Shown: positions 1 through 64,000 of the stretch, piece by piece | Position numbering within the stretch: position 1 is the stretch's first letter | Layout: every line of letters begins with the position of its first letter | Source of the DNA: an uncultured Gammaproteobacteria bacterium | GTDB taxonomy: Bacteria > Patescibacteriota > Microgenomatia > UBA10105 > UBA927 | Reading direction: 5' to 3' | Length of the DNA stretch: 64,000 bases | NCBI GenBank assembly: GCA_964596355.1 | Contig: CAZQTD010000004.1 | Coordinates: 1,183 to 65,182, forward strand | Translations under genes and position numbers: made by a program | The notes under the pieces: model-generated | Seen by the model: only the letters and a program-made list of their open reading frames with translations | What the model was told of the DNA's origin: nothing | The model's database searches: none

Positions 1-361
1 ACTTATGGAGGGAATATACGGTAAGACAACTTGTTCCGTACGTTCATCTGCCAAGAATATATACGCTGAAATTCAACGCCTCGCATCCGAAGGAAGATAT
101 TTTGCATTAATACATTGGCCCCCCAGATGAAGATGCTCAATGTGTCTTACGCTACGACAATGGCAAATGCAGTCAGACACATGACCCATGGCACAAGAGC
201 TAATAAAAGTCCGTCTGACATGGTTATATCCAGCCGTAAACCTCAAGAATAAATCGCAGGACGTAACAATTGCCGGCCATATAAACCCCTTTCTCATGGT
301 TTTAAGCGTATCGCTATAACACCAGAAACGAAAAATCAAGGCAACGTCTCATTATGAAGAC

Positions 362-973
362 TTAAATCCCGTAGTCGGGTTTAGGAAGAAGACCAAATTG
401 GTTGAACGGCCAGTAGCGCAGGAATGCAACGCCGATAAAATCTTCTTTGACAATCGGCCCAAATTCGCGTGAATCCGAGCTGTGCGGCCGATTATCGCCG
501 ACCACGAAGTAGGTGCCCGGCGGGACAATAATGTCTTCACCCTCTTGAAGATATGATCCGCCAAACGTCACTGTGTCGGGCGCAAGGTACGGCTCCATAA
601 GCATCTGCCCATTGATAAAAAACGCGCTTTTCTCCAGCCGCACCGTATCCCCGGGCAACCCAATAACGCGCTTGATGTAGTCAATCTCTTTGTTCCGTGG
701 AGATTTAAAAATGACAACGTCTCCCCGCTGGGGATCGCGGAACTTGTAAAGCACTTTATTCGTTAAGATATACTCACCGTTGTGAAAATTTGGCTCCATG
801 GATGCGCCGTTTATCTCCTGCGGAGCCATGATGAAGAGGTAAATCATCACGAGTACCGCCAAAAAAACCACAATACCCTGCAAAAAATCAAAAACAGCCG
901 TGATGGTGCGCTTTACCATAGGCCAAAAACGATATACTACTTTTAGTGTAGGTGATATAATAAGGATCGTCAA
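362..973 (-). CDS. lepB: signal peptidase I
   Basis: 203 aa. N-terminal TM helix followed by GASMEPNF and KRVIGLPGDTV, typical S26 signal peptidase I catalytic Ser region and box motifs. Confidence 0.85.
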   Translation of the reverse strand: MTILIISPTLKVVYRFWPMVKRTITAVFDFLQGIVVFLAVLVMIYLFIMAPQEINGASMEPNFHNGEYILTNKVLYKFRDPQRGDVVIFKSPRNKEIDYIKRVIGLPGDTVRLEKSAFFINGQMLMEPYLAPDTVTFGGSYLQEGEDIIVPPGTYFVVGDNRPHSSDSREFGPIVKEDFIGVAFLRYWPFNQFGLLPKPDYGI

Positions 974-986
974 CCGGTCATTTCAG

Positions 987-1060
987 GGACCCGTAGCTCA
1001 GCTGGTCAGAGCGTTTCATTGACATTGAAAAGGTCAGAGGTTCAACTCCTCTCGGGTCCA
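987..1060 (+). tRNA. tRNA-Val (anticodon GAC)
   Basis: 74-nt cloverleaf read directly. Acceptor GGACCCG/CGGGTCC, D-arm GCTC-AGCTGGTCA-GAGC, anticodon stem TTTCA/TGAAA with loop TTGACAT (anticodon GAC), T-arm AGAGG-TTCAACT-CCTCT, discriminator A. No encoded CCA. Confidence 0.85.
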
Positions 1061-1066
1061 CAAACC

Positions 1067-1879
1067 TTACTTTCCTCCGAGTTTGCTGTGGATTGTTTTG
1101 AGCATTGCGCTCGTAGTCTCCAGATTCCCGCGAATGACAAAAACAAGCCGCGCTTCAACTTTGGACTGCGTAATTTTGACCAGTCCATTGACCGCCTGCG
1201 CCAGATCCTTGGCTATGTTGTCAAGCTCGTCGCTGTGGATGCGCTCCACCCGCTGTGAAGGCTTTTGATTGCTTTGAGCCTTCAATCGTCTTGCAAGATC
1301 TTCTGCGCGTCGAACCGATGCGCTTTCGGTCAAAATCGTTTTGTACGCCTCAACCATGAGCTTGATATCACCCAAACCTGCGATCGCTCGCGCGTGGCCT
1401 TCGGTGATTGCGCCAGAGATGAGTCCGTCTTTGATTGCATCCGGAAGCGCCAGAAGCCGCATCGTGTTGCTGACGTATGACTCGCTTTTGCCGACACGCT
1501 TGGCGATCTCTGCGAGCGGCAACCCAAATTCTTCAATCAGCCGCTGAAACGCCTGCGCGCGCTCAATGGGGTTTAGATCTTCTCTTTGAACGTTTTCTAC
1601 TATCGCCATCTCCAGCATCCCCTTGGCGGTTGTCTCTTTGACAATTACCGGCACTGTCGTAAGGTTAGCCAGTTTCGCCGCTCTCCAGCGCCTTTCCCCT
1701 GCAATCAACTGGTATCCGGCCGGCGTTTTTGCTACCACAAGTGGCTCAATGATGCCGTGTTCCTTAATGGAATTGACCAAATCGGTGAGCGAATCTGGTG
1801 AAATGAGCCCTCTTGGCTGAAGGGGGTTGGATTGAACAATGTCTATATCGAGGTGCAACACCTGTTGAGTGTCAGACAT
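1067..1879 (-). CDS. parB: ParB/Spo0J family chromosome partitioning protein (no adjacent parA)
   Basis: 270 aa. ParB N-terminal box GIIEPLVV...YQLIAGERRWRAAKLA followed by an HTH region. No ParA/Soj gene next to it. Confidence 0.8.
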   Translation of the reverse strand: MSDTQQVLHLDIDIVQSNPLQPRGLISPDSLTDLVNSIKEHGIIEPLVVAKTPAGYQLIAGERRWRAAKLANLTTVPVIVKETTAKGMLEMAIVENVQREDLNPIERAQAFQRLIEEFGLPLAEIAKRVGKSESYVSNTMRLLALPDAIKDGLISGAITEGHARAIAGLGDIKLMVEAYKTILTESASVRRAEDLARRLKAQSNQKPSQRVERIHSDELDNIAKDLAQAVNGLVKITQSKVEARLVFVIRGNLETTSAMLKTIHSKLGGK

Positions 1880-1882
1880 GGA

Positions 1883-2140
1883 TTATGCGTTTTTAGGCAG
1901 GACCGATACATATTGTTTCCCCCGAATGAAATGGAATTGGACATTGCCCGGAGACGTCGCAAAAATCGTAAAATCTTTGCCCATTGCGACCCCCTCACCC
2001 GGGTGAACCTTCGTTCCCTTTTGTCGGACGATGATGTTGCCGGGCCGCGCCTTCTGCCCTCCATATATTTTTACACCTAAACGCTTGGATATAGAATCTT
2101 TATTGCCTGCTGCGGTGCCGCCTGCTTTTACGTGTGCCAT
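1883..2140 (-). CDS. rpmA: 50S ribosomal protein L27
   Basis: 85 aa. [29 protein letters not shown] is a canonical L27 N-terminus with no Prp-cleavable extension. Confidence 0.9.
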
Positions 2141-2159
2141 ACGCTGTCTCTTTCACCTG

Positions 2160-3338
2160 CTACGACTCTGAAACCACTCCATGCTTCTTACGAATGATAT
2201 AAAATTCTCTTCGTACGACTGCATGTTCTCTGCCGTAGTCTATGGGCTCTGTGTGGATAGTATATCCAAGGGTTTCACACATGTCAACAACGGTTTTCAC
2301 GAAATACTCTCTCCCGTTTATCACATATTTTGGCAATGCAATAATCACGATGCCATCGGGTTTAAGCACCGGATACCAATCGCGCAAACACCCTATATAA
2401 AGTTTCTCTAAGCCCTTTATGATATTGCGAATGTACTGCGAGGACACATGGGTTTGGGTGACGGCGCGAGCATTTCCCATATAAGGCTCTGTGACGATTG
2501 CATCAACAGAAGACGCTGCTAGCTCGTGTGATAGGTGAACAGCATCGCAAGGGAAGACACGCTCAATGCGACCGGAGACATCGGGTGTATGCCGTATGAT
2601 CCACGTCAGATTTTCAAACGCCTTCCTTGCGGCGTCATGCGACCTGTCACTTCCGAGCACGCGCCAGCCCCGCAGAAGCGCTTCAGCAAGAATTGTCCCC
2701 ATACCGCAGAACGGGTCCGCCAAGGTTTTGGTTGCGGCAACATCCAGTTCGCCGGAGCGTTGGGCGATGTTGACGATCATGCGAGCAATTTTTGGCGGCA
2801 ACATGCCGCTGCGCGTATCTGCGTGCGGCCGAGCATAATCCCTGTGGCTCCACGCCTCAAACCGTTGCACGGCAACCGTGCTGCCCAATATAAAACCATC
2901 GTTCCATCGGACGATAACCACATCATGAACGCCTGCCTTTGTTATGACTGCGCTTGACAGCGCCTGGCGTTGCCGAGGCTGAATGAAGCGACTGGAACGA
3001 CCTTGCTTAATCATCAGCTCTTTTATATGACGCAGTAAAGACGGCACAGGCATTGGAGGCGGCTGGCCATACCAGCTTACACCAAAAGGACTAGACGCCC
3101 CAGCTGTGTCAAGAACCGCAAGAACGTGCGACGGGTCAAATGAATTGCCGCTTCGTATAACGCGGGCAATTTTTACCGTCCCCCCTAACACGCGTATAAA
3201 CAACGGCGCGTCAAGCTCCTCCGTCATTTCAACCAGGGCAACATCTTCCGCTATGCGTGCTGTTTTGGGGAAAAATACATGAAGCTCTGCGATTGATAAG
3301 GCGGGGGTCCTGCCAAACACAAACAGGTATGACGCCAT
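2160..3338 (-). CDS. THUMP-domain class I SAM-dependent RNA (guanine-N2) methyltransferase, Trm11/RlmL-like
   Basis: 392 aa. SAM motif I DPFCGMGTI and motif IV-like VTEPYMG. The N-terminal half is consistent with a THUMP RNA-binding domain. Inserted between rplU and rpmA. Confidence 0.6.
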   Translation of the reverse strand: MASYLFVFGRTPALSIAELHVFFPKTARIAEDVALVEMTEELDAPLFIRVLGGTVKIARVIRSGNSFDPSHVLAVLDTAGASSPFGVSWYGQPPPMPVPSLLRHIKELMIKQGRSSRFIQPRQRQALSSAVITKAGVHDVVIVRWNDGFILGSTVAVQRFEAWSHRDYARPHADTRSGMLPPKIARMIVNIAQRSGELDVAATKTLADPFCGMGTILAEALLRGWRVLGSDRSHDAARKAFENLTWIIRHTPDVSGRIERVFPCDAVHLSHELAASSVDAIVTEPYMGNARAVTQTHVSSQYIRNIIKGLEKLYIGCLRDWYPVLKPDGIVIIALPKYVINGREYFVKTVVDMCETLGYTIHTEPIDYGREHAVVRREFYIIRKKHGVVSES

Positions 3339-3339
3339 G

Positions 3340-3648
3340 TTATCCTATAGAAGTTATCTGCACCTTTGATACCTCGGGACGAAATCCTCGCTTCCTGCGG
3401 TACCGCACTTTGGCTTTAAATCTTCGGATCTCAATCTTATCGCCTTTTTCCTGCGCAAGTATTGTGGCTGTCACTTTCGCCCCGCGTACATATGGCGCGC
3501 CGATTTTAGTTTCTTTGTCATTGCCGACGAGTAAAACGTCTTTGATCGTCACGGATTCGCCCGGTTTGCCTTCGAGCTTCGCGACAGAAAGGATGTCTCC
3601 CTCTTTTACTTTATATTGTTTCCCGCCAAGAAAAATAACCGCGAACAT
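3340..3648 (-). CDS. rplU: 50S ribosomal protein L21
   Basis: MFAVIFLGGKQYKVKEGD...VRYRRKRGFRPE is canonical L21. The ORF track extends to 3726, but the internal Met at 3648 matches the conserved L21 N-terminus. Confidence 0.9.
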   Translation of the reverse strand: MFAVIFLGGKQYKVKEGDILSVAKLEGKPGESVTIKDVLLVGNDKETKIGAPYVRGAKVTATILAQEKGDKIEIRRFKAKVRYRRKRGFRPEVSKVQITSIG

Positions 3649-3671
3649 ATGAGGTTTTAATTGTATCAAGG

Positions 3672-4757
3672 CTACAAACCAATTGCAATGGCGCGCCTTT
3701 TTGCTTTCCCTCGCCGAAGACTCCACAAAAAGCCAAACGCGATGGCAGTCGAGAGAATTGAACTGCCGCCGTACGAAACAAGCGGGAGGGTAATGCCGGT
3801 TATCGGAATAAGCCCCATGTTCATGCCGGCATTGATAACCACCTGTGTTATTAGCATCGCAAAAAGGCCGATGGAATAGACAAAAACGCCCGCGTCATCG
3901 CGATACTCCAGAAAAAGCGAGGAAATGATGCGACCAAGCAGAAGTGCGTAAAGTAAAAGCAACACAGCCCCGCCGATAAATCCCAGCTCCTCTACAAGCG
4001 TCGCGAAAATGAAATCCGTGTGGTGCTCCGGCAAAAACCGTAAGTGGCTTTGCGTGCCGCGCCCCAATCCTCTGCCAAAAAGCTGCCCGCTGCCGACGGC
4101 AATCATAGACTGAAGAGCATTGTAGCCAGCGCCTGTTGGGTCAAGCGTCGGATAAAAAAACGTGAGGATCCGCGCCTTCTGATATGGAGCAAACGCTGTC
4201 CATAAAAGCGGAAGGAGAAAAATGCCGCCAGCCAAACCGGCCAAAAAGACACCGATTGGCAATCCCCCGGCAAGAAGCATCGAAACCCAGAATCCTCCGT
4301 AAACAATGCTGCTTCCTAAATCCGGCTGCTTAAATACCAAAAGGAACGGGATTAGAAAAAGCCCGATGTGAAAAATTATGTTGCGCGGATTGCGGGGCGA
4401 CAGTCGCGTCAAAAAATATGCAAATGCCAAAAGGAAAAACGGCTTGGCGAGCTCTGACGGCTGCAGCTGTACTGAACCAATAACAATCCAGCGCGTGGCG
4501 CCGCGGATTGCCGGACCAGCGTAAGACGTCATAAGAAATGCGGTAGCAAAAACATACCCGATGGGAGCAAACCACCAAAGGAGGGAAGGATCTATTCGTG
4601 AGCATAACAATAATAAAACGCCTGCAATCGTCAGATAAACCAGTTGAGACGCAAAAAACGAGAACCCCAGCGTCAAAAGGATAAAAAGCCCAAATGACCC
4701 CAAACAAAGAAGAAGAAGAACAGTTATCCAGTCAAAATAGCGATTGTTTTGCCCCAT
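3672..4757 (-). CDS. SEDS family peptidoglycan glycosyltransferase (FtsW/RodA/SpoVE), probable RodA
   Basis: 361 aa, polytopic. Conserved SEDS C-terminal region GSGQLFGRGLGRGTQSHLRFLPEHHTDFIFA. This is the second SEDS copy in the window; the other lies in the dcw cluster. Confidence 0.8.
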   Translation of the reverse strand: MGQNNRYFDWITVLLLLCLGSFGLFILLTLGFSFFASQLVYLTIAGVLLLLCSRIDPSLLWWFAPIGYVFATAFLMTSYAGPAIRGATRWIVIGSVQLQPSELAKPFFLLAFAYFLTRLSPRNPRNIIFHIGLFLIPFLLVFKQPDLGSSIVYGGFWVSMLLAGGLPIGVFLAGLAGGIFLLPLLWTAFAPYQKARILTFFYPTLDPTGAGYNALQSMIAVGSGQLFGRGLGRGTQSHLRFLPEHHTDFIFATLVEELGFIGGAVLLLLYALLLGRIISSLFLEYRDDAGVFVYSIGLFAMLITQVVINAGMNMGLIPITGITLPLVSYGGSSILSTAIAFGFLWSLRRGKAKRRAIAIGL

Positions 4758-7579
4758 AGTATATCATCTGCAAGTGTTTCTTTCTGTATACGCGCTACAA
4801 GCTCCGCCGGTAGTCTCCTATGCTCACGAGGTAGCTCTACTCGGATGCGCGCGTCAATTGCGCATCCCCTTTGTTTCCGAAGCATTTGAATTGTGTGAAT
4901 AAGTTCGCGCGCAACGCCTTCGTCTTTCAGTTCCTGCGTCAGCGTAGTGTCAAGTGACACTGCAACATCGGGCGTCTCCTTTTTTGTCTGAACAAACTGC
5001 ACCTGTTTGACGTTTACTTCCTCCGCAACGATCGTCTCCACCCCAACGCTTAGTCGCTTGAAATAATCATAGCGAAGAGAAGCAAGCGGCTGGCGCACTT
5101 TTATGTTGTATTCCTTGCGCGCTGCGTGAGCCAATTCCACTACGCGTCGGGCGAGGAGCATTTCATCTTCAACGTGCGTATTGACCAACGCCGTATCTGC
5201 CGTCGGCCACGATTGTAAGTGAACCGATGTCCGTTGTCCAGTTACGCTTTGATAGACCAACTCGCTTATAAACGGAATAATCGGCGCAGTTATATAAGAC
5301 AACTGAAGAAGCACCCAGCCAAACACACCGTGTGACGCGCTGTCTGTTTTTATCCGGTTGCGACTTCTTCGCACGTACCACGTTGACAAATCAGAAACGA
5401 ATTCTTCAATAAGCCTGCAGCTTGCTATCGTGTCATATCCGTCCATCGCCCGGGTAACCGCGGAAATAAGATTGGCGGTTCGGCTTATTATCCAGACATC
5501 AAGTGGATGTGTTGCCTTTGGCGGCGCGTCGGGCGGCGGAGTTTTAACGAACAACTTGTAAAAGCTTAAGACATTCCAAATTGTACTTATAACCTTCTGA
5601 TACACTTCTTTAACCTTATCTTCGGAAAAGTTTATGTTCTCCGCCTTCATCACCACCGACCCCATAAGATAAAATCGCAGCGCATCGACGCCGTATGTTT
5701 CAAAAAGCTCCTGTGGATCGGGAAAATTCTTTTTGGACTTGCTCATTTTACTGCCGTCGCTAGCTAAAATCGTTCCAGTCGTCACGGCATTTTCAAAGGT
5801 ATGGGTGCCAAAGAGCGCAACAGACATCACATGCAGCGTATAGAACCACGCTCGCGTCTGCGCAATGTATTCTGCGATAAATTGCGCAGGGTGCGTTTTT
5901 TCAAATAGTTCTTTATTTTCAAACGGGTAATGAATCGACGCGTATGGCATGCTGCCGCTTTCTACCCAGCAATCAAACACTTCAGGAATACGCTTCCCTT
6001 TAACCGTTTTTGCGTCGTCAACCCACACCTCTACGTCGTCGAGGAATTCGCGATGAATGTCAGTAAGCGCGGCCACCTTTTCCGGTTCCACAGCCCACTT
6101 CTTGAGTTCTTCGATTGACCCAATGATCCTCGTAATCTGTTGGCTGTTTGCTGCTTGCTGTTTTTTTGTTTGACTTCGCCAAATGGGCATCGGCGTCCCC
6201 CAGTAGCGCGAGCGGGAAATATTCCAGTCGGGCGCAGTCTCCAATCCTTTCCCAAATCTTCCGTGTTTGAGATGAGCGGGGTACCAGTTGATGTGTTCAT
6301 TTTGCTCACACAGGTCGGCCTTTATTTTTTGGATATCAATAAACCACGCAGGAACCGGTGCGTAGTACAGGCGGGTATTACACCGGTAACATATGGGAAC
6401 ACTGTGAACATACGTTTCCTCCTTATACACTAATCCGCGCTTTTTAAGATCCTCATTGACCAGCGGATTGACGTCTAGGATATCTTTGCCAGCCCACAGG
6501 GTGACTTCCGGCTTAAGTTTCCCCTGATCGTCGACGTGCTCGATCATTTGAATGTTTTCTCGGGTCATCACGCGGTAGTCATCTTCTCCATAAATGGCAA
6601 GCGTCACGATACCCGTACCCTCGGTATCCGTCACATAAGAGTCGCCAACGACCACAAACACCCGCTTCCCCTTTTCCCGTGGAAAAAAGTCATAGTGACC
6701 TTCAAATTCCATCCCCACCAGCTTCGCCCCCTTAAACTCCTCGATAACGGTGAGCGGTTCCTTAGAAAGAATCGACAGTGTGCGTTTTGCCAAAATATAG
6801 TGCTCATTGTTCTGTCGTACTTTTACGTACGTCAAATCCGGATGAACGGCAAGAGCAGGAGTCGCAAGCTTATTCCACGGCGTTGTGGACCAGGCAAGCA
6901 GGTATGTATCAACTTGTCCTTTTACTCTATACATGTACACGGTTGATACGTCTTGAATATCACCATATGAGTTGTCCATCGCAATTTCAAAATTCGATAA
7001 GGGGGTCGCACATCTCGGACAATAAAGAATCACCCGCTTTCCTTCATAAATTAACCCTTTGTCATGGAGCGTCTTAAAAGCCCACCAAACCGACTCCATG
7101 TATGAACGATCCATTGTTTTATATGAATGCGTAAAATCTACCCAGCGACCGATGCGACGAATAACTTTTTCCCACTCTTTGTCAAAGCGCAGAATCGCAG
7201 CCCTGCAGGCGGCGTTAAATTTGCCTATGCCAAACTGCTCAATCGCCTTTTTACCACCTTTAAGGTTTAGTTCCTGCTCAATAATGTTTTCTATGGGGAT
7301 CCCATGGCAATCCCACCCCCACACGCGCTCAACGCGGTATCCTTTCATTGTCCAATACCTAGGGATAACGTCTTTTATAGTCGAGGCGAGTATATGTCCG
7401 TAGTGGGGCAAACCGGTTGCAAACGGAGGCCCGTCGTAAAACACGTAGCGTTTGTCTTTGGGCCGTTGGTTGAACGATTTTTCAAACGCGCGGCTTTCAT
7501 CCCAAAAATCCAACACTGCCTGCTCAAGCGCGGGAATGTCTGCCTTTTTTTGGAAATTATCGACAATAAGACTGGTCAT
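4724..7579 (-). CDS. ileS: isoleucine--tRNA ligase, eukaryote/archaeal-like type 2
   Basis: PFATGLPHYGHIL (HIGH region, type-2 form), WDCHGIPIE and KMSKS. Start taken at MTSLIVDNF, 22 codons inside the ORF-track start at 7645. Confidence 0.9.
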   Translation of the reverse strand: MTSLIVDNFQKKADIPALEQAVLDFWDESRAFEKSFNQRPKDKRYVFYDGPPFATGLPHYGHILASTIKDVIPRYWTMKGYRVERVWGWDCHGIPIENIIEQELNLKGGKKAIEQFGIGKFNAACRAAILRFDKEWEKVIRRIGRWVDFTHSYKTMDRSYMESVWWAFKTLHDKGLIYEGKRVILYCPRCATPLSNFEIAMDNSYGDIQDVSTVYMYRVKGQVDTYLLAWSTTPWNKLATPALAVHPDLTYVKVRQNNEHYILAKRTLSILSKEPLTVIEEFKGAKLVGMEFEGHYDFFPREKGKRVFVVVGDSYVTDTEGTGIVTLAIYGEDDYRVMTRENIQMIEHVDDQGKLKPEVTLWAGKDILDVNPLVNEDLKKRGLVYKEETYVHSVPICYRCNTRLYYAPVPAWFIDIQKIKADLCEQNEHINWYPAHLKHGRFGKGLETAPDWNISRSRYWGTPMPIWRSQTKKQQAANSQQITRIIGSIEELKKWAVEPEKVAALTDIHREFLDDVEVWVDDAKTVKGKRIPEVFDCWVESGSMPYASIHYPFENKELFEKTHPAQFIAEYIAQTRAWFYTLHVMSVALFGTHTFENAVTTGTILASDGSKMSKSKKNFPDPQELFETYGVDALRFYLMGSVVMKAENINFSEDKVKEVYQKVISTIWNVLSFYKLFVKTPPPDAPPKATHPLDVWIISRTANLISAVTRAMDGYDTIASCRLIEEFVSDLSTWYVRRSRNRIKTDSASHGVFGWVLLQLSYITAPIIPFISELVYQSVTGQRTSVHLQSWPTADTALVNTHVEDEMLLARRVVELAHAARKEYNIKVRQPLASLRYDYFKRLSVGVETIVAEEVNVKQVQFVQTKKETPDVAVSLDTTLTQELKDEGVARELIHTIQMLRKQRGCAIDARIRVELPREHRRLPAELVARIQKETLADDILWGKTIAILTG

Positions 7580-7719
7580 ATGCTTACGACACCAAAAAAC
7601 CGCTCTCCTTCCATTATATAAGGGCGAGCGGTCCCGCGGTACCACCTTACTTTGTTCTCATTTATGAGGGTCTACTTTCCTTTCGGATTTCTTCCTCAAG
7701 CTCCGGGGCGATACTCCCA

Positions 7720-9177
7720 TCAACGCTTTCCTTTGGAAGTATACCAAATTTTATACAATTTTGCTTCACCAACCTGTTTTTCAAGCGAAATTGCACCCAT
7801 TTTTTCCATATTTCGGATCGCCGACTGCCAGTTTTCGTTGGATTCCAGTATCTGCGTCAACCACTGGTTCGGGCGCGTATCGACGACGAGATACTCCGGC
7901 CTCCCCCCAAAATCAAGCCACCAGCACAGAGATTGACCGCACGGTTCACCCGAAATGTCATGCTGACGGGGCCATACGAGGTATATTTCTTTCCGATGGC
8001 TCATGTGCGGCACCAAATTCTGCTGGGTGGCAACGGAAGCTTCGCCGGGAACCAAAGAGATAAGGGTTCTAGTGTCTTCCATCCACGGCTCATTCTTCCA
8101 GTATTCAGCCTTAGTCAACTTATTGAGGGGCAAATGAAAAACGTATTGCAGAAGTAACGACATGCAAAGTATTCCAACAACGACTGGAGCAATCGAAACG
8201 TTTTTATATTTGAGAAACGCCAAAACGTCAATGGTCCCGAGTGCTAAAAACGGCGCAAGAATTGCCCGATGATGCATGTAGGGGCTCCACATGCGGCTAA
8301 ACTCCGGCCCTGTCACGAAATACTGAGAAAGATCCAAAAGCACCGCAATCAGTGAACCCGGAGAAAATAACGGAAGAAAAGAAAATGCGGAATAACTATA
8401 GAGCCAAACCTGCCGTTTCTCCGCGCTGTCAAACAGCCGTATGAATGCATCAACCGGGCCGTTGGGGAACTGCGGCCAATACTGAAACCCAACAGGAGAA
8501 AAACGTGTGATAATTTCTGACGCTACCAAACTAAACGATGTGCCGATAATCGCAACCATTGCTGCCCGTTTCCGAAATTCTTTGCGAAAGAACAATATCG
8601 CCGCAAGACATGCAACTGCAAGGCCCATGTTTTCCTGGGTCAACAGCGACACAACCAAGGTGATCCAGAATAATTTCTTTTTTCCTGCCTCCCAGAAATA
8701 CGCAAGCCACGACAGGAGAGCAACCCCAATGATAATTGGATGAAAGTCAAAATAGACTCCGTATTGGATACCGTAAAACAGGCTATACATAATTGCAACG
8801 ATCACGGCAGCAAATGATGAATTAAGGCGCTTTTTTGCGATGAAAAAGATAGGGAGCGCGGAAAACGTGATGATCCACGCTTGAGCAATAAGAAGGATGC
8901 GGACGTTATCCCATAGATAAAAGAGAATTCCAAAAAACGGCAATGTTAGCACAAGGTGATCGCCAAATATGACCCGCTCCTTGACCGTGTTATATGGAGG
9001 CAAACCCTTGGAAAACAGCCACACTGCCTGGTCATACAAACCCAGATCAAATCCTCCGGACTCAAAACGCCAATGTCGGACAATTGAAAGTGTGCTATAA
9101 AGAACAGACAATACAACAAGAAATAGTATGAGAAATCGAGGGGCCTTCATGGTTTGACGCGATGGCTCCTCAAACAT
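7720..9177 (-). CDS. DUF2079-like polytopic membrane protein
   Basis: 485 aa, about 12 TM segments. N-terminal RHWRFESGGFDLGLYDQAVW resembles the DUF2079 signature (R-H-x-x-F-x-S-x-x-F-D-L-G-I-F-x-Q). Function unknown. Confidence 0.55.
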   Translation of the reverse strand: MFEEPSRQTMKAPRFLILFLVVLSVLYSTLSIVRHWRFESGGFDLGLYDQAVWLFSKGLPPYNTVKERVIFGDHLVLTLPFFGILFYLWDNVRILLIAQAWIITFSALPIFFIAKKRLNSSFAAVIVAIMYSLFYGIQYGVYFDFHPIIIGVALLSWLAYFWEAGKKKLFWITLVVSLLTQENMGLAVACLAAILFFRKEFRKRAAMVAIIGTSFSLVASEIITRFSPVGFQYWPQFPNGPVDAFIRLFDSAEKRQVWLYSYSAFSFLPLFSPGSLIAVLLDLSQYFVTGPEFSRMWSPYMHHRAILAPFLALGTIDVLAFLKYKNVSIAPVVVGILCMSLLLQYVFHLPLNKLTKAEYWKNEPWMEDTRTLISLVPGEASVATQQNLVPHMSHRKEIYLVWPRQHDISGEPCGQSLCWWLDFGGRPEYLVVDTRPNQWLTQILESNENWQSAIRNMEKMGAISLEKQVGEAKLYKIWYTSKGKR

Positions 9178-9488
9178 TTGTTTCTTAAAAAGAATACAGG
9201 ATTTTTAATCATCCAGAAGAAAAACATGAAGCACATTCATCAAGCTTAATCCAAAATTCGCAATAAACAAACGTCATTTTGAACCCTGCCGCAGCGCTTG
9301 TCAAGTACCATCAGATTTTCCCGCCAGAAAATCTTTAATTCCCCGCGTTCGTACTTGGAGATTGCGCTACGGCTTATACCATTATTTTAAGAAAACCCCA
9401 ATCTTTTTGTTCAAAAAACTAAATCCAATCAAGCAAAGACTTTCGGCGGTATTCCCCAAGGAGAAAATGCAACATTTCAATTATTCTG

Positions 9489-9698
9489 TTACGTATTCAC
9501 AGATTGTTCTGGAGGTTGTCCTATGATATTTTGTGGGAATTCTGATAGATCAACAACCATAAACGTTCCCTTGGCTTTTGGTCTGAAGCCACTTTTGTCG
9601 TAGCATGCTTGCGCTTTGAGCCAATTCGTTAGTTGGTCATCTCCTGTTCTTTCCCACAGTTCATACGCTATTTGTCGAATTATTTCCCATCGGTTCAT
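9489..9698 (-). CDS. DUF2934-like small protein
   Basis: 69 aa. IRQIAYELWERTGDDQLTNWLKAQ resembles the DUF2934 core (I-R-x-R-A-Y-E-I-W-E-x-x-G-R-P...W-L-x-A-E). Confidence 0.45.
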   Translation of the reverse strand: MNRWEIIRQIAYELWERTGDDQLTNWLKAQACYDKSGFRPKAKGTFMVVDLSEFPQNIIGQPPEQSVNT

Positions 9699-10046
9699 AC
9701 TGGTGGACGCGTAACAAAGCTACCTGTACATAATACTATACTCTAGGTCGTCAAAGAAAAGCAATTCATTCCGATCGTGGTAGAAAATCGTACAGCTTCC
9801 CTCGATGTTGCATTTTCGTCGCACAGGCTGTTTTTCAAAAACGTTCGTTCACAGACAGCACGTGAGGCGGGCAGCCAGGCGTTTACTGCATCTCAAACGA
9901 CTGCTTTGGCCGCACACAATTATTATTTTTAATAAGTCTGTTTCGGCGTTTTTCTGTGTAATTTTTCTATCATGCCAGCCGAAACCGGCTGAAATCCAAA
10001 ACAAAACGCGCTTTTTTTGCGACTAGCCTATAATGACGCGCCAAAC

Positions 10047-10070
10047 TAAAAAGCTCTCCGGTTGGAGAGC
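10047..10070 (-). terminator. intrinsic terminator downstream of ftsZ
   Basis: Perfect hairpin GCTCTCC-GGTT-GGAGAGC at 10053-10070. On the minus-strand transcript it is followed by UUUUUAGUUU (plus-strand A-run 10048-10052). It sits 28 nt past the ftsZ stop. Confidence 0.6.
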
Positions 10071-10097
10071 TACTTGAAAATTCAACCGTATTTCCTT

Positions 10098-11264
10098 CTA
10101 AGAGCGATGTCTCAAGAATGCAGGGATATCAAATTCATCCTCGTCCGGCGGCAGATCGTCGGAAGACAATCCTGGTCGTTGAGGATCAGGAGCCGATACG
10201 TCAGCTCCAGAAGGTGCGGTTTGGGGAAATGTCGTACGTCCATCTCTCGTCGGTTGAGTTGCAACGGCCCCGTATGCCGGCCTCCCGGAAAGCTCACGGA
10301 GGCGTATTTTTGTTTCATCAAATCCGGTTGCCACCACAGTAATTTTTATCTGATCCACGAGGTTCTCATCGATTGTCGCGCCAAAGATGATGTTGGCATC
10401 AGGATCAACCGCAGAGGCAATCAGTTTTGCCGCTTCATCTACTTCTGACATCGTTAAGTCCGATCCGCCGGTTATGTTAAACAGCACTCCCTTGGCTCCT
10501 TCAATAGATAGTTCCAAAAGCGGCGAGGCAATCGCAGTACGCGCGGCTGTGGATGCCCTGTTTTCACCGACACCGGTTCCAATACCCATAAGAGAGCTTC
10601 CAGCATTCGTCATAATCGTGCGCACATCGGCAAAATCCACGTTGATGAGCCCAGGCATGGTGATGAGGTCTGATATTCCCTGCACGCCCTGACCCAATAC
10701 GGAGTCGGTGACGCGGAATGCATCCAGAAGCGTCATTTTTCTATCAATCACCTCTAATAGACGCTGATTGGGGATGACAATGAGCGTATCCACTTGTTCT
10801 TTAAGGTTCGCAATGCCCTCTTCTGCCGCAACCATCCTTCTGGTCCCTTCAAAATGAAAAGGTTTTGTCACAACGGCGACCGTAAGCGCGTTAAGCTCTT
10901 TTGCGATTTGGGCAACAACCGGTGTTGCTCCAGTTCCTGTCCCGCCGCCTTCTCCGCAGGTAAGAAAAATCATATCTGCATCCTTAAGGTATTCAGTTAT
11001 TTTGTCGCGCGATTCTTCCGCAGCATGAAGTCCAACCTCTGGATTGCCTCCCGCGCCAAGACCGCGCGTCAAATTTTCACCAATCTGAATTTTCGTAGGT
11101 GCCTGACACATAAGAAGCGCCTGCGCATCGGTGTTTACACCGATAAAGTCAACGCCGGCAATCTGATTAACCGATATCATGGAATTTATGGCGTTGCATC
11201 CCCCGCCGCCAACGCCGATAACTTTAATTTTTGCGAATCGGGCAATATCAGGTTTTATGAGCAT
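10098..11264 (-). CDS. ftsZ: cell division GTPase FtsZ
   Basis: 388 aa. [10 protein letters not shown] and tubulin signature GGGTGTGA. Disordered C-terminal tail ending DIPAFLR. Confidence 0.95.
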
Positions 11265-11409
11265 AAGAACACTTGAGGGGCAGGGGGTTTTGCAATCTGC
11301 AAATACTCAAATCTGCGCGTCTTGAATGTCTGTTTCAGATAATTGAATCATTTCGATCGTCTCCGGCAGTTTTTATCAATGTGTCATGTGCACATTTTAG
11401 CATATTCCC

Positions 11410-12708
11410 TTACGGCATGAATGACTTTACCAAATCAATCATCTTTCCCGCAATACCTTTTATTTGTACCTTCTCGCCAATTTTGCCGATACTGCTTAAA
11501 AATGTCGCTCCTTCTCCCTTTTCTACTTTACCTCCATATAGAAGAAGACCAACGCCTGTAGTAAATGCCGGCGAGGTAATTTCATCGATAAGCCCGCTTA
11601 CCCGTTTTGGCGCTCCGATATGGACAGACATTGCAAGATTTCTTCGGGCTGCTTCAACGGCGCCAACGGTTTGCGCACCGCCGCCGGTAATGACGACACC
11701 GGAAGGCGTCATGCCGACAAAACCGCTCCGCTTAAGCTCAAGCGCGACCATCGTGCATATTTCATTCAATCGCGGTTTAATAATTCCTTCGACAAGCGTT
11801 CTCCGTGACAATATTTTGAGCTCTTCCGGAAGTCCCAGAGAAGAAACATCAAGCTCATCGGATTTATCCGTCTTTGACTTCATTTTCTCATCACTATCGG
11901 CAATTGCGGGACTTTTCGGCGTTTGTCCGAGAAGAAGCTTAACCTTTTCCGCACTTTCCAGCGATACGCGAAGTCCTGCGGCCAAATCTTTAGTGATATT
12001 TATTGCTCCGATAGGAATAACCGATGAGTAGGAAAGCGCACCTTCCACAAACACTGCCACATCCGTCGTGCCGCCGCCGATATCAACAAGGACAACGCCA
12101 AGTTCTTTTTCTGTTTCCGACAGACTTGCCTCCGCAGAGGCAAGTCCGCCAAACACCATGCCTGCAACATCAACGCCAAGCTCCTCGACGCATTTGCGCA
12201 AATTGCGAATTGCGGTAGCGCCTCCGGTCACCAAGTGGGTGTCTACTTCAAGCCGAACGCCCGTCATCCCTATGGGGTCAACGACACCTTCCTGACTATC
12301 AACAATGTATCCGCGCGGCAGTACATGCAGAATTTCCCGCGAAGATGGCAATGACACTGCTTTTGCCGCTTCAATGACGCGCCGTACATCTGCTTCTGAA
12401 ATTTCACGATCCGGTTCAGCGACAGCAACAACCCCATGAGAATTCTGTGATGCGATATGACTGCCGCCGACTGAAACAAACGCTTTGCTTACCGAAACGC
12501 CTGCCATGCGTTCAGCCGCGTCAAGCGACTGTGATATTGCGGCGGTTGCTTCTTCGATATTGACAACCTGTCCTTTGCGAAGTCCGTGACTTAAAACCGT
12601 GGAAACGCCGATAACTTGAGCCTCCCCTTCATCCGAGAAGGTGGCAATGATGGTGGTAATTTTTGACGTCCCTACGTCAATGCCGGATACGATGTGGTCG
12701 CGCGCCAT
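11410..12708 (-). CDS. ftsA: cell division protein FtsA
   Basis: 432 aa. Actin-like ATPase with N-terminal GIDVGTSKI, DIGGGTTD and a C-terminal amphipathic tail. Confidence 0.9.
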   Translation of the reverse strand: MARDHIVSGIDVGTSKITTIIATFSDEGEAQVIGVSTVLSHGLRKGQVVNIEEATAAISQSLDAAERMAGVSVSKAFVSVGGSHIASQNSHGVVAVAEPDREISEADVRRVIEAAKAVSLPSSREILHVLPRGYIVDSQEGVVDPIGMTGVRLEVDTHLVTGGATAIRNLRKCVEELGVDVAGMVFGGLASAEASLSETEKELGVVLVDIGGGTTDVAVFVEGALSYSSVIPIGAINITKDLAAGLRVSLESAEKVKLLLGQTPKSPAIADSDEKMKSKTDKSDELDVSSLGLPEELKILSRRTLVEGIIKPRLNEICTMVALELKRSGFVGMTPSGVVITGGGAQTVGAVEAARRNLAMSVHIGAPKRVSGLIDEITSPAFTTGVGLLLYGGKVEKGEGATFLSSIGKIGEKVQIKGIAGKMIDLVKSFMP

Positions 12709-12712
12709 AATG

Positions 12713-13405
12713 TTAAAATCTCACAATCGGTTTTTCGAAACGAAGATCAACAACCGTGGGCATCGTCCCTTTTATTCTAAACCCCGTCATGAGTGTTTGT
12801 AAAGTAGTGACCACCTCATGCAGCGGACGATTTTGAGGAATATAAATATCTATTTTCCCTGATTTAGCAAGCAGGAATTGGCTATCAGTATTTGTTATAG
12901 AATCTATTCGCAATGTCGATCTCATCTCCTCGATAAACCCAAGAGCCAAACGTATGCGCGCATCGGTTATGGCCTGACCGACGCGCACGTCATCTGTCAT
13001 CATGGTCAAAACAGGGAGCGTCCGCCCTTGGTCGCCGCTCATAAGTGCCACTCCTTTACAGTCAAGCAATACCAACAGATCGCCGGTATCTAACCGTGCA
13101 CACGGAAGACGAACAACCGGGATTATCCGAAGCGTATGAGGGAATCGCTTGACGAACTGAACGTCAGCAAGGAGCGGATTGTCCGCAAGTACTTGCGCTC
13201 TAAGCGTCTTCGATGGAAAAAATAACAGATTGTTCGGTATGCGATCGGCATCTATATGCACGGTAAATCCGTCGCCGATAACTTCAATCGATGTGATTGC
13301 AAATAGGTGCGAAAGCCCGATATACGCGCCGCACCCGCTTGCCAAAACAAGAAGCGTTAGCGCGACGGCTCTGCCAAATGTTCTTCGAGCTGTTCCAATA
13401 CGCAT
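12713..13405 (-). CDS. ftsQ: cell division protein FtsQ/DivIB (POTRA)
   Basis: Short cytoplasmic N-terminus, single TM (AVALTLLVLASGCGAYIGL) and a periplasmic domain, in the position between murG and ftsA. Start set at MRIG. It still overlaps the murG 3' end. Confidence 0.6.
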   Translation of the reverse strand: MRIGTARRTFGRAVALTLLVLASGCGAYIGLSHLFAITSIEVIGDGFTVHIDADRIPNNLLFFPSKTLRAQVLADNPLLADVQFVKRFPHTLRIIPVVRLPCARLDTGDLLVLLDCKGVALMSGDQGRTLPVLTMMTDDVRVGQAITDARIRLALGFIEEMRSTLRIDSITNTDSQFLLAKSGKIDIYIPQNRPLHEVVTTLQTLMTGFRIKGTMPTVVDLRFEKPIVRF

Positions 13406-14490
13406 AATAGCCGTTTTGCCCCGTCTTTGGGCATGCGATTCATACACGCCTTGGCGCGCCTCCTGAAATAGTCATATCGCGTGGAAACATACTGTATAAC
13501 GCGAAGTATCTCTTCTGGCGCCGCTTGATCCTGCATCATGACGATCGCTCCACCTTGACGTTCGAGCCATTGAGCGTTGCGAAGCTGTTCTCCTCCTGCT
13601 GACCACGGCAGGGGAATGGCAATTGCAACACGGCCAAACGTTGCCAACTCAACAGCCGTATTTGCGCCGCATCTTCCCAGAACAATGTACGCGTGATGAA
13701 GAAGATATGACAAGCGTTCAACATCCACATGCGGCATAATAATATATCTTTGTCTTTGAGCTGCCGGAAGCGCCTCGCGAACGAGCCTTGCTTGAAGGAA
13801 TGAATGCCCTCCTGTTTGGTGAATTACATAAAACGAGCGCGCAAGCCGACTGACGATTGGAAAAACCAAGTTGTTTAATGAAACAGCGCCGGTGCTTCCT
13901 CCGGACATATAAAGAATCGGGTATTTTTTATGATCAATGAAATTGAATCTGCCTGTCGCTTCGTGCCAAAGCTCCTTGCGAATCGGCAATCCCGTCACTA
14001 CGATCTTATGGCGCGGAAACCGCACTGCTGTTTCTTCATGCGTCACACAAATTTTTTTGACAAACAGCGCAATCAGCCGATTGGTTAACCCCGGAATAAA
14101 TGTTTGTTCATGAGTAACAGACGGAATGCCCATTAGCCAGCCTGCAAAAACAATCGGCAAGGCAATATACCCACCAAACGAAACGATCATTCGTGGTTTT
14201 TCTCGCAACACAATCGCAAGCGACTGGACGAATCCAATCGGAAGTTTCAGTAGAGAAATAAACGTCCATAGCGTAAATGATCGCTGGAGACGGCCCGTCG
14301 TAAGCGATAGAAACCGAATACCCAATCGTGCGCTTTCGGTATATTCAAACGATGGTACTGTACTTCCTTCCAGCGCATACTTTCGTCCAACGATGACGAC
14401 ATCCCACTGCGGATGCTTCTGTCGAATTTCCGAAATCAATGCGAGTGCGGGCGTGATATGTGCGCCTGTTAAAAGTATTCTTTGCTTCAT
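13357..14490 (-). CDS. murG: undecaprenyldiphospho-muramoylpentapeptide beta-N-acetylglucosaminyltransferase (GT28)
   Basis: 377 aa, two-domain GT-B. N-terminal ILLTGAHITPALAL and C-terminal nucleotide-sugar-binding region. Canonical dcw position. Confidence 0.8.
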   Translation of the reverse strand: MKQRILLTGAHITPALALISEIRQKHPQWDVVIVGRKYALEGSTVPSFEYTESARLGIRFLSLTTGRLQRSFTLWTFISLLKLPIGFVQSLAIVLREKPRMIVSFGGYIALPIVFAGWLMGIPSVTHEQTFIPGLTNRLIALFVKKICVTHEETAVRFPRHKIVVTGLPIRKELWHEATGRFNFIDHKKYPILYMSGGSTGAVSLNNLVFPIVSRLARSFYVIHQTGGHSFLQARLVREALPAAQRQRYIIMPHVDVERLSYLLHHAYIVLGRCGANTAVELATFGRVAIAIPLPWSAGGEQLRNAQWLERQGGAIVMMQDQAAPEEILRVIQYVSTRYDYFRRRAKACMNRMPKDGAKRLLCVLEQLEEHLAEPSR

Positions 14491-15611
14491 GGCACGCTTG
14501 TTCTGTGACGACTGATATTCACCAGTATGCCCAGACTAACAAGGACAATAATGAGACTTGATCCGCCATACGAAACAAGAGGAAGCGGCACGCCGGTAAG
14601 CGGAACAAGCGCAACCATCGACGAAAGGTTTATCATAGCCTGAACGCCTACCCATGATGATATACCGAGCGCCATGAGTCTTCCGAATGCATCCGGTGCT
14701 CTCCGGGCAATGCGAAATCCTCTCCATACAATGAAAAGGAAAACAAGAATGACTGCGGCGGCCCCGACAAATCCCACCTCTTCGCCAATGATCGCAAATA
14801 TCGCGTCAGTATTTGCCTCCGGAAGGTATTCGTATTTCTGCCTCGATTGCCCCAGTCCCAATCCGAACCAGCCGCCGCTTCCAAGTGCAATAAGAACCTG
14901 ACGGATCTGATAGGATGCGCCAAGCGGATCATGTTCAGGATTAAAAAACGTCATCAATCGTCGCATTCTGTAAGGCGATACAACCGCAAGTAGTCCGACG
15001 CTTCCAATGAGCATCGGAACAATGAGGAGAAACTGATGGAGCGGCGCTCCGGAAAAAAAATACATAAGAAGCGCGATCGAAAGCAGAATGACGCTCGTTC
15101 CCAAATCAGGCTCAAGCAGTACAAGCCCAACGAGAACTGCAAGAAGGAGGACAAAGGGGCCAAGCCGCTTCATTTTATGATTTGAGAGCCAAGAGGAAAG
15201 ATACACGACAAGCGCGAGCTTCGCCAGTTCAGCCGGCTGTAAGACAAAAAATCCGAAGTTTATCCATCGATGGGCACCGAGCGCCCGCACGCCAACGCCG
15301 GGAATAAATACTGCAAGAAGAAGAAGAACCGTGAGTCCAAGTATCGGCAACGACGCTTTGTACCAGATTCGATAATCAATGCGCGAAACAATTAAAAAAA
15401 GCACGAATCCTATCCCAAGCCACTTGAGTTGTTCCCGCGCAAAATAATATTGATCAGAAAAATCACGGACAGCAATGGCTACCGATGAATCATAGACCAT
15501 GAGGATCCCAAAAAGCGATAGCATACTTACGGCCGCCAACAGCCACCGGTCCGATCGACCCTGCTTATACCCTCCTGACCGCGTCAATACCTTAAAGAAG
15601 TGAAACTTCAT
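14487..15611 (-). CDS. ftsW: SEDS peptidoglycan glycosyltransferase FtsW
   Basis: Polytopic. SGGWFGLGLGQSRQKYEYLPEANTDAIFA is the SEDS core. Start chosen at MKFHFFKV because the longer ORF would overlap murD by 140 nt. Located between murD and murG. Confidence 0.85.
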   Translation of the reverse strand: MKFHFFKVLTRSGGYKQGRSDRWLLAAVSMLSLFGILMVYDSSVAIAVRDFSDQYYFAREQLKWLGIGFVLFLIVSRIDYRIWYKASLPILGLTVLLLLAVFIPGVGVRALGAHRWINFGFFVLQPAELAKLALVVYLSSWLSNHKMKRLGPFVLLLAVLVGLVLLEPDLGTSVILLSIALLMYFFSGAPLHQFLLIVPMLIGSVGLLAVVSPYRMRRLMTFFNPEHDPLGASYQIRQVLIALGSGGWFGLGLGQSRQKYEYLPEANTDAIFAIIGEEVGFVGAAAVILVFLFIVWRGFRIARRAPDAFGRLMALGISSWVGVQAMINLSSMVALVPLTGVPLPLVSYGGSSLIIVLVSLGILVNISRHRTSVP

Positions 15612-16968
15612 GTTTAAAAAGCGCCCCACGTTCTTTATAGTTCTTAAACATATCAAATGATGCACATGCCGGAGAAAGAAGCGCAACGTCGCCGGACGAA
15701 CTTTCGCAAGCAAGCGCGCGCACAATGTCATGCATCGATGTAAGACCCGTAATAATCCTGCCGCAAAACCCAGCGTTCTTCACCGCTTCAAGAATGCGAT
15801 CAGTCATCGCGCCGATGATAATAACCGTTTTGATGTTTGCTTTGGCGATTTCTTCTCCCAATTGGGTGTAATCTGACCCCTTGTCTGACCCCCCAACGAC
15901 CAAATGAATTGGTTCGTAAAACGACTTGATTGCCGCAATCGCGGTTTCCGGCGTGGTGGAAAAAGAATCGTTGTAATATGCCACACCGCCAACACTTCGC
16001 ACAAATTCCAGCCGATGTTCCAAGCCGCGAAACGATGTCGCCGCGGATTTCATCGGGTCAACAGATGCTCCTGCCACTGCCGCGGCAAGAGACGCCGCGG
16101 TAATATTTTCAAGGTTGTGCATGCCGCGAAGCTCAATATCACGCATGTGGCAAATTCTATGCGGCTTACCCTTCCACCGAAGAAACACCGCGTGCGCGTT
16201 AATGTATGCGTCTGCCGTGGGGTGTTCGCGACTGAAATAGTAGATTTTTGCAGGCGTCAGTTTTGCAAAAGATGAACTCGTCGGATCATCTGCAAGAAGA
16301 ACCGCAGCATCCTGCCTTGTCTGATAGCGAACTATAGACTGTTTTGCCTCAACGTATGCGGTGCGGGATTCGTGATAATTGGTCGCTTGCGGATCGAAAT
16401 TTGCCAAGTGCTCCTGCGTAACACGAAGGACTACTGCAATCTGTGGGCTTTTGTGCAAATCCTCAAGCTGAAACGAGGAAAGCTCCAACACCACGATATC
16501 ATGCGGTGCTATGTCATGAACTTTAGACAGAAGCGGCGTGCCGACATTGCCGCCAAGCCACGCCTTGCGGCCGGAGGCACGAAGCATTTCAGCAATAAGC
16601 GTGCTTACCGTCCCTTTTCCTTTGGTCCCCGTGACGCCGATAACACCCGCACGGCAATGGTCAAAAAAAAGCTTGGTCAGGCTCGTCATCTTTCCCTTGT
16701 TAATCACCTCTGTGAGTTCCGGCAGGCGCGGCGACATGCCGGGAGTCCGAACAACCATATCAAACCTGTCAAGATCATTCAGATAGTTGGGCCCAAGTCG
16801 GAAATCAGAGGTATATTTGGTAAGTGCGGTGTACGTCTCACCCAACTCTTCCTTCGATCGTCTGTCACAACACGTAATCCTTGCTTCCTCTTGATGAAAA
16901 AACGTTGCCGAATCGACACCCTCTACCGAGAGCCCAAGAATTGCTATGTGTTTGTTTTTATAACGTGA
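15592..16968 (-). CDS. murD: UDP-N-acetylmuramoylalanine--D-glutamate ligase
   Basis: HIAILGLSVEG N-terminal Rossmann fold, P-loop GVTGTKGKGTVSTLIAEML, Mur ligase C-terminal domain. Start taken at MSRYKNKHIAILGL. Confidence 0.85.
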   Translation of the reverse strand, partial: SRYKNKHIAILGLSVEGVDSATFFHQEEARITCCDRRSKEELGETYTALTKYTSDFRLGPNYLNDLDRFDMVVRTPGMSPRLPELTEVINKGKMTSLTKLFFDHCRAGVIGVTGTKGKGTVSTLIAEMLRASGRKAWLGGNVGTPLLSKVHDIAPHDIVVLELSSFQLEDLHKSPQIAVVLRVTQEHLANFDPQATNYHESRTAYVEAKQSIVRYQTRQDAAVLLADDPTSSSFAKLTPAKIYYFSREHPTADAYINAHAVFLRWKGKPHRICHMRDIELRGMHNLENITAASLAAAVAGASVDPMKSAATSFRGLEHRLEFVRSVGGVAYYNDSFSTTPETAIAAIKSFYEPIHLVVGGSDKGSDYTQLGEEIAKANIKTVIIIGAMTDRILEAVKNAGFCGRIITGLTSMHDIVRALACESSSGDVALLSPACASFDMFKNYKERGALFKHEVSLL

Positions 16969-17749
16969 CATGCGCAACAGCGACGTTTCGTTTGAGCAGT
17001 CTCCGAAACACCGACGCGACAAACCGCGCGTTTCCGGAAGTAACATACCTCTGTGTCGCTTCAGCGGCGTCGGATACTTCCTGCCGATTTGTCAAGACTC
17101 TCTTAACCTGCCGTGCAACGGCGTCGCCTGAATCCAGTATTGTTACCTTCTCTCCCACTATAGCACGAACCATCGGCGTCAAAAACGGATAGTGCGTACA
17201 GCCCAGCGCAATCACGTCACACGAGGACTTGTCGATACGTTTCAACAGCCGGCGAAGCTCTGCGGCAACTTCTTCCGAATCAATCTTCCCCTCTTCGATA
17301 AGCGGCACAAGACGCGAGCTGCCAATCGACTCCACCGTACAGTCTGGCGCAAACCTCCAGATAAGTTGTCTTTGATAGTGGCTTGTCGCAGTATACCGCG
17401 TGGACAGAACGACGAAATGCTTGGTACGGCTTATCTGGGCGGCTGTTTTAACAACAGGCACAACGCCAACAATAGGAACGCCGGGAAAACGCTTTCGAAA
17501 ATAGTCAATTCCAGCAATCGTTGCCGTATTGCACGCAACAATAACGAGTTTGACCCGCCGGCGAAGCAGATATTCAATCATGACAGTAACTCTCATTGTG
17601 ATGAATTCTGTTGACTTGTCACCGTAGGGCGCGTAGTTGTGATCGCCAATATACAGCAACGACTCGCGGGGGAGAAGTTTCTGTATCGATAACAGCACAG
17701 AAAGTCCACCGCTTCCGGAATCAAGAATGCCAATGGGGTCGCGCTTCAT
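16958..17749 (-). CDS. murI: glutamate racemase
   Basis: PIGILDSGSGGLSVL and CNTATIAG with a second Cys in GCTHYPFL. Start at MKRDPIGI. Confidence 0.85.
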   Translation of the reverse strand: MKRDPIGILDSGSGGLSVLLSIQKLLPRESLLYIGDHNYAPYGDKSTEFITMRVTVMIEYLLRRRVKLVIVACNTATIAGIDYFRKRFPGVPIVGVVPVVKTAAQISRTKHFVVLSTRYTATSHYQRQLIWRFAPDCTVESIGSSRLVPLIEEGKIDSEEVAAELRRLLKRIDKSSCDVIALGCTHYPFLTPMVRAIVGEKVTILDSGDAVARQVKRVLTNRQEVSDAAEATQRYVTSGNARFVASVFRRLLKRNVAVAHVTL

Positions 17750-17754
17750 ACGCA

Positions 17755-18807
17755 CTAAACGGCAGGGACTTTGGTAAGGAGTGCAAACCACAACCCGAAA
17801 ATGGCCAAAACTATGCCTATGATCCAAAATCGCATGACGATTTTAGGTTCCGGCCACCCCCTGTATTGAAGCCACAAGTGAATCGGCGCCGCCACAAACA
17901 CTTTGCGTCGAAGAAAATTTTTGGCCAAAAGCTGGACAAGCGATGTGGTCACTTCAACGACAAATACGCCGCCGATGACGACAAGCGCAGGAGCCTTGCC
18001 TAAAATTAATCCCACAACAGCGAGCGTTGCGCCAAAAGAAAGCGCGCCAACATCACCCAAAAAAATACGCGCAGGATACACGTTGAAATACATGAATGCC
18101 AGAATTCCGCCCATCCAAAGCGCCAGAAATACCGACAGCGGCGTATCAAGAATTGATGCTGAAATTATCCAAAATGCGGTAAGCGCGATAAGAAGCGACC
18201 CTGACGCAAGGCCGTCAAGACCGTCTGTTATGTTAAATGCGTTGGCAAACGCAATAATGACCAAAATCGCAAACGGAATGTACGCCCACCCCATCTCGAT
18301 AACACCCAGAAGCGGCACGTGGAAGATGTCTATTTTCAAATCATAAACGAGCCAAAACCCGATAAACGCAGCTAAAACTATCTCTAGAATGAGCTTATGC
18401 CGCAGTCGTAATCCAAAAAATTTGCTCTTGCCGTTTAGAAATGTCTTTTTGACGTCATCAAGCAATCCTAATGCGCCAAACGAAATGAAAGTAAAAAGAA
18501 GAATTTTAATTTCACTTGCCATAGAATAAACGTGCGTAAGCGGTATCCAAAAATACCGCATAAGAAGAAGCGATAGGGGAAACAGCATGGTTGTCATTGC
18601 GATAATGAGAAGTCCGCCGCCTACAGGGGTGCCTGCCTTTTTTTGATGAAACTTGTCAAAGATCGGTGTATGCTTTTCAAACACATCCAGCGTTTTTTGC
18701 CGCAACCGCCGCAATTTCCACTGGTACAGAAGCCGGATGAACGGAATGTATAATACGCTGGTCACAAACCACGAAAAAAGCAGCAATCCCAAAAGAAAAC
18801 TCATAAA
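17755..18807 (-). CDS. mraY: phospho-N-acetylmuramoyl-pentapeptide transferase
   Basis: NAFNITDGLDGLASG and YPARIFLGDVGALSFGATLAVVGL, canonical MraY motifs. Start at MSFLLGLL. Confidence 0.9.
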   Translation of the reverse strand, partial: FMSFLLGLLLFSWFVTSVLYIPFIRLLYQWKLRRLRQKTLDVFEKHTPIFDKFHQKKAGTPVGGGLLIIAMTTMLFPLSLLLMRYFWIPLTHVYSMASEIKILLFTFISFGALGLLDDVKKTFLNGKSKFFGLRLRHKLILEIVLAAFIGFWLVYDLKIDIFHVPLLGVIEMGWAYIPFAILVIIAFANAFNITDGLDGLASGSLLIALTAFWIISASILDTPLSVFLALWMGGILAFMYFNVYPARIFLGDVGALSFGATLAVVGLILGKAPALVVIGGVFVVEVTTSLVQLLAKNFLRRKVFVAAPIHLWLQYRGWPEPKIVMRFWIIGIVLAIFGLWFALLTKVPAV

Positions 18808-19196
18808 TAGGCAATGATATAGGGAATAAATATGTATGCCGCGATACCCACCGCGCCAATTGCTACCAGCAGCATCATGCCGGCTGACACATCTTTGGCG
18901 ACTTTGGCTTGTTGCCTCCATTCAGTGGTAATAAGATCTGTCATTGATTCTATCGCAGTATTGATCATCTCCGCGCTCAACCCAAGTACGATGGTAAAAA
19001 TAAGAATCGTCATCTCCAGCCGCGTGACTCTCACGTACGCCGCAAGCCCCAAAGCGCATGCGGCGAAAAGGAGGTGTACGCGGAAGTTCGGTTGCGTTTG
19101 AATCGCCCAAAAAATACCAGCCAATGCGTTCTTAAACGATATGTGGTGTTTCCTCAATAGCTCCTTCATACAAACAATTGTAGCAGATATAACCAA
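18801..19196 (-). CDS. dgkA: diacylglycerol kinase / undecaprenol kinase family (DgkA)
   Basis: 131 aa, 3 TM. FKNALAGIFWAIQTQPNFRVHL...ILIFTIVLGLSAEMINTAIE matches the DgkA/UdpK fold. Confidence 0.75.
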   Translation of the reverse strand: MVISATIVCMKELLRKHHISFKNALAGIFWAIQTQPNFRVHLLFAACALGLAAYVRVTRLEMTILIFTIVLGLSAEMINTAIESMTDLITTEWRQQAKVAKDVSAGMMLLVAIGAVGIAAYIFIPYIIAYL

Positions 19197-19335
19197 ATAA
19201 CACCGGTTTGCAGCATTTTCCTAAAATGCGTGGCATCTGGCGATAGATATACGCTCCTACCGTCACCAATTCCGATTGTAAAAACCGTGCGATCGCACGT
19301 TATATATTTGACACTCAAATGGTTTTTCAATCATT

Positions 19336-20346
19336 TCAATATCCTCTCATAATCCTTCGCGTGCTTTCAATACACTTCGTCACCATATACCACGGAGATA
19401 TTGGCAGATCGTGTGCGTGTATATACGCAATTGATCTTCCTCCAAAGCCCTTTTTGAACAATGTTATACCTCTCCATGGATGATTTGGTTTATTTTCATG
19501 AGCTATACCCCAAAAATTGTATAACTTTAGTCCTCTTTTTTTTGCTTCGCGAATTGCCTCCCATTGGATAAGATATGACGCAGGAACGTTTGTCGTTTGC
19601 GAAGCTCCATGATGATAAATTGCCTGGTTGCCATACATCGTGATTATGGCAGCTGCGATTACATCATCCCGATACGCGGCAGTGAAAAGCATTTCCTTGC
19701 CTTCATGGGAAAAAACGTCAAATTCCTCGGTGATTCCGGTATGCCGCACAAATCCGTGCCGAGAGGACGTTTCTTCATACAACCGGAAAAAATGTTTTAG
19801 ATCATCTGGATTGGCTGATTTACTCACGGTCACGCCCAGCCTCATTGCCCGTCGAATTTCATACCGCGTGGTTTTGCGCATATTGCGAAGTAGTGTTTCT
19901 TCTGGCGCGTCAATATCAAGCACCCAGCAGTATTCAGCATCCATCGCATGTATTGGCGATGGGGTAAGTTTCAGCAAAGAAAACGTTTCCATGAGTTCTC
20001 GTGTAGGAAAAAGAAGCGGACTGATACGGACAAACCACGCGCGCTCTTTTCGAGCCACATCCTTGAGCATCGCAAGTGCCGAAACCCAAAGAGACGTGTT
20101 TTGGCGAGCAAATACCGGGCCGTGGCGAACATGTAGAAACGCGCCACGACGCGCGCGGACAAAGACGGTTTGGGCAATGCCTACAAGCGCGCCGCCTTGG
20201 TAAAATCCCCATCGATGTACGGTGCTCCCCAATTTTTTTTGCACCTCACCCCAGAGCCAGCTTTGAAACAGCGACTGCGGCGAGTGCGCCGCAAGAAAGG
20301 TTTCCCAAATCGCCGGATCGTCAACGAACTTATGCGTTATCGTCAT
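19336..20346 (-). CDS. FemAB-family peptidyl transferase (peptidoglycan interpeptide bridge formation)
   Basis: 336 aa. N-terminal FLAAHSPQSLFQSWLWGEVQKKLG and two GNAT-like halves, typical of FemX/FemAB/MurM. Confidence 0.7.
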   Translation of the reverse strand: MTITHKFVDDPAIWETFLAAHSPQSLFQSWLWGEVQKKLGSTVHRWGFYQGGALVGIAQTVFVRARRGAFLHVRHGPVFARQNTSLWVSALAMLKDVARKERAWFVRISPLLFPTRELMETFSLLKLTPSPIHAMDAEYCWVLDIDAPEETLLRNMRKTTRYEIRRAMRLGVTVSKSANPDDLKHFFRLYEETSSRHGFVRHTGITEEFDVFSHEGKEMLFTAAYRDDVIAAAIITMYGNQAIYHHGASQTTNVPASYLIQWEAIREAKKRGLKLYNFWGIAHENKPNHPWRGITLFKKGFGGRSIAYIHAHDLPISPWYMVTKCIESTRRIMRGY

Positions 20347-21086
20347 ACATAGTCGCGAGCGTGAAACGGTTTTTCATCAGCAACGATTGTTGTTTCCCCA
20401 TGCCCAGGGTAGAGCACAGTGTCACCATCAAACGAAAGTATCGTTTCAAGCGAAGCCATAAGATTATGCGTGTTGGAATAGTGAAAATCCGTTCTGCCCA
20501 CGCCGCCATTAGCAAATATTGTATCGCCGACAAACAGTGCGTTTTGCCCGCCCAGCACAAGACAGACGCTTCCCGGCGTATGACCCGGAGTATGCATCAC
20601 GGTTAACGAAATGCCTCCGTACAAAAGCACTTCCTGATCGACAATCGTCTTTGATATGCGCGGAGGCGGATCCGATACGCGTAATCCCAAAAAGCGTTCT
20701 GCCGACTCAACTAACCGCGCAACAAGAAACGCATCATCGCGGTGAATGAGAAACGGTATATCAAACGTACGCTGCAACTCAAATGCCGCCATGATATGAT
20801 CAAAATGGCCGTGTGTTGCCACAAGTACGACAGGCGTAAATCCCAAGAGACGCAGCTTATCAACAATAAATTGCGCGTCATCGCCCGGATCAATCACGAT
20901 CGCCTGACCTGTTTGTTTGTTCCCCACAAGATAGCAATTGGCAGCCATCTGTCCGACCGGAAGTTGTAAAATGGTTATAGACGTCATGCGTATCATATAA
21001 GCGATAATACCTGTTCGGCTTGGCGCCGCATAATTTTTGTTGGAAGGTTGATGATGTGCGCTGCTTTTTTCTCCGCATTGGGACAA
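20343..21086 (-). CDS. MBL-fold metallo-hydrolase
   Basis: 247 aa. HxHxDH motif (ATHGHFDHIMAA) and HTPGHTPGS. Confidence 0.8.
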   Translation of the reverse strand: MSQCGEKSSAHHQPSNKNYAAPSRTGIIAYMIRMTSITILQLPVGQMAANCYLVGNKQTGQAIVIDPGDDAQFIVDKLRLLGFTPVVLVATHGHFDHIMAAFELQRTFDIPFLIHRDDAFLVARLVESAERFLGLRVSDPPPRISKTIVDQEVLLYGGISLTVMHTPGHTPGSVCLVLGGQNALFVGDTIFANGGVGRTDFHYSNTHNLMASLETILSFDGDTVLYPGHGETTIVADEKPFHARDYV

Positions 21087-22201
21087 CTGCCTTCAACGTA
21101 TCCGACAGCCCGTTTATCCGTTCTCTCCGGATCAATGACACAATGGTACCAATTGCCGAAGAGAATCCCTTTTTTCTTAGCTTGCGCAACAACTCGCTTG
21201 GGATCACTAACGCATACTGGAAACCGAAGGTAAATTGCTCCATCTTCCTCTGCTGGCTTGCCGCCGCGGTATATTTTGGCAACTGTTTTTCTTATCTGAT
21301 TATATGATTCCAGTTTCCTCAACTGGTTGACAAGAAGTGCAGCGAGCGCATTGGGGTATTTCTTCGGAAACTCATCGGGCTTTTTGCCCTGTGTTTCTTC
21401 TGTGTAAACCGGTAGAGACAACAATTTAATGCGCTGTAAAAAAACCAGCATGACTTTGCCGATTCCAAGAGTATAGAGCGGAAGAATGATGGAAAATGCA
21501 ATCGGGTGGAGAAGCTGCTGCATAATCCAAAATACCGAGGGGTATGGAAGATCATTGTGATACTCCTTTAATCGGGAGGTGTGACTCTCAAGTTTCGATT
21601 GAATAATCGCCATTCCTCCAAAGACGCTCGAAATGACCTTGTCTCTGCCAAAGCTAAAAAATGCCGCGTCGCCGAATGTGCCAACGAGTTTGCCTCTATA
21701 TCTTGCACCAAGCGCGTGAGCGCAATCTTCAATAAGAATAAGATTGTGTCTGCGGACAAAACGAACGAGCGCCTCCATGTTTGCCGGCACGCCAAACGTG
21801 TGCTGAACGATAAGCGCTTTGGTCTTGCTTGATACTTTTTTGGCGGCGTCTATTGGATCCATATTGAGTGTTTCATCTATATCAACGTAAACAGGCGTCG
21901 CGCCCGCCCACAAAACGCTATTTGGGACAGCAACGCACGTAAAAGCCTGAATGAGAACTTCATCACCTCTGCCAATAGTAAATGCTTTGAGGATAGCCAA
22001 CAGTGCGCTTCTACCGCTGTTAAAAGAAACTGCTGTGGCGGTGTCAAACCGCTTGCGGAACCATGACTCAACGTGGCGAACATGTTTTCCCCTTTTCCAT
22101 TCCCACGGTTTGCCTAGTATGCCAAGTGCCGTTATAACGTCGTCTCCCGTGGTGTTGGGCGATAACGAAGCAGAGATAACAGTGCGAAAACTACCGATCA
22201 T
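20993..22201 (-). CDS. DegT/DnrJ/EryC1/StrS-family PLP-dependent sugar aminotransferase
   Basis: 402 aa. FSFGRDKVISS (PLP-lysine region) and overall AAT fold type I pattern. The 5' end overlaps the MBL gene. Confidence 0.75.
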   Translation of the reverse strand: MIGSFRTVISASLSPNTTGDDVITALGILGKPWEWKRGKHVRHVESWFRKRFDTATAVSFNSGRSALLAILKAFTIGRGDEVLIQAFTCVAVPNSVLWAGATPVYVDIDETLNMDPIDAAKKVSSKTKALIVQHTFGVPANMEALVRFVRRHNLILIEDCAHALGARYRGKLVGTFGDAAFFSFGRDKVISSVFGGMAIIQSKLESHTSRLKEYHNDLPYPSVFWIMQQLLHPIAFSIILPLYTLGIGKVMLVFLQRIKLLSLPVYTEETQGKKPDEFPKKYPNALAALLVNQLRKLESYNQIRKTVAKIYRGGKPAEEDGAIYLRFPVCVSDPKRVVAQAKKKGILFGNWYHCVIDPERTDKRAVGYVEGSCPNAEKKAAHIINLPTKIMRRQAEQVLSLI

Positions 22202-23661
22202 AATCGTCTCAACAGCATCAGTGCCGCCTCCGCTTCTTTTCCTTTAAATAATATGGTATCTCCTTTTCGAGCCGTCATGGTGACAAATCGCGCAGTTTCC
22301 TGCGGTGATAAAACGTACGCGCGCTTGTTTGCGTCAAAGCGCGCAACACCTTCCGCGAAATGTTCGTACCAGTTGGCATTGGTAAGAATAATGTCATCGC
22401 ATACCCGCGCTGCAAGTTCACCCACTTCTCTGTGGCTTGCCGGAGCAAAAGATCCAAGTTCAATCATCGGTTGAAACACGAGGATTTTTTTGCCTTTCAT
22501 GGTTGCCAGGTATCGGATCGCCGCCTTGGCCGCGTCTGGGTTGTTGTTGCACGTATCGTCAATAAGAAGCGCTCCGCCTTCCATGACCATCGGCGTCATG
22601 GTTTTGGGAAGAGGTTTAATCGTGCTGGCTGCCTGACATGCATCGGCAAAATCCATACCCGCGGCAACTGCCGCGGCAATAGCAGCGGTGATATTGCCTG
22701 CAAAGTGCTCACCGATAATTGGCACGGTGACTTTTTGAGATCTGCCGTTCCACGAAAGGGTAAATTTCACGGTTCCCCCCTTTTGGGTGATGTCGCGCGC
22801 ACGAAACGCCACTTTGCCCGATACTGTTTTGGCAACGGCGTAGGACCAAACATCGCATCCCTCTTTTGTTGACCACGCAGCAAGCTCCCTTGTATGCTTA
22901 TTGTCAACGGCAACAATCGCGATGCGCTTGCCTCTCAATCCGTGCAGGAGCTCATATTTTGCCCTTTTCGTGCGCTCCATGGATCCAAACAAATCCTGAT
23001 GCTGGGGATTAATGCCTGTCACGATGCCGATATCTGGACGCACCATATCGGTCATGCGCGCGATTTCACCGATCGTATATGCTCCCATTTCCACAATAAA
23101 CACCTGCGTTTCCGGCGTCATTTGACGAAGAACAACTTCAGCAATGCCAATGGGAGAGTTTTTACTTGCTTCTGTGGCAACGACACGAAATTGTTTAGAC
23201 AAAATACACGAAAGAAATTCTTTCGTTGACGTCTTACCAAAACTTCCGGTTATGCCGATAACACGCATCGGTGTATGACGTCGAAGTATCCTCACAGCTT
23301 TTCTAATGAGAATCTCGTGATAGAGGAATGTGGGCACAGATGTAAGAATGACGAAGAGCGCCGTCACGCCGAAAGACACCACATCGAGAACTGCGAGCTT
23401 AACCAGAGGATGGACGGGCAATGCGACGTACACAATGCCCAGAAGCGCAATCGACGCGACAGTCACACCGAACGTCTTGGGCGTTAACGGCGGGGTTTTC
23501 CATGGAATAAAAAGTATCTGCCTCCCTTGCGTCGTACCAAGATGAATCATCATTCTGTCTATCCTGTATTCTTTGATGCGCCATAGACGTACGTAGCTTA
23601 CGACATTTGCGACAATCCGCACCATCCAAAGAACAGAGAGGCTACGTATTAGTGGTGTCAT
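22198..23661 (-). CDS. murF: UDP-N-acetylmuramoyl-tripeptide--D-alanyl-D-alanine ligase with N-terminal membrane anchor
   Basis: 487 aa. P-loop IGITGSFGKTSTKEFL and Mur ligase middle and C-terminal domains. About 100 aa of N-terminal hydrophobic segments. Confidence 0.85.
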   Translation of the reverse strand: MTPLIRSLSVLWMVRIVANVVSYVRLWRIKEYRIDRMMIHLGTTQGRQILFIPWKTPPLTPKTFGVTVASIALLGIVYVALPVHPLVKLAVLDVVSFGVTALFVILTSVPTFLYHEILIRKAVRILRRHTPMRVIGITGSFGKTSTKEFLSCILSKQFRVVATEASKNSPIGIAEVVLRQMTPETQVFIVEMGAYTIGEIARMTDMVRPDIGIVTGINPQHQDLFGSMERTKRAKYELLHGLRGKRIAIVAVDNKHTRELAAWSTKEGCDVWSYAVAKTVSGKVAFRARDITQKGGTVKFTLSWNGRSQKVTVPIIGEHFAGNITAAIAAAVAAGMDFADACQAASTIKPLPKTMTPMVMEGGALLIDDTCNNNPDAAKAAIRYLATMKGKKILVFQPMIELGSFAPASHREVGELAARVCDDIILTNANWYEHFAEGVARFDANKRAYVLSPQETARFVTMTARKGDTILFKGKEAEAALMLLRRL

Positions 23662-24380
23662 ATAGACGAAATAAACGGCAAGACGTGCGAAACGAACGCC
23701 TTGGCATGCGTAAACGGAAATCCGTGACCAACATCAGGAACAGCTTGAAGCGATGCGTGGGGCATGACATCTTTCATCTTCTTCGCAATAGATACCGGTG
23801 TAATTGCGTCTCGTTCTCCCCATAGAAGAAGAGTCGGCGCGCGATTTTCTTTCATGCTAACAACAAGCTCTTCTTTCACAATGTTTTTGAACGTCTCACG
23901 CATCGTCCCCTGCGCGCGATAAAATTCTCGCGCGCCGACTATACAGTAATACCATCGTCTGATCGCATCGCGCATGAGGCTTAATGGATAAATTGAGCAT
24001 ATGACGTTGCCTATTTTGGCAATCCCGATAAAAATGACACGTTTGCTTCGCGCTACCGGCGTGAATCCCGGCGTTCCGGTGAGAATAAGCGCGCGTACGC
24101 CGTCTGGATGAAGCGCGGCGTATTTAAGCGCCACTCTTCCGCCAAATGAATGTCCAACGAGGATAGGACGCTGTATAGTCTTCTTGTGAATGTAGTCGTG
24201 AAGAAAATCGGCGTAATCCGCCAAGTGAAGCGGCCGCTTCGGCAGTGCCGATTTTCCAAACCCCGGCAAATCCGGCGCCCACGCAGAGTACCCTCGATTA
24301 TGAAACGCGCGAACAAGTGGAGCAAACGTCTGCCCGGACAAACCCCACCCATGAAGGATGATAATCGACGGCATGTTCAC
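23658..24380 (-). CDS. alpha/beta-fold hydrolase
   Basis: 240 aa. ILHGWGLSGQTF, nucleophile elbow GHSFGG and a C-terminal His region. Confidence 0.75.
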   Translation of the reverse strand: MNMPSIIILHGWGLSGQTFAPLVRAFHNRGYSAWAPDLPGFGKSALPKRPLHLADYADFLHDYIHKKTIQRPILVGHSFGGRVALKYAALHPDGVRALILTGTPGFTPVARSKRVIFIGIAKIGNVICSIYPLSLMRDAIRRWYYCIVGAREFYRAQGTMRETFKNIVKEELVVSMKENRAPTLLLWGERDAITPVSIAKKMKDVMPHASLQAVPDVGHGFPFTHAKAFVSHVLPFISSI

Positions 24381-25690
24381 AATTGTTTCTTAAATACATC
24401 TCTATCCGGAAGAACCGCACGAAGATTCTTTGACACAGAATACGTTCGCTTGTCCGTAACAAAACATTCATCCGCAATGTCCTGATGAATTGTAACGCCC
24501 GCGCCGATAAACGTCCGACTGCCGATTTTAACGCCGGGCATGATGCTCGCATTCACGCCGATGCGCACGTCACGACCGATAACCGCGCCGAGTTTATGTC
24601 GAAACGTCTCAACTGTTTGTTCATTCACGCGCGAAGTAATAGCTCCTTCATCCAGCCGCAGATTCGCCAACACTGATCCGGCGCCTAGGCTTACGTTTTT
24701 CTCTATGACGCTGTCGCCGATATAATTGGAGTGAAACCAGCAGTTATCGCCCACGTAACTTCTGGTTATATCTGTGCTAAATCCGGTAACGCACTGTTTC
24801 CCTATGTGGCTTGCCCGAATGAGATTGTTGTTGCCGATGATCGATCCCTCGCCGATGAAGCAGGGGCCAGTAATCTTCGTATGTTCCATGATGCGCACAT
24901 TATCTTCTATCACGACATCACCTTCGATTGTGACGCCATCACCAATGACGACGTTTTTACCTTTTCGATTTTTATAACCGTCAAGCAGCTGATCCATGCA
25001 CGGAAGCACGTCCCAAGGATATTTGAGTGTCGCATACGCGCCCTCATAGGGAACCATTTCAAAATCCTGATGTTTCATAAGCGCACTTAACGCTTTTTCG
25101 TACACATCATCGTGTTCGCTTTTTGTTAAAGCAATCTGCGCAAGCAATGTATCAGCATCTGCAATATAGTGACCGGTGATGGCAACGTAAGGACTGGGCT
25201 CTGTGCCGGGAGGGGGTTTTTCTATAATGCCGGATATGCGTGTCCCGCTGGTGACAAAGTATCCGCCATGAAATGCGTGCGGCGCTTTCCACCCGGGCAG
25301 CACGCCAAAAGCGCGGCTGGTGTTCGCTTTTGCTAGAATCTCGTCAAAAAGTGATCCATCAACCAAGTCGTCTGCGATGAAAATAAGCAAACGACTACCG
25401 TGAATTTCCTCTGCGGCGCTCAACAGCGCGTCTGCCATGCCGAGCGCATTTCGCTGAAGAACGGTCACTGCTCGCACTGGAAACGATATCTCCTTGATCG
25501 TCTCTCTGTTTTCCGCATTGGCAACGACCACAACTTTTGAAACTTCTCGAGGCAATGTGTGAACAACAGAGTGCGCAATAAAAGGAGTGCCGAAGAATGG
25601 AAAAAGAATTTTGTTGGTCGTAAGGGGCCAAAACCTGCGCCCCACGCCGCCTGCCAGAACAACGGCTACAAGATGTTTTTGAACCATCAT
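24377..25690 (-). CDS. GlmU-like bifunctional sugar-1-phosphate nucleotidyltransferase / hexapeptide-repeat acyltransferase
   Basis: 437 aa. N-terminal VVLAGGVGRRFWPLT nucleotidyltransferase fold plus a C-terminal left-handed beta-helix (repeated [LIV]G-x-x-x-x-I). Lies next to murA, which consumes UDP-GlcNAc. Confidence 0.6.
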   Translation of the reverse strand: MMVQKHLVAVVLAGGVGRRFWPLTTNKILFPFFGTPFIAHSVVHTLPREVSKVVVVANAENRETIKEISFPVRAVTVLQRNALGMADALLSAAEEIHGSRLLIFIADDLVDGSLFDEILAKANTSRAFGVLPGWKAPHAFHGGYFVTSGTRISGIIEKPPPGTEPSPYVAITGHYIADADTLLAQIALTKSEHDDVYEKALSALMKHQDFEMVPYEGAYATLKYPWDVLPCMDQLLDGYKNRKGKNVVIGDGVTIEGDVVIEDNVRIMEHTKITGPCFIGEGSIIGNNNLIRASHIGKQCVTGFSTDITRSYVGDNCWFHSNYIGDSVIEKNVSLGAGSVLANLRLDEGAITSRVNEQTVETFRHKLGAVIGRDVRIGVNASIMPGVKIGSRTFIGAGVTIHQDIADECFVTDKRTYSVSKNLRAVLPDRDVFKKQL

Positions 25691-27018
25691 TCCTCCTTTA
25701 CTCGCGTAATCATCGCCCCAAGACTGCGCAACCGTTCTTCTATTTTCTCATATCCTCTATCAACTTGCTCGGCGCCGGAAACGTAACTTTCTCCTTCAGC
25801 AACAATGGCTGCAAGTACCAGCGTTGCGCCTGCGCGCAAATCGTCAATAGAAAGCACTGCGTTGTGGAGCTTGGTGGGACCCGCGATGCGAATTCCTTGA
25901 TGGTATCCCTGCACGCGGTCGCTCCAGTTAAAGTTATAAAACTCTTCAGGATTATCCACCTGCGGATCAAAAAATTCTATCGCCGCACCCATTTTCCGCA
26001 GTTCAGATACGTATGAAAACCTTCGTTCAAATATCGTTTCGTGGATCGTCGACACGCCGTCAGCCTGTGTCATCAAAAGCGCCCACGGCGCCTGCCAATC
26101 AGTCATGAATCCCGGATGAGGTCCGGTAGTTATATCGGTCGCCTTAAACGCTGTCTCCCTGCGATATGCCGTGATGTCAGGACCCAATTCTTCATACACT
26201 CCTCCTGCTTTCGCAAATGCCGCAAGAAAAGAAGCCAAGTGCATACGCTGCGACGAGCGAATCACGATGTTGCCGCCAGTCACCGCTGCCGCGACGGCAA
26301 ATGTCACTTCTTCGTTTCGATCCGGCATCACAGAATACTCGGTCCCGTGGAGAAAACGAACACCCTCAACTGCGATTTCCCGAGGTCCTGTACGACGAAT
26401 GCGCGCGCCCATCTGATTAAGAAGCGAAATAAGCGCATCCACCTCTACTTCTGCTGCCGCGTTATGAATGATAGTTGTCTCTTCGGCAAGCGCAGCTGCG
26501 AGGAGAATCGTTTCTGTGCCAGTGTGGGTATTTTTGGGGAATGTAATTGTCGTTCCTCGAAGCTTGTCGGCTTTCGCATGAAAAAAACCGTCTTCGGAAT
26601 GGTACGATATATCCACGCCCATTTGCTTGAGGGCTTCCACAGATCGATCGATCGGGCGAGCGCCCAGCCTGCACCCTCCGGGATTAGGAATAATCGCTTT
26701 GTGGTACCGCGCAAGAAGCGGCCCCAATACCATCGCGCTCGTGCGAAGCCGAGAACCAGCTTCAAGAGGAACGTTGATATTAGATATATTCTTGTTTTTA
26801 ACTCGTACCGTGTTCCCGTCAAACTCATGCGTCACACCCAAATGCCCCAAAACTTCAAGCATCGAAGTGACGTCTTTGAGGATGGGGACGTTGTGAATAA
26901 TAAGCTCTTCATCGGTCAATAGACTTGCAACGAGGACCTTAAGAGCCACATTTTTTGCTCCCCTTACGGCGACCTCTCCTGCCAGCGGTGTGCCGCCGGT
27001 GATAATAAAACTATCCAT
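25687..27018 (-). CDS. murA: UDP-N-acetylglucosamine 1-carboxyvinyltransferase
   Basis: 443 aa. MDSFIITGGTPLAGEVAVRGAKNVALKVL is a canonical MurA/EPSP-synthase fold N-terminus. Confidence 0.9.
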   Translation of the reverse strand: MDSFIITGGTPLAGEVAVRGAKNVALKVLVASLLTDEELIIHNVPILKDVTSMLEVLGHLGVTHEFDGNTVRVKNKNISNINVPLEAGSRLRTSAMVLGPLLARYHKAIIPNPGGCRLGARPIDRSVEALKQMGVDISYHSEDGFFHAKADKLRGTTITFPKNTHTGTETILLAAALAEETTIIHNAAAEVEVDALISLLNQMGARIRRTGPREIAVEGVRFLHGTEYSVMPDRNEEVTFAVAAAVTGGNIVIRSSQRMHLASFLAAFAKAGGVYEELGPDITAYRRETAFKATDITTGPHPGFMTDWQAPWALLMTQADGVSTIHETIFERRFSYVSELRKMGAAIEFFDPQVDNPEEFYNFNWSDRVQGYHQGIRIAGPTKLHNAVLSIDDLRAGATLVLAAIVAEGESYVSGAEQVDRGYEKIEERLRSLGAMITRVKEE

Positions 27019-27024
27019 ACAACG

Positions 27025-28005
27025 CTAAAACTCTCCAACACGGACGATTTCTTCTACAAGTGTTACGCCGAATTGACGCTTTACTTGATCCTTGGCTCTT
27101 TCCAGTAATTCTACCACATCGCGAGCCGTCGCTTTACCGCGGTTGACGATGAAGTTAGCGTGAACGGGAGATATCTGGGCGTCACCGACTGCTGTTCCCT
27201 TAAGCCCGGCTTTATCGATTAGAAATCCCGCGGACGTCGTATAATCAGGAGTAGCAGCGCGTATTGCCTCTGGGAGCGAAATGTTACGAAACGCGCACCC
27301 CGCCGACAGTACCCCCTGGGGCTGGGTTTCCCGCCGATAGTGAATGCTTTCATTTGCTATCTGCCATAATCGTTCTTTAGAATCCGCTCGCAGCGCAAAT
27401 ACAACGCGCAAAACAATATCGCCGGAAGTCTGAATCGTACTCGTATCATAGCCAAACGTGAAGTACGATTGGGGCACCAATTTCCGCTCATTTGACGGTG
27501 TCAAAACCTCCGCTTGGTAGATTGCGTCTCCGACGTACCCCTCGGGGTGTGTCCATTTCGAATTCATGTACACGGCACCGCCGACAGAACCAGGAAGCCC
27601 CAGATGCATCTCAAGGCCGGCAAGCCCCTCATCGAGCGTGAAGCGAACGAGTCTATTCATGAGTACTCCGGAATCGGAAACAACGAACACCAAACGCTTC
27701 GAAGTTCCCCTTGCGACCTGGCCTTTTACCCCCTGAACGCTAATTGCCCGTGTGCTGTTTTTGATGACCAGTCCCCGCACGCCGTTGTCCCCGATAAGAA
27801 CGTTCGTCCCTCCGCCAAGGATAACAATCGGCGCCTTCGCTTTCCTTCCTTCCACTATAGCCTTGACAAGTTCTTCAACTGTCGTTGCCTCAAAAAAGTA
27901 ATCCGCCGGTCCGCCGATCTTATACGTCGTGTAGCGGGCAAGCGGCTCATGTTCTTTCAGCCTGCTGCCAAGCGCGCGTTGTAGTTGTGGATATCTTTTG
28001 TTCAT
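27025..28005 (-). CDS. murB: UDP-N-acetylenolpyruvoylglucosamine reductase
   Basis: 326 aa. FAD-binding GGPADYFFEATTVEEL...ILGGGTNVL and MurB C-terminal domain. Confidence 0.85.
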   Translation of the reverse strand: MNKRYPQLQRALGSRLKEHEPLARYTTYKIGGPADYFFEATTVEELVKAIVEGRKAKAPIVILGGGTNVLIGDNGVRGLVIKNSTRAISVQGVKGQVARGTSKRLVFVVSDSGVLMNRLVRFTLDEGLAGLEMHLGLPGSVGGAVYMNSKWTHPEGYVGDAIYQAEVLTPSNERKLVPQSYFTFGYDTSTIQTSGDIVLRVVFALRADSKERLWQIANESIHYRRETQPQGVLSAGCAFRNISLPEAIRAATPDYTTSAGFLIDKAGLKGTAVGDAQISPVHANFIVNRGKATARDVVELLERAKDQVKRQFGVTLVEEIVRVGEF

Positions 28006-29423
28006 TGATTCTCCTTCACAAACGTTCTACTCCATGCGTAAATATCGCCTGCGCCCATATAGATAATCACGTCTCCGGAACGCATAATTTTTCGAAGGTA
28101 TGAGGCAACATCCTCGTACGCTGGCGTATACAAAACATTCGAATGGTGCTTCTTCACTTCCATGGTAAGTGTTTTTCCGGTAATTCCCAGCGTGTCTGAT
28201 TCGCGCTTCGACGCATAAATATCAGTAAGGAGCACGATATTTGCTTCGCCGAATGCGAACGAAAACTCATTCATAAGTGCGTGCGTTCGCGAATACGTGT
28301 GTGGCTGAAATACAACGATCAGTCGGCTGTTGGGATACCATGCGCGCGCCGCCGTTGTTGTCGCGAGAATTTCTTTTGGGTGATGCGCGTAATCGTCGTA
28401 CACTGCTACTCCCCTAATTGTTCCAATTTTTTCAAACCGTCTCTTGGTGCCGCCAAATGCAGCAAGCCCCCTGCCAATGACTTCCCACGACAACCCTAAC
28501 GAAAAGCACCCGATTGCCGCGGCCGTCGCGTTTAACACATTATGCTTCCCCGGAATTTTCAGAAAAAACTCTGTCACAGCCATACCGGAGCGATCCAGTT
28601 GAAATACCGTGCGCTCGCGCCCAAACTCCACGCGTGAAATACGGTAATCTGCCTGCGATGATGTGCCGTACGTGATAACGGTATTGCCCTTGGAAGAACG
28701 AATTATGTGCTGACTTGCCGGATCATCGGCATTGACTATCGTAACACGGAGTCCCTTCTGTTGACGTACGAACGCGGCAAACGCCTTCTGGACGTCCTTG
28801 AGACTCCCATAGACGTCAGGGTGATCGTAGTCAACGTTAGTAACAACTGCAATCTCCGGTTTTTGCCACAAAAATCTTGGAGTAGCATCGTGCGTCGGAT
28901 CAGTGACATACTCGTCTGCTTCAGCGACAAACCACTGCCCGCTCCCATTGTGCCCGGGAAGTCCCAGACCTGAAATTTGTCCGCATCCGACGGCGTACGA
29001 CGGATCATGACCAGCGGTTTTCAGCATGGTTGCGATCATCGCAGTCGTTGTTGTCTTTCCGTGACAGCCGGCTACAGAAATCTGGCGTTTCCCAGCCATA
29101 GCCATTCCCAAAGCCTTGCCATGTGGCAAAACAGGAATGCCTTGAGCTATAGCTGTTTGAACTTCCGGATTATCCATTCCGCCGTGCGCGCCTGTGTAAA
29201 TAACAAGCTGCGGGTGTGCGTCCGTTATTCGCGCGGCATCAAATCCTGTTGACACGGAAATACCCGCGGTTGCCAAAACTTCGTCGCTGGGAAACTCCTC
29301 CTCAACGTCCGTTCCTGATACTACAAACCCCGCCTCCTTGCACCATACGGCAAGCGCCGCCATGGCGATACCTTTCATGCCGACAAAATGGATGCGGCGT
29401 ACAGATTTGCCAAATGCATTCAT
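28002..29423 (-). CDS. murC: UDP-N-acetylmuramate--L-alanine ligase
   Basis: IHFVGMKGIAMAALA N-terminus, P-loop GCHGKTTTTAMIA, Mur ligase C-terminal domain. Start at MNAFGK. Confidence 0.9.
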   Translation of the reverse strand: MNAFGKSVRRIHFVGMKGIAMAALAVWCKEAGFVVSGTDVEEEFPSDEVLATAGISVSTGFDAARITDAHPQLVIYTGAHGGMDNPEVQTAIAQGIPVLPHGKALGMAMAGKRQISVAGCHGKTTTTAMIATMLKTAGHDPSYAVGCGQISGLGLPGHNGSGQWFVAEADEYVTDPTHDATPRFLWQKPEIAVVTNVDYDHPDVYGSLKDVQKAFAAFVRQQKGLRVTIVNADDPASQHIIRSSKGNTVITYGTSSQADYRISRVEFGRERTVFQLDRSGMAVTEFFLKIPGKHNVLNATAAAIGCFSLGLSWEVIGRGLAAFGGTKRRFEKIGTIRGVAVYDDYAHHPKEILATTTAARAWYPNSRLIVVFQPHTYSRTHALMNEFSFAFGEANIVLLTDIYASKRESDTLGITGKTLTMEVKKHHSNVLYTPAYEDVASYLRKIMRSGDVIIYMGAGDIYAWSRTFVKENQ

Positions 29424-29430
29424 ACGTATT

Positions 29431-30168
29431 CTATGACGCAAACCCAATGATTCCCATTATTTTGCCAAAATGTTCCCGCGCGTCTTTGCGAAACGAAAAA
29501 AATGTCTCTGCCTGACACGATGTGCATTTAACCGGCGCATCAATGTGATCGTCAGGCACGCCAAGCGTTTTAAGCTGTACCAGCACAGCATATCCTAAAT
29601 CCAGATGCCATTTCTTGCCGATCTTCGCGGCAATCTTCGGATCGCGGCCAAAGACCTTCTGAAACGCCGCCGCGCGCTTTGCCGGCACATCATAACAGCA
29701 CATGCCGATATGCGGGCCAATCGACACATAGACATCACGCATTCGCCCGCCGTTGTCTTCCACTGAAGCCGCCACAGTCCTCAATATATTGTTAAGCGTT
29801 CCTTTCCATCCCGCGTGGACTGAAGCAATAATGTTGACCTTAGAATTCACAAGAAGGAGAGGAACGCAATCCGCGGCAAATACGGCGAGCACAGGGTTTG
29901 CTCCGTGGGTTTTTTTATACATAAGCCCATCGCAGTTTTTCACTTCACCGCGCTCGTTGCCGACAAGCTCAACAACTGTCGTTCCGTGAACTTGCTCTGG
30001 CCACACAAGCGAACCAACGTCAGCGCCTATCCGGCGAACGAATCCCTCTCTGGCACTTGTCAACCGCATATCTCCATCAGTTCGATCAGAATATCCATGG
30101 ACAATTCCGCCAATTACTGAAAGGAGTTTTGATTGATGCATATTATTGCTGCCTCCTGATCGCTCCAT
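29431..30168 (-). CDS. pgeF: YfiH/PgeF-family peptidoglycan editing factor (laccase-domain purine nucleoside enzyme)
   Basis: 245 aa. FAADCVPLLL...ASVHAGWKGT matches the DUF152/YfiH signature. Confidence 0.8.
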   Translation of the reverse strand: MERSGGSNNMHQSKLLSVIGGIVHGYSDRTDGDMRLTSAREGFVRRIGADVGSLVWPEQVHGTTVVELVGNERGEVKNCDGLMYKKTHGANPVLAVFAADCVPLLLVNSKVNIIASVHAGWKGTLNNILRTVAASVEDNGGRMRDVYVSIGPHIGMCCYDVPAKRAAAFQKVFGRDPKIAAKIGKKWHLDLGYAVLVQLKTLGVPDDHIDAPVKCTSCQAETFFSFRKDAREHFGKIMGIIGFAS

Positions 30169-31319
30169 GGAAACTCCACTGTCCCCCTACATAAACTCCG
30201 TTCGTGTCCTTTGCCTGTTATGATGACAAGATCTCCTGCACGGGCTTGGGAGATGGCAAAAGCGATAGCATCAAAACGATGAGGGAATCTGTTCACCGAC
30301 GCCTTGCTGTCTATCCCCGATGCGATCTGGTCCATGATTTCTTCCACGTTTTCGGTGCGATAATCTTCTTCTGTCAGCACAATGATATCCGCATAGGCGC
30401 CTGACGCTTTTCCCATAAGCGGGCGCTTTGAATGGTCCCGCAGGCCGGCGCTTCCAAATACATGGATGAGTCTTCCCTTTGTCTGGCTCCGCGCTGTTTT
30501 CAACGCTTGGACAAGCGCATTAGGTGTATGAGCAAAATCCACGATCACACGAAATGGTGTTGTCTTTATAACCTCCATGCGTCCGGGAATGCCCGAAAAC
30601 CGCGCGATGGCCCGTTGCGCCACGCGTTCTGAAATGCCCAGCGCCCGAGCGGCGGCAAGCGCGGCAAGGCAATTGTACTGGTTAAACTCGCCCGGAAGCT
30701 TTGTCGTACATGTCACCGTTTTTGGCGTCACCATGGCGCTTTTATGAATACCGTAGGTAATCATTGTTTTGTTTTTAAACGAAGTAAGAGCTTTTGCATA
30801 AACCGTTTGATCGTCGCGATTGACAACGGCAATACGAGCGTGTTTGAGAAGCGTAAATTTAGCCCGCAAAAGTTCATCGAATGTTCGGTGCCAATCCAGA
30901 TGCTCATGCGACACGTTCGTAATGACGCCGACGGCAAACGGCACGCCGAAAACGCGGTATTGAGTCAGCGCATGACTCGTTACTTCCAAAACGATGTATC
31001 GATCGCAATGATCAACTGCCTCGCGCAGATACTTTTGCACCCAAAAGGCGTTCGGAGTCGTAACGTGGAATCCTGTATCGTACGACGTCCCCGCAATGAC
31101 GGCATGGACGGATGAAATCATGGAAACCCCAAAGCCTGCAGATTTGAGAATGTCATAGATCAGCGTCGTCGTTGTCGTTTTGCCATCCGTACCGGTGACC
31201 CCTACGACGGTCAGCTTTTTGCCGGGAAATCTAAACCAAAGAACGGAAAATGCGGCAACGAAAAGGTGGTACAAGCCTTTGAGGCTTCGGATCATACCTG
31301 CAATTATACCATTTAGCAC
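30114..31319 (-). CDS. murE: UDP-N-acetylmuramoyl-L-alanyl-D-glutamate--diamino acid ligase
   Basis: 401 aa. P-loop VGVTGTDGKTTTTTLIYDIL and Mur ligase central and C-terminal domains. Diamino-acid specificity not determinable. Confidence 0.85.
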   Translation of the reverse strand: MLNGIIAGMIRSLKGLYHLFVAAFSVLWFRFPGKKLTVVGVTGTDGKTTTTTLIYDILKSAGFGVSMISSVHAVIAGTSYDTGFHVTTPNAFWVQKYLREAVDHCDRYIVLEVTSHALTQYRVFGVPFAVGVITNVSHEHLDWHRTFDELLRAKFTLLKHARIAVVNRDDQTVYAKALTSFKNKTMITYGIHKSAMVTPKTVTCTTKLPGEFNQYNCLAALAAARALGISERVAQRAIARFSGIPGRMEVIKTTPFRVIVDFAHTPNALVQALKTARSQTKGRLIHVFGSAGLRDHSKRPLMGKASGAYADIIVLTEEDYRTENVEEIMDQIASGIDSKASVNRFPHRFDAIAFAISQARAGDLVIITGKGHERSLCRGTVEFPWSDQEAAIICINQNSFQ

Positions 31320-31320
31320 A

Positions 31321-32994
31321 TTACTGCGGCGGGATACCTAAGTAGAGCAACAGCTCGCGCGCGACGGAGAAAAAAAGCGGCGCTGCTGTTTCCGATCCCC
31401 AAGGAGAAGACGAGGGTTCACGAAGCGTCACGAGCATGACAAACCGAGGAGAATCAACCGGCGCAAACCCCACAAACGATGCAATTGTTTTGGTTTCATC
31501 ATAGTGGCCGGCAACCGGTATCTGCGCCGTGCCGGTTTTGCCGGCTATACGATACCTTCTGGGTTTTGCCCATTTCGCTTCGCCATGATCCACCGCATTG
31601 ACCATCATTTCAGTAATTATTGCCGCCGCCTCCTTTCCAACAACCTGACGGATTTTTTTGGGCTTTATTTGAACCCTTTTTCCTTCTTTTGAAACGATTT
31701 CTTTTACCACGCGGGGTTCCATAAGGATGCCGCCGTTGGCTATCGCACTTACCGCGCGAAGCATCTGTATAGGCGTCACCGCAATCCCCTGTCCAAATGA
31801 TGCGGTTGCCACGTCGATATCGCGCCACGCTGCGTCGTCTCTCAATTCCGGAGACGTCTCCTCCTCCAAATCAATACCCGTGGGCTTGCCGAAACCGAAT
31901 GAACGAATGTAGGAAATAAGTTTCTCTTTTCCGAGCTTCTTGGCAACGAACACCATCCCAACGTTGGAGGAATGCTGGATAATTTCAGCCATTGTCTGGG
32001 TACCTCTGTATTCGTTATTCCACGTCCGAATACTGTACTCCCCAACGATAACCGGCCCTCTTTCTTCCATGGTAGTCTGCGCCGTCACGGCTTGAGCATC
32101 AAGAGCCGCCGCCATGACAAGCACCTTAAATGTACTCCCCGGCTCGTACGATGAGGCCACAAGAGGGTTTTTGTATACGGCCTTATCGAATTCCGTATAT
32201 GCCATCGGGTCGTAGGAAGGGTATGAAGCTGCTGCCAATATCCCGCCGGTTTTAGGATCCATAACAGTGATAGTGCCCTCTTTGGCTCCATATTTCTGTA
32301 TGCCATCTATCAGCTTGCGTTCGACAATCCGCTGAATCGTGCGGTCCAGCCATAACACAAGCGACTGACCGTCTTCTGCGTCAAACCGCTTCGCATTGCC
32401 AATGACAATCGGCGCTCCCCGAACGTCTTTTTCCTGCACAAGCCTTCCGTCTTTCCCGCGAAGCAGCCTGTCATAAAACCCCTCAAGGCCAAAGTAGCCC
32501 TGATCTCTGCCATTTTCATCGAATCCCACAAACCCAAGTACATGCGCGGCCATAGAGGCTTCAGGATAATAGCGCTTCGAATCGTTTTCAAATCCCATGC
32601 CCGGCAGTTTAAGCGTTTTTAAATCGCTCGCGACGCGCTCGTCAACTTTATGAGCAAGCGGCACCCACAGGCGGCCGGGTTGCTCAAGCGCTGTCAGCGT
32701 TTGTTTTTCATCCAGCGATAATATTGGCGCTATTTGCGACACAAACGCTTTGGGGTCATCAATCTCCTTCGGCTGGGCAAATACCAAACTGGCCGGCACG
32801 CTCATCGCCAACGGACTGCCATCTGAAGCGATAATTTCTCCTCTTGTCGCCGGGATAGTAAATTCAGAAGTGTACTGCGCTGTGGCTTCTACTCGCAAGC
32901 GATCGCCGGAAATCACCTGCCAATAAAAAAGTCGAATGATAATGAAGGAGAAAATCCCGATGAATACGAAGAAAACGCTTGCAATTCGCCACAT
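31321..32994 (-). CDS. ftsI: class B penicillin-binding protein (peptidoglycan D,D-transpeptidase FtsI)
   Basis: 557 aa. N-terminal TM, then SxxK = STFK, SSN-like motif and KTGTA. Confidence 0.85.
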   Translation of the reverse strand: MWRIASVFFVFIGIFSFIIIRLFYWQVISGDRLRVEATAQYTSEFTIPATRGEIIASDGSPLAMSVPASLVFAQPKEIDDPKAFVSQIAPILSLDEKQTLTALEQPGRLWVPLAHKVDERVASDLKTLKLPGMGFENDSKRYYPEASMAAHVLGFVGFDENGRDQGYFGLEGFYDRLLRGKDGRLVQEKDVRGAPIVIGNAKRFDAEDGQSLVLWLDRTIQRIVERKLIDGIQKYGAKEGTITVMDPKTGGILAAASYPSYDPMAYTEFDKAVYKNPLVASSYEPGSTFKVLVMAAALDAQAVTAQTTMEERGPVIVGEYSIRTWNNEYRGTQTMAEIIQHSSNVGMVFVAKKLGKEKLISYIRSFGFGKPTGIDLEEETSPELRDDAAWRDIDVATASFGQGIAVTPIQMLRAVSAIANGGILMEPRVVKEIVSKEGKRVQIKPKKIRQVVGKEAAAIITEMMVNAVDHGEAKWAKPRRYRIAGKTGTAQIPVAGHYDETKTIASFVGFAPVDSPRFVMLVTLREPSSSPWGSETAAPLFFSVARELLLYLGIPPQ

Positions 32995-33002
32995 ACCGAC
33001 AC

Positions 33003-33311
33003 TTATTGCGGATAACTAAGCGCAACCGGCAGCTCATGCGAACGTATGATAACAAACTTCGACGCGTCAAGCGCTTCCACAAAGCCCATCTGGCTGGCTC
33101 GCTGGGAAATTGAACGAAGCGATGAAGCAGACGCCACTTCCTGACGCAAGAGATCGTTTTGGTGCTCGACGTGTTCGATGGCGGCGTCAATGTCCCGTAT
33201 TTCTGCACCCGATGTCGCCAGATGATTGGTCAACATAATAGCGATAATCACAAGAAAAATTGCCACAAACGGCAAAAGAGAAAGAAGTATGCGGCACATC
33301 GTTCGCATCAT
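33003..33311 (-). CDS. ftsL: FtsL-like small bitopic division protein
   Basis: 102 aa. Single TM (LLSLLPFVAIFLVIIAIML) followed by a coiled-coil-like segment. Canonical position between rsmH and ftsI. Confidence 0.5.
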   Translation of the reverse strand: MMRTMCRILLSLLPFVAIFLVIIAIMLTNHLATSGAEIRDIDAAIEHVEHQNDLLRQEVASASSLRSISQRASQMGFVEALDASKFVIIRSHELPVALSYPQ

Positions 33312-34222
33312 AGCTTTTCTGCAATGCGCAGTTTCGCGCTTCTGGATCTTCTATTTCTTGCCACTTCTTCAGCTGATGCCACCACAGGTTTTTTTGTTAT
33401 GCTTCGCATCGCGCTTGCTCGTATAAACTGCTTCACAATCCTATCTTCAAGTGAATGAAAGCTGATGACAACGAGCCGTCCGCCTGATTGAAGCAGCGTT
33501 TCTGCTCCGGCTAAACCGCGTTTGAGCGAGCGAAGCTCGTCATTGACAACAATTCGAAACGCTTGGTAAACCCTTGAAAGAGTTTTTTCTCCATTTCCTC
33601 CCGCTGCCGCGCGCGCCACGACTAAACGGATGTCTTTCCCCGTTATAAGCGGGCTTACCGTACGGGCGCGGACAACAGCATGAGCAATTGCCCGAGCACG
33701 CTGTTCTTCACCAAACGTTGCAAGTATTTCATACAACTCCTCTTCGGATAGACGGTCGATCACGCTATGCGCCGATTCGCCGAGTGATTTATCGAACCGC
33801 AGATCAAACGGCGCGTCGTCAAACCGATAGCTGAATCCCGCACTCGGGGTATTCAGCTGGTGGCTGGATACCCCGAGATCAAACAGTATCCCGTCAACCG
33901 ACTCAAATCCCTCTTGTTTTGCGATCTGGTCAATATCGCAAAAATTCCCGTGAACAAGCTTCCATGTTCCTCGTGTTTCCAACTTCTTAGCTCCAACCTC
34001 CAACCGACGTCTCGTAAACGCAATTGCCTCTTCATCCAAGTCAATCCCCAATACATCACCGCCGCGTTTGACGATTTCCCACAAGTGCCCTCCTCCTCCA
34101 ACGGTCGCATCGATGTACCGCTTCTTCGGATTTACGCGTAAACCCTCAAGCACTTCTCGCACTAACACCGGCTCATGAAAGACGTTCATGGCATTTGGGG
34201 TCCGGCTTCGTACGTTTCCCAC
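33308..34222 (-). CDS. rsmH: 16S rRNA (cytosine1402-N4)-methyltransferase
   Basis: 304 aa. FHEPVLVREVLEGL...YIDATVGGGGH is the canonical RsmH/MraW N-terminus. Confidence 0.9.
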   Translation of the reverse strand: MGNVRSRTPNAMNVFHEPVLVREVLEGLRVNPKKRYIDATVGGGGHLWEIVKRGGDVLGIDLDEEAIAFTRRRLEVGAKKLETRGTWKLVHGNFCDIDQIAKQEGFESVDGILFDLGVSSHQLNTPSAGFSYRFDDAPFDLRFDKSLGESAHSVIDRLSEEELYEILATFGEEQRARAIAHAVVRARTVSPLITGKDIRLVVARAAAGGNGEKTLSRVYQAFRIVVNDELRSLKRGLAGAETLLQSGGRLVVISFHSLEDRIVKQFIRASAMRSITKKPVVASAEEVARNRRSRSAKLRIAEKL

Positions 34223-34587
34223 GTCTTTTTATCCCAGATCTCAAAGTGATCACCGGCTCCCACGACCACGACGTCTTTTGTAACATGCGCATATTCCTTA
34301 AGCAGGGCAGGCAAAAGAATACGACCAAGCTTATCCACCTCGACAGAAACCGCGCCGGCAAACATGTATCGCCTGATTGCTCGTGCCTTCTCCTCTGTAA
34401 TCGGCGCCTCCAGTTGCTTAGCTGCTTCCTTTTTCCAACTCTCCCGGTCAAATCCAAAGATACACGCGTCAAAGCCTCGCGAAAGAATGACGCTTTTCTC
34501 TCCCAGTTCTTGTCGAATCTTTCTCGGTATGGTCAACCGGCCTCGATCATCCAGCGCATGGTCGTATTCCCCAAGGAATAGCTTCAT
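34186..34587 (-). CDS. mraZ: transcriptional regulator MraZ
   Basis: 133 aa. MKLFLGEYDHALDDRGRLTIP and a second DxxxR repeat. AGGA RBS 8 nt upstream. Confidence 0.9.
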   Translation of the reverse strand: MKLFLGEYDHALDDRGRLTIPRKIRQELGEKSVILSRGFDACIFGFDRESWKKEAAKQLEAPITEEKARAIRRYMFAGAVSVEVDKLGRILLPALLKEYAHVTKDVVVVGAGDHFEIWDKKTWETYEAGPQMP

Positions 34588-34607
34588 GTCCCAATCCTAC
34601 CATTTCT

Positions 34608-34632
34608 TCCCACTAATTTCCATAGTTACCCA
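34608..34632 (-). promoter_or_regulatory. candidate MraZ operator (three direct pentamer repeats at 10-bp spacing)
   Basis: Minus-strand sequence TGGGT-aacta-TGGAA-attag-TGGGA. Three TGG[GA]N pentamers with 5-nt spacers, 21-45 nt upstream of the mraZ ATG. Confidence 0.5.
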
Positions 34633-34740
34633 TTTTTCACAACATGTCAAGAGGCATTTCACGCAAAGAGTGCATCAGAATCATCTATAGTGCAAATAAG
34701 AAAAAACGTACACAACAGGTAGCGTTTGAGGTCAAAAAAA

Positions 34741-34756
34741 TGAACATGGATGTTCA
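34741..34756. promoter_or_regulatory. perfect 16-bp palindrome TGAACATggATGTTCA, candidate operator
   Basis: 7-2-7 perfect inverted repeat about 155 nt upstream of mraZ. GAAC/GTTC half-sites resemble but do not match the Gram-positive LexA box spacing. Confidence 0.3.
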
Positions 34757-34884
34757 ATCACTCTCTTTGTAGTCACAAGTGGAATATGATGTATGGCAAT
34801 ACGTTACGATATGCAAAGAGCATCGTGTGTGTGATAACGGATGTTTTTGGTCAGGGGGAATTTCTTTCGGTACGAGAATTCTCG

Positions 34885-35352
34885 TTACAGTTCGTACTCT
34901 TTGGAGAATTGACTTTTGCGACCGTCGGCGGCGGTGAACTCAAGAACAACGGAAACCTTTGAAACCCCTACGTCTGGCTTGCAGACGTTTTTTGAGCACG
35001 TTCCCAGATATATTTCCCGTTCAAACGCGTCTTGATCGGCCACATCAATCGGCTTGCTCCCTGAATTAACGCCTTTGATAAGACCTTCGCTTTCGTACGT
35101 TAGCTCATAGGCAACCGACGCCATCTTACGCGCAAGTCCTTTAACGCGCAGAGTAACGGTGTTGTCTTTTGATTTGCTCTTCGTTACCTCAACGATGACG
35201 GATTCATCAACCTGCGGAAGAAGTTCACTCTGCTCCTCTTCTTCGCTTGCGATAGACCTTGATTTTGCGCTAAATCCCACCTTATAGACAACTACTCCGG
35301 TGATAAGGAGTAAAACCGCAAGCACTCCAACAATAATACCTGTTTTTTTCAT
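34885..35352 (-). CDS. hypothetical membrane-anchored or secreted protein
   Basis: 155 aa. N-terminal signal-anchor (IIVGVLAVLLLITGVVVY), acidic linker EEEEQSE, and a C-terminal domain with two Cys. No recognisable family. Confidence 0.45.
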   Translation of the reverse strand: MKKTGIIVGVLAVLLLITGVVVYKVGFSAKSRSIASEEEEQSELLPQVDESVIVEVTKSKSKDNTVTLRVKGLARKMASVAYELTYESEGLIKGVNSGSKPIDVADQDAFEREIYLGTCSKNVCKPDVGVSKVSVVLEFTAADGRKSQFSKEYEL

Positions 35353-36653
35353 AATTTCTCTTGGATATAATGAGTAAGTTTGTCTATTGTTACTCTGTCT
35401 TGTTTCGTCGTATCCCTGTCGCGAACCGTCACGGTGTCATCTTTCACTGTATCATAATCAATGGTGACACACCAAGGGGTGCCAATCTCGTCCTGCGCCA
35501 AATAGCGCTTGCCAATGTTGCCGCGATCATCCCACGCAGTGACAACATGAGGCTTGAGGAGATAGTAGACAGCCTTTGCTTTCCTTATCAACTCCTCTTT
35601 ATTGGAAACAAGCGGGAACACCGCAACTTTCACCGGAGAAAGCCGCGGATGAAGAGCGAGAACTACGCGCCTGCCCTCTTCGCGATACGCATCAGTAAGG
35701 AAAAAGAGCGCCGCCCTGTCAACGCCGCCGGACGTTTCAATGACCCACGGGATATATACTTCGCCGGTTGTATCATCGCGATACGTCTGTTTGTGATTTT
35801 TGAGATCAAAATCGCCTCGATGATGAATTCCCTCAAATTCACTCCAGCCTCCGCCAGAGGCGGATCCGGATTTGGCGGAAAACGGCGCGTCATATTCGAT
35901 ATCAGTAGCATGTCTTGCATAATGCGCCCTTTCATTTGACGCATGATCTCTGAATCGTAATTTCTTTTTATCCATCCCCAAGGAAAGGTACCACTTCATC
36001 CGTTCTTCTTTCCAATAGGAAAACCATTTCTCGCCTTCTTTTTCTTCCGGACGGATAAAAAACTCAAGCTCCATTTGCTCAAACTCGCGGCTGCGAAACG
36101 TGAAGTTGCCTGGGGTTATTTCGTTTCGAAACGCTTTGCCGATTTGCGCAATACCGAAGGGGATTTTCACACGAGTTGAATCAACCACGTTGCGAAAGTT
36201 TACAAACACTCCCTGCGTAATCTCACCTCGAAGATACGCTTTTTCCTTGGGCTCGGTGACGCCTAAGGAAACTTCTGTTAACAGATTAAAGGTCTTCGGC
36301 TCCGTCCATTCGACAGCGACTCCCGGATGAACCTGTATTTGATGACCGGAAATTTCATCAGACCTATCTGCCCGAAAACGCTGATGACACACCTTGCACT
36401 CTACGAGCGGATCGGCAAACGCCTTGGTGTGCCCTGATGCTTCCCACACCGCGGGATTCATAATAATTGACGCATCGATACCAACGACGTCATCGCGCAT
36501 GTTTACCATGCTGCGCCACCACTCGTGTTTTATGTTGCGCTTAAGTTCAGCTCCCAGCGGCCCGTAATCCCAAAAACCGGCAATCCCACCATAGATTTCG
36601 CTTGAAGGGTAGATAAATCCGCGGCGTTTGGCAAGAGCGACAATTTTATCCAT
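35349..36653 (-). CDS. glyQS: glycine--tRNA ligase, single-chain dimeric (archaeal/eukaryote-like) type
   Basis: 434 aa. RRGFIYPSSEIYGGIAGFWDYGPLG is the class II GlyRS alpha2 N-terminus. C-terminal anticodon-binding domain. Confidence 0.9.
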   Translation of the reverse strand: MDKIVALAKRRGFIYPSSEIYGGIAGFWDYGPLGAELKRNIKHEWWRSMVNMRDDVVGIDASIIMNPAVWEASGHTKAFADPLVECKVCHQRFRADRSDEISGHQIQVHPGVAVEWTEPKTFNLLTEVSLGVTEPKEKAYLRGEITQGVFVNFRNVVDSTRVKIPFGIAQIGKAFRNEITPGNFTFRSREFEQMELEFFIRPEEKEGEKWFSYWKEERMKWYLSLGMDKKKLRFRDHASNERAHYARHATDIEYDAPFSAKSGSASGGGWSEFEGIHHRGDFDLKNHKQTYRDDTTGEVYIPWVIETSGGVDRAALFFLTDAYREEGRRVVLALHPRLSPVKVAVFPLVSNKEELIRKAKAVYYLLKPHVVTAWDDRGNIGKRYLAQDEIGTPWCVTIDYDTVKDDTVTVRDRDTTKQDRVTIDKLTHYIQEKL

Positions 36654-36662
36654 GTGCGTAGT

Positions 36663-37232
36663 TTACGATGGAGTGATAAGGCGGGTCAAGAGAGGCCATG
36701 CACGAAGCCTTCGCTCCGTGATATGCTCAATATACGGCTTCATGCGGTCGCGGGTTAACTGTCTTTCTCTGGGCAAGTATCCCAGCATCCACAAGAGCTG
36801 ATGAACAAAATGCGTCAGCACCCGTTGGTACGCTTCGCTATCCGTACTTTCTTTAAGCCAACAGAGGCTATCGCGAAGCAGAAAAAATATATTCCTCTGC
36901 TCCTGCCTTTCCGGCATAAGGTGATCTACCAACTCGCATAGGCAATACGCGTATCCCATCTTCATGATGTCGCGCGAAAAAACACTTCCGCGCGAAACAG
37001 ATTGTACCTCGGTTAGGATATCTACCGTATGACCGTTATGAACAGAAACAATCACATGATTGAATATCTCCAGATGTCCTGCCCGTCTACTGGTTACACG
37101 CCGAATGCCTTTTGCCGCAAGACGTATTTTCCCGTATTGTTTCGTCAGCAGGGTAACAATTCTATCGGCTTCGCCTATTGCGCGTCGCTTCAAGACTATA
37201 CCTTCTGCAGTATAAACCTTCGAAGCTCTCAT
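36663..37232 (-). CDS. recO: DNA repair protein RecO
   Basis: 189 aa. N-terminal OB-fold signature EGIVLKRRAIGEADRIVTLLTKQYGKIRLAAKG. Confidence 0.75.
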   Translation of the reverse strand: MRASKVYTAEGIVLKRRAIGEADRIVTLLTKQYGKIRLAAKGIRRVTSRRAGHLEIFNHVIVSVHNGHTVDILTEVQSVSRGSVFSRDIMKMGYAYCLCELVDHLMPERQEQRNIFFLLRDSLCWLKESTDSEAYQRVLTHFVHQLLWMLGYLPRERQLTRDRMKPYIEHITERRLRAWPLLTRLITPS

Positions 37233-37238
37233 GAAGTG

Positions 37239-39209
37239 CTAGAGAACAAGTTCTGTATCGGCGTCGAGCGTAAATTTCTTTTTATCTTTGCCGCCGATTT
37301 TAATCACCACGTCGTCGCCGTCGGTGCCCGGCTGCTTCTGCAGAAGCAATCGGTATTTGCCGTCTGAAGATGCAACCGGCGACGTATATGTCAAATCAAG
37401 CCTCGCAGTACCCAGCGGATTGACAATTAAAAACCCCTCAAAAACGGTTTTGCCCAGCGCCTCATAGGTAGCCATGGGAGAGGGCTTATTGTCCTTGGGC
37501 GATTGTGTCCCTTTGCTTTCAAGAAGTTTACTGCCGACAGGCACGTAGATGCGCACCCAATTGCGAAGCGGCGCATTGAGGCAAAGCCCGCCGCTTTCCA
37601 GCCCGCAGTCAGAACCGGAATACGGGTTTTTGTATTCAACGATTAGTTTAGTCGTCATGGTACCGTCGCCGGCAATAGTCGTGTCTTTGATAATTTTTTC
37701 GCTGACGAACATGTTTGATTTAGCACCTGCCATGTTGCTGTTATTGATATGAAGGTAATCCCAACCCTCCCCCTCTTTGTACTTAAGGACAGCGGCGGTG
37801 TCGCCACGCCTCATGATGCGGCCGGCCACGTTAAAGCTCTCAACGGCTTTCTGCTCTTCGGGATCATGCAGATAGGCCAGAACGTGTTTTTCGTTAATCT
37901 CGGCAATAAGCATCTGAAACAGTTTCCCCCAATACTGCGACGGTGAAACACCGAGAGCCTTCTGCAAAATTGAGTGGAGAAGAACGCCGATAATGTCTTT
38001 GCGCGCTTCCCGTACGTAGTTAACCGGCCGAGTCGAATAATCTTCAAGCTCATACACCGCGCGCGGACAATCGCACCGCTTGTCTATTTCAGCGCTAAAT
38101 TCTCTGCCGTAAACAGTCATCGGCCCCAATATTTTGAGCGCCTCTACCAGAACGTGGGTGTCCACGGCAAAAATTCCGTCGATTCGCTCGCGGCTTGACG
38201 AAGTTTCATACAATTCTTCAAATGTGGCCATTGATTCTTTAAAATCAGGAGACAGATTGCTGTCACGGATGTTGAGCGTATAGACGCCTTTATGAAACGT
38301 TTGGATTTCTCGCGGCGCCGGAAATTTTTTCTTTAGCGAAGCATCTAGCGCGTAGATATCATCGGCTTTCTCCAATATCGCTTTGCCGCGGACAAAGCGA
38401 AACTGCGCGTATGCCGTTATAAACCCTCCGGTGGGCCGAAGTTCCTTGTCGTTTTGAAATAATACAAGATACCTGCGTTCTTCAGGCTCGCCGAGCATCG
38501 CGGGCATATTCAGAAGAAGCGGTTGGGCATTCACAAAAAGGTTGGCTGCGCTGTCAATGGTTTCTTTGGCGGCTATGAGTCGTGAACGAACCGTCATGCC
38601 GCGGAAACGCTCCGGATATCTATCCGGATCTATGGCGTCTACTTCCTTTCTCAACGTGTCAATACTGCCTGCCATTGCGTTTATCTTCGGGACAAGCGCG
38701 TTCATGGTTTTTACCGCCGTCTGAATGCGGTCATCAGCGGTTCCGGCTACAAATGTACTCTCTCCTTTGAGCCCCAGAAGGTCTGCGTTCGGTTCCAGCG
38801 CTTCAATTGCCTGATCCACAGCGTTAACACCAGCATCAGCGGCGTTGAGCGCGTGTTCTCCGTCGGCAATATACGCTCCGAGGATCGGCACAAATTTAAG
38901 CGGCAACATCTTGGCATACGCCGCACGAAGTTCATCAAGACTTTTGCGTGTTTCCTTAAGACCTTCTTTGGTTTTTCCAAGATCCTGACTCTTGATTGCC
39001 GCAGACATCTGCCGCGCCATTTGTGCGACATCCTGCGCTTTAGCCACCACTCCGCGCAACGGCAGAAGCATCACAATGAGGACTATAAAAAGCACAACGA
39101 CAACGCCCAGAGGAATGAGGATATAGCTTCGAAAAACTGTTTTCTTTCCGACAAGTTTCTTTGCCGGAGAGCTTGTTTCGAGCGATATTTTTTTGAGTTC
39201 TTCGACCAT
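37239..39209 (-). CDS. DUF4012 domain membrane-anchored protein
   Basis: 656 aa. N-terminal TM, long coiled-coil-like region, then the DUF4012 core LVLFQNDKELRPTGGFITAY. Directly downstream of the phosphoglycosyl transferase. Confidence 0.75.
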   Translation of the reverse strand: MVEELKKISLETSSPAKKLVGKKTVFRSYILIPLGVVVVLFIVLIVMLLPLRGVVAKAQDVAQMARQMSAAIKSQDLGKTKEGLKETRKSLDELRAAYAKMLPLKFVPILGAYIADGEHALNAADAGVNAVDQAIEALEPNADLLGLKGESTFVAGTADDRIQTAVKTMNALVPKINAMAGSIDTLRKEVDAIDPDRYPERFRGMTVRSRLIAAKETIDSAANLFVNAQPLLLNMPAMLGEPEERRYLVLFQNDKELRPTGGFITAYAQFRFVRGKAILEKADDIYALDASLKKKFPAPREIQTFHKGVYTLNIRDSNLSPDFKESMATFEELYETSSSRERIDGIFAVDTHVLVEALKILGPMTVYGREFSAEIDKRCDCPRAVYELEDYSTRPVNYVREARKDIIGVLLHSILQKALGVSPSQYWGKLFQMLIAEINEKHVLAYLHDPEEQKAVESFNVAGRIMRRGDTAAVLKYKEGEGWDYLHINNSNMAGAKSNMFVSEKIIKDTTIAGDGTMTTKLIVEYKNPYSGSDCGLESGGLCLNAPLRNWVRIYVPVGSKLLESKGTQSPKDNKPSPMATYEALGKTVFEGFLIVNPLGTARLDLTYTSPVASSDGKYRLLLQKQPGTDGDDVVIKIGGKDKKKFTLDADTELVL

Positions 39210-39252
39210 TCTTCTATTGTTCCTAGTTTGCTAATAATTGTCAACTTCTCCT

Positions 39253-39891
39253 TTACACTGCGCCTTTTCCCGATATCATCGCCCAAGGGCTTTTAAGAAG
39301 AATCACGATGTCAAGCATGAGCGACCGTTTCTTTACATAATCTGCGTCAAGCTTGATCCTCTTGTCAAAATTTACCTCGCTTCTTCCTGATACCTGCCAG
39401 TAGCCGGTAATGCCCGGCTTTGCCGACAACACCACCTTAACCAGCTCCTTTGTGTGAGGGTACTTGCGCTGCTGCTCAACCAGTTCATCAGGATAATACG
39501 GCCGAGGGCCAACAAGACTCATGTCTCCCAGAAGAACGTTGATAAACTGCGGTATTTCGTCAAGCGAATGTTTCCGGATGAATCGTCCGACTCTCGTCAC
39601 CCGCGGGTCTTCACGCAGTTTATAGCTGTTGCGCTTATACACTCCGTACAATTTCGCAAGCTTCGGATCGCTTCTCAATTTCTCGTGTGCGCGGATAACC
39701 ATGGAACGGAATTTATAGAGCTTGAAAAGTTTTCCGTGTTGCCCAACGCGTTGCGGCGTATCAGCGAGAATCGGCCCGGGACTATCAAGTTTAATGGCAA
39801 TTGCGGTAGCCAAACAGAGAGGCAAACACAGAATTCCCAAAATAATGCTTCCCACAATATCAATAAGCCGTTTAATAATAGAATAGAGCAT
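39253..39891 (-). CDS. small monotopic phosphoglycosyl transferase (bacterial sugar transferase, PglC/WbaP C-domain type)
   Basis: 212 aa. Re-entrant N-terminal helix, then KLDSPGPILADTPQRVGQHGKLFKLYKFRSM and LVGPRP. Confidence 0.85.
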   Translation of the reverse strand: MLYSIIKRLIDIVGSIILGILCLPLCLATAIAIKLDSPGPILADTPQRVGQHGKLFKLYKFRSMVIRAHEKLRSDPKLAKLYGVYKRNSYKLREDPRVTRVGRFIRKHSLDEIPQFINVLLGDMSLVGPRPYYPDELVEQQRKYPHTKELVKVVLSAKPGITGYWQVSGRSEVNFDKRIKLDADYVKKRSLMLDIVILLKSPWAMISGKGAV

Positions 39892-39899
39892 ATAAACAA

Positions 39900-40982
39900 T
39901 TACGTCAGGTGATCGTTTTCCGTGCCGCGCAATCCTTCCACAAGGTTTTTAATCTTTGCAACAGAACTCTTTTTACACACCAACACCACGTCGCTGGTAT
40001 TGACCACCAGCATATCTTCCAAATCAATGGTTGCGACTAGTTGCGTCGTATAGTTATACACAAGGGAATCCTTCGTATCTGTCAAAAGCACTTTGCCCTG
40101 CGTGACGTTTTTGTCTTCAGCTTCTTCAAGCGCTTCTTTGAGAGCCTCCCATGCGCCGATATCGCTCCATTCGATGTTCTCGGCAATAACAAGCGCGTCA
40201 GACGGATTAAGTTTCTCCAATATCGCGTTATCAAAGTTTATTTTTTCAAGTGTGGGATAGATGTCCTGCAACAAGTCGCTGAATCGCGCAGTACGCCATG
40301 CGCGAACGATACGCGACAATCCCTGATATACGTTTGGGGCGTGCCGACTGTATTGCTGCCATAAAAAAGAAGGCGTCGTCACAAAATATCCCACGTTCCA
40401 CGCATGGTGGCCGCTTTCAAAATACCGCTTGGCAGTCGCCTGATCAGGTTTATACTGAAAATCGATGAACGCGTGAAAAGAAATAGTATTTTTTTGGAAA
40501 ACTTCCCTGCCGTACTGTATCCACCCCAGATTGACACTCGCAAATCTCGGCCGTTGCGCAACGAACACGATTTTATTCTGCTCATTGGCGACAAATGCAC
40601 CGGCGGTTTTACATATTTTACGAAACAGCGCATCTTGTTTGACCAAATGATCGCTCCAGAGGATAACCATCGGTTCATGAGGAGCTTCCTGCATGAGAAT
40701 TCCGGTCATCAACCCCACAGCAGGCCCCACGTCGCGCATCTCCGGCTCGCCGATCACGTGATCGGCAGGCAAATCGACAAGCTGCTCCTGCACGGTTGCA
40801 ACATGCGCTTTCCCAGTTGCGACGTACATGTCTTTCCACGCAAAATCAGGGCGAAGCCGCATCGCGGCAAGTTGCAATGTGGATTTGTTTCCGACGATTT
40901 TTTCAAATTGTTTGGGTGACTTTTTGCGCGAAAGGGGCCACAGCCTTGTCCCCGCTCCACCGGCAAATATGACTGCTTTCAT
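39900..40982 (-). CDS. manC: mannose-1-phosphate guanylyltransferase-like sugar nucleotidyltransferase
   Basis: 360 aa. MKAVIFAGGAGTRLWPLSRKKSPKQF matches the ManC/GMP N-terminal signature. Confidence 0.75.
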   Translation of the reverse strand: MKAVIFAGGAGTRLWPLSRKKSPKQFEKIVGNKSTLQLAAMRLRPDFAWKDMYVATGKAHVATVQEQLVDLPADHVIGEPEMRDVGPAVGLMTGILMQEAPHEPMVILWSDHLVKQDALFRKICKTAGAFVANEQNKIVFVAQRPRFASVNLGWIQYGREVFQKNTISFHAFIDFQYKPDQATAKRYFESGHHAWNVGYFVTTPSFLWQQYSRHAPNVYQGLSRIVRAWRTARFSDLLQDIYPTLEKINFDNAILEKLNPSDALVIAENIEWSDIGAWEALKEALEEAEDKNVTQGKVLLTDTKDSLVYNYTTQLVATIDLEDMLVVNTSDVVLVCKKSSVAKIKNLVEGLRGTENDHLT

Positions 40983-42085
40983 GAAAATCTTTCAATTGTA
41001 GATTTCATTTCCTTTTTAAACCGATCGAGAGAAAACCGCATCGCATTGTTTCGACAGAGTGTACTATCATACCATGTATGTTCTGCCTTCTTCAACGCAT
41101 CAATAAGCGATGACACCCGCTTTTCAGGGAATAATATTCCTGTTTTCCCATCCTGAATAATTTCGGCGATACCGCTTTCTTTATACGCAATGACTGGTAT
41201 TCCGCATGCCTGCGCCTCCGCAGCTACGAGGCCGAAATCTTCCTCACCGGCAAATACCAACGCTCGACAATTTTGATAATAGTTAACAAGCTCCTCGTCT
41301 GTCAAATGACGGAAGATAAACTGCACATTCTTTTTCGCCCGCCGCATAAGCAATCTTCGCTCCAGTCCGTCGCCGATAACGACGAGAGGCCATTGTAGCG
41401 CGTTAAACGCGTCTATCACAAGATCCACTCGCTTATACCAAACAAGACGGCTAACCAATAGATAATACGCGCCGCTTTTCTTTGACCGCGCACGCCTCGG
41501 AGGAACAAATGTTTTTACATCTGCCGGCGGATAAATGACAGCGTCAACCTCCCGATGATAGTACGATTCAATGCGCTTCTTCACACGCCTGCTTATGGCA
41601 ATATAGCGATCCGGACGCGATGCTCCAATGACGTCCCACCGCTTGAGTGTCGGCAGAAGACGCCGGTAGACAGTCCTCGATAACAACGAGGGAACACCGA
41701 TGTGCGCGCGTTCATAGGAGTTGGATTCGCTCCATAAATACCGCGTCGGGGTAAGGCAATAACATACGTGAACGGTTTCAAGCTTTGTAATGATATCCTT
41801 CGCCTCCGCGCTTGTTACAGAAAGAACAACGTCGTAGGAATCGAACGAAAAGGATTCAAACGCCATGGGAGTCAGCCATGCGTACCACTCGTGACGCGAA
41901 GCGGCAAAAGGCAGCATCTGAATAAAGGAAGGGTGAACGCGAAACACACGAGCCCACGAAGCTTTCCTCCTGTCATAGACAGCAGTATAAAGCGGCGCCT
42001 TAGGCCAAATTTCGTGAAGAGCCAAAAGCACGCGTTCAGCGCCTCCGAATTTATTGACGCGATCGTATACAAACGCAATATTCAT
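40979..42085 (-). CDS. GT4 (GT-B) glycosyltransferase
   Basis: 368 aa. N-domain FGGAERV. C-domain EEDFGLVAAEAQACGIPVIA, an E-x7-E-like region. Confidence 0.8.
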   Translation of the reverse strand: MNIAFVYDRVNKFGGAERVLLALHEIWPKAPLYTAVYDRRKASWARVFRVHPSFIQMLPFAASRHEWYAWLTPMAFESFSFDSYDVVLSVTSAEAKDIITKLETVHVCYCLTPTRYLWSESNSYERAHIGVPSLLSRTVYRRLLPTLKRWDVIGASRPDRYIAISRRVKKRIESYYHREVDAVIYPPADVKTFVPPRRARSKKSGAYYLLVSRLVWYKRVDLVIDAFNALQWPLVVIGDGLERRLLMRRAKKNVQFIFRHLTDEELVNYYQNCRALVFAGEEDFGLVAAEAQACGIPVIAYKESGIAEIIQDGKTGILFPEKRVSSLIDALKKAEHTWYDSTLCRNNAMRFSLDRFKKEMKSTIERFS

Positions 42086-43191
42086 GATCGAAACACCGTT
42101 TCATAGACAGACAGCGTATCGGCCGCCATCTTGCTCCAATTGAACCTCGATATAATCGCTTGCGCGTTCATTCGCACCGCAGCTGCCGCGGGTCGTTCCT
42201 TTTCCATCGAAATGAGAGCGTCGGCAATCGCGCGTGGGTTTCTTGCATCAACGTACGTTGCAAGCCCATTAAGATGCTCGTGAAACACAGGAATATCAGA
42301 ACAAATAACCGGACACCCCAATGCCAGCGCTTCAACAGCAGGCAGTCCGAATCCCTCCGCAAGCGATACAAAAACCAGAGCAATTGCGTTTGAATACAAG
42401 GCCCGAAGCTGCGCATCAGTTGCGTGCCCAAAAATAATTACGTCGGTCGTTACATTCATCTGCGAAATAGTATCACACAGTCGTTCATAAAAATAATCGC
42501 GCGTCCCAACAATAATGAGCTTCGCCGGTTTGACGCTTTGCATCCGGTAGATGGCATAGGCTTTAAGAAGCGTATTGAGATTTTTATGCGGATACGCGTT
42601 GCCCACATAGAGAAAATAGCGTGAAGGCAATCCTGGAATCCGCCGCGGGGTTCCCACAAGCGAAGGATCAACCCCCTCCCGCGTGATCCAAATTGCGCCG
42701 GGATCAACACCAAACTCGCGGACAATATCATCTTTAACTGTTTGCGAAACAGTGAGAAGAGCGGAAGCGTGACGAATCCCATGACGCAACACGACTTCGT
42801 ACCCGAAGCGTTTGATCGCGTATAGAAACGGGTGCCGCGTGGTAGCCAATCCTGTGTTGAAGTGTCGTATCGTCAGATCGTGTATCGTCAAAATATATGA
42901 ACCTCCATAAAGAACCGGCGCGTTAAAGTAAGGTACGTGCAATACATCAAGCTTTTCGCGTCTATAGAACCACGGCATGATAAGCTGTTCAAGCGCCGTG
43001 TGCCATCGAACCGGGGCCTTTCGTTTTTCCCAACGGCTGTTAGGAACCTGAAAGGCATCAAACGCATCGGTATAAAGGAACACGACATACCGATTCTTCC
43101 TGTCTATACGAGAAAGCTCTCGGATAAGGTTTCGGATGTAGCGCCCAACGCCGCTTTGCGAAATGAGCCGTGCATCAATGCCAATTTTCAT
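42082..43191 (-). CDS. GT4 (GT-B) glycosyltransferase
   Basis: N-domain IGIDARLISQSGVGRYIRNL. C-domain EGFGLPAVEALALGCPVI. Start at MKIGIDA; the longer ORF would overlap the next gene by 73 nt. Confidence 0.8.
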   Translation of the reverse strand: MKIGIDARLISQSGVGRYIRNLIRELSRIDRKNRYVVFLYTDAFDAFQVPNSRWEKRKAPVRWHTALEQLIMPWFYRREKLDVLHVPYFNAPVLYGGSYILTIHDLTIRHFNTGLATTRHPFLYAIKRFGYEVVLRHGIRHASALLTVSQTVKDDIVREFGVDPGAIWITREGVDPSLVGTPRRIPGLPSRYFLYVGNAYPHKNLNTLLKAYAIYRMQSVKPAKLIIVGTRDYFYERLCDTISQMNVTTDVIIFGHATDAQLRALYSNAIALVFVSLAEGFGLPAVEALALGCPVICSDIPVFHEHLNGLATYVDARNPRAIADALISMEKERPAAAAVRMNAQAIISRFNWSKMAADTLSVYETVFRS

Positions 43192-43196
43192 GACCG

Positions 43197-44096
43197 TTAG
43201 AGCGACAACGTGGTCACAAGCGCAATCCGTAGCCGCAAAAGCAACAATACCATAATCCTTACAATCCAAGGGTAGGCATTGCGATAATGTTTTTCATAAA
43301 AAAGGATCATTGCCTGATAAAAATGCTTCGTCGTCTGCTTTCGAATCTTCGCATCACGACTTTCTCTGCCGCTTTGTTTTTTGTAATGGACAACCGATGC
43401 GTAAGGGTTAAACCAAACTTCCCACCCGTGCGCCTTTATTCGATACGCCCAGTCGAGATCTTCTCCGTACATAAAATACGCCTCATCTAGAAGTCCCACA
43501 TCGCGCACTGCCTCTTTTCTAACCATAAAAAACGCACCGCTTGGGCAGTCTATTGTATGCGGCACTGTCATATCTTTATATCCTTGGTGATATTGCCCGA
43601 ACAATTGTGATTGTGGGAACAATCGCTCAAGTCCCAGAAAGTACGTCAGCGCCGCCCAAGGCGTAGGAAATCCTCTGTGACACGCAAGGTCCATCCGACC
43701 GCTGGCCAAAGTTACAGCGCACGTGGCGATCCCTGCGCGCTTGTGTTCATCCATAAACGCCACCATATCGCCGATGGTGCGGGCATGAACCTTGGTATCC
43801 GAATTAAGAAGGAGAATGTAGCGACCCGTTGCCTTCTTTATCGCAAGATTGTTGCCGGCCGCAAACCCGCTGTTTCTTTCATTGACGATCAGGCGAATGC
43901 CTTCAACAAGCTTTAACGCTTCAACACTTCCGTCGGTAGATCCGTTATCCACGACAAACACTTCCCATCTACCGCCTTGCCGTTGCGCGTTCCGAAGCGA
44001 AGAAAGACAGCGCAACACGAGCTCCTTTGTATTGTGATTGAGAATAATAATGGAAACGTCAACCGTGCGTTTCATGCGCGCGCCTCCAGACGTCAT
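43197..44096 (-). CDS. GT2 (GT-A) glycosyltransferase
   Basis: 299 aa. VSIIILNHNTKELVLRCLSSL and FVVDNGSTDGS with a DxD-like region. Confidence 0.8.
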   Translation of the reverse strand: MTSGGARMKRTVDVSIIILNHNTKELVLRCLSSLRNAQRQGGRWEVFVVDNGSTDGSVEALKLVEGIRLIVNERNSGFAAGNNLAIKKATGRYILLLNSDTKVHARTIGDMVAFMDEHKRAGIATCAVTLASGRMDLACHRGFPTPWAALTYFLGLERLFPQSQLFGQYHQGYKDMTVPHTIDCPSGAFFMVRKEAVRDVGLLDEAYFMYGEDLDWAYRIKAHGWEVWFNPYASVVHYKKQSGRESRDAKIRKQTTKHFYQAMILFYEKHYRNAYPWIVRIMVLLLLRLRIALVTTLSL

Positions 44097-45249
44097 CGAG
44101 TGTTTTTGCGATCAAATCCCAAGCGAATTCTTTCTCTATTTTCTTTCTGGCTTTTTTTACAAGAACGCTAACCCATCGGGGATGTTCCAAAAGCTGTGCA
44201 CTTTGTCGTACAAAATCCGCAGAATCCTTGGCAATGAGAATTTCCTCGCCATGCTGCACATTAAGTCCCATCGCGCCAATCTTTGTGGTGACGACGGGAA
44301 TGCCGCACGCCATCGCCTCCAGTATCTTATATTTCGTTCCTCCGCCGATCCGTATCGGAGCAAGAAGAACATCGCTTGAATGGAACACGCTGGCGATATC
44401 ATCAACGTCAGTACTAAGTTTAATGTTCTTGCTGCCGGCAATCTCCCGCAGGTACTTCGGCGGCCGCTTTCCAACAATCAGAAGGTTCGCGTTTGGATAC
44501 GCGGAAATAAGAAGAGGCCAAATGTCGCGCACTATATAGCCAACGGCGTCGCGATTCTGCATCCACGCAAAATTTCCGACAAACAGAAACGTCGGCGCCT
44601 TGCCGACTTTTTTGGGTCGAAAATTAAAGTGCCGCACGTTTACCCCGTTTGGAACAACAGATACGTTGCTTCTGCCAACAACATTGTCAATACAACGCTT
44701 GTCATCGTCAGAGACTGCCGTGATGTGGGTTGCCCGCCGCCAAACGAACTGCTCCCACTGCTTCAATTTGCGAACATCCTGCACAAGGATCGGACGAAGC
44801 GGCGTGAAGGGAAAATGATTCGCGTACTGCTCATACACGGCGTGTTCTATATTGTGTTCCCCAACAACGAAAGGCGTCTGAATTGTGGGCAAAGACGGCC
44901 ACACATACCCCGGCTCGATATGAATAACATCGTACGATGTGGAGGCGATCGCCCGAGCGATCCGTTCGCGCATGCGCGCGATGTCATACGTAGCGAAAAC
45001 AAACGGGTATGGCCCGCTCATTGATCTAATAATATACTGCAGTTGCCACGCGCGCCCTCTATAGACGGTTGCAACATCGTGGCAAAATGCCAGCTGGGAC
45101 AAATATCCGAGCTCCTCTTGGTGCCGAATGAACGTATAAAGATCAATCGTATGCTTCCGGCTAAGTATTTGTAGCAGATTATATACACGAATCTGACCGC
45201 CCGAATATAGCGGATACGGCAGCACCGCCGAGACAAAAAGAATCTTCAT
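44059..45249 (-). CDS. GT4 (GT-B) glycosyltransferase
   Basis: 396 aa. MKILFVSAVLPYPLYSGGQIRVYNLL is a GT4 N-terminus. GGTKYKILEAMACGIPVV in the C-domain. Confidence 0.8.
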   Translation of the reverse strand: MKILFVSAVLPYPLYSGGQIRVYNLLQILSRKHTIDLYTFIRHQEELGYLSQLAFCHDVATVYRGRAWQLQYIIRSMSGPYPFVFATYDIARMRERIARAIASTSYDVIHIEPGYVWPSLPTIQTPFVVGEHNIEHAVYEQYANHFPFTPLRPILVQDVRKLKQWEQFVWRRATHITAVSDDDKRCIDNVVGRSNVSVVPNGVNVRHFNFRPKKVGKAPTFLFVGNFAWMQNRDAVGYIVRDIWPLLISAYPNANLLIVGKRPPKYLREIAGSKNIKLSTDVDDIASVFHSSDVLLAPIRIGGGTKYKILEAMACGIPVVTTKIGAMGLNVQHGEEILIAKDSADFVRQSAQLLEHPRWVSVLVKKARKKIEKEFAWDLIAKTLDDVWRRAHETHG

Positions 45250-46691
45250 TGCTTTTTTGTAAGATCAATGATGACGAACGTGTCGTTTTTCATAAGAACC
45301 GTGTACGTATCCATAAGCGTCATGATTTCACCATCTTTGTCTGCCGGGGCAACAGAGATATAATGAGTTGCGCCCATTCGTATTTTCTCATCGATGTCAA
45401 AACCAATCGGCCAACCCTGACGCCGCGTCTGATAAAGAAACGTCGTATCTCCGCCGTATGGAGCAATCACTTTCGCGTCTTCCGGCAACAGCGTGTCTGC
45501 GGCACGTCCGGCTTCGACAATTTCTGGCTTATTTATCCAATAATAAGTCCGCACCGTGTACCATGAAAACGTGATCATGAATGCAAAACTGATGGTCGCG
45601 GTGCCAATACAAACAAGCCGATTCCCTTTCTGCGAGTTTTTCAGAAGTGCTGCTATCCCCACACCGACAAATGAACTCACCATCGGAATGAGAAGTACTT
45701 GATAATAATCATGCTGCACGTTGCCGGACGCAAATATTATAAGGTAGGCAAGTGCGCCCGCCAGCCATAGATACAACAACGCCCTGTTTGACATGCCGGG
45801 CTTTGACACCAAACCAAACCCAAACAGGATTAATCCCCAATATCCTAAAATTAGCTCGCCGAGCCGTTTGGCAAACAACCAATAAAACCACGCGCCCTTA
45901 AACCTGATGCCGTTTCCGTTGAAAAGCCACTCATAGGCGGGAATTCCTTCAGGAAACTGCAGAATCCACCGGCGCCACCAATAAAGAGCCGATACGCAAA
46001 TCAACGAGTAAACAGCCAACAAAATACACGAACTGCGCGAAAGGCCCAATCTGCGCAAGATTAAATACGGCGCGGGCAACAGAAGAAACGCGGCAGTCGG
46101 TTTGACAAGAAGCGCAACCGCGCCGCACGCTGCGGCTACAAAAAACACGACCGTTGACGTTACGCCACGGCGGTCAAACGCAAGTAGTACGAGGCTTAAG
46201 AGCGCCCAAAATACCATGAACGTATCCGGCAATATAGCCCTGCCGTAAAAAACGCTGTACGGCAGTACCGCCATCGTGACAGCCGCCCAAACACCAACCC
46301 ACGGATCAACGACCGCGAAAAGCAGGAGTCCCAAAAGAAATACGCTTGCCGATGAAGCGAAATTATTGACAAGCCGAAGCCACACCTCAATCGGCAGCAA
46401 TCCGATGTGTCGAGCAAGAAATGCTGCAAAGACTTGATACAGCGGAAATTCCACCATGCGCCAGCCCATTGGATTGTCTTTGCCCGACTGGATATTAGAA
46501 AGATCATCGTACCGGGGTCGCAGCGGGTCAATGCCGAACTTCAGATAATTTCTGGCAACCGCCGCCGTATCCGATTGTCGCCAGCTGTGCCAATCGGCAA
46601 GGGGCGCAGTTAATCGGTACAGTCGCAAACCAAACGCCACAAGCGCGACGCTTGCGAGTATCACAATATGAATGGTGCGGTGTTTTTTCAT
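45246..46691 (-). CDS. GT-C fold polyprenyl-phosphate-sugar-dependent glycosyltransferase, ArnT/PMT (family 39/83-like)
   Basis: 481 aa, about 11 TM. First periplasmic loop HSWRQSDTAAVARNY and C-terminal soluble domain, an architecture typical of ArnT/PMT_2 proteins. Confidence 0.55.
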   Translation of the reverse strand: MKKHRTIHIVILASVALVAFGLRLYRLTAPLADWHSWRQSDTAAVARNYLKFGIDPLRPRYDDLSNIQSGKDNPMGWRMVEFPLYQVFAAFLARHIGLLPIEVWLRLVNNFASSASVFLLGLLLFAVVDPWVGVWAAVTMAVLPYSVFYGRAILPDTFMVFWALLSLVLLAFDRRGVTSTVVFFVAAACGAVALLVKPTAAFLLLPAPYLILRRLGLSRSSCILLAVYSLICVSALYWWRRWILQFPEGIPAYEWLFNGNGIRFKGAWFYWLFAKRLGELILGYWGLILFGFGLVSKPGMSNRALLYLWLAGALAYLIIFASGNVQHDYYQVLLIPMVSSFVGVGIAALLKNSQKGNRLVCIGTATISFAFMITFSWYTVRTYYWINKPEIVEAGRAADTLLPEDAKVIAPYGGDTTFLYQTRRQGWPIGFDIDEKIRMGATHYISVAPADKDGEIMTLMDTYTVLMKNDTFVIIDLTKKQ

Positions 46692-49600
46692 CTGTTTGTC
46701 CCCTCGGAACGAGTATCAACTTCAACCAACAGCCGCTTGAGCTGCAGATCTTCAAAGATAAACACTTCTCTGTTATACCTATTAAACACGTGTGGATAGC
46801 TGAATGCTTCCTTTGCGCTTGAAACTGAAATCGTCGTAAATGTAAACGGATTTAATCGAAATACGTGCCACAGCGCGTCGCCCAAACCGGTGGGAAATAT
46901 CCAAGCGCGCCCGTATCGTATCGGCGTATTCACGAATATGAATCCCCTGTGGTTTGACAGCGGAAAATATTCTTTCCGCAGCTGCAGTATCGACTGCTGT
47001 GACACCCGGCTTGCCACAGCCCAGTCATCTTTGAGGCGAAACGATTCACGGTAATTCCAATATATAACGCTGACAATGATCATCAACGCAATCACTTTTA
47101 CATGGAGCGTCTCTTTCTCCCATATACGCTCAACGACGATCCCAAGCGCGATGCACAAAAATCCGGACGGGATAAACGCGTAGCGCTCCGCCATGCCGCC
47201 TAAGCCTGCATACGCGGCCAGCGACACAATGCAAAGGAGCAGAAAGACAGCAGGCGCCCGCATTTGACCAATAAATCGCCGCATTGCTCTGGCGACAATG
47301 ACAAAGCACGCCAAAACCAACACGCCGCCGCCTGCCACCAGCTGTTTATTTGTTCTAAAAGACGCGCGAAGGAACTCCCAGTGCTCAATGACTCTTGGCC
47401 CGCCGAATATGGCGGCAAGGTACCCCGAGGTATTTGCCAGGGCGTTGACAAACAGTGTTTCAATTTTATACCCGTAATCTCCAGAGGGAACTACAGCTCC
47501 GGCGCTCGTCCGCATCAACCAGTAAAGGGGCATAAGAAGGAGGAGCCCATGGTGCCATCGTCCTTTTTGTTGATATCGAAGGAGTCCCAAGAGCCATACA
47601 AGTAAAGGAGCAACCACCATGCCATCATACGAAAGCATGGAAACAAAAAGAAGAAGCGTTGCAAGCGGCAGGATGAGGCCTCTGATGCTCCTCCCCTCCT
47701 TCCAAAGCAACTGGTGACAATAAATGCTGCCAAAAAGCGCAACGAACGCCAGCATGCTGCTTTGGCCCGATATCCAGTACACGTTTTCGTGGTGAATCGA
47801 CAGTATCGCAAAAACCGCGCTACCGAGGAGGGCAAGCGGTCGACGCACCCCTTCATTGCTGGTAATTACGTAGATGAGGATGACGGAAAGCGATAATAGT
47901 ACCAGCGACATGAAATGGTAAGGCCCGGGCTTGAGCCAAAACAGCGAATACAACACAACATACCACAGCTTTGGAATAGGCCGGTAGAAAAACCCCTGCG
48001 CGCTTGTAAACAGCGTCGGGATTTGCTGGATGTTCGTCTCTGTAGCCCATTTGAGCCACGTAAAATCATCGGCAATAAAATACCACGGTAGTATGAACGC
48101 GAATATCGCCATCACACCGATCACAAGATAAAGAATAAGGGCAATCTGGTGCGTCAGCGTGCGTTTCAAAAGCTCACAATACTCGCGTATCGTCTGACCG
48201 TGCGGTCCAAGCGAGCCCAGCGCAATTCCGAGCATGAGCCAGAAGGAAAATGCGACCTTTGACGCCTCAAATACGTCAATCAGGATCGCGTTGCACAGCA
48301 AACCGGTTAATCCAGCGTACACGCCGATGGCAAACGATCTGGGAAGCCCGGTCACAATAGCTAACTGCCGAAAGAAAAACACGTACGCGGCAATAAAGAT
48401 GCCAAGGAACGCAATCGAGCCTGCAATCCCCGTTTCTCCCAGCATCCGCAGATAATCACCGTCAGCGGCAACAGAAAGAGTGGAAAATCCACTCCCCAGA
48501 AGGACGTCGCGCCTAAACGCTGTGAACGCCTTTGGCCACTGTCCCTGAAACCTTGTGGTAAGCGATATGTCATAAACAAACGCCTTTTGGATAAGGAAAC
48601 TCCCCGACACCGTTGCGATCTCCCCCGATCCTGTCGCGAGACTGCTTGCGGTGTAGTACTCAATGGCGTTAACATTATTGCGAGGCGATGAATCCGTATG
48701 AATGCCGATAAATTCGCTTCCTTTGGGTAAATCTTCATGCGCCGGCGACTCAATCTGTTCGACGAGTGCGCGTGAACCCTCCAGCTTGTCGAGCGTGCCG
48801 ATGGGTTTACCGCTTGATAAATCGACAACAACGTTTTCGTAACGGAATGTTTTATAAAACCGTTCCGATGCCTCGCCCACAAAATTCATGATTATAAAAC
48901 TCGCGATGATGACGGGAATGATAAGCACTCGCTTTTTCTGCCACACGAGCATTGCGCTTATCGCAATAAGGTACACGCCGAACGATACGCGCGACGCTGT
49001 CAAAAGAAGAAGAACAAGACCAAAAACCGCAAGAGTAAAAAAGACAAGCTTGTGCCACACGCGCTTCATCGCAAACACCATGCTCCCGAGAATCGGAATA
49101 ACCAACACAAGGTATGCCCCCAAATCGTAGTGTCCTCCAAACGTGGAAGGAATCCGCGCAGTCGGCGGAAGCCTAAGCGGAATGCCCTTGGCGAACTCCT
49201 CATTCATGGTGAGAAACGCCGGCAGTCCCAAAAACTTTTGTCCAAACCCGTACAAAATTATGAGAAGCACCGTCACGGCAATAACCCACACGGACGCACG
49301 AAAAATTCCGCGGTTGCTTTTTACCGCGTAATACCCGAGGAAAAAAAGGATCATGTATTCAATTCGCCGAAGAAAATGAAGGATTGCAAGATGCGGATGA
49401 AAATTTACGATATGTTTGCTGGTGGCAACGATAGAGACAATAACGACGACAACTCCCACCAGCCAATACGTCACGATCGGCCACGTAAGCGGCGTTGACG
49501 GCATCGTACGCGTACGGATCAATCGAACCGCAAATCCTGCCGCAACCAACGCGACGAGAAGGTCTTCAGCGCGGATGTACACCCATGTGTGGACGATGTC

Positions 49601-49699
49601 CACAATCGGGAGCTTGGGAAACAGCGGAATAAAAAAGAGGAAAAAAAGCGCGCTTACCGGAAGCAACCCGTCACTGATCCGACTGAAGAGCTTGTTCAT
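46688..49699 (-). CDS. fusion protein: O-antigen ligase/polymerase-like (Wzy_C) N-terminal half plus a second polytopic membrane domain
   Basis: 1003 aa, more than 20 predicted TM. A large extracytoplasmic loop precedes GSGFSTLSVAADGDYLRMLGETGIAGSIAFLGIF, a Wzy_C-type motif. The C-terminal 450 aa is a separate multi-TM domain of unknown family. Confidence 0.55.
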   Translation of the reverse strand: MNKLFSRISDGLLPVSALFFLFFIPLFPKLPIVDIVHTWVYIRAEDLLVALVAAGFAVRLIRTRTMPSTPLTWPIVTYWLVGVVVVIVSIVATSKHIVNFHPHLAILHFLRRIEYMILFFLGYYAVKSNRGIFRASVWVIAVTVLLIILYGFGQKFLGLPAFLTMNEEFAKGIPLRLPPTARIPSTFGGHYDLGAYLVLVIPILGSMVFAMKRVWHKLVFFTLAVFGLVLLLLTASRVSFGVYLIAISAMLVWQKKRVLIIPVIIASFIIMNFVGEASERFYKTFRYENVVVDLSSGKPIGTLDKLEGSRALVEQIESPAHEDLPKGSEFIGIHTDSSPRNNVNAIEYYTASSLATGSGEIATVSGSFLIQKAFVYDISLTTRFQGQWPKAFTAFRRDVLLGSGFSTLSVAADGDYLRMLGETGIAGSIAFLGIFIAAYVFFFRQLAIVTGLPRSFAIGVYAGLTGLLCNAILIDVFEASKVAFSFWLMLGIALGSLGPHGQTIREYCELLKRTLTHQIALILYLVIGVMAIFAFILPWYFIADDFTWLKWATETNIQQIPTLFTSAQGFFYRPIPKLWYVVLYSLFWLKPGPYHFMSLVLLSLSVILIYVITSNEGVRRPLALLGSAVFAILSIHHENVYWISGQSSMLAFVALFGSIYCHQLLWKEGRSIRGLILPLATLLLFVSMLSYDGMVVAPLLVWLLGLLRYQQKGRWHHGLLLLMPLYWLMRTSAGAVVPSGDYGYKIETLFVNALANTSGYLAAIFGGPRVIEHWEFLRASFRTNKQLVAGGGVLVLACFVIVARAMRRFIGQMRAPAVFLLLCIVSLAAYAGLGGMAERYAFIPSGFLCIALGIVVERIWEKETLHVKVIALMIIVSVIYWNYRESFRLKDDWAVASRVSQQSILQLRKEYFPLSNHRGFIFVNTPIRYGRAWIFPTGLGDALWHVFRLNPFTFTTISVSSAKEAFSYPHVFNRYNREVFIFEDLQLKRLLVEVDTRSEGTNR

Positions 49700-50537
49700 A
49701 GATGTCTACAAGACCGTTATTGCCAAAAACTTTGCCCGCCCCTATGGCGATATGGGCTTTCATCAAAAGCAGTACTTCAAGCAGCCACTGTTCTATTATA
49801 GAACGATGCTTCCGGTAATAGTACCGAAGACCGCGGAATATATTAATCACCGGCGTTTTTTTTGTGCCGCTGCTGGCTGCTCCGGTATGAATAAACTGCG
49901 CACTCGGGCAGAACAGCACAGTATAGCCTTTTTGCCGCGCGCGGTAAAGAAAGTCGATCTCTTCCATGTACATAAAAATGCCTTCGTCAAACAGTCCAAC
50001 ATCTACAAAGTCTGCCTTGGCGCCCATGAGGCATGCGCCCGAGACCCACGCAACGCTCCTTTGACTCCTTGGGCTGTACCTGGTAATACAAAGACTGTCT
50101 CCTTTTAGAAACAGCATGGCAAATATCACGGGCAACACATAGTCTGGACCGCACGAGGCCTGCGGTGTACCGTCCTCGTTATATAGCTTTCCCCCGACGA
50201 ACGATCGGGAATGCGCTTTTACACACCCCAGTAGGTTTTGAATGCCGTCAGGCATCACCTTTGTATCTGAATTGAGAAGCAAAACATACGTTCCCTTGGC
50301 TTCACGGATTGCCTGATTATTAGCTTTCCCATAACCAGTATTTTCATTATTGAATATCTTTTTAACTCGAGGATATTTTTTATTCAATAGTTCCATTGTG
50401 CCATCTGTTGACGCGTTATCCACAATAATAATTTCGTACGAGATCTGCGAGCCTCGAAGCGTTTCTCTGATCGAAGATAGACACCGATCGAGAAGTGTTT
50501 TTGTATTAAAACTAGGAATTATAATGGAAAGATCCAT
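49671..50537 (-). CDS. GT2 (GT-A) glycosyltransferase
   Basis: 288 aa. LSIIIPSFNTKTLLDRCLSSI and IIIVDNASTDGT. Confidence 0.8.
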   Translation of the reverse strand: MDLSIIIPSFNTKTLLDRCLSSIRETLRGSQISYEIIIVDNASTDGTMELLNKKYPRVKKIFNNENTGYGKANNQAIREAKGTYVLLLNSDTKVMPDGIQNLLGCVKAHSRSFVGGKLYNEDGTPQASCGPDYVLPVIFAMLFLKGDSLCITRYSPRSQRSVAWVSGACLMGAKADFVDVGLFDEGIFMYMEEIDFLYRARQKGYTVLFCPSAQFIHTGAASSGTKKTPVINIFRGLRYYYRKHRSIIEQWLLEVLLLMKAHIAIGAGKVFGNNGLVDIYEQALQSDQ

Positions 50538-50541
50538 GGGG

Positions 50542-51150
50542 TTACTGAAACAGTCGGGCGAATGTCAGCGTATACCGCAAATCCTTTTGGCGATGACCGA
50601 TCGGTCTTGCCGGCACGCCCCCAACGATTGTGTAGGGATCGACATCTTTGGTGACCACGGCACCGCTTGCAACCACCGCGCCTCTTCCAATATGAACGCC
50701 GGGCAGGATCGTTACCCGCGTACCGATCACCGCATAGTCGTCTATGACCACCGGCGCGGCCACTTCCTTGAACAAGGGATCGTTAATGTCATGCTCCATC
50801 GTAAAAATGCGCACCTCTCCTGCGATCGATACGTTACTGCCGATGCGAAGAGGTCGGTTGGCAGGAGCGATAAAATCTTTGAGGTATCCCCATACTTTAT
50901 TCTCCCCTTTTGCCCATACTCTGTATGATCGGCCGTCCAGAAACGCGTCGTTGCCAATTACTGTGTTGCTGCCTATTTCAATGCCCGACGGTTTGTTAAA
51001 CCGCGCAAGCCAGTGGATTGACGAGTCCCGTCCGATTTTCATGCGAAATACATATCGATAGAGAATTCGGCGTATGGTATGTGACGGGATAAGCCCGGTT
51101 AACGTTGCTAAAAAAACCCAGAGGTCAATAAAAAGTCTCATAAAAAACAA
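50542..51150 (-). CDS. hexapeptide-repeat (LbH) sugar O-acetyltransferase
   Basis: 202 aa. Repeated hexapeptides [13 protein letters not shown] and [24 protein letters not shown], WcaF/WbbJ-like. Confidence 0.8.
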
Positions 51151-51187
51151 TGGTTAGGTGGTTGAAGGGTCAGATGGTTAAAACCAT

Positions 51188-52339
51188 TTAACCATTCTTC
51201 ATACCCCCCACTTCTTCCAAGACGCGCAATGTCTGCGCGGCAGCTTTTTCCCACGTAAATTTCTTCGTTTGCGCAAGGCCTTCTGCGATGCGCCGTTTCC
51301 CCTGCATGAGGTTTCGCTCCCGCACCGACGTCAGAAGACCCTTGCAGATACTCGACGGACTAGCTGGATCCACATAGATCCCGGCCCTGCCTGCTATTTC
51401 CGGCAAACTTGAAACGTCACTGACGACCACGGGACACTTGTGCGCCATTGCTTCCAGAACCGGCAGTCCAAATCCTTCGTAAAGACTGGGAAGGGCAAAC
51501 GCAAGCGCGTGGTCGTAGAGAACCGATAATTCTGCGTCCGGTATGTAGTGCAGAAATTTTACCCTGTCAGCAACGCCATATGCCTTGGGAGCCGCGAGAA
51601 TGTCTTCATAAAGCCATCCTCTTTTTCCAACAATCACAAGATCAATGCTTCCAAACTTCTGCTTGTTCTCTTTAAGGAACAAAGAGAATGCTTTAATAAG
51701 CCGCGCAAAGTTTTTGCGCGGCTGAAGCGTCCCCACGGAAAGGATATAGTGATTACTGATATGGTAGCGCTCAACGACCGCGGTGCATGCTGGACGCTCA
51801 CCATTGGTTTTCATAGACATTCCCGGATACGTTACCACCACCTTCGTTTCCGGCACGTGGTACGCTTTGAGTATAGCACGTCTGGTAAACTCACTGATCG
51901 TCAGCACCTTTTGGGCTGTTTGTATGGAATACCTTGATCCCCGAGTGAGCTGATGCAGGTCTTTTGATCGAAACAAGCGCGGGAAGAAAAGGAACGAAAG
52001 GTCCATAATCGATATGACGCGAGGAATACTGACAAATCTGGGTGCATAATGCGTCGGAGAAAATATAACATCCGCTTTAGGCGTATCTCGTATAAGCGCA
52101 AGCGGTAATCCCAAAAAGGTCCACAGCTTTGCCGGTTGCACCACCTTGTATTGCCACCAGTCCGTTTCGCGTGGCATATCGTGCAAGGGTGAGTTGGGGA
52201 GGTAAACTCGAAAAACGTGTTCTGGCTTGCTTTGTGAACCCACACATCCATACACAGAACACAAGATGTTATACGCGTACTGTCCTATACCAACGCGGTT
52301 TACTTGATTTGCTTCATACCCGTCAATCGCAATGATCAT
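51188..52339 (-). CDS. GT4 (GT-B) glycosyltransferase
   Basis: 383 aa. N-domain IIAIDGYEANQVNRVGIGQYAYN. C-domain EGFGLPVLEAMAHKCPVV. Confidence 0.8.
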   Translation of the reverse strand: MIIAIDGYEANQVNRVGIGQYAYNILCSVYGCVGSQSKPEHVFRVYLPNSPLHDMPRETDWWQYKVVQPAKLWTFLGLPLALIRDTPKADVIFSPTHYAPRFVSIPRVISIMDLSFLFFPRLFRSKDLHQLTRGSRYSIQTAQKVLTISEFTRRAILKAYHVPETKVVVTYPGMSMKTNGERPACTAVVERYHISNHYILSVGTLQPRKNFARLIKAFSLFLKENKQKFGSIDLVIVGKRGWLYEDILAAPKAYGVADRVKFLHYIPDAELSVLYDHALAFALPSLYEGFGLPVLEAMAHKCPVVVSDVSSLPEIAGRAGIYVDPASPSSICKGLLTSVRERNLMQGKRRIAEGLAQTKKFTWEKAAAQTLRVLEEVGGMKNG

Positions 52340-52908
52340 ATCCCCGGATATATTACATGGACCTTTGATGCATCGATGTGTAATGCGTCAACGACGTCGC
52401 GTTTTGATGCCTGCGAATCGCACAATATGCTGCTGCACTCGCGGCTGACCCACTTCATACGGCGTTTTTGCACGGCCAAAATCTTTTTGTGAAAGCTTGC
52501 CGGAAACCGCAGCACGGCAAGATCGTGAATGGTCGTAACTCCTTTGGCATTAGCAAGTGGTGGCTGCGTCCAGTCGCTGCTCCAAAAGACATCCACGCGG
52601 CCGATAAACCATTCAATAGGTATCACGTGCAGGATATTCCATAAAACATCAAGAACTGTCGGCGGAATCGGTACAACCTTAAGACGGACTCTGCGCGAAT
52701 TAGCTTTGAGTGTTCGATAATACGAAAAGTACTCGTTGCGCCTTCGAAGCGATGAGGCAAATAGCACGTAGTCATTGTTTGTGTCAATGGCAACAAGCGT
52801 CGCTACCAGCTTTTTAACATAGGTTGCCACGCCGGTGCCTTCATACACAATCTGACTAATGTCTATTCCTATTCTCATACGTACCCCTCCGGATTCTCCT
52901 TGTGCCAC
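52336..52908 (-). CDS. GT4 N-terminal domain only (truncated glycosyltransferase, possible gene remnant)
   Basis: 190 aa. IGIDISQIVYEGTGVATYVKKL...TIHDLAVL...KVHVIYPGI ends exactly where the GT4 C-terminal catalytic domain should begin. It overlaps the start of the next complete GT4 by 4 nt (ATGA). Confidence 0.45.
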   Translation of the reverse strand: MAQGESGGVRMRIGIDISQIVYEGTGVATYVKKLVATLVAIDTNNDYVLFASSLRRRNEYFSYYRTLKANSRRVRLKVVPIPPTVLDVLWNILHVIPIEWFIGRVDVFWSSDWTQPPLANAKGVTTIHDLAVLRFPASFHKKILAVQKRRMKWVSRECSSILCDSQASKRDVVDALHIDASKVHVIYPGI

Positions 52909-53861
52909 TTCCAGGCTGTTTCAATAATCGTTGTGATGTCGGAGTATTGAGGTTTCCAGCCAAATTCTTTTTTCAATCTCGTCGGATCTGCTATGAGTGT
53001 ATGCGGGTCTCCTGCTCTGGGGCCCGCTTCTTTAACCAAAAAATCTACTCCGGTTATCCGTTTTACTTGAGCGACAACTTGACGGTTTGTCACGCCGGTG
53101 CCTGTTGCAACGTTATAGACGTCAGACGGATGGCCATGCATCAGCGCGTCAAGCGCCAAAAGGTGCGCGTCGCACAAATCCTCTACATGGATATAGTCTC
53201 GCACGCACGTCCCGTCGCTTGTGGGATACGTCGTGCCGTAGAGCATAAATTCCTTTTGCTTGCCGAGCGCGGTCTTGATGGCAAGGGGAATAATGTGTGT
53301 TTCAGGATTATGCGCTTCTCCGTGAGCGCCGTCAAGAGAAGCTCCTGCCGCATTAAAGTAGCGCAAACTTATGCTTCTAACATTGAAACTGCGATCAAAT
53401 ACCTTCAACAGCTCCTCAAAGCACCATTTTGAAAGCCCGTAGGGGCTTTCAGGATTCTTCGCATGATCCTCCGGTATAGGAACCTTCTGCGGATTGCCGT
53501 ACACGGCCGCTGTCGACGAAAAGATAATGGCATTAACATTGTGAGCGACCATGGACTGAAGGAGCGCAATAGGGCTAATAACGTTATTTTGAAAATATTT
53601 TTTGGGATCACGCACTGATTCCTCTACGAGCAAATAGCCGGCAAAGTGAATAACCGCATCAACCGTTGACGTGGAAAAAATTGAATCAATGAGCTGTTTG
53701 TCTGCGGTGTTGCCCACAACAAGCTTCGCCTTGGATGGTACGGCCTGTTTGTGTCCGTACTCCATCGAATCCAGAATGATCACCGTATCACCGCGGGCAA
53801 CAAGCATCCTGGCCATGTGGCTTCCGATGTAACCAGCTCCTCCTGTAACTAAAATCGTCAT
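52875..53861 (-). CDS. galE: UDP-glucose 4-epimerase
   Basis: 328 aa. MTILVTGGAGYIGSH, the YxxxK region in an SDR extended fold, and GalE-like C-terminal domain. Confidence 0.85.
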   Translation of the reverse strand: MTILVTGGAGYIGSHMARMLVARGDTVIILDSMEYGHKQAVPSKAKLVVGNTADKQLIDSIFSTSTVDAVIHFAGYLLVEESVRDPKKYFQNNVISPIALLQSMVAHNVNAIIFSSTAAVYGNPQKVPIPEDHAKNPESPYGLSKWCFEELLKVFDRSFNVRSISLRYFNAAGASLDGAHGEAHNPETHIIPLAIKTALGKQKEFMLYGTTYPTSDGTCVRDYIHVEDLCDAHLLALDALMHGHPSDVYNVATGTGVTNRQVVAQVKRITGVDFLVKEAGPRAGDPHTLIADPTRLKKEFGWKPQYSDITTIIETAWKWHKENPEGYV

Positions 53862-54097
53862 ACGCTACCGCGGGTCATCCGCCGCCCTGCAGCGATTTGC
53901 CAGAGAACGAATACCAAGAAAAACGAAGCAGCGTACCACGTTAGGCGCGTGGCGGTAAAAAATATCCATGCAGCGAAAAGCGGCGCCGAAAAAGCAAGGC
54001 TTACTAGCCCGGCATACACAAACAACCGAGGTTTCTTGCCGACGATCAGTACGATGGTGCTGATGATAAAAGCTATGTCCTGAAGTTTCATAATCAT
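53858..54097 (-). CDS. small 2-3 TM membrane protein of unknown function
   Basis: 79 aa. Hydrophobic segments IAFIISTIVLIV, LVSLAFSAPLFAAWIFF and AASFFLVFVLWQIAA. Sits between galE and the UXS gene. Confidence 0.4.
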   Translation of the reverse strand: MIMKLQDIAFIISTIVLIVGKKPRLFVYAGLVSLAFSAPLFAAWIFFTATRLTWYAASFFLVFVLWQIAAGRRMTRGSV

Positions 54098-55059
54098 AAA
54101 ACCTTTCGGTAATACTCGATGGTTTTTGTCAGCCCGTCATCGACAGATATCTTTGGCTCCCAGCCAAGCAGTTTTTTGGCTTTTGCAATGTTGGGTCGCC
54201 GCTTCGTCGGATCATCTTCAGGCAACGTGCCGTAAACTATCTCCGAGGTTGATCGTGCCATCGACGTAATTTTTTCCGCAAGGTCTATAACCCGATACTC
54301 CTCTGGATTCCCCAGATTTATGACTTCTCCTTTGGCGCAATCGGCAAACAGCAGTTTCACAATGCCGTCCACAAGATCAGAAACGTAACAAAACGACCGC
54401 GTCTGCGAGCCATCGCCGTACACGGTGATTGGTACACCTTCCAACGCTTGGTTTATAAAATTGGAAATGACCCGGCCGTCGGTTTTACGCATCCTGGGAC
54501 CATACGTATTAAATATCCTCATAATTCGGCAATCCAGATCGTACTTTCGTACATAGACCATCGTCATTGCTTCGCCAAATCGCTTGGACTCATCGTAGCA
54601 CGAACGCTTACCGTTTGGGTTAACGTTTCCCCAATACGCTTCCCTCTGCGGGTGCTCCTTGGGATCGCCGTACACCTCGCTCGTTGAAGCGTAGACGAAC
54701 CTCGCTTTCGTATTTTTGGCAAGCTCCAGCATGTTGATCGTCCCCAGCGAATTGACTCTCGCTGTTTCCTCCGGATACTTCTGGTAGTCAATGACGGACG
54801 CGGGAGAAGCCAAATGCAAAATGTATGACACATTGTTCCATTGTTCCATTGTTTCATTGTCAAAAGGCAAGGAAACATCGTGATTGATAAATGTAAAATT
54901 TGGATTCTTCTGTGCCTCCTTGAGGTTGTCACGGCTGCCGGTAATGAAGTTGTCTATCGCAACAACGCGATACTCCTGTGCAAGAAGGGCATCCACAACG
55001 TGTGATCCGATAAAACCCGCACCGCCGGTCACGATTGCTATTTTCATATCCATAGTCAT
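54094..55059 (-). CDS. UDP-glucuronate decarboxylase (UDP-xylose synthase) family SDR
   Basis: 321 aa. IAIVTGGAGFIGSHVVD, DNFITGS...NPNFTFINHDV and CYDESKRFGEAM are UXS hallmarks. Confidence 0.8.
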   Translation of the reverse strand: MTMDMKIAIVTGGAGFIGSHVVDALLAQEYRVVAIDNFITGSRDNLKEAQKNPNFTFINHDVSLPFDNETMEQWNNVSYILHLASPASVIDYQKYPEETARVNSLGTINMLELAKNTKARFVYASTSEVYGDPKEHPQREAYWGNVNPNGKRSCYDESKRFGEAMTMVYVRKYDLDCRIMRIFNTYGPRMRKTDGRVISNFINQALEGVPITVYGDGSQTRSFCYVSDLVDGIVKLLFADCAKGEVINLGNPEEYRVIDLAEKITSMARSTSEIVYGTLPEDDPTKRRPNIAKAKKLLGWEPKISVDDGLTKTIEYYRKVL

Positions 55060-55068
55060 TCTATCAAA

Positions 55069-56937
55069 TTACCGTACGCTAAACACCGTGTGCTTCTTAT
55101 CTTCGTACACGCGTGGGTACATCGCTTCCAGCGCGTCAACATCTACGGTGTACGGAAAATCAGTCTTTTCCCACCTCGGAACCACCACGTATGAAATGCC
55201 AATAGTTTTCGCCGCAACCGCGTCGCCGCCATAGACGCGCCGGACAGTGGGCGAACGGTCAGCCGCTCCCACGTTGCCAAAGAATCCGTAGAAGTTCTTC
55301 CTTCCGGCAATGACGACCGGATCGATCATATCCGCATACGATACAAACACGGCATCCGTTGGGGTATGATCCTTAATCCATGAAATCAGAGGCGCTGTAT
55401 CGGTTGCAACCAACGGGTACGCAAACTCATTTTTTATGACCATAAGATCCATTACACCAGAAGCTGTGAGAATAAACACCGCCAAGACGGCAATCGCTTG
55501 CATGATGCGCGATTTATTCTGCCACAACCAGCCTATCCCGACAGCGGCAACCGCGTTGGTGCCGATGATGAGAAACGACAAAAACTTCTGATCAAATCCG
55601 CGCGCCATGGCGCCTGCAAACACGCACTCCACAATAAAAAGAATGATAAAAGGCCATAGGTTGCGCCGCAGCAAGCGCGGCAGTACAATTATTCCGAGAA
55701 CAGCAACCAGCGGCAGTATTCCGAGATTGTGCCAGAAATACGACAACGCACTCCATCGTGGTATCGCGGTAGCTCCTGAAGAATTCCATCCGGTCAGACC
55801 CAGCATAAACGCTGGAACATCCTCTAAAAACGATACATATGGCACCAATGCCGCGCCCGTCACAACCACCACCACAGCAATAAACACCACCAGCCACTTC
55901 CACTTCTTGTGACATGCGCAGAGAAGTCCAAGCGACGCCGCGGTGACTGCAAAAACTCCCATATTCCAAAGAAAAAGAACACCTGCTATCACCGCATGGA
56001 GCGCAAAGGGCACAACGGACATCTTCTTTTCATCCACGAAGCGCGCCAGCACAATTATAAGAAATAGCCCCAGCGCGGCGGCAAACGCAAGGTGACGCTG
56101 ATTTACATAATTATTGAGCGTCATGAAAATCGAAATCACCGATCCGTCAAACGGCCCGGCAAACGGGTACGTCGGCAATGTCCAGATAGAGCGGATCAAT
56201 GACAGAGTAACACCTTTTTGAATAACCATGTGCCAAAACGAAAGCGTACTGTGCGTGATCGTCAAAAGGACGGCAACCCAGCCGACGACTGCCTTTTGCT
56301 TCGCAAGCATCTGCGGCAGGTAATAGACGACAATAAGGAGCGACGCGAACGATAGCGCGCTTGGGATATTCATTGCCCACACAATCGGCACGCCGAAATA
56401 TTCCCATATGGCGACAAAAAAATAAAAAGAGAAATGGTACAAAAACGGCAGTCCTGCCTGAAAAGGAGACGCAAACGGAATGTTGCCTCCCCATGAAAAT
56501 GAACGGACAATGCCAAGCGCGTGTCCAAAATCAAAGACGTTGTTGCTTCCGACGAATAATTGACCTGCCTCTCCGGCTCGAAAGGTTTTCGTCATGATCC
56601 ATGCGCTACATGCAAAAGAAAACACCACCATGGCCTTGTCACTCATTGAGAGATTGCCGTATCGAGCTAATTTCACATCCTTCGCAAGATACCGTGCGGT
56701 CAATACGGTTAGGATATAAAGAATCACGCCCCACGCAATGGGTTCGCGGGAAGAAGAAGCAGCGCACGCAAATACATACGTTGCCGGCACCCCGACGCCA
56801 ATGCCCGCCAACATCGAGCCGACGCGTGCCAGAAGCGCTGGCAATGAAGAATACCACTGCGCAACGATCATCAAGCCCGTCACATACAATGCAATAATGT
56901 ATGCGGCCAGAATAAAACTGTTGACTATGAGCGGCAT
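55069..56937 (-). CDS. polytopic membrane protein, unknown family (GT-C-like architecture)
   Basis: 622 aa, about 14 TM, with a roughly 120-aa C-terminal soluble domain. No recognisable motif. Confidence 0.45.
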   Translation of the reverse strand: MPLIVNSFILAAYIIALYVTGLMIVAQWYSSLPALLARVGSMLAGIGVGVPATYVFACAASSSREPIAWGVILYILTVLTARYLAKDVKLARYGNLSMSDKAMVVFSFACSAWIMTKTFRAGEAGQLFVGSNNVFDFGHALGIVRSFSWGGNIPFASPFQAGLPFLYHFSFYFFVAIWEYFGVPIVWAMNIPSALSFASLLIVVYYLPQMLAKQKAVVGWVAVLLTITHSTLSFWHMVIQKGVTLSLIRSIWTLPTYPFAGPFDGSVISIFMTLNNYVNQRHLAFAAALGLFLIIVLARFVDEKKMSVVPFALHAVIAGVLFLWNMGVFAVTAASLGLLCACHKKWKWLVVFIAVVVVVTGAALVPYVSFLEDVPAFMLGLTGWNSSGATAIPRWSALSYFWHNLGILPLVAVLGIIVLPRLLRRNLWPFIILFIVECVFAGAMARGFDQKFLSFLIIGTNAVAAVGIGWLWQNKSRIMQAIAVLAVFILTASGVMDLMVIKNEFAYPLVATDTAPLISWIKDHTPTDAVFVSYADMIDPVVIAGRKNFYGFFGNVGAADRSPTVRRVYGGDAVAAKTIGISYVVVPRWEKTDFPYTVDVDALEAMYPRVYEDKKHTVFSVR

Positions 56938-56938
56938 A

Positions 56939-58780
56939 TTATGTTCTTCGACATTTCAAACCCATAAGTGTACCGATCACAGCAAGCAGCGATGCCGCGC
57001 TGATATAAACGCCAATGGTCGCCCACTTGTCCTGTCTGACAGCTATCGCAGGAGTTTCTTCTTTCATGGTCCATTGAGTATTTTTGAAAACCGCAACATC
57101 TCCATAGCGATGATCTTCGATGAGCTTTGTTTTCCTCAATGCAAGTATCAATGAGTCGCGCTCCTTTGGATTAAAACGATAATCTGTAAGGAACATCCGC
57201 TTCTCCACATCTGTTGGCACGATTACATACCCGATGCCCGAATCGTCAAGCGTTTTCATAAAATCAGGTTTTTGCGTCTTTTCAATGATTGCCGATATCG
57301 ACGCGTTGTCAAACAACTGGTTAGACGTAAGCAAAGGGTGCGTTCCGGACCAAAAGGCAAATGCGTCTTCTCGGGGAATCCACAGCGTGCGGGACGGCTT
57401 GAGATCCGAAACAAGCATATCTTTCAAACGGACATACTCATCGGTAAGACGAAGCGGCCGAACGTTTCCCGCCACCTGACCTGTAAAAAGAGCGCGGAGA
57501 GTAAACAGCCAAAACACGAAAAAACCGGCATAAAGGAGTGCGTAAACCGCATTGCGTATGTTTTTGTGCCTGACGCGTGATGCGCGATACGCGACGCATA
57601 TCCGTTGACCTGCCTGATGAAGCGTGAACGGAATAAGCACCGAGTAACCAATTGCTGTGAATGCGTAGAACTTCGTCGGGTCGCGAAACAGGATAAATCC
57701 CGGGATGTGTTCAAACATGAACTGGAATATGCCGCCGAACGGTTCTTGTACTCCTTTGGCTAAAAACGCGCCCACAAGCGAAAGGAGGGCGAAATAAAGA
57801 ACGTGTTTTTTTTCAACTTGAAATATATTTTGTATATTTGCTATTTGACGTTTCCTGTAAGAAACAGCAAGAAGTGAACTATACGCGAGTATGGGCAACA
57901 TGAGGAATTCCGGCTGGAGAAAATACACTTTCCCGAACAGGTTTTCCGGCCAATTCGGGTGAAGCAGACTCAAGGAATGGGAAAAATCCGCAACGCTTAA
58001 AAACGTAAGCATGCCGGGGTTGGTAAATTCTTCTCCCAAAGATGACGCTCCTGCCCGCGTGAGGATCGCCGGCAGTATCCAAAACATGTGGATCGACAAT
58101 GCGACGAAAAGCGGGATTCCAAAGGTTGAAAGCATTATGTATAACGTATTGCGCATGTTCTCGTGACCAATACCTGCCTGACCCAAGTTGCGCCGAAGGA
58201 ATCCGTGGTACGCAACACTCACCATGCTATACAACAATAGTGCGCCCAGTATAAGATATGCGAATCGGAGGTCAAAAGCGATGAATAATGACAATAATAA
58301 ACCATTCTGCAGCGCATACCTGATACCTGATGCCTGATTCCAACTGCCAGTGTCAGCATCGCCGTGCCCGTCGACTAAATGAATAAACCGCCGCAAGACA
58401 AGCGGGGTCACGCTATATGCAAGTGCAACGCCGATTTGTCCTCCGGCAAATAAAAGCAGAATGTATGTATTTGTCGTATAGATCACTGAAGCAACAACTG
58501 CGGCAGCTTTACGTTTCAATACATGCCATCCAAGCGTGTAGGACGAACAGAACGATAGTATAAAAACAGACGCCCACAAAAGTTTGTCGATTGTCCACCA
58601 CGAACATCCCACGGATGAGAGCGCTTTTACGACCAACTCATACGGATAATCAAACCATAGGCGAATAAGGGAAGAAGTGCCAAATCCGTACTCCGAATGC
58701 CACACACGAGGCATCCACGAAAGCCCCGCGAGTTGTTCGGCAAAATAAAATCCTGCGTCACCGCTTGCAAAATACCACAT
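56939..58780 (-). CDS. polytopic membrane protein, paralog of the 960-aa protein (YfhO/AftD-like GT-C candidate)
   Basis: 613 aa. Shares FEHIPGFILFRDPTKFYAF (compare RHMPGFAIFRSSFYKFAP in the 59826-62708 product) and a C-terminal soluble domain plus terminal TM. Confidence 0.5.
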   Translation of the reverse strand: MWYFASGDAGFYFAEQLAGLSWMPRVWHSEYGFGTSSLIRLWFDYPYELVVKALSSVGCSWWTIDKLLWASVFILSFCSSYTLGWHVLKRKAAAVVASVIYTTNTYILLLFAGGQIGVALAYSVTPLVLRRFIHLVDGHGDADTGSWNQASGIRYALQNGLLLSLFIAFDLRFAYLILGALLLYSMVSVAYHGFLRRNLGQAGIGHENMRNTLYIMLSTFGIPLFVALSIHMFWILPAILTRAGASSLGEEFTNPGMLTFLSVADFSHSLSLLHPNWPENLFGKVYFLQPEFLMLPILAYSSLLAVSYRKRQIANIQNIFQVEKKHVLYFALLSLVGAFLAKGVQEPFGGIFQFMFEHIPGFILFRDPTKFYAFTAIGYSVLIPFTLHQAGQRICVAYRASRVRHKNIRNAVYALLYAGFFVFWLFTLRALFTGQVAGNVRPLRLTDEYVRLKDMLVSDLKPSRTLWIPREDAFAFWSGTHPLLTSNQLFDNASISAIIEKTQKPDFMKTLDDSGIGYVIVPTDVEKRMFLTDYRFNPKERDSLILALRKTKLIEDHRYGDVAVFKNTQWTMKEETPAIAVRQDKWATIGVYISAASLLAVIGTLMGLKCRRT

Positions 58781-58784
58781 ATTG

Positions 58785-59744
58785 TCACGTCACCTTGGGA
58801 TAGACAAGCTTCTCGTTTCGGATGATGAAGGAAATTCCGGCGAAATTACCCTTAAGATACGCAAGCATCCAGTGCGCTTTTTGCAGGATAGAAACATTCC
58901 CCCGATACCATATCGCCTTATACCAATAAAACAGCATAAATACCCAAATCCAGATGAGAACAATCCCGAGCAATTGGATCTTTGTTGAATACAACGAATG
59001 AAAGATGATTCTGTTTCTTGCAAATACGTACGGCAGTCTGGCATCGTTCATAAAATGATCCATATAATCACCGGTGTCATGGTAGATAATCGCGTCTCTC
59101 ACTACCTTAACCGTATACCCTGCCTTTCTAATCCGATAAGCTAGGTCACTTTCTTCATACATGATGCCGAATTTTTCGCAAAACGATATCCCATGCGTCT
59201 TTATAACGCTTGCTCGCACCATGAAGGCGTTTGGCACATCCGGAGTTTCCCAATACTCATCATTCGCATACATTTGAAGATTATTCGGCAAATATGTCTT
59301 TGTCGTCCACATGTTTCTGATAGTCTGGATCCAAAATACCGTTTTCCTATCACGGAAACTTTTGTTGACGAGTCCTAATTCCCCTATTCCATCATCGCTC
59401 TCAAAGATACGAACCAAGTGCGCAATCGCATGGGCATCCAACACATTATCATCATCAACATAAAAAAGATATGCTCCTCTCGCTACTCTCGTACCAACGT
59501 TTCTGGCACCGGCTGCAAACAGATTTCTTTTATTTCTCACCACGCGCAACCGTCGGTAGCTGGCAAACGTCTTTTTAATCGCTTGATACGTGTTATCTGT
59601 CGACGCATCGTCAACGACAATTACTTCAATATGCTTGTATGTACTTTTCATAATGCTCTTTAGCAAACGTATCACCATTGTTTTGCGGTTATGTGTTGGA
59701 ATAATTATAGAAACCAGCGGTAATGTGGTATTGTCAGTTTTCAT
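58785..59744 (-). CDS. GT2 glycosyltransferase with C-terminal membrane anchor (polyprenyl-phosphate sugar synthase, GtrB/CsbB-like candidate)
   Basis: 319 aa. LPLVSIIIPTHNRKTMV and VIVVDDASTDNT. C-terminal hydrophobic LGIVLIWIWVFMLFYWYKAIW. Confidence 0.75.
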   Translation of the reverse strand: MKTDNTTLPLVSIIIPTHNRKTMVIRLLKSIMKSTYKHIEVIVVDDASTDNTYQAIKKTFASYRRLRVVRNKRNLFAAGARNVGTRVARGAYLFYVDDDNVLDAHAIAHLVRIFESDDGIGELGLVNKSFRDRKTVFWIQTIRNMWTTKTYLPNNLQMYANDEYWETPDVPNAFMVRASVIKTHGISFCEKFGIMYEESDLAYRIRKAGYTVKVVRDAIIYHDTGDYMDHFMNDARLPYVFARNRIIFHSLYSTKIQLLGIVLIWIWVFMLFYWYKAIWYRGNVSILQKAHWMLAYLKGNFAGISFIIRNEKLVYPKVT

Positions 59745-59825
59745 GACGCTTTATCGTGGTTTTGTATCCTCATATCCATTATCTACTCTCTCAATCGTCA
59801 GCATGCGTACGGTTGTAACATAGCG

Positions 59826-62708
59826 TTACCCGGTGACCCTCTTTCGCACACTCCCTGTATACCACACGGCAGCGACGATGAGGCTCGTTATTGATAACAT
59901 ATTGCCATATGTGCCATTTGTCTGCGTCGTATACCGTATCTCAAAGGCACCGCGGGTATTGCGTGGCACAAGCCAGCCGTTCGCAAACCCATTCGCTTCA
60001 TAATGATCAGTAATAATATGACGCTTCCCATTTGTCGATGTAAACGACAATTGCCAGCGAGGATCATACCGCTGATTAAGCACAATCGCCGATGGATCAG
60101 AAATCGAACGCACGATATTTCCCTCATACCGAGTGGGGGAAATCCTTACAAAGGATAACGGCACCATTCCACCTTCTGGTGCGTATTCATTTCTAAGAAA
60201 TATGTAGGGAGCCACCATTTGTCCATTGCGCGCAAGCTCAATCGTGTGAAACCCTTCTTCAAGCGTCACAATATGCAATGGTGCCAACACACCATCGACA
60301 ATAATTCGATCAAGCGGATTAGATCCAATAATCCGATAACGATCCGATTGAGGAATGGTAACGATATACCGAAACGATGAATCGTCCGACATATAGATAT
60401 TCTTCATCACCTCATTCTTCAAGGGACGAATAATCGACGAAACATCGTGGAATATAACAGTTCCTGCTGTTAATCGTTCGATAGCCGCTATATACGCGTA
60501 TAATCGATTCGCATAGATAACCTGCATCCGTCCAGACAGTTTGCGGTAGAGTTCATTCATCTGTTCTAAAACGACTGACATGTTGCTCATCTGCTCCTTA
60601 TTGCCCGAATGAACTGCCAACGATATGATGGACACGACATTCGATAATTTCTCATCGATCAGCTCGCCATACGATTGTTCATGCTTCTTCATACGAGCAA
60701 AACGCCTGCCAAGATGTTTGACGAATGTCTTGCGTTGATCATCGACCGGCGGTAAATAGATGCTTGAAACTAATGTATTAAATTCATCCGGATTGCACAT
60801 CATGCATTCAGCGCCTATCGCTGTGGGCAGTCGAGCATCTGCTGGCGACTCGACTCTAATTGTTGCTGTGTCGCTCGCACATATGACATCTCCCCTCGCC
60901 GATCCGGTCACCTGTATGGGATTGCGGACAATCGAAATCATCGGCCGTATCGAAGCAGTATTACGGTATAGTTTCCACGGACCCGACTGGGAAACAAGAC
61001 TCATTCCTTCCATGGATGCAAGGGTTTGTTCATACTCGACAAGGGAATGACGTTTTCCCATAGCTTCGGACAATGCGACATCACCCCGCCAGAGTACGTG
61101 TGTGACGCCAGCCAATGACGCAAGCTCATGGAACCCTTCCATATCACGATCATACAAATGCTGATAAAGAAGTGCTGTTATGGCATCGTCATTGGCGTCT
61201 CCGGCGAGAAATGACCGATTCGTCATAATTCTCGGCAATATATCCGCACTATAAAACCCCCATGTGTAGGCATCCATAGGCAAGGTAATAAATCCGGGAT
61301 CAAGGTCCGGGAACACCAAGATCCTGTCATCCATCGTTGTCTTTTTCTCTATTGCGTGTTTCATCTGATTAACATACCGAGGAATTGCTACACGCGTTCG
61401 AAATAAACCGCTTATAGTAAAGCTCTCCGATGAAAAAAACGGGTAATGGTATGCCAAAATGCCACTGATGCACATGCTCCAGACGATCGTTCTTATGTAT
61501 TTCTTCTTAACATACGTATGGATAAACAGCGCCATAAAGTAGCCGAAAAGCACCGTAACAGAAAACCAAACGGTTGGAGCGAATTTATAAAAACTGGACC
61601 GAAATATCGCAAATCCAGGCATGTGGCGCATGAGCAGAAGGTATATGACTCCTGTCGGTGGATGAGATCCCGCGGTAAAAAAAATCCCAACAGCAAGTAG
61701 CGCAGTAAGAAATAGGAGTATGAAGCGACGCGACGAGTCTATTCCAAACCGTATAACCCCCAACGCACTGACACCAGCAGGTATAAGGCTTGCCAGAACA
61801 AGAACAATGTTTGACTCATAGACGCCAGCGTAAGGATGCGATGGATTTCCATGCCAATCAGGAAACCCCTGCAGCCGTATGATATTCAGAAATGATGCAT
61901 TGCGGCTAAAAGCTTTTTCCCATTCGATAAGTCCGCCTATTCCTCCCTGCGCAGCTACAGATGATCCAAACGATGCGTGTGCATACGCAATAAGCGGTAC
62001 AATCCAATAGGCATTAAAAAGAAGAAATGACACAGCAAACAACGCATATGAACCAAGAAGCCGAACTGTTCCTGCCAGTCCCCGTTGGCGGAATACGAAG
62101 GCAGAAAACATGATTACGGCAAGTCCAATGGCTATAATCGTTGCGCCATACAGGGGGATGGATCCACCACCGTTCCATACTGCATAAAGAAGTCCAAACG
62201 CTATCGCTGTCCTCACCGGTTGTGCGGCATGAAACGCCTGCCGATACATAAGGAGAATTGCGATCGGAAGCGCGGCATAGAGCGAAAATTTTGCGCGCTC
62301 GGCATTGAGCCATCCGTTGAGAATAAAAAAATTATACATATAATATATCGAGGAAAAAATTCTAAAAAACCGAAAATGAGATTCAGGAAACATATTCCGA
62401 AGAAATATATACATTGACAGGCCTATCAGCATAAACCATCCAACAAACACCGTCGTTTGCGCCACAGGAAGTGAACCGGTAACCTGCGACACGATGGCCT
62501 CCGGAAGCTGTAGGACTGCAAACGCACGGTAGATGGTCCAGTCAATGCCGTAATTGACCGTAGGGTTCCAGCTATGAAGAAGGCTTGTGATGTGCGCTAT
62601 GCCATTTAAGCGGAATCCGGAATCATACCCGACAATCGAATACCCGCCGATGAGCCACACGATCGGAACAAGGGAGAGAAAAAACAGAAATATGATGTCT
62701 ATTATCAT
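59826..62708 (-). CDS. giant polytopic membrane protein with about 500-aa extracytoplasmic domain and C-terminal anchor (YfhO/AftD-like GT-C candidate)
   Basis: 960 aa. About 13 N-terminal TM, motif MPGFAIFRSSFYKF, a large soluble domain ending HYEANGFANGWLVP, and a terminal TM (MLSITSLIVAAVWY). Confidence 0.55.
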   Translation of the reverse strand: MIIDIIFLFFLSLVPIVWLIGGYSIVGYDSGFRLNGIAHITSLLHSWNPTVNYGIDWTIYRAFAVLQLPEAIVSQVTGSLPVAQTTVFVGWFMLIGLSMYIFLRNMFPESHFRFFRIFSSIYYMYNFFILNGWLNAERAKFSLYAALPIAILLMYRQAFHAAQPVRTAIAFGLLYAVWNGGGSIPLYGATIIAIGLAVIMFSAFVFRQRGLAGTVRLLGSYALFAVSFLLFNAYWIVPLIAYAHASFGSSVAAQGGIGGLIEWEKAFSRNASFLNIIRLQGFPDWHGNPSHPYAGVYESNIVLVLASLIPAGVSALGVIRFGIDSSRRFILLFLTALLAVGIFFTAGSHPPTGVIYLLLMRHMPGFAIFRSSFYKFAPTVWFSVTVLFGYFMALFIHTYVKKKYIRTIVWSMCISGILAYHYPFFSSESFTISGLFRTRVAIPRYVNQMKHAIEKKTTMDDRILVFPDLDPGFITLPMDAYTWGFYSADILPRIMTNRSFLAGDANDDAITALLYQHLYDRDMEGFHELASLAGVTHVLWRGDVALSEAMGKRHSLVEYEQTLASMEGMSLVSQSGPWKLYRNTASIRPMISIVRNPIQVTGSARGDVICASDTATIRVESPADARLPTAIGAECMMCNPDEFNTLVSSIYLPPVDDQRKTFVKHLGRRFARMKKHEQSYGELIDEKLSNVVSIISLAVHSGNKEQMSNMSVVLEQMNELYRKLSGRMQVIYANRLYAYIAAIERLTAGTVIFHDVSSIIRPLKNEVMKNIYMSDDSSFRYIVTIPQSDRYRIIGSNPLDRIIVDGVLAPLHIVTLEEGFHTIELARNGQMVAPYIFLRNEYAPEGGMVPLSFVRISPTRYEGNIVRSISDPSAIVLNQRYDPRWQLSFTSTNGKRHIITDHYEANGFANGWLVPRNTRGAFEIRYTTQTNGTYGNMLSITSLIVAAVWYTGSVRKRVTG

Positions 62709-63043
62709 TTAGGAAACCTCTGTGCGCGCCAAACTTCCCTGCCGTACTGTACAAGACCAAAAACGAAAAAAAGATAAAACCATTCTGCGAAGCGTTCAGT
62801 CGTCCGCGATGGTCCTGTGGGTATATATGATAACCCTGTATAGAGAAGAAATAACAGAGAAAGGATAAAAGATGTTCTACTTGAAGATAATTGAATAAGA
62901 GTAACAATGCCATATAAAAAAAATGCAATAAAAAAGGGTAAATCTGAATACCTAAATACCTCGGCTAAATCGGCAAATACCACAATGGCTATTAGAAAAA
63001 GCGTGAATAAAGAAAGGAGGATGAGTGGTTTACTTTTCTTCAT
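62705..63043 (-). CDS. small 3-4 TM membrane protein (candidate GtrA-like lipid-linked sugar flippase, unverified)
   Basis: 112 aa with four hydrophobic segments. Overlaps both flanking genes by a few nt, consistent with translational coupling. Confidence 0.4.
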   Translation of the reverse strand: MKKSKPLILLSLFTLFLIAIVVFADLAEVFRYSDLPFFIAFFLYGIVTLIQLSSSRTSFILSLLFLLYTGLSYIPTGPSRTTERFAEWFYLFFVFGLVQYGREVWRAQRFPK

Positions 63044-64000
63044 GGCGTTTGTTTGTTACAATGCGCACACCGCGTACGACAACAAATAAAAATACGGCGC
63101 CAGAAATTACTATTCCAATATACAGATAGTTTTGGCTTTTCAAATATATAGTTCCATGCACTACGTCTGCTTGAATTCCCTCGGGATCAATAATCCATCC
63201 ATTCGCGTATCCGTTTACCAAAATGTGGTTTATGGTTACTCCTTGCCATGCCGGCTCAAGAGAAAAATCCCATGTTGAATGAAAATCATTTGACAGAATG
63301 AGAAGAAATGGCGTCTTTCTTCCTCTCATATCGATATCCACCTCAAAGCGTACCGGAGATCTTTTTCTATATGATAGAGATGGACTTTCTGAATCGTTTC
63401 CGTCGCAAGTCAAATAGTCACATGCAGCATCGTCAACGTAGGCAGATCGGTAAGAATCTTTCAGTGCTTCTTGCTGATCAGAATATATGCTGTCGGGAAT
63501 GTATATATGTGGACGAACCACAGCATCTTCAAATTCATATATCTCGTAAAATCCTTGTGCATATATCTTCTTCACCGGCAGTAAAGCCAAAAACTTCTCA
63601 TAAGAATTCTGATCTTTAATAATTGGAAGCTGTTCCTTAGACGAATAGGTCATGCCCGGATATACGTACGGATAACCAGGAAAATCATCTATAATGCGCG
63701 AATCTGAATTGCGGAATATATACCGAACGTTAAGAAGCGAAAGAAGCTGGACAAAACGATCGATATCCTCTCTGCGAAGGACATCGAATATAAGCCGTTC
63801 ATACGGACCGAATGTCCAAAAACCGGTAAAATCAGGTTTTCCGGCCACTAAAGAAACCGTCGATATGCCAACAAACGCACCTCCCTGCTTACCATATGCT
63901 ATTTGAAAATATGGAAACGTAAGCGGCAAGGTAAGTACTTTTCCGTCCTGAGGCAGATTTTTGAGGTACGATAAAGACGTGATGAGATCAGGATCTATCT
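63030..64000 (-). CDS. C-terminal part of a further large membrane glycosyl-transfer-like protein (5' end outside window)
   Basis: The frame stays open to the window edge; the apparent start at 63929 is a TTG. The C-terminus ILVNGYANGWIIDP plus terminal TM is homologous to the C-terminus of the 960-aa protein. Confidence 0.5.
   Translation of the reverse strand, partial: IDPDLITSLSYLKNLPQDGKVLTLPLTFPYFQIAYGKQGGAFVGISTVSLVAGKPDFTGFWTFGPYERLIFDVLRREDIDRFVQLLSLLNVRYIFRNSDSRIIDDFPGYPYVYPGMTYSSKEQLPIIKDQNSYEKFLALLPVKKIYAQGFYEIYEFEDAVVRPHIYIPDSIYSDQQEALKDSYRSAYVDDAACDYLTCDGNDSESPSLSYRKRSPVRFEVDIDMRGRKTPFLLILSNDFHSTWDFSLEPAWQGVTINHILVNGYANGWIIDPEGIQADVVHGTIYLKSQNYLYIGIVISGAVFLFVVVRGVRIVTNKRHEEK

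Follow-up and report, generated by a model that had tools for sequence, protein, structure and literature searches.

In E. coli, the promoter Pmra (mraZ1p) reportedly carries an operator for MraZ. The K-12 genome (NC_000913.3) reads TTGACA, 17 nt and GTAAAC, then GTGGG-aaatt-GTGGG-gcaaa-GTGGG-aataa-GGGGT and the ATG, and the mraZ site is autorepressive according to two papers (PMC7761207, PMC8475190). MraZ boxes of the form GTG(G/T), three or four in number and separated by 6-nt spacers, are described as bound cooperatively and with a repressive outcome, and transcription starts inside box 1 (PMC12957436); in the cryo-EM complex of M. genitalium, each box is bound by one MraZ subunit via Lys13, Arg15 and Arg86 (PMC12957436). 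The operator of B. cenocepacia consists of four 7-nt repeats with 3-nt spacers, which lie downstream of the -10 element and overlap the start site (PMC7761207), and three GTGG[A/T]G repeats are needed for repression in B. subtilis (bioRxiv 10.1101/2022.02.09.479790).

We analysed the region upstream of mraZ in a window of 64 kb (the window is the whole stretch of DNA that was analysed). The MraZ protein encoded there is homologous to the MraZ proteins of M. pneumoniae and M. genitalium, whose structures are solved. Downstream of the gene lie rsmH/mraW, a small ftsL-like ORF, a PBP/ftsI gene and a Mur-ligase-like ORF; to judge from these ORFs, this is the head of a standard dcw cluster. The stop codon of mraZ shares the tetranucleotide ATGA with the likely start codon of rsmH (34186-34189, minus strand; ccATGAacgtc, translated as MNVFHEP...), which suggests translational coupling, and the ORF list also holds a longer rsmH, which begins with GTG and reaches 37 nt into mraZ. 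The only match above the Rfam gathering threshold in the window is a tRNA gene (987-1060, plus strand). The nearest genomes are those of Candidatus Gottesmanbacteria and other Patescibacteria MAGs, and the host appears to be a Gottesmanbacteria-like CPR bacterium. The MraZ proteins and promoters of L001-L009, L018 and L021-L023 group with Gottesmanbacteria MAGs, and many of these records are titled "uncultured Gammaproteobacteria bacterium"; another record, L077, is titled Escherichia coli, yet its mraZ upstream region differs and is Bacillota/Mollicutes-like. Both the Gammaproteobacteria-titled relatives and L077 are probably mislabelled or mis-binned. MraZ operators as a type are already known (E. 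coli, B. subtilis, Mycoplasma); in this phylum they are undescribed in the literature that we searched, in which we found no paper on MraZ boxes in CPR and nothing relevant that links TGGGN to MraZ.

An earlier, sequence-only reading of this DNA had proposed an MraZ operator of three pentamers upstream of mraZ. The minus-strand sequence TGGGTAACTATGGAAATTAGTGGGA (34632-34608) indeed contains TGGGT, TGGAA and TGGGA in this order and at exact 10-nt steps, from -45 to -21 relative to the mraZ ATG (34587-34585), and TTGACA lies upstream of them at 34650-34645 (minus strand) as claimed. The whole array region reads gCGTGAAAtgcctcTTGACAtgttGTGAAAaATGGGTAACTATGGAAattaGTGGGAagaaATGGTAggattgggacATG on the minus strand. 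For the window and 23 Gottesmanbacteria-like relatives (MraZ 63-82% identical), the 140 nt that precede mraZ were aligned, and the features below are given with their conservation in this alignment of 24 sequences.

34186 to 34587, minus strand: mraZ, 133 aa, Pfam MraZ (PF02381, E=5.4e-37)
34645 to 34650, minus strand: predicted -35 element, TTGACA; TTGAC invariant, sixth base A in 23/24; at -63 (-64 in one sequence)
34628 to 34633, minus strand: box 1, ATGGGT; in the promoter spacer, directly 5' of the predicted -10; TGG invariant in 24/24
34622 to 34627, minus strand: predicted -10 element, AACTAT, 17 nt after the -35; clade pattern nAnTAT, with A2, T4, A5 and T6 invariant
34618 to 34623, minus strand: box 2, ATGGAA; the T doubles as the final base of the predicted -10; TATGGA invariant in 24/24
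34608 to 34613, minus strand: box 3, GTGGGA; around the predicted transcription start; TGG invariant, 5' base G or A
34598 to 34603, minus strand: box 4, ATGGTA; within the predicted leader and in 10-nt phase with the others; TGGTA invariant in 24/24
34589 to 34593, minus strand: an extra TGGGA, 9 nt past box 4, in the variable Shine-Dalgarno region; not conserved

The earlier description therefore needs amending in its details. Firstly, the three boxes are present but a fourth in-phase box, (A)TGGTA at 34603-34598, had been overlooked, and the array spans -46 to -11 relative to the mraZ ATG with steps of 10, 10 and 10 nt. Secondly, the TGG of the supposed GTGGG-like or TGGGN core stands, but GTGGG does not: the core that is kept is [A/G]TGG (ATGG, ATGG, GTGG and ATGG). 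Thirdly, the boxes had been placed between the -35 and the ribosome-binding site; they are downstream of the -35, but box 1 is part of the promoter spacer and the predicted -10 shares a base with box 2. The fifth TGGGA (34593-34589) is probably outside the operator: it falls in the variable Shine-Dalgarno region, where the relatives have GGATTGGGAC, ATATCGATTC, GAGTTAGGGA and other sequences, and is not conserved.

The array resembles E. coli Pmra in its TGG-core direct repeats, its exact 10-nt period and its position directly upstream of mraZ, and both promoters have a perfect TTGACA as -35 and a first box about 44-45 nt from the ATG. The likeness to E. coli that the sequence-only reading had pointed out is thus visible in the K-12 genome, with three GTGGG, the same period and a near-equal distance to the ATG. 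The E. coli boxes are three GTGGG and a degenerate GGGGT, all downstream of the -10, whereas the window has four well-conserved boxes, mostly ATGG, and its promoter lies ~17 nt nearer the gene, with boxes 1 and 2 overlapping the spacer and the -10. Since the distance from ATG to boxes is kept while the promoter is ~17 nt nearer, the window operator would cover the -10 and not only the early transcribed region. The E. coli GGGGT (171-175 in locus L215; NC_000913.3 89620-89624) is a degenerate fourth in-phase box at the position of box 4 of the window. With the M. genitalium operator the window shares four boxes, a 10-nt period, A-rich 5' flanks and an overlap with the start region, which is predicted here; Mycoplasma boxes read AAAGTG(T/G), while the boxes of the window invariably have G as the third core base and mostly have A ahead of TGG. 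GTGG-type repeats that recur every 10 nt in the mra promoter region are also common to the window, B. subtilis and B. cenocepacia. In B. subtilis, whose flanking consensus is a different one (GTGG[A/T]G), the triple repeat is unique in the genome, as the array is within the 64 kb. In these two species binding and repression were shown experimentally, whereas for the window they are deduced from the sequence.

A consensus promoter scan of 34100-35400 called no sigma-70-like site; it missed AACTAT because this hexamer matches TATAAT at only 3/6 positions, and the assignment of the promoter, together with that of the start site, therefore rests on conservation and on the 17-nt spacing. By E. coli standards the predicted -10 is weak, which counts against the explanation given below. 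The predicted start falls near 34613-34618 and would leave a leader of about 28 nt. Box 1 then forms the end of the predicted spacer, and boxes 3 and 4 occupy the first 20 nt or so of the predicted leader.

We consider it highly probable that the array, four [A/G]TGG boxes at 34633-34598 (minus strand), is the autoregulatory MraZ operator of the dcw (mra) operon promoter. MraZ, produced from the gene that starts 10 nt past box 4, would bind as an oligomer lined up along a single face of the helix; the cryo-EM complex of M. genitalium suggests that each box would take up one subunit. The residues D11/K13/R15 of M. genitalium MraZ align to D13/R15/R17 of the window protein, and D82/R86 to D85/R89; the two DxxxR motifs are preserved as DDRGR (13-17) and DKLGR (85-89). 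R15, R17 and R89, positioned by D13 and D85, would thus be the contacts made by the beta-sheet cradle. The boxes begin in the promoter spacer, cover the predicted -10 AACTAT and the likely start and end in the ~28-nt leader, so that bound MraZ, covering about -17 to +17, would exclude RNA polymerase or stop open-complex formation; the outcome would be negative autoregulation of mraZ-rsmH-ftsL-ftsI-mur. Because the array covers both the predicted -10 and the start, a block to RNA polymerase, hence autorepression, is the preferred outcome. That MraZ binds the array but activates the operon is unlikely. Activation is on record for MraZ overexpression in M. gallisepticum, a report cited in PMC12957436; however, an array over the predicted -10 and start occupies the position of a repressor, and sites that overlap the start repress in E. 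coli, B. cenocepacia, B. subtilis and M. genitalium (PMC12957436, PMC7761207, bioRxiv 10.1101/2022.02.09.479790). From the position of the site we infer repression rather than activation.

The conservation of the array was assessed in the alignment of the 24 sequences. The 53-nt block from TTGACA to box 4 is ungapped in all of them, and the four TGG triplets and their 10-nt steps are invariant (24/24, no indels), while the bases between the boxes vary, those after box 1 reading for instance TAACTA, GAGAGT or GGAATT. Box 1 begins at -45 in the 23 relatives except L022, in which a 1-nt insertion places it at -46. Pairwise identity reaches 85% in the block, compared with 77% at codon positions 1 and 2 of mraZ and 47% at position 3, implying that this non-coding block is under stronger constraint than the protein. 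There is no alignable sequence upstream of about -80, and the relatives also differ from one another in the Shine-Dalgarno region, which lies between box 4 and the ATG. The sequence-only reading would have fallen had the repeats or their spacing drifted in orthologous upstream regions; in the 23 relatives, TGG and the 10-nt steps are invariant, and the reading survived. Part of the conservation of the block must be owed to the promoter itself, as the TAT of the -10 overlaps box 2. It is distinctly unlikely, though, that the block is merely a core promoter and translation leader in which the TGG periodicity is a by-product. The block does hold the predicted -35 and -10, box 2 overlaps the latter, and the rpmA promoter of this window likewise has a TGG-like element, TTGG, just ahead of its -10. 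Against this, boxes 3 and 4 are invariant even though they lie downstream of the -10, where promoter constraint is slight, and the adjoining Shine-Dalgarno segment is variable.

Within the window the array stands alone. On both strands of the 64 kb, TGG-N7-TGG-N7-TGG matches here only (2 overlapping matches, 0.46 expected); three TGGR at period 10 occur once (0.06 expected), as do four TGG at period 10 (0.01 expected). We built a weight matrix of one 10-nt unit from the relatives alone and applied it as four in-phase units. It scored 45.3 bits at 34596-34635 and -6.2 at the next independent site in the 64 kb; the motif scan suggested with the earlier reading thus singles out the array. We found no further operator-like sites in the window: with 2 mismatches allowed there are 6 matches, 3 of them the array itself, where 4.2 are expected. 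A tandem repeat arisen by slippage was ruled out, as the likeness is confined to the cores and Tandem Repeats Finder reports no repeat at the array, because only the cores are alike and not the whole 10-nt units.

More broadly, we searched the regions up to 156 nt upstream of mraZ at 80 loci from many phyla, with control windows taken from the same 80 loci. Period-10 chains of at least three TGG were present at 39/80 mraZ loci but in only 1/2821 control windows, and chains of at least two TGG at 66/80 loci against 118/2821 control windows. The earlier statement that the arrangement is conserved across bacteria agrees with the first of these counts. Period-10 arrays in phyla with another placement of the promoter speak further against a by-product of promoter sequence.

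Is the array tied to MraZ itself? Across the window clade (L001-L023), the equivalent of Lys13 is Arg, within DDRGR or DERGR (residues 15-17 of the window protein are encoded by 34537-34545, minus strand), and boxes 1 and 2 always begin with A (ATGG) and not with the canonical G. The A-first form of three of the four boxes is a clade-wide departure from the canonical G and counts against the operator explanation. The 5' base of the boxes is distributed as 77 G and 2 A for K-type proteins and as 70 A, 24 G and 1 T for R-type proteins. A Lys-to-Arg change as the explanation of A for G was dropped, since CPR lineages that keep Lys mix ATGG and GTGG; the link between the Lys13 position and the 5' base is confounded by phylogeny and is therefore not claimed.

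CPR lineages in which Gln replaces the residue equivalent to Arg15 of M. genitalium MraZ (...GQ[VI]ALP) carry NTAG arrays in the same 10-nt phase. The Gln-type loci are L031, L033, L035, L036, L039, L043, L046 and L201-L210, and the Arg-type loci L211-L214 and other CPR loci. A homologue search with one Gln-type MraZ found 551 proteins; the best 120 of the 551 include 70 Gln-type and 39 Arg-type proteins, the Arg-type sisters among them being ~50% identical. Twelve loci were inspected: eight further Gln-type lineages, all with TAG arrays, and four Arg-type loci with TGG/TGT arrays. Examples are CTAG GTAG ATAG ATAG (L209), ATAG TTAG TTAG ATAG (L210) and ATGG GTGG GTGG ATGT (L212). The in-phase cores were counted as follows.

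Gln-type, 12 loci: TAG 31, TGG 5, TGT 1
other CPR Arg-type, 20 loci: TAG 1, TGG 48, TGT 22
window clade, 42 loci: TAG 3, TGG 171, TGT 0

Fisher's test of Gln-type against other Arg-type loci gives p=6e-20, a statistic that ignores phylogeny, and the Gln-type group may stem from a single evolutionary event. Arg-to-Gln together with G-to-A is a textbook pairing. In M. genitalium, as we read PMC12957436, Arg15 contacts the G25:C25' pair, and the base that changes in the Gln-type arrays is the middle one of the core. The Arg/Gln and TGG/TAG pattern points to co-evolution of the contact residue with the middle base of the box. As the box core tracks a contact residue of MraZ, the array is tied to MraZ specifically, which a promoter-only origin of the periodicity leaves out of account. 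The reading of the array as an MraZ operator is therefore supported by the mraZ gene directly 3', by the invariant boxes and by the covariation of boxes and contact residues in relatives. We add tentatively, at slightly less than an even chance, that MraZ proteins and operators of CPR have co-diverged in specificity, the promoter of the window representing one state of a readable MraZ recognition code.

The promoter of the window contains a further conserved element, present in two copies.

34635 to 34640, minus strand: GTGAAA, in the spacer between -35 and -10, 7 nt ahead of box 1 and outside the phase of the boxes; in 22/23 relatives
34657 to 34663, minus strand: CGTGAAA, 6 nt upstream of the -35; in 19/23 relatives

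The distance from the upstream copy to the -35 varies, GTGAAA beginning 10-15 nt before TTGACA. The spacer copy is also found in several other CPR lineages and is missing from the non-CPR loci examined. GTGAAA reaches a density of 5.85 per kb upstream of mraZ, compared with 0.68 per kb elsewhere. L012 and L015 have extra upstream copies, at -89 to -73 from the ATG and with spacings of 13-14 nt, and L050 has two inverted copies (TTTTCACG twice, at -87 and -75); such extra and inverted copies would be more in keeping with a site bound by a protein than with a fixed element of the promoter. The window contains 57 TTGACA, 2 of which are flanked on both sides by GTGAAA: that of the mraZ promoter and that of a second composite, CGTGAAAaccgttgTTGACAtgtGTGAAAcccttggaTATACT (2301-2246, minus strand). 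Both have the form CGTGAAA-N6/7-TTGACA-N3/4-GTGAAA. The second is promoter-like (TTGACA, 17 nt, TATACT), has no TGG array and falls within the 3' part of an ORF, with rpmA (L27) following ~100-150 nt downstream. GTGAAAAA was rejected as a general promoter feature, as it is not enriched in the window (3 matches, 4.7 expected) and one copy, at 29936-29943, lies inside a coding ORF; CGTGAAA occurs 8 times in the window where 15 are expected.

A metagenome scan with the pattern CGTGAAA-N5-9-TTGACA-N2-5-GTGAAA returned at least 120 loci (L081-L200), which were chosen by the pattern itself. Among the composite matches listed, ~40 are upstream of CPR mraZ and ~23 upstream of rpmA, most of these with TATACT at 17 nt, some lying between genes and some within the upstream gene; also among those listed are 21 copies of one gut sequence and scattered singletons, the singletons fitting a rough estimate of ~70 random matches. 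GTGAAA elements were rejected as additional MraZ boxes: the spacer copy is 7 nt from box 1 and out of phase, the upstream copy is at a variable distance, and the rpmA promoter has no array. Being out of phase and present at array-less rpmA promoters, GTGAAA would therefore be either a separate promoter module or the site of another factor, and the composite may mark a second regulator site or a promoter class. It is very unlikely that a regulator other than MraZ, for example a GTGAAA factor, is the main controller and the TGG array secondary. Such a role would suit the conservation of CGTGAAA-N-TTGACA-N-GTGAAA and its presence at the array-less rpmA promoter, but GTGAAA stands apart from the boxes and out of their phase, it is missing from CPR promoters that keep the boxes (L211-L214), and it leaves the covariation of boxes and contact residues unexplained. 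A GTGAAA factor would more probably add to the control by MraZ than replace it. Taken with the MraZ operator, these elements, which rpmA promoters across CPR also carry, suggest that the promoter of the window is bipartite, with a second factor or a promoter class that would link the expression of L27 and of cell division.

Hardly credible is a leader that acts as an RNA (a structured 5' UTR or a small RNA), like the extended dcw leader RNA that exists in R. sphaeroides according to PMC5089854: boxes 3 and 4 would be transcribed, but 34400-35000 matches no Rfam family at E<=1, shuffled sequences are predicted to fold more stably (z=+1.06), and the predicted leader is only ~28 nt long and nearly without C.

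The MraZ operator proposed here annotates the control region of the division and cell-wall operon in an uncultured CPR bacterium with a reduced genome. MraZ autoregulation, which is known from a few cultured models, would extend to CPR with the same geometry. To our knowledge, almost nothing is known about promoters or regulators in CPR, and the composite that mraZ promoters have in common with those of rpmA offers a rare lead on how transcription is controlled in these bacteria. CPR would moreover offer natural specificity variants of MraZ (Arg/Gln) with matching operators, which make the recognition of DNA in the solved MraZ complexes testable by swaps.

Follow-up and report, generated by a model that had tools for sequence, protein, structure and literature searches.

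The GT-C enzymes of mycobacterial arabinogalactan and lipoarabinomannan assembly (AftA-D, EmbA-C, PimE and mannosyltransferases) draw on decaprenyl-phosphate sugars. Wzx/Wzy-dependent O-antigen, capsule and exopolysaccharide (EPS) loci are a second kind of system, and for capsule loci variability is the norm. A third arrangement, three-component extracytoplasmic glycosylation, combines a GtrB-like GT2 and a GtrA-like flippase with a GT-C protein such as GtrC, ArnT or YfhO. Here we describe a locus from a small-genome, Microgenomates-type member of the Patescibacteria for which we found no description in the searchable literature, in agreement with the initial annotation, which had suggested that it might be undescribed. 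We propose, with a probability of roughly 0.7, that Microgenomates-type Patescibacteria use it, lineage-wide, to build an envelope glycan on a polyprenol carrier, in a pathway that would run in two stages and be finished outside the membrane.

The window, i.e. the whole 64,000-nucleotide stretch of DNA that was analysed, carries between positions 37239 and 64000 (~27 kb) a tightly packed, operon-like array of 22 genes, all on the minus strand, as are all coordinates given below. Neighbouring genes are spaced by -73 to +81 bp, with 4-bp overlaps at eight junctions. Together they encode a DUF4012 protein, a PglC-type phosphoglycosyltransferase, a GDP-mannose pyrophosphorylase, GalE, a UDP-xylose synthase, a hexapeptide acetyltransferase, four GT4 enzymes plus a stand-alone GT4 N-terminal domain, three GT2 enzymes, two small membrane proteins and six large polytopic proteins. 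The earlier description of 22 consecutive same-strand genes was therefore correct, its calls for the soluble and small components were borne out by Pfam, TIGR and UXS1 matches, and the families found support its view of a complete-looking glycoconjugate pathway. The locus adjoins recO and a division/cell-wall (cell-division) cluster, a position that fits a housekeeping role in the envelope.

Gene order was compared across 42 related loci, each from a different GTDB species of Microgenomates type. The 13-gene core running from g13 to g1 is collinear, with all 13 genes present in 30 loci and at least 12 in 39, which argues that the array did not arise by chance, and in most of the related genomes sampled this block likewise adjoins recO. 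Further, in 76 of 80 loci g8 comes after g9, and the g9 family occurs in at least 588 GTDB species-representative genomes, the best 80 of which are nearly all Microgenomates-type. The word "island" in the initial annotation is thus wrong for the core. Variation between genomes is limited to the distal arm (g18-g21), where per-gene GC is 0.37-0.46 as against 0.45-0.51 in the core (0.47-0.51 except for g10), and this lower-GC arm probably provides strain-specific decoration. The same data bear on a more conventional explanation, namely that this is an ordinary Wzx/Wzy-dependent capsule or exopolysaccharide locus of no special status, with its flippase elsewhere in the genome and its GT-C proteins as accessories. 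The initiating transferase, GT2 and GT4 enzymes, acetyltransferase, sugar-nucleotide genes and Wzy_C-like domain would indeed be standard parts of such a locus. However, the core is collinear across genomes labelled Gottesman-, Levy-, Woese- and Shapirobacteria, whereas capsule loci normally vary, and the GT-C genes g8 and g9 belong to the invariant core and are not accessories. Taken with the export data described below, this leaves the explanation only a slim chance.

The enzymes of the cytoplasmic side could be assigned directly by profile matches. The last gene of the array, g1 (37239..39209; recO lies 6 bp further downstream), encodes a 656-aa DUF4012 protein (PF13196, 84 bits) with a single N-terminal hydrophobic segment, predicted to span the membrane at residues 30-48; it was found in 39 of the 42 loci at a median identity of 63% and has no relative in the PDB. 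The initiating enzyme is g2 (39253..39891), a small PglC-type polyprenyl-phosphate phosphoglycosyltransferase of 212 aa (PF02397 Bac_transf, 205.6 bits), which 41 of 42 loci share at 70% identity; its match to TIGR03025 (257 bits) is restricted to the C-terminal catalytic part of WbaP/WcaJ-type models. Three genes supply sugar nucleotides, consistent with the mannose, galactose and xylose donors named earlier. The mannose-1-phosphate guanylyltransferase g3 (360 aa, 39900..40982; NTP_transferase plus ManC beta-helix) consists of the GMP domain and lacks a PMI domain; its TIGR01479 match (237.7 bits) covers model positions 2-350 of 467. The UDP-glucose 4-epimerase GalE, g14 (328 aa, 52875..53861), reaches 399.6 bits with TIGR01179 (cut-off 262), and g15 (321 aa, 54094..55059) matches human UXS1 structures (E 1.9e-101, 342.7 bits, the second-ranking family reaching only 152.7 bits), identifying it as a UDP-glucuronate decarboxylase (UDP-xylose synthase).

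GT4 enzymes are encoded by g4 (368 aa, 40979..42085; Glycos_transf_1, 100 bits), g5 (395 aa from an uncertain TTG start, 42082..43269; Glycos_transf_1, 98 bits, plus Glyco_transf_4), g7 (396 aa, 44059..45249; Glyco_trans_1_4, 94.9 bits, with TIGR03087 at 192.8 bits under the model cut-off) and the full-length g12 (383 aa, 51188..52339; Glycos_transf_1, 99 bits, plus Glyco_transf_4). Next to g12 lies g13 (190 aa, 52336..52908; Glyco_transf_4, 52.9 bits). Rather than the "GT4 fragment" of the initial annotation, it is a conserved stand-alone domain gene, found in 42 of 42 loci at 49% identity and with counterparts in other genomes called as genes of their own (182-184 aa); its retention as a separate gene led us to reject the idea of a pseudogene remnant. 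The GT2 enzymes are g6 (299 aa, hydrophobic C-terminus, 43197..44096; Glycos_transf_2, 94.8 bits, NCBIfam matches being generic EpsD-like only), g10 (288 aa, 49671..50537; Glycos_transf_2, 93.3 bits) and, in the variable arm, g18 (319 aa, 58785..59744; Glycos_transf_2, 110 bits; GC 0.418), which has one hydrophobic helix at its C-terminus and generic GT2 relatives, with GtrB matched only at E 1e-3. No GT2 of the locus is specifically similar to the polyprenyl-phosphate sugar synthases GtrB, ArnC or DPM1, so these enzymes do not readily account for the donors of the six GT-C enzymes. Finally, g11 (202 aa, 50542..51150; Hexapep, 45 bits) is a hexapeptide-repeat O-acetyltransferase that matches the WcaF-family model at 81 bits, under its cut-off.

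In contrast to the soluble enzymes and DUF4012, none of the six large membrane proteins (481, 1003, 622, 613, 960 and >322 aa) gave a direct Pfam match, and they were assigned by indirect evidence. By a crude hydropathy count, the five proteins lying wholly inside the window have 7-17 hydrophobic segments. The 481-aa g8 (45246..46691; 9 such segments) is a GT-C membrane glycosyltransferase of PMT_2 / ArnT-PMT type, since 38 of 40 homologues match PF13231 (PMT_2; best E 4.5e-19), and the syntenic homologue in L002 carries PMT_2; D33 of g8, immediately following TM1, is shared by at least 90% of the aligned family. The 1003-aa g9 (46688..49699) is a fusion. Its C-terminal half (~520-1003) is PMT_2-like, aligning with the g8 family by hhalign at 90.9% over 387 columns, and has an invariant D544 and D545. 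The first half (~1-500) may be a Wzy_C-like (O-antigen ligase/polymerase-like) domain, a marginal assignment: of 37 homologues, 26 reach PF04932 with E <= 0.01, although most homologue scores lie close to or under the gathering score of 31.7 bits; in both of the close homologues inspected the match is placed at about residues 223-435; g9 itself has a weak IctB match (E 1.5e-5); and there was no PDB sequence match. If so, the locus does include a Wzy/ligase-type module. Another lineage has a direct fusion of the Wzy_C-like with a g8-type domain, which argues that the two work jointly; we found no published description of a fusion of Wzy_C with a ~480-aa PMT_2-like GT-C domain.

The remaining four proteins lie towards the distal end. 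The 622-aa g16 (55069..56937), from a family without a Pfam match, has a GT-C fold. The long AftD-like g19 (960 aa, 59826..62708) combines a membrane domain with soluble alpha and beta-sandwich domains and ends in an anchor helix. On sequence comparison g17 and g21 are its paralogues. The short AftD-like g17 (613 aa, 56939..58780), which joins a membrane domain to a single soluble domain and has its hydrophobic anchor at the C-terminus (589-607), aligns with the g19 family at 97% hhalign probability over 498 columns, places its 'DAGF' on the invariant 'DSGF' of that family, and matches g19 at 1.5e-7 in BLASTP. The gene for g21 (63030..64000) continues past the window end, and the 322 aa inside consist of the soluble C-terminal part and anchor, matching the g19-family C-terminus at 98.4% by hhalign; a 525-aa version (Logan contig L003) covers family columns 235-609 at 99.4%, and the homologue in the closest relative has 758 aa. 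Like g8 and g9, g19 (D29, invariant) and g16 (D136, invariant) have a conserved acidic residue just behind a membrane helix, which we take to be the position of the catalytic Asp or Glu of GT-C enzymes. Profile and structural evidence thus supports a GT-C assignment for all six, and the count of six given earlier holds, with the amendment that half of g9 is Wzy_C-like. That they are instead transporters or unrelated housekeeping proteins, for which one might cite the missing Pfam matches and the weak match of g17 to MmpA (36 bits, cut-off 210), which takes its name from trehalose-lipid delivery, is contradicted by this evidence and hardly credible.

Both PglL and TfpO, which are O-oligosaccharyltransferases, also fall in the Wzy_C family, and the PMT type comprises protein O-mannosyltransferases. 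The locus might therefore serve protein O-glycosylation, with the Wzy_C-like domain of g9 transferring the lipid-linked glycan onto surface proteins, for example pilins or S-layer proteins, in the manner of PglL/TfpO and the PMT_2-type enzymes glycosylating proteins directly. Homologues of g8 match PMT as well as PMT_2, and CPR bacteria have many type IV pili and a Gram-positive-like envelope (PMC6744442). Nevertheless, the locus encodes no candidate acceptor protein; its three AftD-like proteins have large soluble domains including beta-sandwich modules and, as best structural match, a polysaccharide-building arabinofuranosyltransferase; and with seven cytoplasmic glycosyltransferases, the separate g13 and six GT-C enzymes, the product is more likely a large polymer than a short protein glycan. 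We give this alternative a small but real chance. For the teichoic-acid or S-layer glycosylation raised in the initial annotation, the data speak neither for nor against.

As the initial annotation had claimed, no recognisable exporter accompanies the locus. Searches of the window, of 80 related loci and of the region upstream in the closest relative turned up neither a Wzx/MurJ-type nor an ABC exporter. MOP/Wzx and MurJ families were absent from the Pfam results for the locus and the scanned upstream genes, and every long ORF in the window lacks an ABC ATPase motif. A chain-length regulator and a tyrosine kinase were likewise not found in the window, the 80 loci or the 10 kb upstream in the closest relative, nor was an LCP-type or sortase-type attachment enzyme seen in the window. 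Two small membrane proteins are of interest here. One, of 79 aa (53858..54097), overlaps each neighbour by 4 bp, and comparable ORFs of 72-94 aa lie between the UXS and GalE genes of other genomes. The other, g20 (112 aa, 62705..63043), has two hydrophobic segments by hydropathy count and about four in the family alignment, and matches no Pfam family, GtrA included; its C-terminal motif TERFAEW... is common to ORFs of 107-139 aa beside AftD-like genes in 16 other loci, a link based on multiple alignment and gene position, not on scored comparison. In many genomes AftD-like genes again have the genes for a small membrane protein and a GT2 enzyme as neighbours. Either the flippase gene lies elsewhere, or one of the uncharacterised membrane proteins (the g20 family, the 79-aa protein or DUF4012) would take this role. 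DUF4012 also occurs in a Bifidobacterium capsule/EPS cluster (PMC6744442, citing PMC5412050), a point in favour of the capsule reading.

In the envelope glycan pathway that we favour, g2 would load a sugar-1-phosphate onto a polyprenyl-phosphate carrier at the cytoplasmic face. Soluble or peripheral GT4 (g4, g5, g7 and g12, with g13 as partner domain) and GT2 (g6, g10, g18) enzymes would extend it from GDP-mannose (g3), UDP-galactose (g14) and UDP-xylose (g15), and g11 would O-acetylate the product. Once this had crossed to the outer face, g9 might use its Wzy_C-like half to polymerise the lipid-linked unit or ligate it to an acceptor, after which the second half of g9, g8, g16 and the AftD-like g17, g19 and g21 would elongate or branch the glycan from lipid-phosphate-linked sugars. 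The data show which family or fold each enzyme has, the gene order with its conservation and the lack of a known exporter; we infer the step order, these GT-C donors, the polymerase or ligase role of g9 and the acceptor.

Compared with known systems, the variable arm recalls three-component glycosylation in layout only: it pairs g18 and g20 with g17, g19 and g21, a juxtaposition that recurs in other genomes, but g18 is no nearer to GtrB than to other GT2 enzymes and the g20 family has no Pfam match, GtrA included. With the Wzy_C family (WaaL, PglL, TuaE, IctB) the first half of g9 shares PF04932-matching homologues and its IctB match, yet its scores are marginal and it is joined to a GT-C domain. 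Wzx/Wzy loci have in common with ours a PglC/WbaP-type initiator, GT2/GT4 enzymes, an O-acetyltransferase, sugar-nucleotide genes and a Wzy_C-like membrane domain; they differ in their Wzx flippase and chain-length regulator, whereas here six GT-C enzymes are present, two of them in the invariant core, and gene order is kept across several Microgenomates-group candidate phyla in place of serotype-like whole-locus variability. The mycobacterial system differs in that the present host is a Patescibacterium without a mycolate envelope, identity to AftD is ~13% and the Pfam model is not reached by the window protein, the locus is without an ABC exporter, LCP ligase or recognisable decaprenyl-phospho-arabinose pathway, its sugar-nucleotide genes indicate mannose, galactose and xylose, and Wzy_C-like and GT-C domains are fused. 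What the two would share is a cytoplasmic lipid-linked primer followed by several GT-C enzymes outside the membrane, and in both a small membrane protein adjoins GT-C genes, the g20-type protein presumably recalling Rv3789, a small GtrA-like protein encoded in the mycobacterial cluster.

The locus comprises 22 genes packed on a single (minus) strand at window positions 37239-64000, with a spacing of -73 to +81 bp and a 4-bp overlap at eight junctions. In the direction of transcription it begins with g21, a membrane-protein gene interrupted by the window end, and continues with g20 (small membrane protein, 112 aa), g19 (membrane protein, 960 aa), g18 (GT2), the membrane proteins g17 (613 aa, 56939-58780) and g16 (622 aa), g15 (UDP-xylose synthase), an unnumbered ORF for a small membrane protein of 79 aa, g14 (GalE), g13 (GT4 N-domain only, 190 aa, 52336-52908), g12 (full-length GT4), g11 (hexapeptide acetyltransferase), g10 (GT2), the membrane proteins g9 (1003 aa) and g8 (481 aa), g7 (GT4), g6 (GT2), g5 and g4 (both GT4), g3 (GDP-mannose pyrophosphorylase), g2 (PglC-type phosphoglycosyltransferase) and g1 (DUF4012). 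Pfam and NCBIfam scans bore out all the soluble-enzyme identities proposed in the initial annotation, with g14 reaching 399.6 bits against the GalE equivalog model and g15 matching structures of human UDP-glucuronate decarboxylase (E 1.9e-101), far ahead of the next family in score. As expected of a small PglC-type enzyme, g2 aligned only to the C-terminal, catalytic portion of WbaP/WcaJ-type models. A PDB sequence and profile search with the DUF4012 protein returned no relevant relative, and no attachment enzyme was apparent in the locus. The earlier description of a complete-looking glycoconjugate pathway is confirmed as an observation, and its interpretation was largely right, with three corrections concerning the core, which is not an island, a Wzy_C module, which is present, and g13, which is no fragment.

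Members of the g9 family were detected in at least 588 genomes among the GTDB species representatives, and the 80 best carry the labels Gottesman-, Levy-, Woese- or Shapirobacteria, or Patescibacteria. The related loci L005 and L007-L009, together with many more locus-bearing GTDB records, carry the evidently wrong title 'uncultured Gammaproteobacteria bacterium' (TPA metagenome-assembled genomes), and one such record bears the title 'Candidatus Sulfotelmatobacter sp.'; the naming apparently reflects mislabelling or mis-binning. Flanks of the full 10 kb were available for 42 loci. In these, the order g13-g12-g11-g10-g9-g8-g7-g6-g5-g4-g3-g2-g1, hereafter the core, was complete in 30, and at most one gene was missing in 39. 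The pair g9 then g8 was found in 76 of 80 loci, the highest median identities in the set of 42 were those of g2 (70%), g3 (66%) and g1 (63%), and the core block ended at recO in a 1.02-Mb Microgenomates contig, as it does in the window. The region upstream of g13 was variable: AftD-like genes occurred in 25/42 loci, the long form often followed by a small membrane ORF, UXS and GalE were frequent, and other GT-C and sugar-modification genes came and went. Base composition follows the same division, with a GC content of 0.418, 0.462, 0.369 and 0.408 for g18, g19, g20 and g21, respectively, against 0.45-0.51 in the core (0.47-0.51 except for g10) and approximately 0.48-0.51 in the rest of the window. 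The drop in GC (58785-64000) coincides with the stretch in which gene content varies from genome to genome, and g18-g21 looks like an exchangeable decoration module. The whole locus had been introduced as an island; horizontal acquisition of such an island is contradicted by the conserved order of the core and by its GC content, which equals that of the rest of the window. Considering the conserved core order, the variable upstream content and the GC contrast together, we therefore describe the locus as a conserved core with a variable arm. Since the core order is kept in most of the related genomes sampled, a central envelope function is indicated rather than an accessory capsule.

The same 42 loci bear on g13, which had been listed as a GT4 fragment. 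In every one of them (42/42) it is a separate, stand-alone gene, which contradicts a pseudogene remnant of a GT4 enzyme; in the window and in L001/L002 it lies just upstream of g12. This suggests that g12 and g13 form a two-subunit glycosyltransferase and that neither is a decayed gene, g13 probably being the partner domain of a neighbouring GT4.

None of the six large membrane proteins (g8, g9, g16, g17, g19 and g21) matched Pfam, even at E <= 10; direct NCBIfam scans of the six gave just IctB (1.5e-5, a weak match of g9), MmpA (3.1e-9, far under the cut-off) and Dpy19 (0.015), and PDB searches, by single sequence or by profile (g8, g19 and profiles A1-A4), retrieved no relevant relatives. 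Their identity was therefore approached by indirect routes. For g8, HMMER run in full against 1.84 billion representatives yielded 1822 relatives. PMT_2 (PF13231) was matched in 38 of 40 full-length relatives (best 4.5e-19) and PMT (PF02366) in 21 of the 40, and the PMT_2 domain was present in the syntenic orthologue at the related locus L002; g8, itself without a match, would thus belong to the PMT_2 family by transitivity.

For g9, more than 1500 homologues were found at approximately 50% identity. Wzy_C (PF04932), the O-antigen ligase/polymerase family, was detected at E <= 0.01 in 26 of 37 homologues and not in g9 itself; in two close homologues checked the match lay around residues 223-435, and the scores checked (27.6, 30.3 and 34.4 bits) were near the gathering score of 31.7. 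The C-terminal half of g9 (approximately 544-970) aligned with the g8 family over 387 columns at an hhalign probability of 90.9%, and in P0369, a protein of 1035 aa from another organism, a g9-like, Wzy_C-type first half is joined directly to a g8-type PMT domain. Based on the Wzy_C matches, the alignment of the C-terminal half with the g8 family and this 1035-aa fusion protein, g9 is, at the level of sequence comparison, a fusion of a Wzy_C-like domain and a PMT_2-like GT-C domain, and g8 would be a paralogue of its second domain. Further proteins from the g8 search show related layouts: P0378 (approximately 1035-1045 aa) has, according to the hit table, the arrangement of P0369, with the g8-type PMT domain at its C-terminus, and P0370 and P0374 (approximately 800 aa) have other N-terminal extensions.

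At the level of fold, superposition on solved GT-C enzymes supported the GT-C assignment, which is predicted for g17 and g21 from their homology to g19 and, through the PMT_2 family, for g8 as well as for the second half of g9. In the family alignments an aspartate just past a membrane helix is invariant in g19 (D29), g16 (D136) and g9 (D544/D545) and conserved at 90% or more in g8 (D33), and g17 retains the equivalent residue. We take this position to be that of the catalytic acid in GT-C enzymes, the equivalence being putative. An identity as transporters or housekeeping proteins, which the initial annotation had singled out as fatal to its proposal, is contradicted by the structural and profile evidence for GT-C families. 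The GT-C type proposed there stands for all six proteins; in addition, the locus includes a Wzy/ligase-type module, as g9 holds a Wzy_C-like domain.

Two kinds of GT-C protein accompany g8 and g9. Among the 120 listed homologues of g16 there was no Pfam domain, and the AlphaFold2 model of g16, built from 56 sequences, reached a pLDDT of 90 and a pTM of 0.92. Its derivation as a paralogue of the AftD-like g19 family was rejected at an hhalign probability of only 12%. In the homologues of g19, GT-C_AftD (PF11847/DUF3367) was matched in 9 of 36 at E <= 0.01 (best 1.8e-8) and DUF5667 in 11. Neither g17, g19 nor g21 had a Pfam match to the AftD family model even at E <= 10, and the g19-family profile did not retrieve AftD from the PDB sequences. 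We therefore call the three proteins AftD-like and not members of the AftD family. The predicted model of g19 has the AftD architecture of a GT-C membrane domain, a large soluble domain and a C-terminal membrane helix: its soluble portion consists of alpha and beta-sandwich domains, and residues 928-959 form the terminal helix. The locus contains no arabinose-donor pathway genes. By hhalign, the g19 family is matched by g17 along its first approximately 590 residues (97%) and by the in-window portion of g21 at its C-terminus (98.4%), and a longer copy of g21 on a Logan contig aligned with the membrane and first soluble domains of the g19 family (99.4%). A scan of GTDB representatives with g21 returned no match, and Logan offered just two short contigs. 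The weak MmpA match (36 bits, with the cut-off at 210) belongs to g17. MmpA is a corynebacterial membrane protein needed for trehalose-lipid surface transport, and the match may reflect a distant relationship between MmpA and the AftD-like GT-C module.

The 37 kb upstream in the window hold a division and cell-wall cluster and housekeeping genes. The genes scanned include mraZ, Mur-ligase-domain genes, mraY, murG, ftsW, rodA, a FemAB-family gene and recO, and reading of the translations also indicated ftsZ, ftsA, ftsQ, ftsI and rsmH. Between ileS and ftsZ lies a predicted polytopic membrane protein of the DUF2079 family (PF09852, 146 bits; 7720-9177, minus), a family presumably grouped with the GT-C-like ones; if so, it would be the seventh such protein in the window. 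One related locus has a similar ORF of 480 aa (L040_3) in its variable arm. Approximately 920 bp separate the DUF2079 gene from ftsZ (9178-10097), where GC is reduced (0.438 for the bin at 8-10 kb). The sole same-strand ORF of this stretch encodes 69 aa (9489-9698, minus), a few further short ORFs of 51-73 aa are present, and no Rfam family or tRNA was found there. The cluster is interrupted at 19336-22201 and 24377-25690 (minus) by genes of the FemAB family and the metallo-beta-lactamase fold, by one for a sugar aminotransferase of the DegT type and, at a greater distance, by a nucleotidyltransferase/hexapeptide gene resembling GlmU, which hints at modified peptidoglycan or a further amino-sugar pathway.

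The claim that the locus lacks a recognisable exporter held wherever we looked: in the locus, the scanned upstream genes, 80 related loci and the closest relative. Among the 22 genes, Pfam and NCBIfam scans detected no family of the MOP/Wzx, MurJ or ABC type; the scanned genes of the upstream 37 kb included no flippase, and Pfam scans of the locus and upstream genes found no Wzz/GNVR chain-length regulator. In agreement with the Pfam scans, a crude motif scan detected no Walker A plus ABC signature in the long ORFs of the window or in 269 unassigned ORFs of the 80 related loci. Unassigned ORFs with at least six transmembrane segments in these loci fell into 16 groups, and representatives of 10 were scanned: two matched PMT_2, one YfhO and one EamA (in 3 loci), six had no family, and none was Wzx/MOP. 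As a stand-in for the 6.6 kb past the window end we used the closest relative. There, the g21 homologue is preceded within 10 kb by two more GT2 genes, a methyltransferase gene and amino-deoxy sugar genes, and by no exporter. A GtrA identity for g20 was rejected, as neither g20 nor its 16 positional counterparts matched PF04138 (GtrA) or other meaningful families at E <= 0.1. Its neighbour g18 has a single C-terminal hydrophobic helix and is closest to generic GT2 enzymes (chondroitin synthase, EpsD family), with GtrB (5ekp) at just E 1e-3. No dedicated polyprenyl-phosphate sugar synthase was recognised among the locus genes, no GT2 being specifically GtrB-, ArnC- or DPM1-like.

From the observed enzyme classes, gene order and conservation of that order, we infer a pathway in which g2 would start the glycan on polyprenyl phosphate at the inner face of the membrane. 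The GT4 and GT2 enzymes would lengthen it with GDP-mannose, UDP-galactose or UDP-glucose, and UDP-xylose as donors, and its acetylation would be due to g11; the lipid-linked intermediate would then be flipped across the membrane. Outside, the Wzy_C-like domain of g9 may polymerise or ligate the glycan, after which the GT-C enzymes would elongate or branch it with lipid-phosphate sugars as predicted donors. A large fraction of bacterial diversity belongs to the Patescibacteria (CPR), whose members, for the most part uncultivated, live attached to other cells; to our knowledge, the composition of their surface is largely unknown. Our tentative reading, to which we assign a probability of about 0.3, is that Patescibacteria of the Microgenomates type make a mannose/galactose/xylose heteroglycan that defines the lineage and is anchored in the wall or membrane, assembling it mostly at the outer face of the membrane, as a CPR counterpart of arabinogalactan/LAM, by means of a Wzy_C-GT-C fusion, a new GT-C family (g16) and AftD-like enzymes, with a new kind of flippase that could be the g20-type protein, the 79-aa protein or DUF4012. 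The locus takes up approximately 2.7% of a roughly 1-Mb genome (an estimate from related contigs and one chromosome record, 0.95-1.32 Mb) and gives a defined, testable gene set for a CPR surface glycan, together with the g16 GT-C family, which has no current annotation, and the unusual ligase/polymerase-GT-C fusion of g9.

We found no description of the locus in the searchable literature, including the survey in which DUF4012 was reported as enriched in CPR and Gram-positive bacteria and 35 families, the majority hypothetical and 14 made up of membrane proteins, as enriched in Microgenomates (Méheust et al. 2019, PMC6744442). Compared with established systems, the parts list overlaps that of Wzx/Wzy-dependent loci without their two defining features, Wzx and the chain-length regulator, and the scans of the locus found no ATPase plus permease of the ABC-transporter-dependent pathway. 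The arm, with a GT2 enzyme, a small membrane protein and a GT-C protein, is laid out similarly to three-component periplasmic glycosylation, although the small protein family has no GtrA match. The closest functional analogue is the mycobacterial assembly of arabinogalactan/LAM, in which several GT-C enzymes, including AftD and AftA, act outside the membrane.

Follow-up and report, generated by a model that had tools for sequence, protein, structure and literature searches.

A conserved fusion protein of Microgenomates that joins a Wzy_C/WaaL-like and a GT-C_A-fold module, a putative two-active-site glycan-assembly enzyme

Does a single open reading frame in an uncultured Microgenomates bacterium, a member of the candidate phyla radiation, join two unrelated membrane enzymes in one chain, and if so, what could the pair do together? 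The gene lies in a window of 64,000 nucleotides (the whole stretch of DNA analysed), and the evidence for the fusion protein comes from sequence comparison and predicted structures.

46688..49699, minus strand: target gene, 1003 amino acids plus stop (open reading frame list and translation), a putative fused Wzy_C-like/GT-C_A-like membrane glycosyltransferase

The frame starts with ATG, and the peptides VVDLSSGKPIGTLDKLEG, GSGFSTLSVAADGDYLRMLGETGIAGSIAFLGIF, IADDFTWLKWATETNIQQIPTLF and YDGMVVAPLLVWLLGLL quoted from it were each found in the 1003-residue translation. A frame of this length had been proposed at exactly these coordinates; the strand, now given as minus, had been left out. At least 1594 database relatives were found, of which the best 120 measure 959–1010 amino acids, cover 95–100% and share 48–67% identity with the target. 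Judged by the number and length of these relatives, the existence of the frame is far beyond chance.

Both halves share one open frame in 80/80 species-representative loci, these being the best 80 of at least 257 GTDB species genomes with a relative; their alignments reach from residue 1 to about residue 990, with 33–54% identity. Likewise, the full-length form is present in 120/120 best database matches, from many independent assemblies. Some database entries do show the halves as separate genes, as would be expected if the long frame were an artefact of two genes merged by a sequencing frameshift or misassembly. In L003, however, the apparent split is an in-frame TAG in place of the invariant Glu478 codon, inside the N-terminal module, which would reflect either a nonsense mutation or an error in sequencing. 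L084 and L088 are true splits in a more distant clade (26–38% identity), the former with two stops and a new ATG and the latter with the two module genes overlapping by ATGA. With 80/80 single-frame loci, no conserved stop or frameshift at the junction in any of these species genomes, and 120/120 full-length best matches, the artefact reading was rejected as having practically no probability. By sequence comparison, the protein is therefore a genuine fusion, as had been claimed, in which a Wzy_C/WaaL-like module is covalently joined to an unrelated polytopic membrane enzyme, and the fusion is old and conserved across the Microgenomates lineage. What is new is the way in which known types of enzyme are combined, not the kind of system. 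The earlier note called such fusions rare, which holds only in a relative sense: within Microgenomates the fusion is the rule. The split versions it had thought worth seeking in related genomes occur naturally as adjacent genes (L084, L088) in the operon position of the fused gene, which suggests that the modules are separable yet work together.

The architecture of the protein can be divided as follows.

48209..49699, minus strand: N-module, amino acids 1 to about 497, divergent Wzy_C/O-antigen-ligase superfamily with a WaaL/RodA-type GT-C arrangement
48149..48208, minus strand: linker, amino acids about 498–517, variable and basic, with an amphipathic helix (low conservation in alignment A1)
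46967..48148, minus strand: membrane part of the C-module, amino acids about 518–911, GT-C_A fold (AF2 model and Foldseek)

The module boundary thus falls at about residues 497–518, with linker helices at 504–515 in the AF2 model, and the natural splits of L084 and L088 cut at this linker. The second module begins at about residue 518, where both hydropathy and the AF2 model place the start of the second helical bundle. The boundary first drawn at residue 560 is wrong, since a cut there would strip the second module of its TM1 and of its catalytic DD motif.

For the first half, about 10 helices were found by hydropathy and in the AF2 model. No match to the Wzy_C HMM at E<1 was obtained with the full-length protein; the isolated N-half matched PF04932 over residues 223–431 (E 0.0028), with 17.9 bits lying below the Pfam gathering cut-off of 31.7 bits. 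As this score is sub-threshold, the assignment needs homologues, profile-profile comparison and fold as added evidence. Wzy_C is matched by 16/24 homologues (best E 4e-7), and the IctB family TIGR00947 matches residues 51–253 of the target itself (E 1.5e-5). By hhalign against an enterobacterial WaaL alignment (probability 65%, E 6e-5), the invariant arginines R182/R237/R280 are paired with R161/R215/R265 of WaaL. Sequence searches of the PDB gave no match; Foldseek placed the N-module with WaaL 7tpg_B (prob 0.97, TMt 0.56) and also with FtsW. Sequence profiles and the predicted fold place residues 1 to about 497, as a divergent member, in the Wzy_C/WaaL superfamily. The WaaL/Wzy identity originally given to this half is upheld by the homologues, hhalign and Foldseek, although the protein's own Pfam score is sub-threshold and the module ends before residue 560.

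48446..48871, minus strand: large extracytoplasmic loop, amino acids about 277–418 (invariant columns in A1 and A4)
48989..48991, minus strand: R237 codon, motif TASR, aligned with R215 of E. coli WaaL (hhalign)
48461..48463, minus strand: D413 codon, invariant Asp placed opposite His338, likewise invariant, of WaaL (manual motif alignment)

The predicted loop of about 140 residues is poorly hydrophobic, in agreement with the earlier description, and carries the invariant residues R280, D377, R383, W388-P389, G402, G404, D413 and R418 (alignments A1, A4). The G-x-G...Y-L...E-x-G-x-x-G block described for this half is also present in the translation. R237, whose partner in E. coli WaaL is the essential, invariant R215, stands at a position that is invariant in A4 and A5. 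D413...G424-x-x-G427 corresponds to H338...G349-x-x-G352 of WaaL, all six residues being invariant in their own families; the pairing of D413 with His338 is an inference from a manual motif alignment with the GxxG anchors superposed, not a tool alignment. The catalytic His of WaaL thus appears to be replaced by Asp.

This Asp, together with the weak Wzy_C score, could indicate that only one module is catalytic, the other having degenerated to a scaffold for binding the lipid carrier or holding its active partner in place; inactive subunits do occur in hetero-oligomeric GT-C complexes. Yet D413 is itself invariant, and so are further polar residues of the predicted extracytoplasmic loops of the N-half (R182, H190, D192, R237, R280, D377, R383) and, in the C-half, D544, D545, R573, H595, H636, E638, D741 and others. 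Such conservation across orthologues of 33–67% identity typifies active sites, not scaffolds, and a single catalytic module is considered improbable.

The second half was modelled with high confidence (amino acids 500–1003, pLDDT 89.6, pTM 0.89), and the first half as helical with low-confidence loops (pLDDT <50 for the catalytic loops at 160–190 and 275–418). No Pfam or NCBIfam model covers the C-module, with no significant match to any GT-C model, and a PDB sequence search gave none either; a few of its distant relatives match PMT_2 or Glucos_trans_II. Against PDB structures, Foldseek returned prob 1.0 for GT-C_A enzymes only (STT3, Pmt4, AglB, PglB, ALG12, AftB, ArnT), with TM-scores of only 0.4–0.5 and large rmsd.

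48065..48070, minus strand: D544-D545 (DD motif), invariant in A1/A2, candidate catalytic base

The DD motif directly follows TM1 (518–536), where the first juxtamembrane helix (545–554) begins. In 30 more distant relatives, D60 of the motif is invariant and D59 at least 90% conserved. The defining catalytic Asp of GT-C_A enzymes lies at the tip of juxtamembrane helix 1 (PMC12041299), and AftB carries a DD motif (PMC12041299, PMC12203961). The coinciding position of D544-D545 supports a glycosyltransferase identity with an intact catalytic motif, and, on the predicted structure, the C-module is a GT-C_A-fold glycosyltransferase (ArnT/PMT/oligosaccharyltransferase fold). This fits the earlier suggestion of glycan transfer being coupled, through the fusion, to a second modification. 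The alternative offered with it, translocation, would make the C-half a transporter or flippase moving the lipid-linked glycan for the N-module, as might suit a polytopic protein in an operon that has no recognised Wzx-like flippase. It is a very remote prospect, as all structural matches at prob ≥0.9 are GT-C glycosyltransferases, MFS, CLC and MurJ transporters stay at prob <0.25 and TM-score ≤0.19, and the invariant DD after TM1 is a GT-C catalytic signature (PMC12041299).

The genomic context links the target to glycan synthesis.

37239..55059, minus strand: conserved glycan operon (Pfam/NCBIfam matches)
49671..50537, minus strand: upstream GT2 glycosyltransferase (Pfam Glycos_transf_2)
45246..46691, minus strand: downstream polytopic protein of 481 amino acids, a second GT-C, PMT_2-like

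In window coordinate order, the operon comprises a DUF4012 protein, a phosphoglycosyl transferase (Bac_transf), ManC, GT4, GT4, GT2, GT4, the PMT_2-like protein and the target, followed by GT2, a hexapeptide acetyltransferase, a GT4 split in two open reading frames, GalE, a 79-residue membrane open reading frame and, last, a UDP-sugar dehydratase/decarboxylase-like SDR. Gene order is identical in L001 and collinear in 69–78 of 80 loci (the best 80 of at least 257), and the operon is conserved across Gottesman-, Woese- and Levybacteria. The 3' end of the upstream GT2 gene, collinear in 73/80 loci, shares 29 nt with the start of the target; the start of the downstream gene, present in 78/80, overlaps the target stop (ATGA). 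The downstream protein itself has no Pfam match; its L001 ortholog carries PMT_2, and it shares 34% identity with the L088 PMT_2 protein. The collinear operon, the start/stop overlaps with both neighbours and the adjacent, coupled genes of the natural splits support a shared pathway for the two target modules.

Starting from the fusion, its conservation, the two predicted folds, the conserved motifs and the operon, we infer topology, substrates, order of steps and the polymerase or ligase role as follows. The reading judged somewhat better than even, from sequence and models, is that the target unites two lipid-carrier-dependent glycosyltransferase modules in one polypeptide, as a two-active-site extracytoplasmic glycan-assembly enzyme. 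Both modules are predicted to act on one surface glycan, with active sites on the outer side of the cytoplasmic membrane. The operon phosphoglycosyl transferase and the GT4/GT2 enzymes would build an undecaprenyl-diphosphate (Und-PP)-linked oligosaccharide in the cytoplasm. The N-module would take this oligosaccharide and move the block to a further repeat (polymerase) or to the final acceptor (ligase), and the C-module would most probably draw on a polyprenyl-phosphate sugar to attach single residues to this glycan or to its acceptor. With ManC and several GT2 enzymes encoded in the operon, mannose is one candidate for this sugar. The fusion, or in a minority of genomes the coupling of neighbouring genes, would set a 1:1 ratio of the two steps and keep them side by side. 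Supply of both donors is assumed, since no Wzx-type or GtrA-type flippase was recognised within the window and no polyprenyl-phosphate-sugar synthase was singled out among the operon GT2s.

The structural matches also permit a different division of labour, in which the N-module is a Wzy-type polymerase and the C-module an oligosaccharyltransferase-like enzyme that moves the chain en bloc from Und-PP to a protein (S-layer protein or pilin) or another envelope acceptor. The best C-module matches are oligosaccharyltransferase catalytic subunits, led by STT3 7oci_F (E 2.7e-4) and followed by AglB and PglB (E up to 1e-3, prob 1.0), and the acidic motif after TM1 is in the same position. Furthermore, no ligase, of the LCP type or any other, was recognised within the window, and the neighbouring PMT_2-like GT-C could perform single-sugar additions. 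Bacterial and archaeal oligosaccharyltransferases, however, have a large soluble domain bearing a WWDYG-type motif, whereas the C-terminal domain of the target has about 90 residues rather than >200 and no WWDYG-like motif; no sequence-level match of the C-module to STT3/AglB/PglB was found. ALG12, Pmt4, AftB and ArnT, whose donors are polyprenyl-phosphate monosaccharides, match about equally, ALG12 with better TMt and rmsd, and Foldseek rank among GT-C_A families at such scores does not separate donor types. Such a polymerase-ligase fusion is thus regarded as rather unlikely.

Compared with known systems, the two-transferase reading combines familiar elements. The Wzy_C superfamily spans Wzy polymerases, PglL/PilO O-oligosaccharyltransferases and pneumococcal TacL. 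With WaaL (E. coli K-12; C. metallidurans, PDB 7TPG), the N-module shares a polytopic domain whose last helices are preceded by a large extracytoplasmic loop, the glycine-rich block, the aligned arginines and the fold. It differs in its sub-cut-off Pfam score, its longer and very strongly conserved loop, the Asp at the His base position and the covalent fusion to a second transferase. To our knowledge, the lipid A-core acceptor of WaaL systems is absent from this kind of organism. TacL illustrates that Wzy_C-superfamily enzymes also operate in bacteria that lack an outer membrane (PMC5727136).

With the polyprenyl-phosphate-monosaccharide GT-C_A group (ArnT 5F15, Pmt1/2/4, ALG12/ALG3, AftA/AftB/AftD, and the GtrII-type and GT136 enzymes that modify O-antigen), the C-module shares TM1, juxtamembrane helices and a 7-TM core, as predicted, and the operon context of an Und-PP-linked glycan pathway; its invariant DD right after TM1 resembles that of AftB. 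It departs from this group in being fused behind a Wzy_C module and in lacking a significant Pfam, NCBIfam or PDB sequence match. In three-component systems, an extracytoplasmic GT-C modifies Und-PP-linked glycans, in some cases with a C-terminal carbohydrate-binding domain (PMC11127046). The GtrA/GtrB/Gtr* systems and C. youngae ORF12–15 resemble the proposed scheme in that a GT-C enzyme decorates the Und-PP-linked polymer on the extracytoplasmic side, either ahead of ligation or at about that stage, and the target operon contains GT2 enzymes and a small membrane open reading frame. There, however, the GT-C is a separate protein, unfused to a polymerase or ligase, and the systems have synthase and flippase components, neither of which was recognised in the target window.

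46691..46966, minus strand: beta-rich domain of about 90 amino acids (912–1003), strands 918–996, high pLDDT

The C-terminal 450 residues had been described as a domain of 10 or more TM helices, but the last 90 or so residues form this non-membrane domain. It contains the motif GRAWIFPTGLxDALWH and the invariant residues P926, R928, G930, A932, W933, G938, D941 and W944. Its resemblance to PLL-lectin blades is insignificant. GT136 ORF12 and Emb/AftD likewise have a small extracytoplasmic C-terminal domain, and carry carbohydrate-binding modules (PMC11127046). From the model, the domain may bind glycan, and in the proposed scheme it may hold the carbohydrate.

The 1003-codon open reading frame at 46688-49699 (minus strand) starts with ATG, and every peptide quoted from it in an earlier note, which had proposed a fusion of a Wzy_C (O-antigen-ligase-like) module with a second large membrane domain, is found in its translation. 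A hydropathy scan and an AlphaFold2 model resolve two helical bundles separated by a short basic linker. The first bundle (residues ~1-497) is broken by a conserved loop at 160-190 and by a non-hydrophobic loop of ~140 residues at ~277-418, while the second, in the AlphaFold2 model, opens with a TM helix at 518-536 and closes with a beta-rich domain of ~90 residues (918-996). The domain boundary had been placed at residue 560, which is too far downstream because the TM helix starting at 518 already belongs to the second bundle; a cut at 560 would sever the first TM helix of the second module together with its key motif.

At least 1594 relatives were recovered from a search of ~5.8 billion proteins. 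The best 120 of these are all 959-1010 residues long, with query coverage of 95-100% and identity of 48-67%; one is identical to the target, and the named relatives among the protein matches are Patescibacteria/Microgenomates. When one genome per GTDB species was scanned, 257 genomes were found to carry a relative, the named ones being Gottesmanbacteria, Woesebacteria, Levybacteria/Levyibacteriota and the "Microgenomates group". In the best 80 of the 257, the match spans residues 1 to ~990 at 33-54% identity, and at all 80 loci the best N-half and the best C-half match lie in a single uninterrupted reading frame. Furthermore, an alignment of 24 orthologues has invariant positions densely distributed in both halves and a variable linker. 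The alternative that the ORF arose by frameshift or misassembly, including the joining of two genes considered in the earlier note, is refuted by the single open frame at 80 of 80 loci and by the full-length homologues, and has practically no chance of being correct; the covalent fusion is genuine.

Searching a profile of the C-half (residues 500-1003) against 1.84 billion cluster representatives yielded 43,413 matches at E<=1e-3, 8,085 at E<=1e-10 and 116 at E<=1e-30, comprising fused proteins of ~1000 residues as well as proteins of ~450-540 residues that match from their first residues. Four short C-half relatives, the protein entry P0147 and those at the loci L084, L088 and L086, were examined in their contigs, and this comparison of split with fused forms revealed true two-gene versions at L084 and L088. 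In L084, a 535-aa N-like gene closes with two stop codons in the linker, and a new ATG opens a 467-aa C-like gene that is followed by a PMT_2 gene. In L088, genes of 524 and 457 aa overlap by ATGA, their products are 38% (N-part) and 26% (C-part) identical to the window protein, and the operon order is the same as elsewhere (GT4, GT4, hexapeptide acetyltransferase, GT2, N, C, PMT_2, GT4, GT2). The modules are fused in the main Microgenomates clade and adjacent and co-oriented in the true splits, and are therefore separable; fusion and natural splits together constitute classical (Rosetta-stone) evidence that both modules function together. At L086, genes of 528 and 516 aa overlap by 11 nt within an A-run, which could reflect either a true split or a frameshift. 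P0147 was rejected as a split version: the two genes called at its locus, L003, are in the same frame with a single TAG between them. This TAG (L003 2991-2993) stands in place of the invariant Glu478 codon of the motif LIDVFEASKVAF, within the N-module, and is either a nonsense change or a sequencing error; as a result, gene callers divide the product into a "Wzy_C" protein of 474 aa and a protein of 534 aa. Short "stand-alone" database entries of this family can thus be in-frame-stop artefacts or contig-end fragments.

For the full-length protein, Pfam gave no match at E<1. With residues 1-560 alone, Wzy_C (PF04932) matched residues 223-431 at an E-value of 0.0028 and 17.9 bits, against a gathering cut-off of 31.7 bits; the Wzy_C match proposed earlier is thus sub-threshold in this sequence. 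The NCBIfam IctB family, a Wzy_C-type family, matched residues 51-253 (E 1.5e-5). In addition, Wzy_C was matched at E<0.01 by 16 of the 24 orthologues (best E 4.1e-7), and about a quarter of the homologues listed carry a precomputed PF04932 match. Alignments of the N-halves of 26 diverse fused and split members and of 25 enterobacterial WaaL proteins, collected with E. coli K-12 WaaL, were compared by hhalign, giving a probability of 65% and an E-value of 6e-5 over 221 columns. R182, R237 and R280 were paired with R161, R215 and R265 of WaaL, each invariant in its family. Homology to WaaL is hence detectable from profile to profile, including the conserved Arg after a TM helix (R215 in E. coli WaaL); hhalign against the single E. 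coli WaaL sequence was weak or insignificant, and only the comparison of the two alignments was informative. The N-half profile had no significant match among PDB sequences. In Foldseek, the full-length model, in which the N-module loops are poorly modelled, matched WaaL (7tpg_B, probability 0.97, TMt 0.56) and also FtsW.

WaaL has a His base where other GT-C enzymes have Asp/Glu (PMC12203961). With the two families anchored on their invariant GxxG (G424/G427 in the target, G349/G352 in WaaL), D413, itself invariant, fell at the position of the invariant His338 of E. coli WaaL, an alignment made manually because hhalign stopped short of the large loop. Since, by this alignment, the position in the last large periplasmic loop holds Asp instead of the invariant His base of WaaL-type ligases, the protein is not classed among them. 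The N-module is a divergent member of the Wzy_C/O-antigen-ligase superfamily.

The C-module is recognizable by structure. Against Pfam, the C-half matched only DUF6056 at an E-value of 2.6, and NCBIfam returned nothing relevant; PDB sequence searches with the target, a full-length profile and the C-half profile gave no significant match. By comparison, an AF2 model of residues 500-1003 alone reached a pLDDT of 89.6 and a pTM of 0.89, and its Foldseek matches in the PDB at probability 1.0 were all GT-C_A glycosyltransferases: yeast and human STT3 (best E 2.7e-4), Pmt4, AglB, PglB, ALG12 (TMt 0.48, rmsd 8.6), AftB and ArnT. DPY19, AftD and AftA were further GT-C_A matches. TM-scores of 0.4-0.5 indicate a fold class shared with GT-C_A enzymes and no close relative among them. 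Transporters matched only at probabilities below 0.25, which speaks against the translocation role that had been offered as an option for this half and makes a transporter function highly improbable.

Common to GT-C_A enzymes is a module of TM1-7 in which TM1 is followed by two juxtamembrane helices, and a catalytically essential Asp lies at the tip of the first of these helices, as a DD motif in AftB (PMC12041299). The modelled C-module has the same arrangement, with TM helix 518-536 followed by helices 545-554 and 562-565 and then by more TM helices. D544-D545 (YFIADDFTWL), 8-9 residues past the end of TM1 and at the start of helix 545-554, correspond to the GT-C_A Asp and are invariant in the 24 orthologues; across 30 relatives at greater distance, D60 never varies and D59 is at least 90% conserved. 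R573-P574, H595, H636/E638, D741-Y742 and R839 are further invariant polar residues of the module. That one of the two modules is a non-catalytic scaffold is considered very unlikely. Regarding named GT-C sequence families (PMT_2/GT39, ArnT/GT83), no significant HMM match was obtained for the C-half, and hhalign of the family profile against the single E. coli ArnT sequence gave an E-value of 0.008 at a probability of 5%. Among 30 stand-alone C-half relatives, Pfam matched PMT_2 in two and GtrII in one, and no NCBIfam GT-C model was matched. The C-module family is thus a large GT-C family known by fold and motif, without a Pfam or NCBIfam model of its own. Judged by fold and operon, the module would use a polyprenyl-phosphate- or polyprenyl-diphosphate-linked sugar donor on the extracytoplasmic side.

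Oligosaccharyltransferases (STT3/AglB/PglB) are marked by a WWDYG-type motif in a large soluble domain at the C-terminus. The structural matches to these enzymes raise a variant in which the C-module would be the en bloc ligase and the N-module the polymerase; at ~90 residues, the C-terminal domain of the target falls short of an OST-type domain in size, and the target sequence has no WWD motif; this variant is considered unlikely. By analogy with the carbohydrate-binding modules that occur on other GT-C enzymes (PMC11127046), this domain may hold the glycan. The invariant GRAWIFPTGLxDALWH within it (residues 930-945; 46865-46912, minus strand) resembles the blade repeat GRxEVFxRGxDNALWH of Photorhabdus PLL/PHL beta-propeller lectins at non-significant E-values of ~2, a likeness in sequence that suggests a sugar-binding element.

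Every gene of the window is encoded on the minus strand. The fused gene shares 29 nt with the upstream GT2 gene and an ATGA with the 481-aa gene downstream. In window order, the cluster comprises a DUF4012 protein, a small phosphoglycosyl transferase (Bac_transf/WbaP-type), ManC, GT4, GT4, GT2, GT4, the 481-aa polytopic protein, the target, GT2, a hexapeptide acetyltransferase, GT4, GalE, a UDP-sugar dehydratase/decarboxylase-like SDR and several polytopic proteins without assignment. It adjoins RecO, a class II tRNA synthetase and the dcw cluster (MraW, PBP, Mur ligases, MraY, FemAB, FtsW, FtsA and FtsZ nearby). The features with coordinates are as follows.

Features of the window around the fused gene
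1-34222, minus strand: cell-division/cell-wall (dcw) region forming the remainder of the window, with MraW, a PBP2/3-type transpeptidase, several Mur ligases, MurA, a GlmU-like protein, MraY, a FemAB-family transferase, a DegT-type aminotransferase, FtsW, FtsA, FtsZ and a class I tRNA synthetase
3672-4757, minus strand: second SEDS protein
7720-9177, minus strand: DUF2079 membrane protein
45246-46691, minus strand: 481-aa polytopic protein without a Pfam match here; PMT_2 in its orthologues at the loci L001, L084 and L088
51188-52339, minus strand: second piece of an apparently two-piece GT4, a 383-aa GT4
52336-52908, minus strand: first piece of that GT4, 190 aa, Glyco_transf_4 N-domain only
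53858-54097, minus strand: 79-aa membrane ORF with 2-3 hydrophobic segments, between the GalE and SDR genes
55069-56937, minus strand: 622-aa polytopic protein, at least 12 hydrophobic segments, no Pfam family
56939-58780, minus strand: 613-aa polytopic protein, weak NCBIfam MmpA-family match (E 3e-9), no Pfam family
59826-62708, minus strand: 960-aa polytopic protein, no Pfam family

By tblastn with the window proteins, the neighbours from the upstream GT4 pair to the downstream GT4s are present, collinear and co-oriented in 69-78 of the 80 loci. The probable product of this conserved operon of ~15 genes beside the dcw cluster is a major surface glycan in Gottesman-, Woese- and Levybacteria. 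The gene for the 481-aa protein is present in 78 of 80 related loci, and, given PMT_2 in its orthologues, the operon encodes a second GT-C beside the fused one. Sequence similarity of this protein to the C-module was not detectable, hhalign against its single sequence being weak or insignificant; phmmer detected no paralogue of either target half among the other ORFs of the window. Two of the three GT2 genes have a single hydrophobic segment near the C-terminus, and the NCBIfam matches of the GT2 genes are generic, none being assignable to GtrB/ArnC/DPM1 as a polyprenyl-phosphate sugar synthase.

The operon encodes what the cytoplasmic assembly of an Und-PP-linked oligosaccharide requires. Outside the membrane, the N-module would transfer the Und-PP-linked unit en bloc, as polymerase or ligase, and the C-module would draw on a lipid-phosphate donor to attach sugars to the same glycan or to its acceptor. 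Both termini of WaaL-type proteins are cytoplasmic, and GT-C_A enzymes start in the cytoplasm; from these established topologies, a cytoplasmic basic linker would let both catalytic loops face outward. That the fused protein has two active sites serving the same glycan pathway is a purely computational reading, made with poorly modelled N-module loops and moderate TM-scores, and is given a somewhat better than even chance. A further weak point is the flippase and lipid-sugar synthase, neither of which was identified in the window; no Wzx/MOP flippase or LCP ligase was seen among the window ORFs scanned. The 622-, 613- and 960-aa proteins lie where the glycan cluster ends upstream; the missing flippase could be one of them, or they could be further GT-C enzymes.

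CPR bacteria have not been cultured, and almost nothing is known of their cell envelopes. A bolder proposal, given little chance, is that Microgenomates have a lineage-defining and possibly essential envelope glycopolymer for which the fused protein is the central machine, acting as an alternating-donor assembly line. Here, the WaaL-like site with Asp for the His base would handle the Und-PP-oligosaccharide, the GT-C_A site would take an Und-P-sugar, and decoration would be combined with polymerisation or attachment within one complex. If true, surface glycan would be assembled here in a way that has not been described from any cultured bacterium.

Each module falls within an enzyme class that is already known, and the decoration of Und-PP-linked glycans by extracytoplasmic GT-C enzymes is established. 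Three features appear to be new: the covalent fusion as a conserved state across a whole CPR lineage, the Asp-for-His substitution in a WaaL-like site (with the His338 position from the manual alignment), and the absence of the C-module family from current family libraries. Literature searches returned no paper describing any of the three, and nothing relevant on Wzy_C/GT-C_A fusions or O-antigen-ligase-like proteins in Patescibacteria. The analysis defines a large GT-C family outside Pfam and NCBIfam, with ~8,000 cluster representatives at E<=1e-10, and flags a WaaL-like lineage in which Asp replaces the catalytic His. Proteins of the target family are now labelled "hypothetical" or simply "O-antigen ligase", and their annotation can be improved accordingly. 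Evidence from fused and split forms could also guide work on the many unfused Wzy_C-type/GT-C_A pairs in other bacteria.

The apparent two-ORF GT4 recurs in L001, and 69-77 of 80 loci conserve it, so that a stable arrangement seems more likely than an error. A 73-aa ORF occupies in L001 the same place as the 79-aa membrane ORF of the window, which may encode a small flippase-like or regulatory membrane peptide. Many operon-bearing MAG records, L004, L005, L011, L049, L071 and L079 among them, bear the title "uncultured Gammaproteobacteria", "Pseudomonadales", "Lysobacterales" or "Sulfotelmatobacter". The operon in these records is of the same Microgenomates type and contains 6-14 cluster genes of the window; their titles are probably placeholders or wrong taxonomy.

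Follow-up and report, generated by a model that had tools for sequence, protein, structure and literature searches.

Three genes for related membrane proteins lie at one end of the window (the whole stretch of DNA that was analysed, 64,000 nucleotides), in a glycan-synthesis locus whose genes are closely spaced and all point the same way, next to the cell-division/cell-wall cluster of a Microgenomates-type genome of Patescibacteria. The dcw cluster occupies approximately 10-33 kb, and the genes overlap or are separated by 1-81 nt. Also encoded there are an initiating transferase of the Bac_transf type, ManC, several GT2 and GT4 enzymes, an acetyltransferase, a UDP-xylose synthase (UXS) that matches human UXS1 at E=2e-101, and GalE, which scores 399 bits on TIGR01179. 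The three genes, designated paralogs A, B and C, their neighbours and the features discussed below are as follows:

56939-58780, minus strand: paralog B, unannotated membrane-protein gene, 613 aa (ORF listing)
56945-57049, minus strand: C-terminal TM helix of paralog B
57683-57703, minus strand: PGFILFR, residues 360-366 of the 613-aa protein, followed by K370 (BLASTP and family alignment)
58745-58765, minus strand: SGDAGFY, extreme N-terminus of the 613-aa protein, loop with D8 (hhalign against the D29 loop)
58785-59744, minus strand: GT2 glycosyltransferase, 319 aa, hydrophobic C-terminus (PF00535, E=1.3e-31)
59826-62708, minus strand: paralog A, unannotated membrane-protein gene, 960 aa (ORF listing)
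59832-59927, minus strand: C-terminal transmembrane helix, residues 928-959 of the 960-aa protein (H928-959 in the model)
59931-60377, minus strand: C-terminal beta-sandwich, residues ~778-926 of the 960-aa protein (strands E778-926 in the model)
59973-59993, minus strand: NGFANGW inside this beta-sandwich (translation)
60405-60734, minus strand: helical-bundle insert, residues ~659-768 of the 960-aa protein (helices H659-768 in the model)
61599-61619, minus strand: PGFAIFR, residues 364-370 of the 960-aa protein (alignment and model)
62610-62630, minus strand: GYDSGFR of the 960-aa protein, holding D29 in the first extracytoplasmic loop, which follows TM1 (38-sequence alignment)
62705-63043, minus strand: small membrane protein, 112 aa (ORF listing and synteny)
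63030-64000, minus strand: paralog C, last 322 codons of a third AftD-like gene, cut by the edge of the window (translation)
63075-63128, minus strand: terminal helix of paralog C
63195-63215, minus strand: NGYANGW of paralog C (translation)

The peptides quoted in the initial annotation were all found where it had placed them, on the minus strand, when the translations were checked. In the 960-aa product RHMPGFAIFRSSFYKFAP contains the PGFAIFR region and HYEANGFANGWLVP (59973-59993) precedes the terminal helix 928-959; in the 613-aa product FEHIPGFILFRDPTKFYAF contains the PGFILFR region; in paralog C ILVNGYANGWIIDP (63195-63215) is again followed by the terminal helix. The three genes had been described as tandem, which is correct in that they are same-strand neighbours but not as strict adjacency, since the 112-aa gene and the GT2 gene intervene. 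The former shares 14 nt with the 3' end of paralog C and 4 nt with the 5' end of paralog A, and its product has no match in Pfam or NCBIfam; a homolog directly follows a paralog-C gene in 6 of 15 evaluable related loci. The GT2 gene separates A from B on this contig alone among the loci examined; in other loci its relatives adjoin long paralogs. The order of the long copy before the short one is conserved across Microgenomates. Of 47 cases, 31 have B within 4 kb behind A, with the long paralog directly upstream, and the pair often adjoins UDP-xylose synthase and GalE. Elsewhere, single ORFs hold two complete units.

The proposal that at least three genes are related was borne out by BLASTP and hhalign, which identify the 613-aa product, the 960-aa product and the product of the cut edge gene as true paralogs. 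Pairwise BLASTP E-values were significant, 3e-8 between the 613-aa and 960-aa proteins (across 119 aa surrounding the motif) and 3e-6 between paralog C and the 960-aa C-terminus. Profile comparisons with hhalign extended the similarity of the 613 family and the 960 family to 469 columns (E=1.3e-20, probability 99.3%), matched the C-terminal module of the cut gene to the 960 family at E=3.5e-15 and aligned full-length relatives of paralog C with the 960 family over 900 columns (E=3.5e-50). Spurious low-complexity matches are common in membrane proteins, as exemplified by a match of leukotriene C4 synthase to the PGF region, and the shared motifs might on this ground be taken for chance or compositional likeness among unrelated hydrophobic proteins. 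Such an explanation, to which we give practically no credence, is at odds with profile E-values reaching 3.5e-50 over 900 columns and with the structural searches described below, in which AftD was the best PDB match for both independent models. In 67 related loci 105 of the 113 family members carry PGFxx[FY]R, against 1 of the 508 unrelated ORFs that are 300 aa or longer, and the NG motif is present in none of the 508. Moreover, further multi-TM proteins encoded in this locus (622, 1003 and 481 aa) came out as unrelated to the family, with probabilities below 1%. The hhalign comparisons of 613 with 960 and of C with 960, together with the motif counts, refute chance similarity, and judged on these alignments the three products have a common ancestry.

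The AF2 model of the 960-aa protein (pTM 0.85, pLDDT 89) begins with a core of ~11 TM helices and ends in a single TM helix; its outer part combines a periplasmic alpha/beta domain with a helical bundle and a beta-sandwich. A large extracytoplasmic domain had been foreseen correctly, but in the model it is mixed alpha/beta, helical and beta-sandwich instead of beta-rich. Homologs of this protein are Patescibacteria proteins of ~950-1180 aa, some of which match DUF5667 (PF18915) in the helical-bundle insert, and W885, N910 and W912 of the beta-sandwich are invariant in the family alignment. The 613-aa protein was modelled (pTM 0.88, pLDDT 87.2) without TM1, with a single periplasmic alpha/beta domain and a C-terminal TM helix; no start codon was found in the open frame upstream. 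Full-length relatives of paralog C at other loci, of 744-763 aa or ~1200-1280 aa, have TM1, DLGGD, LPGFxMFR and NGYANxW plus a terminal TM. As had been suggested, the three products have in common a multi-TM GT-C core at the N-terminus, an extracytoplasmic region and an anchor at the C-terminus. The NG[FY]ANGW-plus-anchor module is complete in paralogs A and C, whereas paralog B has kept the terminal helix and lacks the NG motif.

The best-conserved block across the three families comprises PGFxxFR and an aspartate of the first loop. D29 is invariant in 38 of 38 sequences of the 960-aa family alignment, D8 of the 613 family (paired with it by hhalign) and D36 of the third family align with it, and the first-loop aspartate is present in 97% of 40 short-family members. 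P364, G365, F366, R370 and K375 are invariant in the 960-aa family, and so is K370 following PGFILFR in the 613-aa family. Common to all three families are D29/D8/D36, PGFxxFR and D543/D524/D525, and the soluble-domain aspartate is conserved in all of them. The PGF motif had been thought to follow the TM bundle; in the model it lies inside the bundle between the ninth and tenth helices, where PGFAIFR forms an outer-face loop and a short helix between H353-362 and H372-399 of the 960-aa protein. The essential D41 of AftD is located in the same first loop (bioRxiv 10.1101/2019.12.22.885152). Essential residues of AftD are K39, D41, E251, K361 and D474. D29 is accordingly a candidate catalytic aspartate, its equivalence to D41 being one of position only.

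The initial annotation had compared this architecture with AftD-type and YfhO-type enzymes. AftD-like GT-C glycosyltransferases, known from mycobacteria, build cell-wall sugars outside the membrane; AftD (Rv0236c / MAB AftD; structures 6w98, 6wbx and 6wby) belongs to PF11847, the former DUF3367. In Foldseek searches of the PDB, AftD was first for both models: 6wby, 6w98 and 6wbx for the 960-aa model (E ~1e-12 and TMq 0.50-0.55, the best with E=7.9e-13 and TMq 0.55) and, for the smaller 613-aa one, 6w98_A (E=5.9e-6, TMq 0.55, rmsd 5.7). The next matches, STT3, AglB, PglB, DPY19, AftA and ArnT, were all GT-C enzymes. The predicted fold is a GT-C fold most like that of AftD.

At the sequence level the 960-aa, 613-aa and cut products had no Pfam match at E<=1, PF11847 included, and sequence profiles of the N-terminal core did not reach AftD in the PDB. 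PF11847 (GT-C_AftD) was matched by 12 of 78 homologs, 6 of 38 in the long family and 6 of 40 in the short family. Three of these, P0026 (28.4 bits), P0052 (28.3 bits) and P0111 (32.3 bits), exceeded its gathering cut-off of 26 bits in the PGF-motif region, and they share 32-34% identity with the 960-aa protein. Carriers of the C-terminal module at E<1e-27 scored 44.5-110.8 bits on PF11847. The full-length profile had AftD as the best of its weak PDB matches (E=0.03), and the profile of the C-terminal module matched only AftD chains among PDB sequences, at residues 1144-1270 before TM12 (E=0.13). These marginal values gain weight only from position and uniqueness. NG[FY]ANGW, previously regarded as not assignable to a named family, corresponds in these CPR proteins to the final beta-sandwich that precedes TM12 in AftD, which reads VNGWQQGW there.

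The YfhO family acts in teichoic-acid glycosylation in Firmicutes with undecaprenyl-phosphate sugars supplied by GT2 enzymes of the CsbB/GtrB type. Its overall plan is similar, with a multi-TM core to which an outer domain and a terminal helix are added, and a GT2 with a hydrophobic tail adjoins the genes studied here, so the proteins could be taken for YfhO-type GT-C enzymes. PF09586, however, matched no window protein at E<=1 and none of the 38 long-family homologs, and was reached by 1 of 40 short-family homologs (E=0.012), in contrast to the 12 matches of PF11847, several of them above threshold. No YfhO was present among the best 50 Foldseek PDB matches, led by AftD, although that library may lack a YfhO structure. 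PF10131, also proposed for checking, was never matched. A YfhO-type identity is hence considered very improbable.

The three genes are probably diverged paralogs of one family of GT-C membrane glycosyltransferases, of which mycobacterial AftD is the closest characterised relative. A narrower reading, which we regard as possible but doubtful, would leave only A and C as enzymes and make the 613-aa protein a non-catalytic partner, like MmpA of Corynebacterineae (NCgl2761 / Rv0226c), binding the long copy and helping to deliver or position the lipid-linked substrate. MmpA is a short paralog of the AftD N-terminus with no known catalytic activity, and its gene shares a conserved locus with aftD (PMC8698533; bioRxiv 10.64898/2026.07.31.741767). 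The NCBIfam MmpA model NF053599 is the only named family matched by the 613-aa protein (E=3.1e-9, residues 324-473 only, PGFILFR included), which has lost TM1 and is encoded directly behind the long paralog in most loci; the double-unit ORFs found elsewhere hint at a physical association of the units. On the other hand, the match scores 36 bits, below the curated cut-off of 210 bits, and the first-loop aspartate, PGFxxFR...K and the soluble-domain aspartate are equally conserved in the short and long families, which argues for retained activity of the short copy. MmpA itself may be a glycosyltransferase according to Foldseek (bioRxiv 10.64898/2026.07.31.741767).

If all three paralogs are AftD-like enzymes, fold and family suggest that each would use a polyprenyl-phosphate-sugar of the outer leaflet as donor and extend a cell-envelope glycan with that sugar outside the membrane. 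The first-loop aspartate would act in catalysis, and the arginine of the PGFxxFR...K block, plus the lysine in A and B, may hold the donor phosphate. The beta-sandwich and the other outer domains would hold the glycan acceptor and be pinned to the membrane by the terminal helix. By analogy with the mycobacterial Aft/Emb enzymes, three paralogs might form three different linkages. UDP-xylose synthase and a GalE-type 4-epimerase, conserved as neighbours, suggest that a pentose or hexose is supplied. No polyprenyl-phosphate sugar synthase was confidently identified, the adjoining GT2 being weakly similar to GtrB (5ekp, E~1e-3).

With AftD the proteins share the GT-C fold, in which ~11 TM helices at the N-terminus are joined to a soluble alpha/beta GT-C domain, and a conserved basic motif ending the loop before the tenth helix. 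Their conserved first-loop aspartate may correspond to D41 of M. abscessus AftD, with which it agrees in position. In paralogs A and C a final periplasmic beta-sandwich with an ...NG..xGW... strand is followed by a single re-entry TM helix, as at TM12 of AftD; paralog B has the helix only. AftD differs in its length (~1400 aa versus 613-960 aa) and in its three carbohydrate-binding modules, absent here: the 960-aa protein has one alpha/beta domain, one helical bundle resembling DUF5667 and one beta-sandwich, and no CBM or F5/8 Pfam match was obtained in the window proteins. The ACP-binding four-helix bundle TM13-16 is likewise missing, all three proteins ending a few residues past the terminal helix, and the window proteins stay below the Pfam threshold. 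The host belongs to Patescibacteria and not to Actinobacteria, and no arabinogalactan or decaprenyl-phospho-arabinose pathway is known from Patescibacteria.

Like the 613-aa protein, MmpA is a short paralog that corresponds to the N-terminal core of AftD and has one outer domain, and its gene lies in a conserved locus with that of a long paralog (aftD-mmpA linkage in Mycobacteriales, bioRxiv 10.64898/2026.07.31.741767). It differs in having a predicted N-terminal signal sequence or first helix (PMC8698533), of which the 613-aa protein has none, and in its role, being required to transport trehalose mycolates, a pathway that Patescibacteria lack. Other GT-C_A enzymes (STT3/PglB/AglB, DPY19, ArnT, AftA, EmbA/B/C) are of the same fold class and probably share the same chemistry, with a lipid-phosphate-sugar donor on the outer face, and several work as paralog pairs (EmbA-EmbB, Pmt1-Pmt2); their structural scores are far weaker (E 4e-6 to 0.8, TMq 0.27-0.42), they show no sequence-level match, and they have other outer domains and other acceptors. 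The three genes belong to a known kind of enzyme, in which they represent a very large and divergent branch that is uncharacterised and whose biochemical function we infer, and they place AftD-like GT-C enzymes in ultrasmall uncultured Patescibacteria instead of mycobacteria.

The initial annotation had proposed that at least three membrane-protein genes near the right end of the window are related by domain sharing, and each of the peptides that it quoted was found at its place. Every gene of the region lies on the minus strand. The genes are listed here in the order of transcription, beginning with the third paralog, which is cut by the window edge.

Genes of the AftD-like region in transcription order
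63998-63030 (codons seen), minus strand, cut gene (third paralog), 322 aa, runs off the window
63043-62705, minus strand, 112-aa membrane protein
62708-59826, minus strand, 960-aa protein
59744-58785, minus strand, GT2 glycosyltransferase, 319 aa
58780-56939, minus strand, 613-aa protein (short copy)
56937-55069, minus strand, 622-aa multi-TM protein
55059-54094, minus strand, UDP-xylose synthase (UXS1 match, E=2e-101)
53861-52875, minus strand, GalE (above NCBIfam cut-off)

With overlaps of 14 and 4 nt and gaps of only 1-81 nt otherwise, the genes look like one operon. Judged by sequence, the assignment of UDP-xylose synthase (UXS) is firm, with E=2e-101 to human UXS1 vs 1e-43 for the next family, and the GalE gene scores above its NCBIfam cut-off. 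Upstream in the window there are genes for an initiating phosphoglycosyl transferase, ManC, several GT4 and GT2 enzymes and an acetyltransferase, and the dcw cluster occupies about 10-33 kb of the window; the locus is a cell-envelope glycan locus. The Rfam scan of the window revealed one tRNA and nothing else. A 485-aa DUF2079 membrane protein (E=1.8e-42; 7720-9177, minus strand), adjoining IleRS and the dcw cluster, is a further uncharacterised polytopic envelope protein of the window. A 190-aa ORF (52336-52908, minus strand), which overlaps by 4 nt the start of a 383-aa GT4 gene (51188-52339), resembles by eye the N-terminal half of a GT4 and may be a split or decayed glycosyltransferase.

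Pairwise alignment bore out the relationship of the three products. BLASTP matched the 613-aa and 960-aa proteins in the region of the PGFxxFR (PGF) motif with E=3e-8, and the cut gene with the 960-aa C-terminus with E=3e-6. With family alignments composed of database homologs of the 613-aa and 960-aa proteins, the profile alignment of the 613 against the 960 family extended over 469 columns (613 residues 8-545 against 960 residues 29-564; probability 99.3 %, E=1.3e-20), and the cut gene aligned with the C-terminal 100 or so residues of the 960 family (E=3.5e-15). The full-length product of the cut gene was not recovered by the homolog search, and its N-terminus was therefore deduced from relatives in other genomes at 42-45 % identity. 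These full-length relatives align with the 960 family across 900 columns (E=3.5e-50) and contain TM1, DLGGDxxRLYF, LPGFxMFR, NGYANxWxIxPED and then a terminal helix; because they carry LPGFxMFR, the off-window part of the cut gene is predicted to have the PGF motif. In 67 related loci PGFxx[FY]R occurs in 49/51, 43/49 and 13/13 members of the three families and in one of 508 unrelated ORFs, none of which (0/508) has the NG motif, NG[FY]ANGW. BLASTP, profile alignments and motif counts all agree, confirming the observation (SIMILARITIES) as real. Three other large membrane proteins encoded in this locus (622, 1003 and 481 aa) were ruled out as further paralogs (probability below 1 %), and hydrophobic composition alone therefore does not yield such scores. 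These results demonstrate the homology of the three products.

The window proteins gave no match above threshold in Pfam and NCBIfam; the sole named match, MmpA, came from the 613-aa protein (E=3e-9, 36 bits vs a cut-off of 210). The Pfam model PF11847 (GT-C_AftD) was touched by 6/38 homologs of the 960-aa and 6/40 of the 613-aa protein, and three close relatives of the former exceeded its 26-bit cut-off with matches over residues about 290-580, the PGF motif included. The AlphaFold models of the 960-aa protein (pLDDT 89, pTM 0.85) and the 613-aa protein (pLDDT 87, pTM 0.88) are confident predictions. Foldseek comparison with the PDB ranked Mycobacterium abscessus AftD first for both, with E=7.9e-13 and TMq 0.55 for the 960-aa model and E=5.9e-6, TMq 0.55 and rmsd 5.7 Å for the 613-aa model. 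The runners-up (STT3, AglB, PglB, DPY19, AftA and ArnT) are without exception GT-C enzymes. In PDB searches by sequence the N-terminal-only 960 profile did not detect AftD, giving just a chance match to leukotriene C4 synthase, for the 613-family profile AftD appeared only at E=3.5, no single stretch passing alone, and the third-family profile found nothing; direct phmmer with the 960-aa and 613-aa proteins gave nothing meaningful. Of the AftD-type and YfhO-type readings initially suggested, the former is upheld by its first rank for both models and by PF11847 in the homologs, and the latter is not supported. The models show an AftD-like GT-C fold for the 960-aa and 613-aa proteins.

In the 960-aa model about 11 TM helices at the N-terminus are followed by an alpha/beta domain (residues about 422-640), a bundle of helices (about 659-768), a beta-sandwich (about 778-926) and a single terminal helix (928-959). 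A Cys-x-x-Cys pair, C635/C638 (residues 634-638; window 60795-60809, minus strand), is located in the extracytoplasmic region of this protein, is invariant in 38/38 aligned family members and may form a disulfide or a metal site.

Few positions are common to all three families in the joint alignment: the Asp of the first loop (D29/D8/D36), some Gly and Pro residues, the PGFxxFR block (364-370, 360-366 and 347-353) and a soluble-domain Asp (D543/D524/D525). The model places the PGF block on the outer face, between helices 353-362 and 372-399. Strong PF11847 scorers have P.FWIFREPF.KF or PGMWLLREPN.KL at this position; the Arg of the block is general to the family and 'PGF' is a local dialect. 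A Lys a few residues after the Arg is kept in the 960-aa and 613-aa paralogs and in the strong PF11847 proteins and is mostly absent in the third paralog. Loop EL5 of AftD (residues 331-363) carries at its end K361, reported as essential (bioRxiv 10.1101/2019.12.22.885152), and we infer that R370/K375 would be its counterpart, holding the donor phosphate.

The NG[FY]ANGW strand is part of the last beta-sandwich, in which W885, N910 and W912 are invariant in the 960 family and G907 nearly so. The whole-protein profile had AftD as its top PDB match at a marginal E=0.03, followed by weaker matches to unrelated helical proteins, and for the profile of the C-terminal module alone AftD was the sole match at E=0.13, also marginal. 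The module aligns with AftD residues 1144-1270, just ahead of TM12, which contain NPGW and VNGWQQGWVLP. The marginal match is backed by its top or sole rank, its collinearity and its agreement with the whole-structure match. With clustering at 50% identity, a database search with the module profile recovered 10,224 cluster representatives at E<=1e-3, of which 5,024 reached E<=1e-10; the module lies nearly always at the very C-terminal end. When five module-bearing proteins were compared with PF11847, three scored 44.5-110.8 bits, one 18 bits (below the cut-off) and one gave no match. The NG motif, at first regarded as not assignable to a named family, can therefore be placed as the C-terminal signature of this AftD-family branch. 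Together, the first-loop Asp, PGFxxFR...K and the NG[FY]ANGW sandwich give a candidate signature for the active site of this branch, and a family model could be built from it.

The short copy begins with MWYFASGD, its conserved Asp is residue 8, no start codon is present in the open frame upstream of its gene and its model shows no helix ahead of the first loop. TM1 precedes the catalytic loop in GT-C enzymes, and a GT-C core devoid of TM1 is unusual. Levybacteria-type members of the 613 family possess an N-terminal hydrophobic helix of 25-40 residues; it is absent in at least 17 relatives, all the closest ones included. Relatives lacking it occur in loci L002-L011, L015, L023, L030 and L055. 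Catalytic-type residues are retained in the short copy. Its gene was also considered as a read-through extension of the upstream gene, and this was rejected, as the frames vary among loci and the topology would be wrong.

All of the 67 loci except one come from Patescibacteria, mostly from Microgenomates lineages (Gottesman-, Woese-, Levy- and Roizmanbacteria). The sole match from outside is a Vulcanimicrobiota MAG encoding a 1370-aa relative with the C-terminal module (L050, 1574-5683). Many public MAG records titled 'uncultured Gammaproteobacteria bacterium' (L003, L007, L008, L011, L012 etc.) show Microgenomates-type gene order, and their taxonomic labels look wrong. One recurrent order is third paralog, 112 aa, 960 type, 613 type, 622 aa, UXS and GalE, and farther along GT2, 1003 aa and 481 aa. 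The 613-type gene follows the 960-type gene within 4 kb in 31/47 evaluable cases, and among the loci examined this contig alone has a GT2 gene between them. In many Microgenomates loci the pair of UXS (UDP-glucuronate decarboxylase) and GalE is kept beside the GT-C genes, pointing to a pentose supply for the pathway.

Several unannotated membrane proteins accompany these genes. The 622-aa gene starts 1 nt past the stop of the 613-aa gene, and its orthologs follow the short paralog in 14/43 loci. The family invariants include F135-D136 in VFDFGHALG and an N275...H282 block; its only hints are weak Dpy19 and DUF6798 matches (E about 0.002-0.02), hhalign revealed no relation to the AftD-like families, and the protein could be another GT-C type enzyme. 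The 112-aa gene overlaps the third paralog on one side and the 960-aa gene on the other, and homologs lie directly behind third-paralog genes in 6/15 evaluable related loci. With D34, T82-E83 and W88 invariant, this protein may be a subunit or a small flippase. Neither the 112-aa nor the 622-aa family has a convincing Pfam, NCBIfam or PDB match. A further pair is preceded by a GT2 gene, and in about 20 related loci this trio is found again, downstream of the AftD-like genes.

Unannotated pair of the recurrent trio
46688-49699, minus strand, 1003-aa protein, visibly multi-TM
45246-46691, minus strand, 481-aa protein

Neither protein matched Pfam or NCBIfam or was related to the AftD-like families.

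Beyond what is demonstrated here (conserved residues in the loops, the C-terminal module, the context of the locus and its synteny), established GT-C enzymes suggest by analogy how the proteins may act. The donor would be a polyprenyl-phosphate sugar, catalysis would take place at the membrane-periplasm interface with participation of the first-loop Asp, the glycan acceptor would be held by the outer domains, and the three paralogs might form three linkages.

Some ORFs contain two complete AftD-like units (core and C-terminal module, twice) in one chain: P0244 (1932 aa), P0243 (2606 aa) and P0241 (1705 aa). P0359 (1910 aa) combines two C-terminal modules with a PF11847 stretch at the N-terminus and a Laminin_G_3 domain. 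These ORFs may be natural fusions of tandem paralogs or artefacts of gene calling or assembly. Two units per chain are topologically possible because each has 12 helices, and such chains hint that the units act together. It is conceivable, if improbable, that the long and short AftD-like copies form an obligate hetero-complex, that the AftD-MmpA pair of mycobacteria is one case of an ancient, widespread two-subunit GT-C machine, and that in Microgenomates this machine uses polyprenyl-phosphate-pentose donors to make a wall polymer that contains pentose (xylose or arabinose). In that case the short copy, which has no TM1, would be a specialised subunit, and these uncultured bacteria would have an arabinogalactan-like extracytoplasmic glycan assembly line.

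AftD-type enzymes of the mycobacterial cell wall are essential and are drug targets; to our knowledge, the type is known almost solely from that wall. In the library searched, no paper connects AftD-type enzymes to Patescibacteria. The present data suggest that a stripped-down AftD type radiated widely in this group, and an AftD-family branch is found in an unexpected, very large group of organisms. Thousands of 'hypothetical proteins' gain names, and the usual long and short pair beside nucleotide-sugar genes and the dcw cluster provides a concrete handle on surface-glycan building in host-dependent uncultured bacteria.

MmpA has been described as a short paralog of the N-terminal part of AftD (PMC8698533); its gene shares a conserved locus with aftD, and its phenotypes match (bioRxiv 10.64898/2026.07.31.741767). 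The short copy resembles MmpA as a short AftD-core paralog. Besides its 11 GT-C helices and soluble GT-C domain, AftD itself has three CBMs, a structural beta-sandwich, TM12 and a bundle (TM13-16) that binds ACP (bioRxiv 10.1101/2019.12.22.885152). The proteins described here share with it the GT-C core, the last sandwich and TM12, but lack the three CBMs and the TM13-16 bundle. Having 12 TM helices but neither CBMs nor an ACP bundle, they are simpler variants provided by nature that structure-function studies of AftD and MmpA could use. They form a divergent branch, reduced in architecture, of a known enzyme family rather than a new kind of system.
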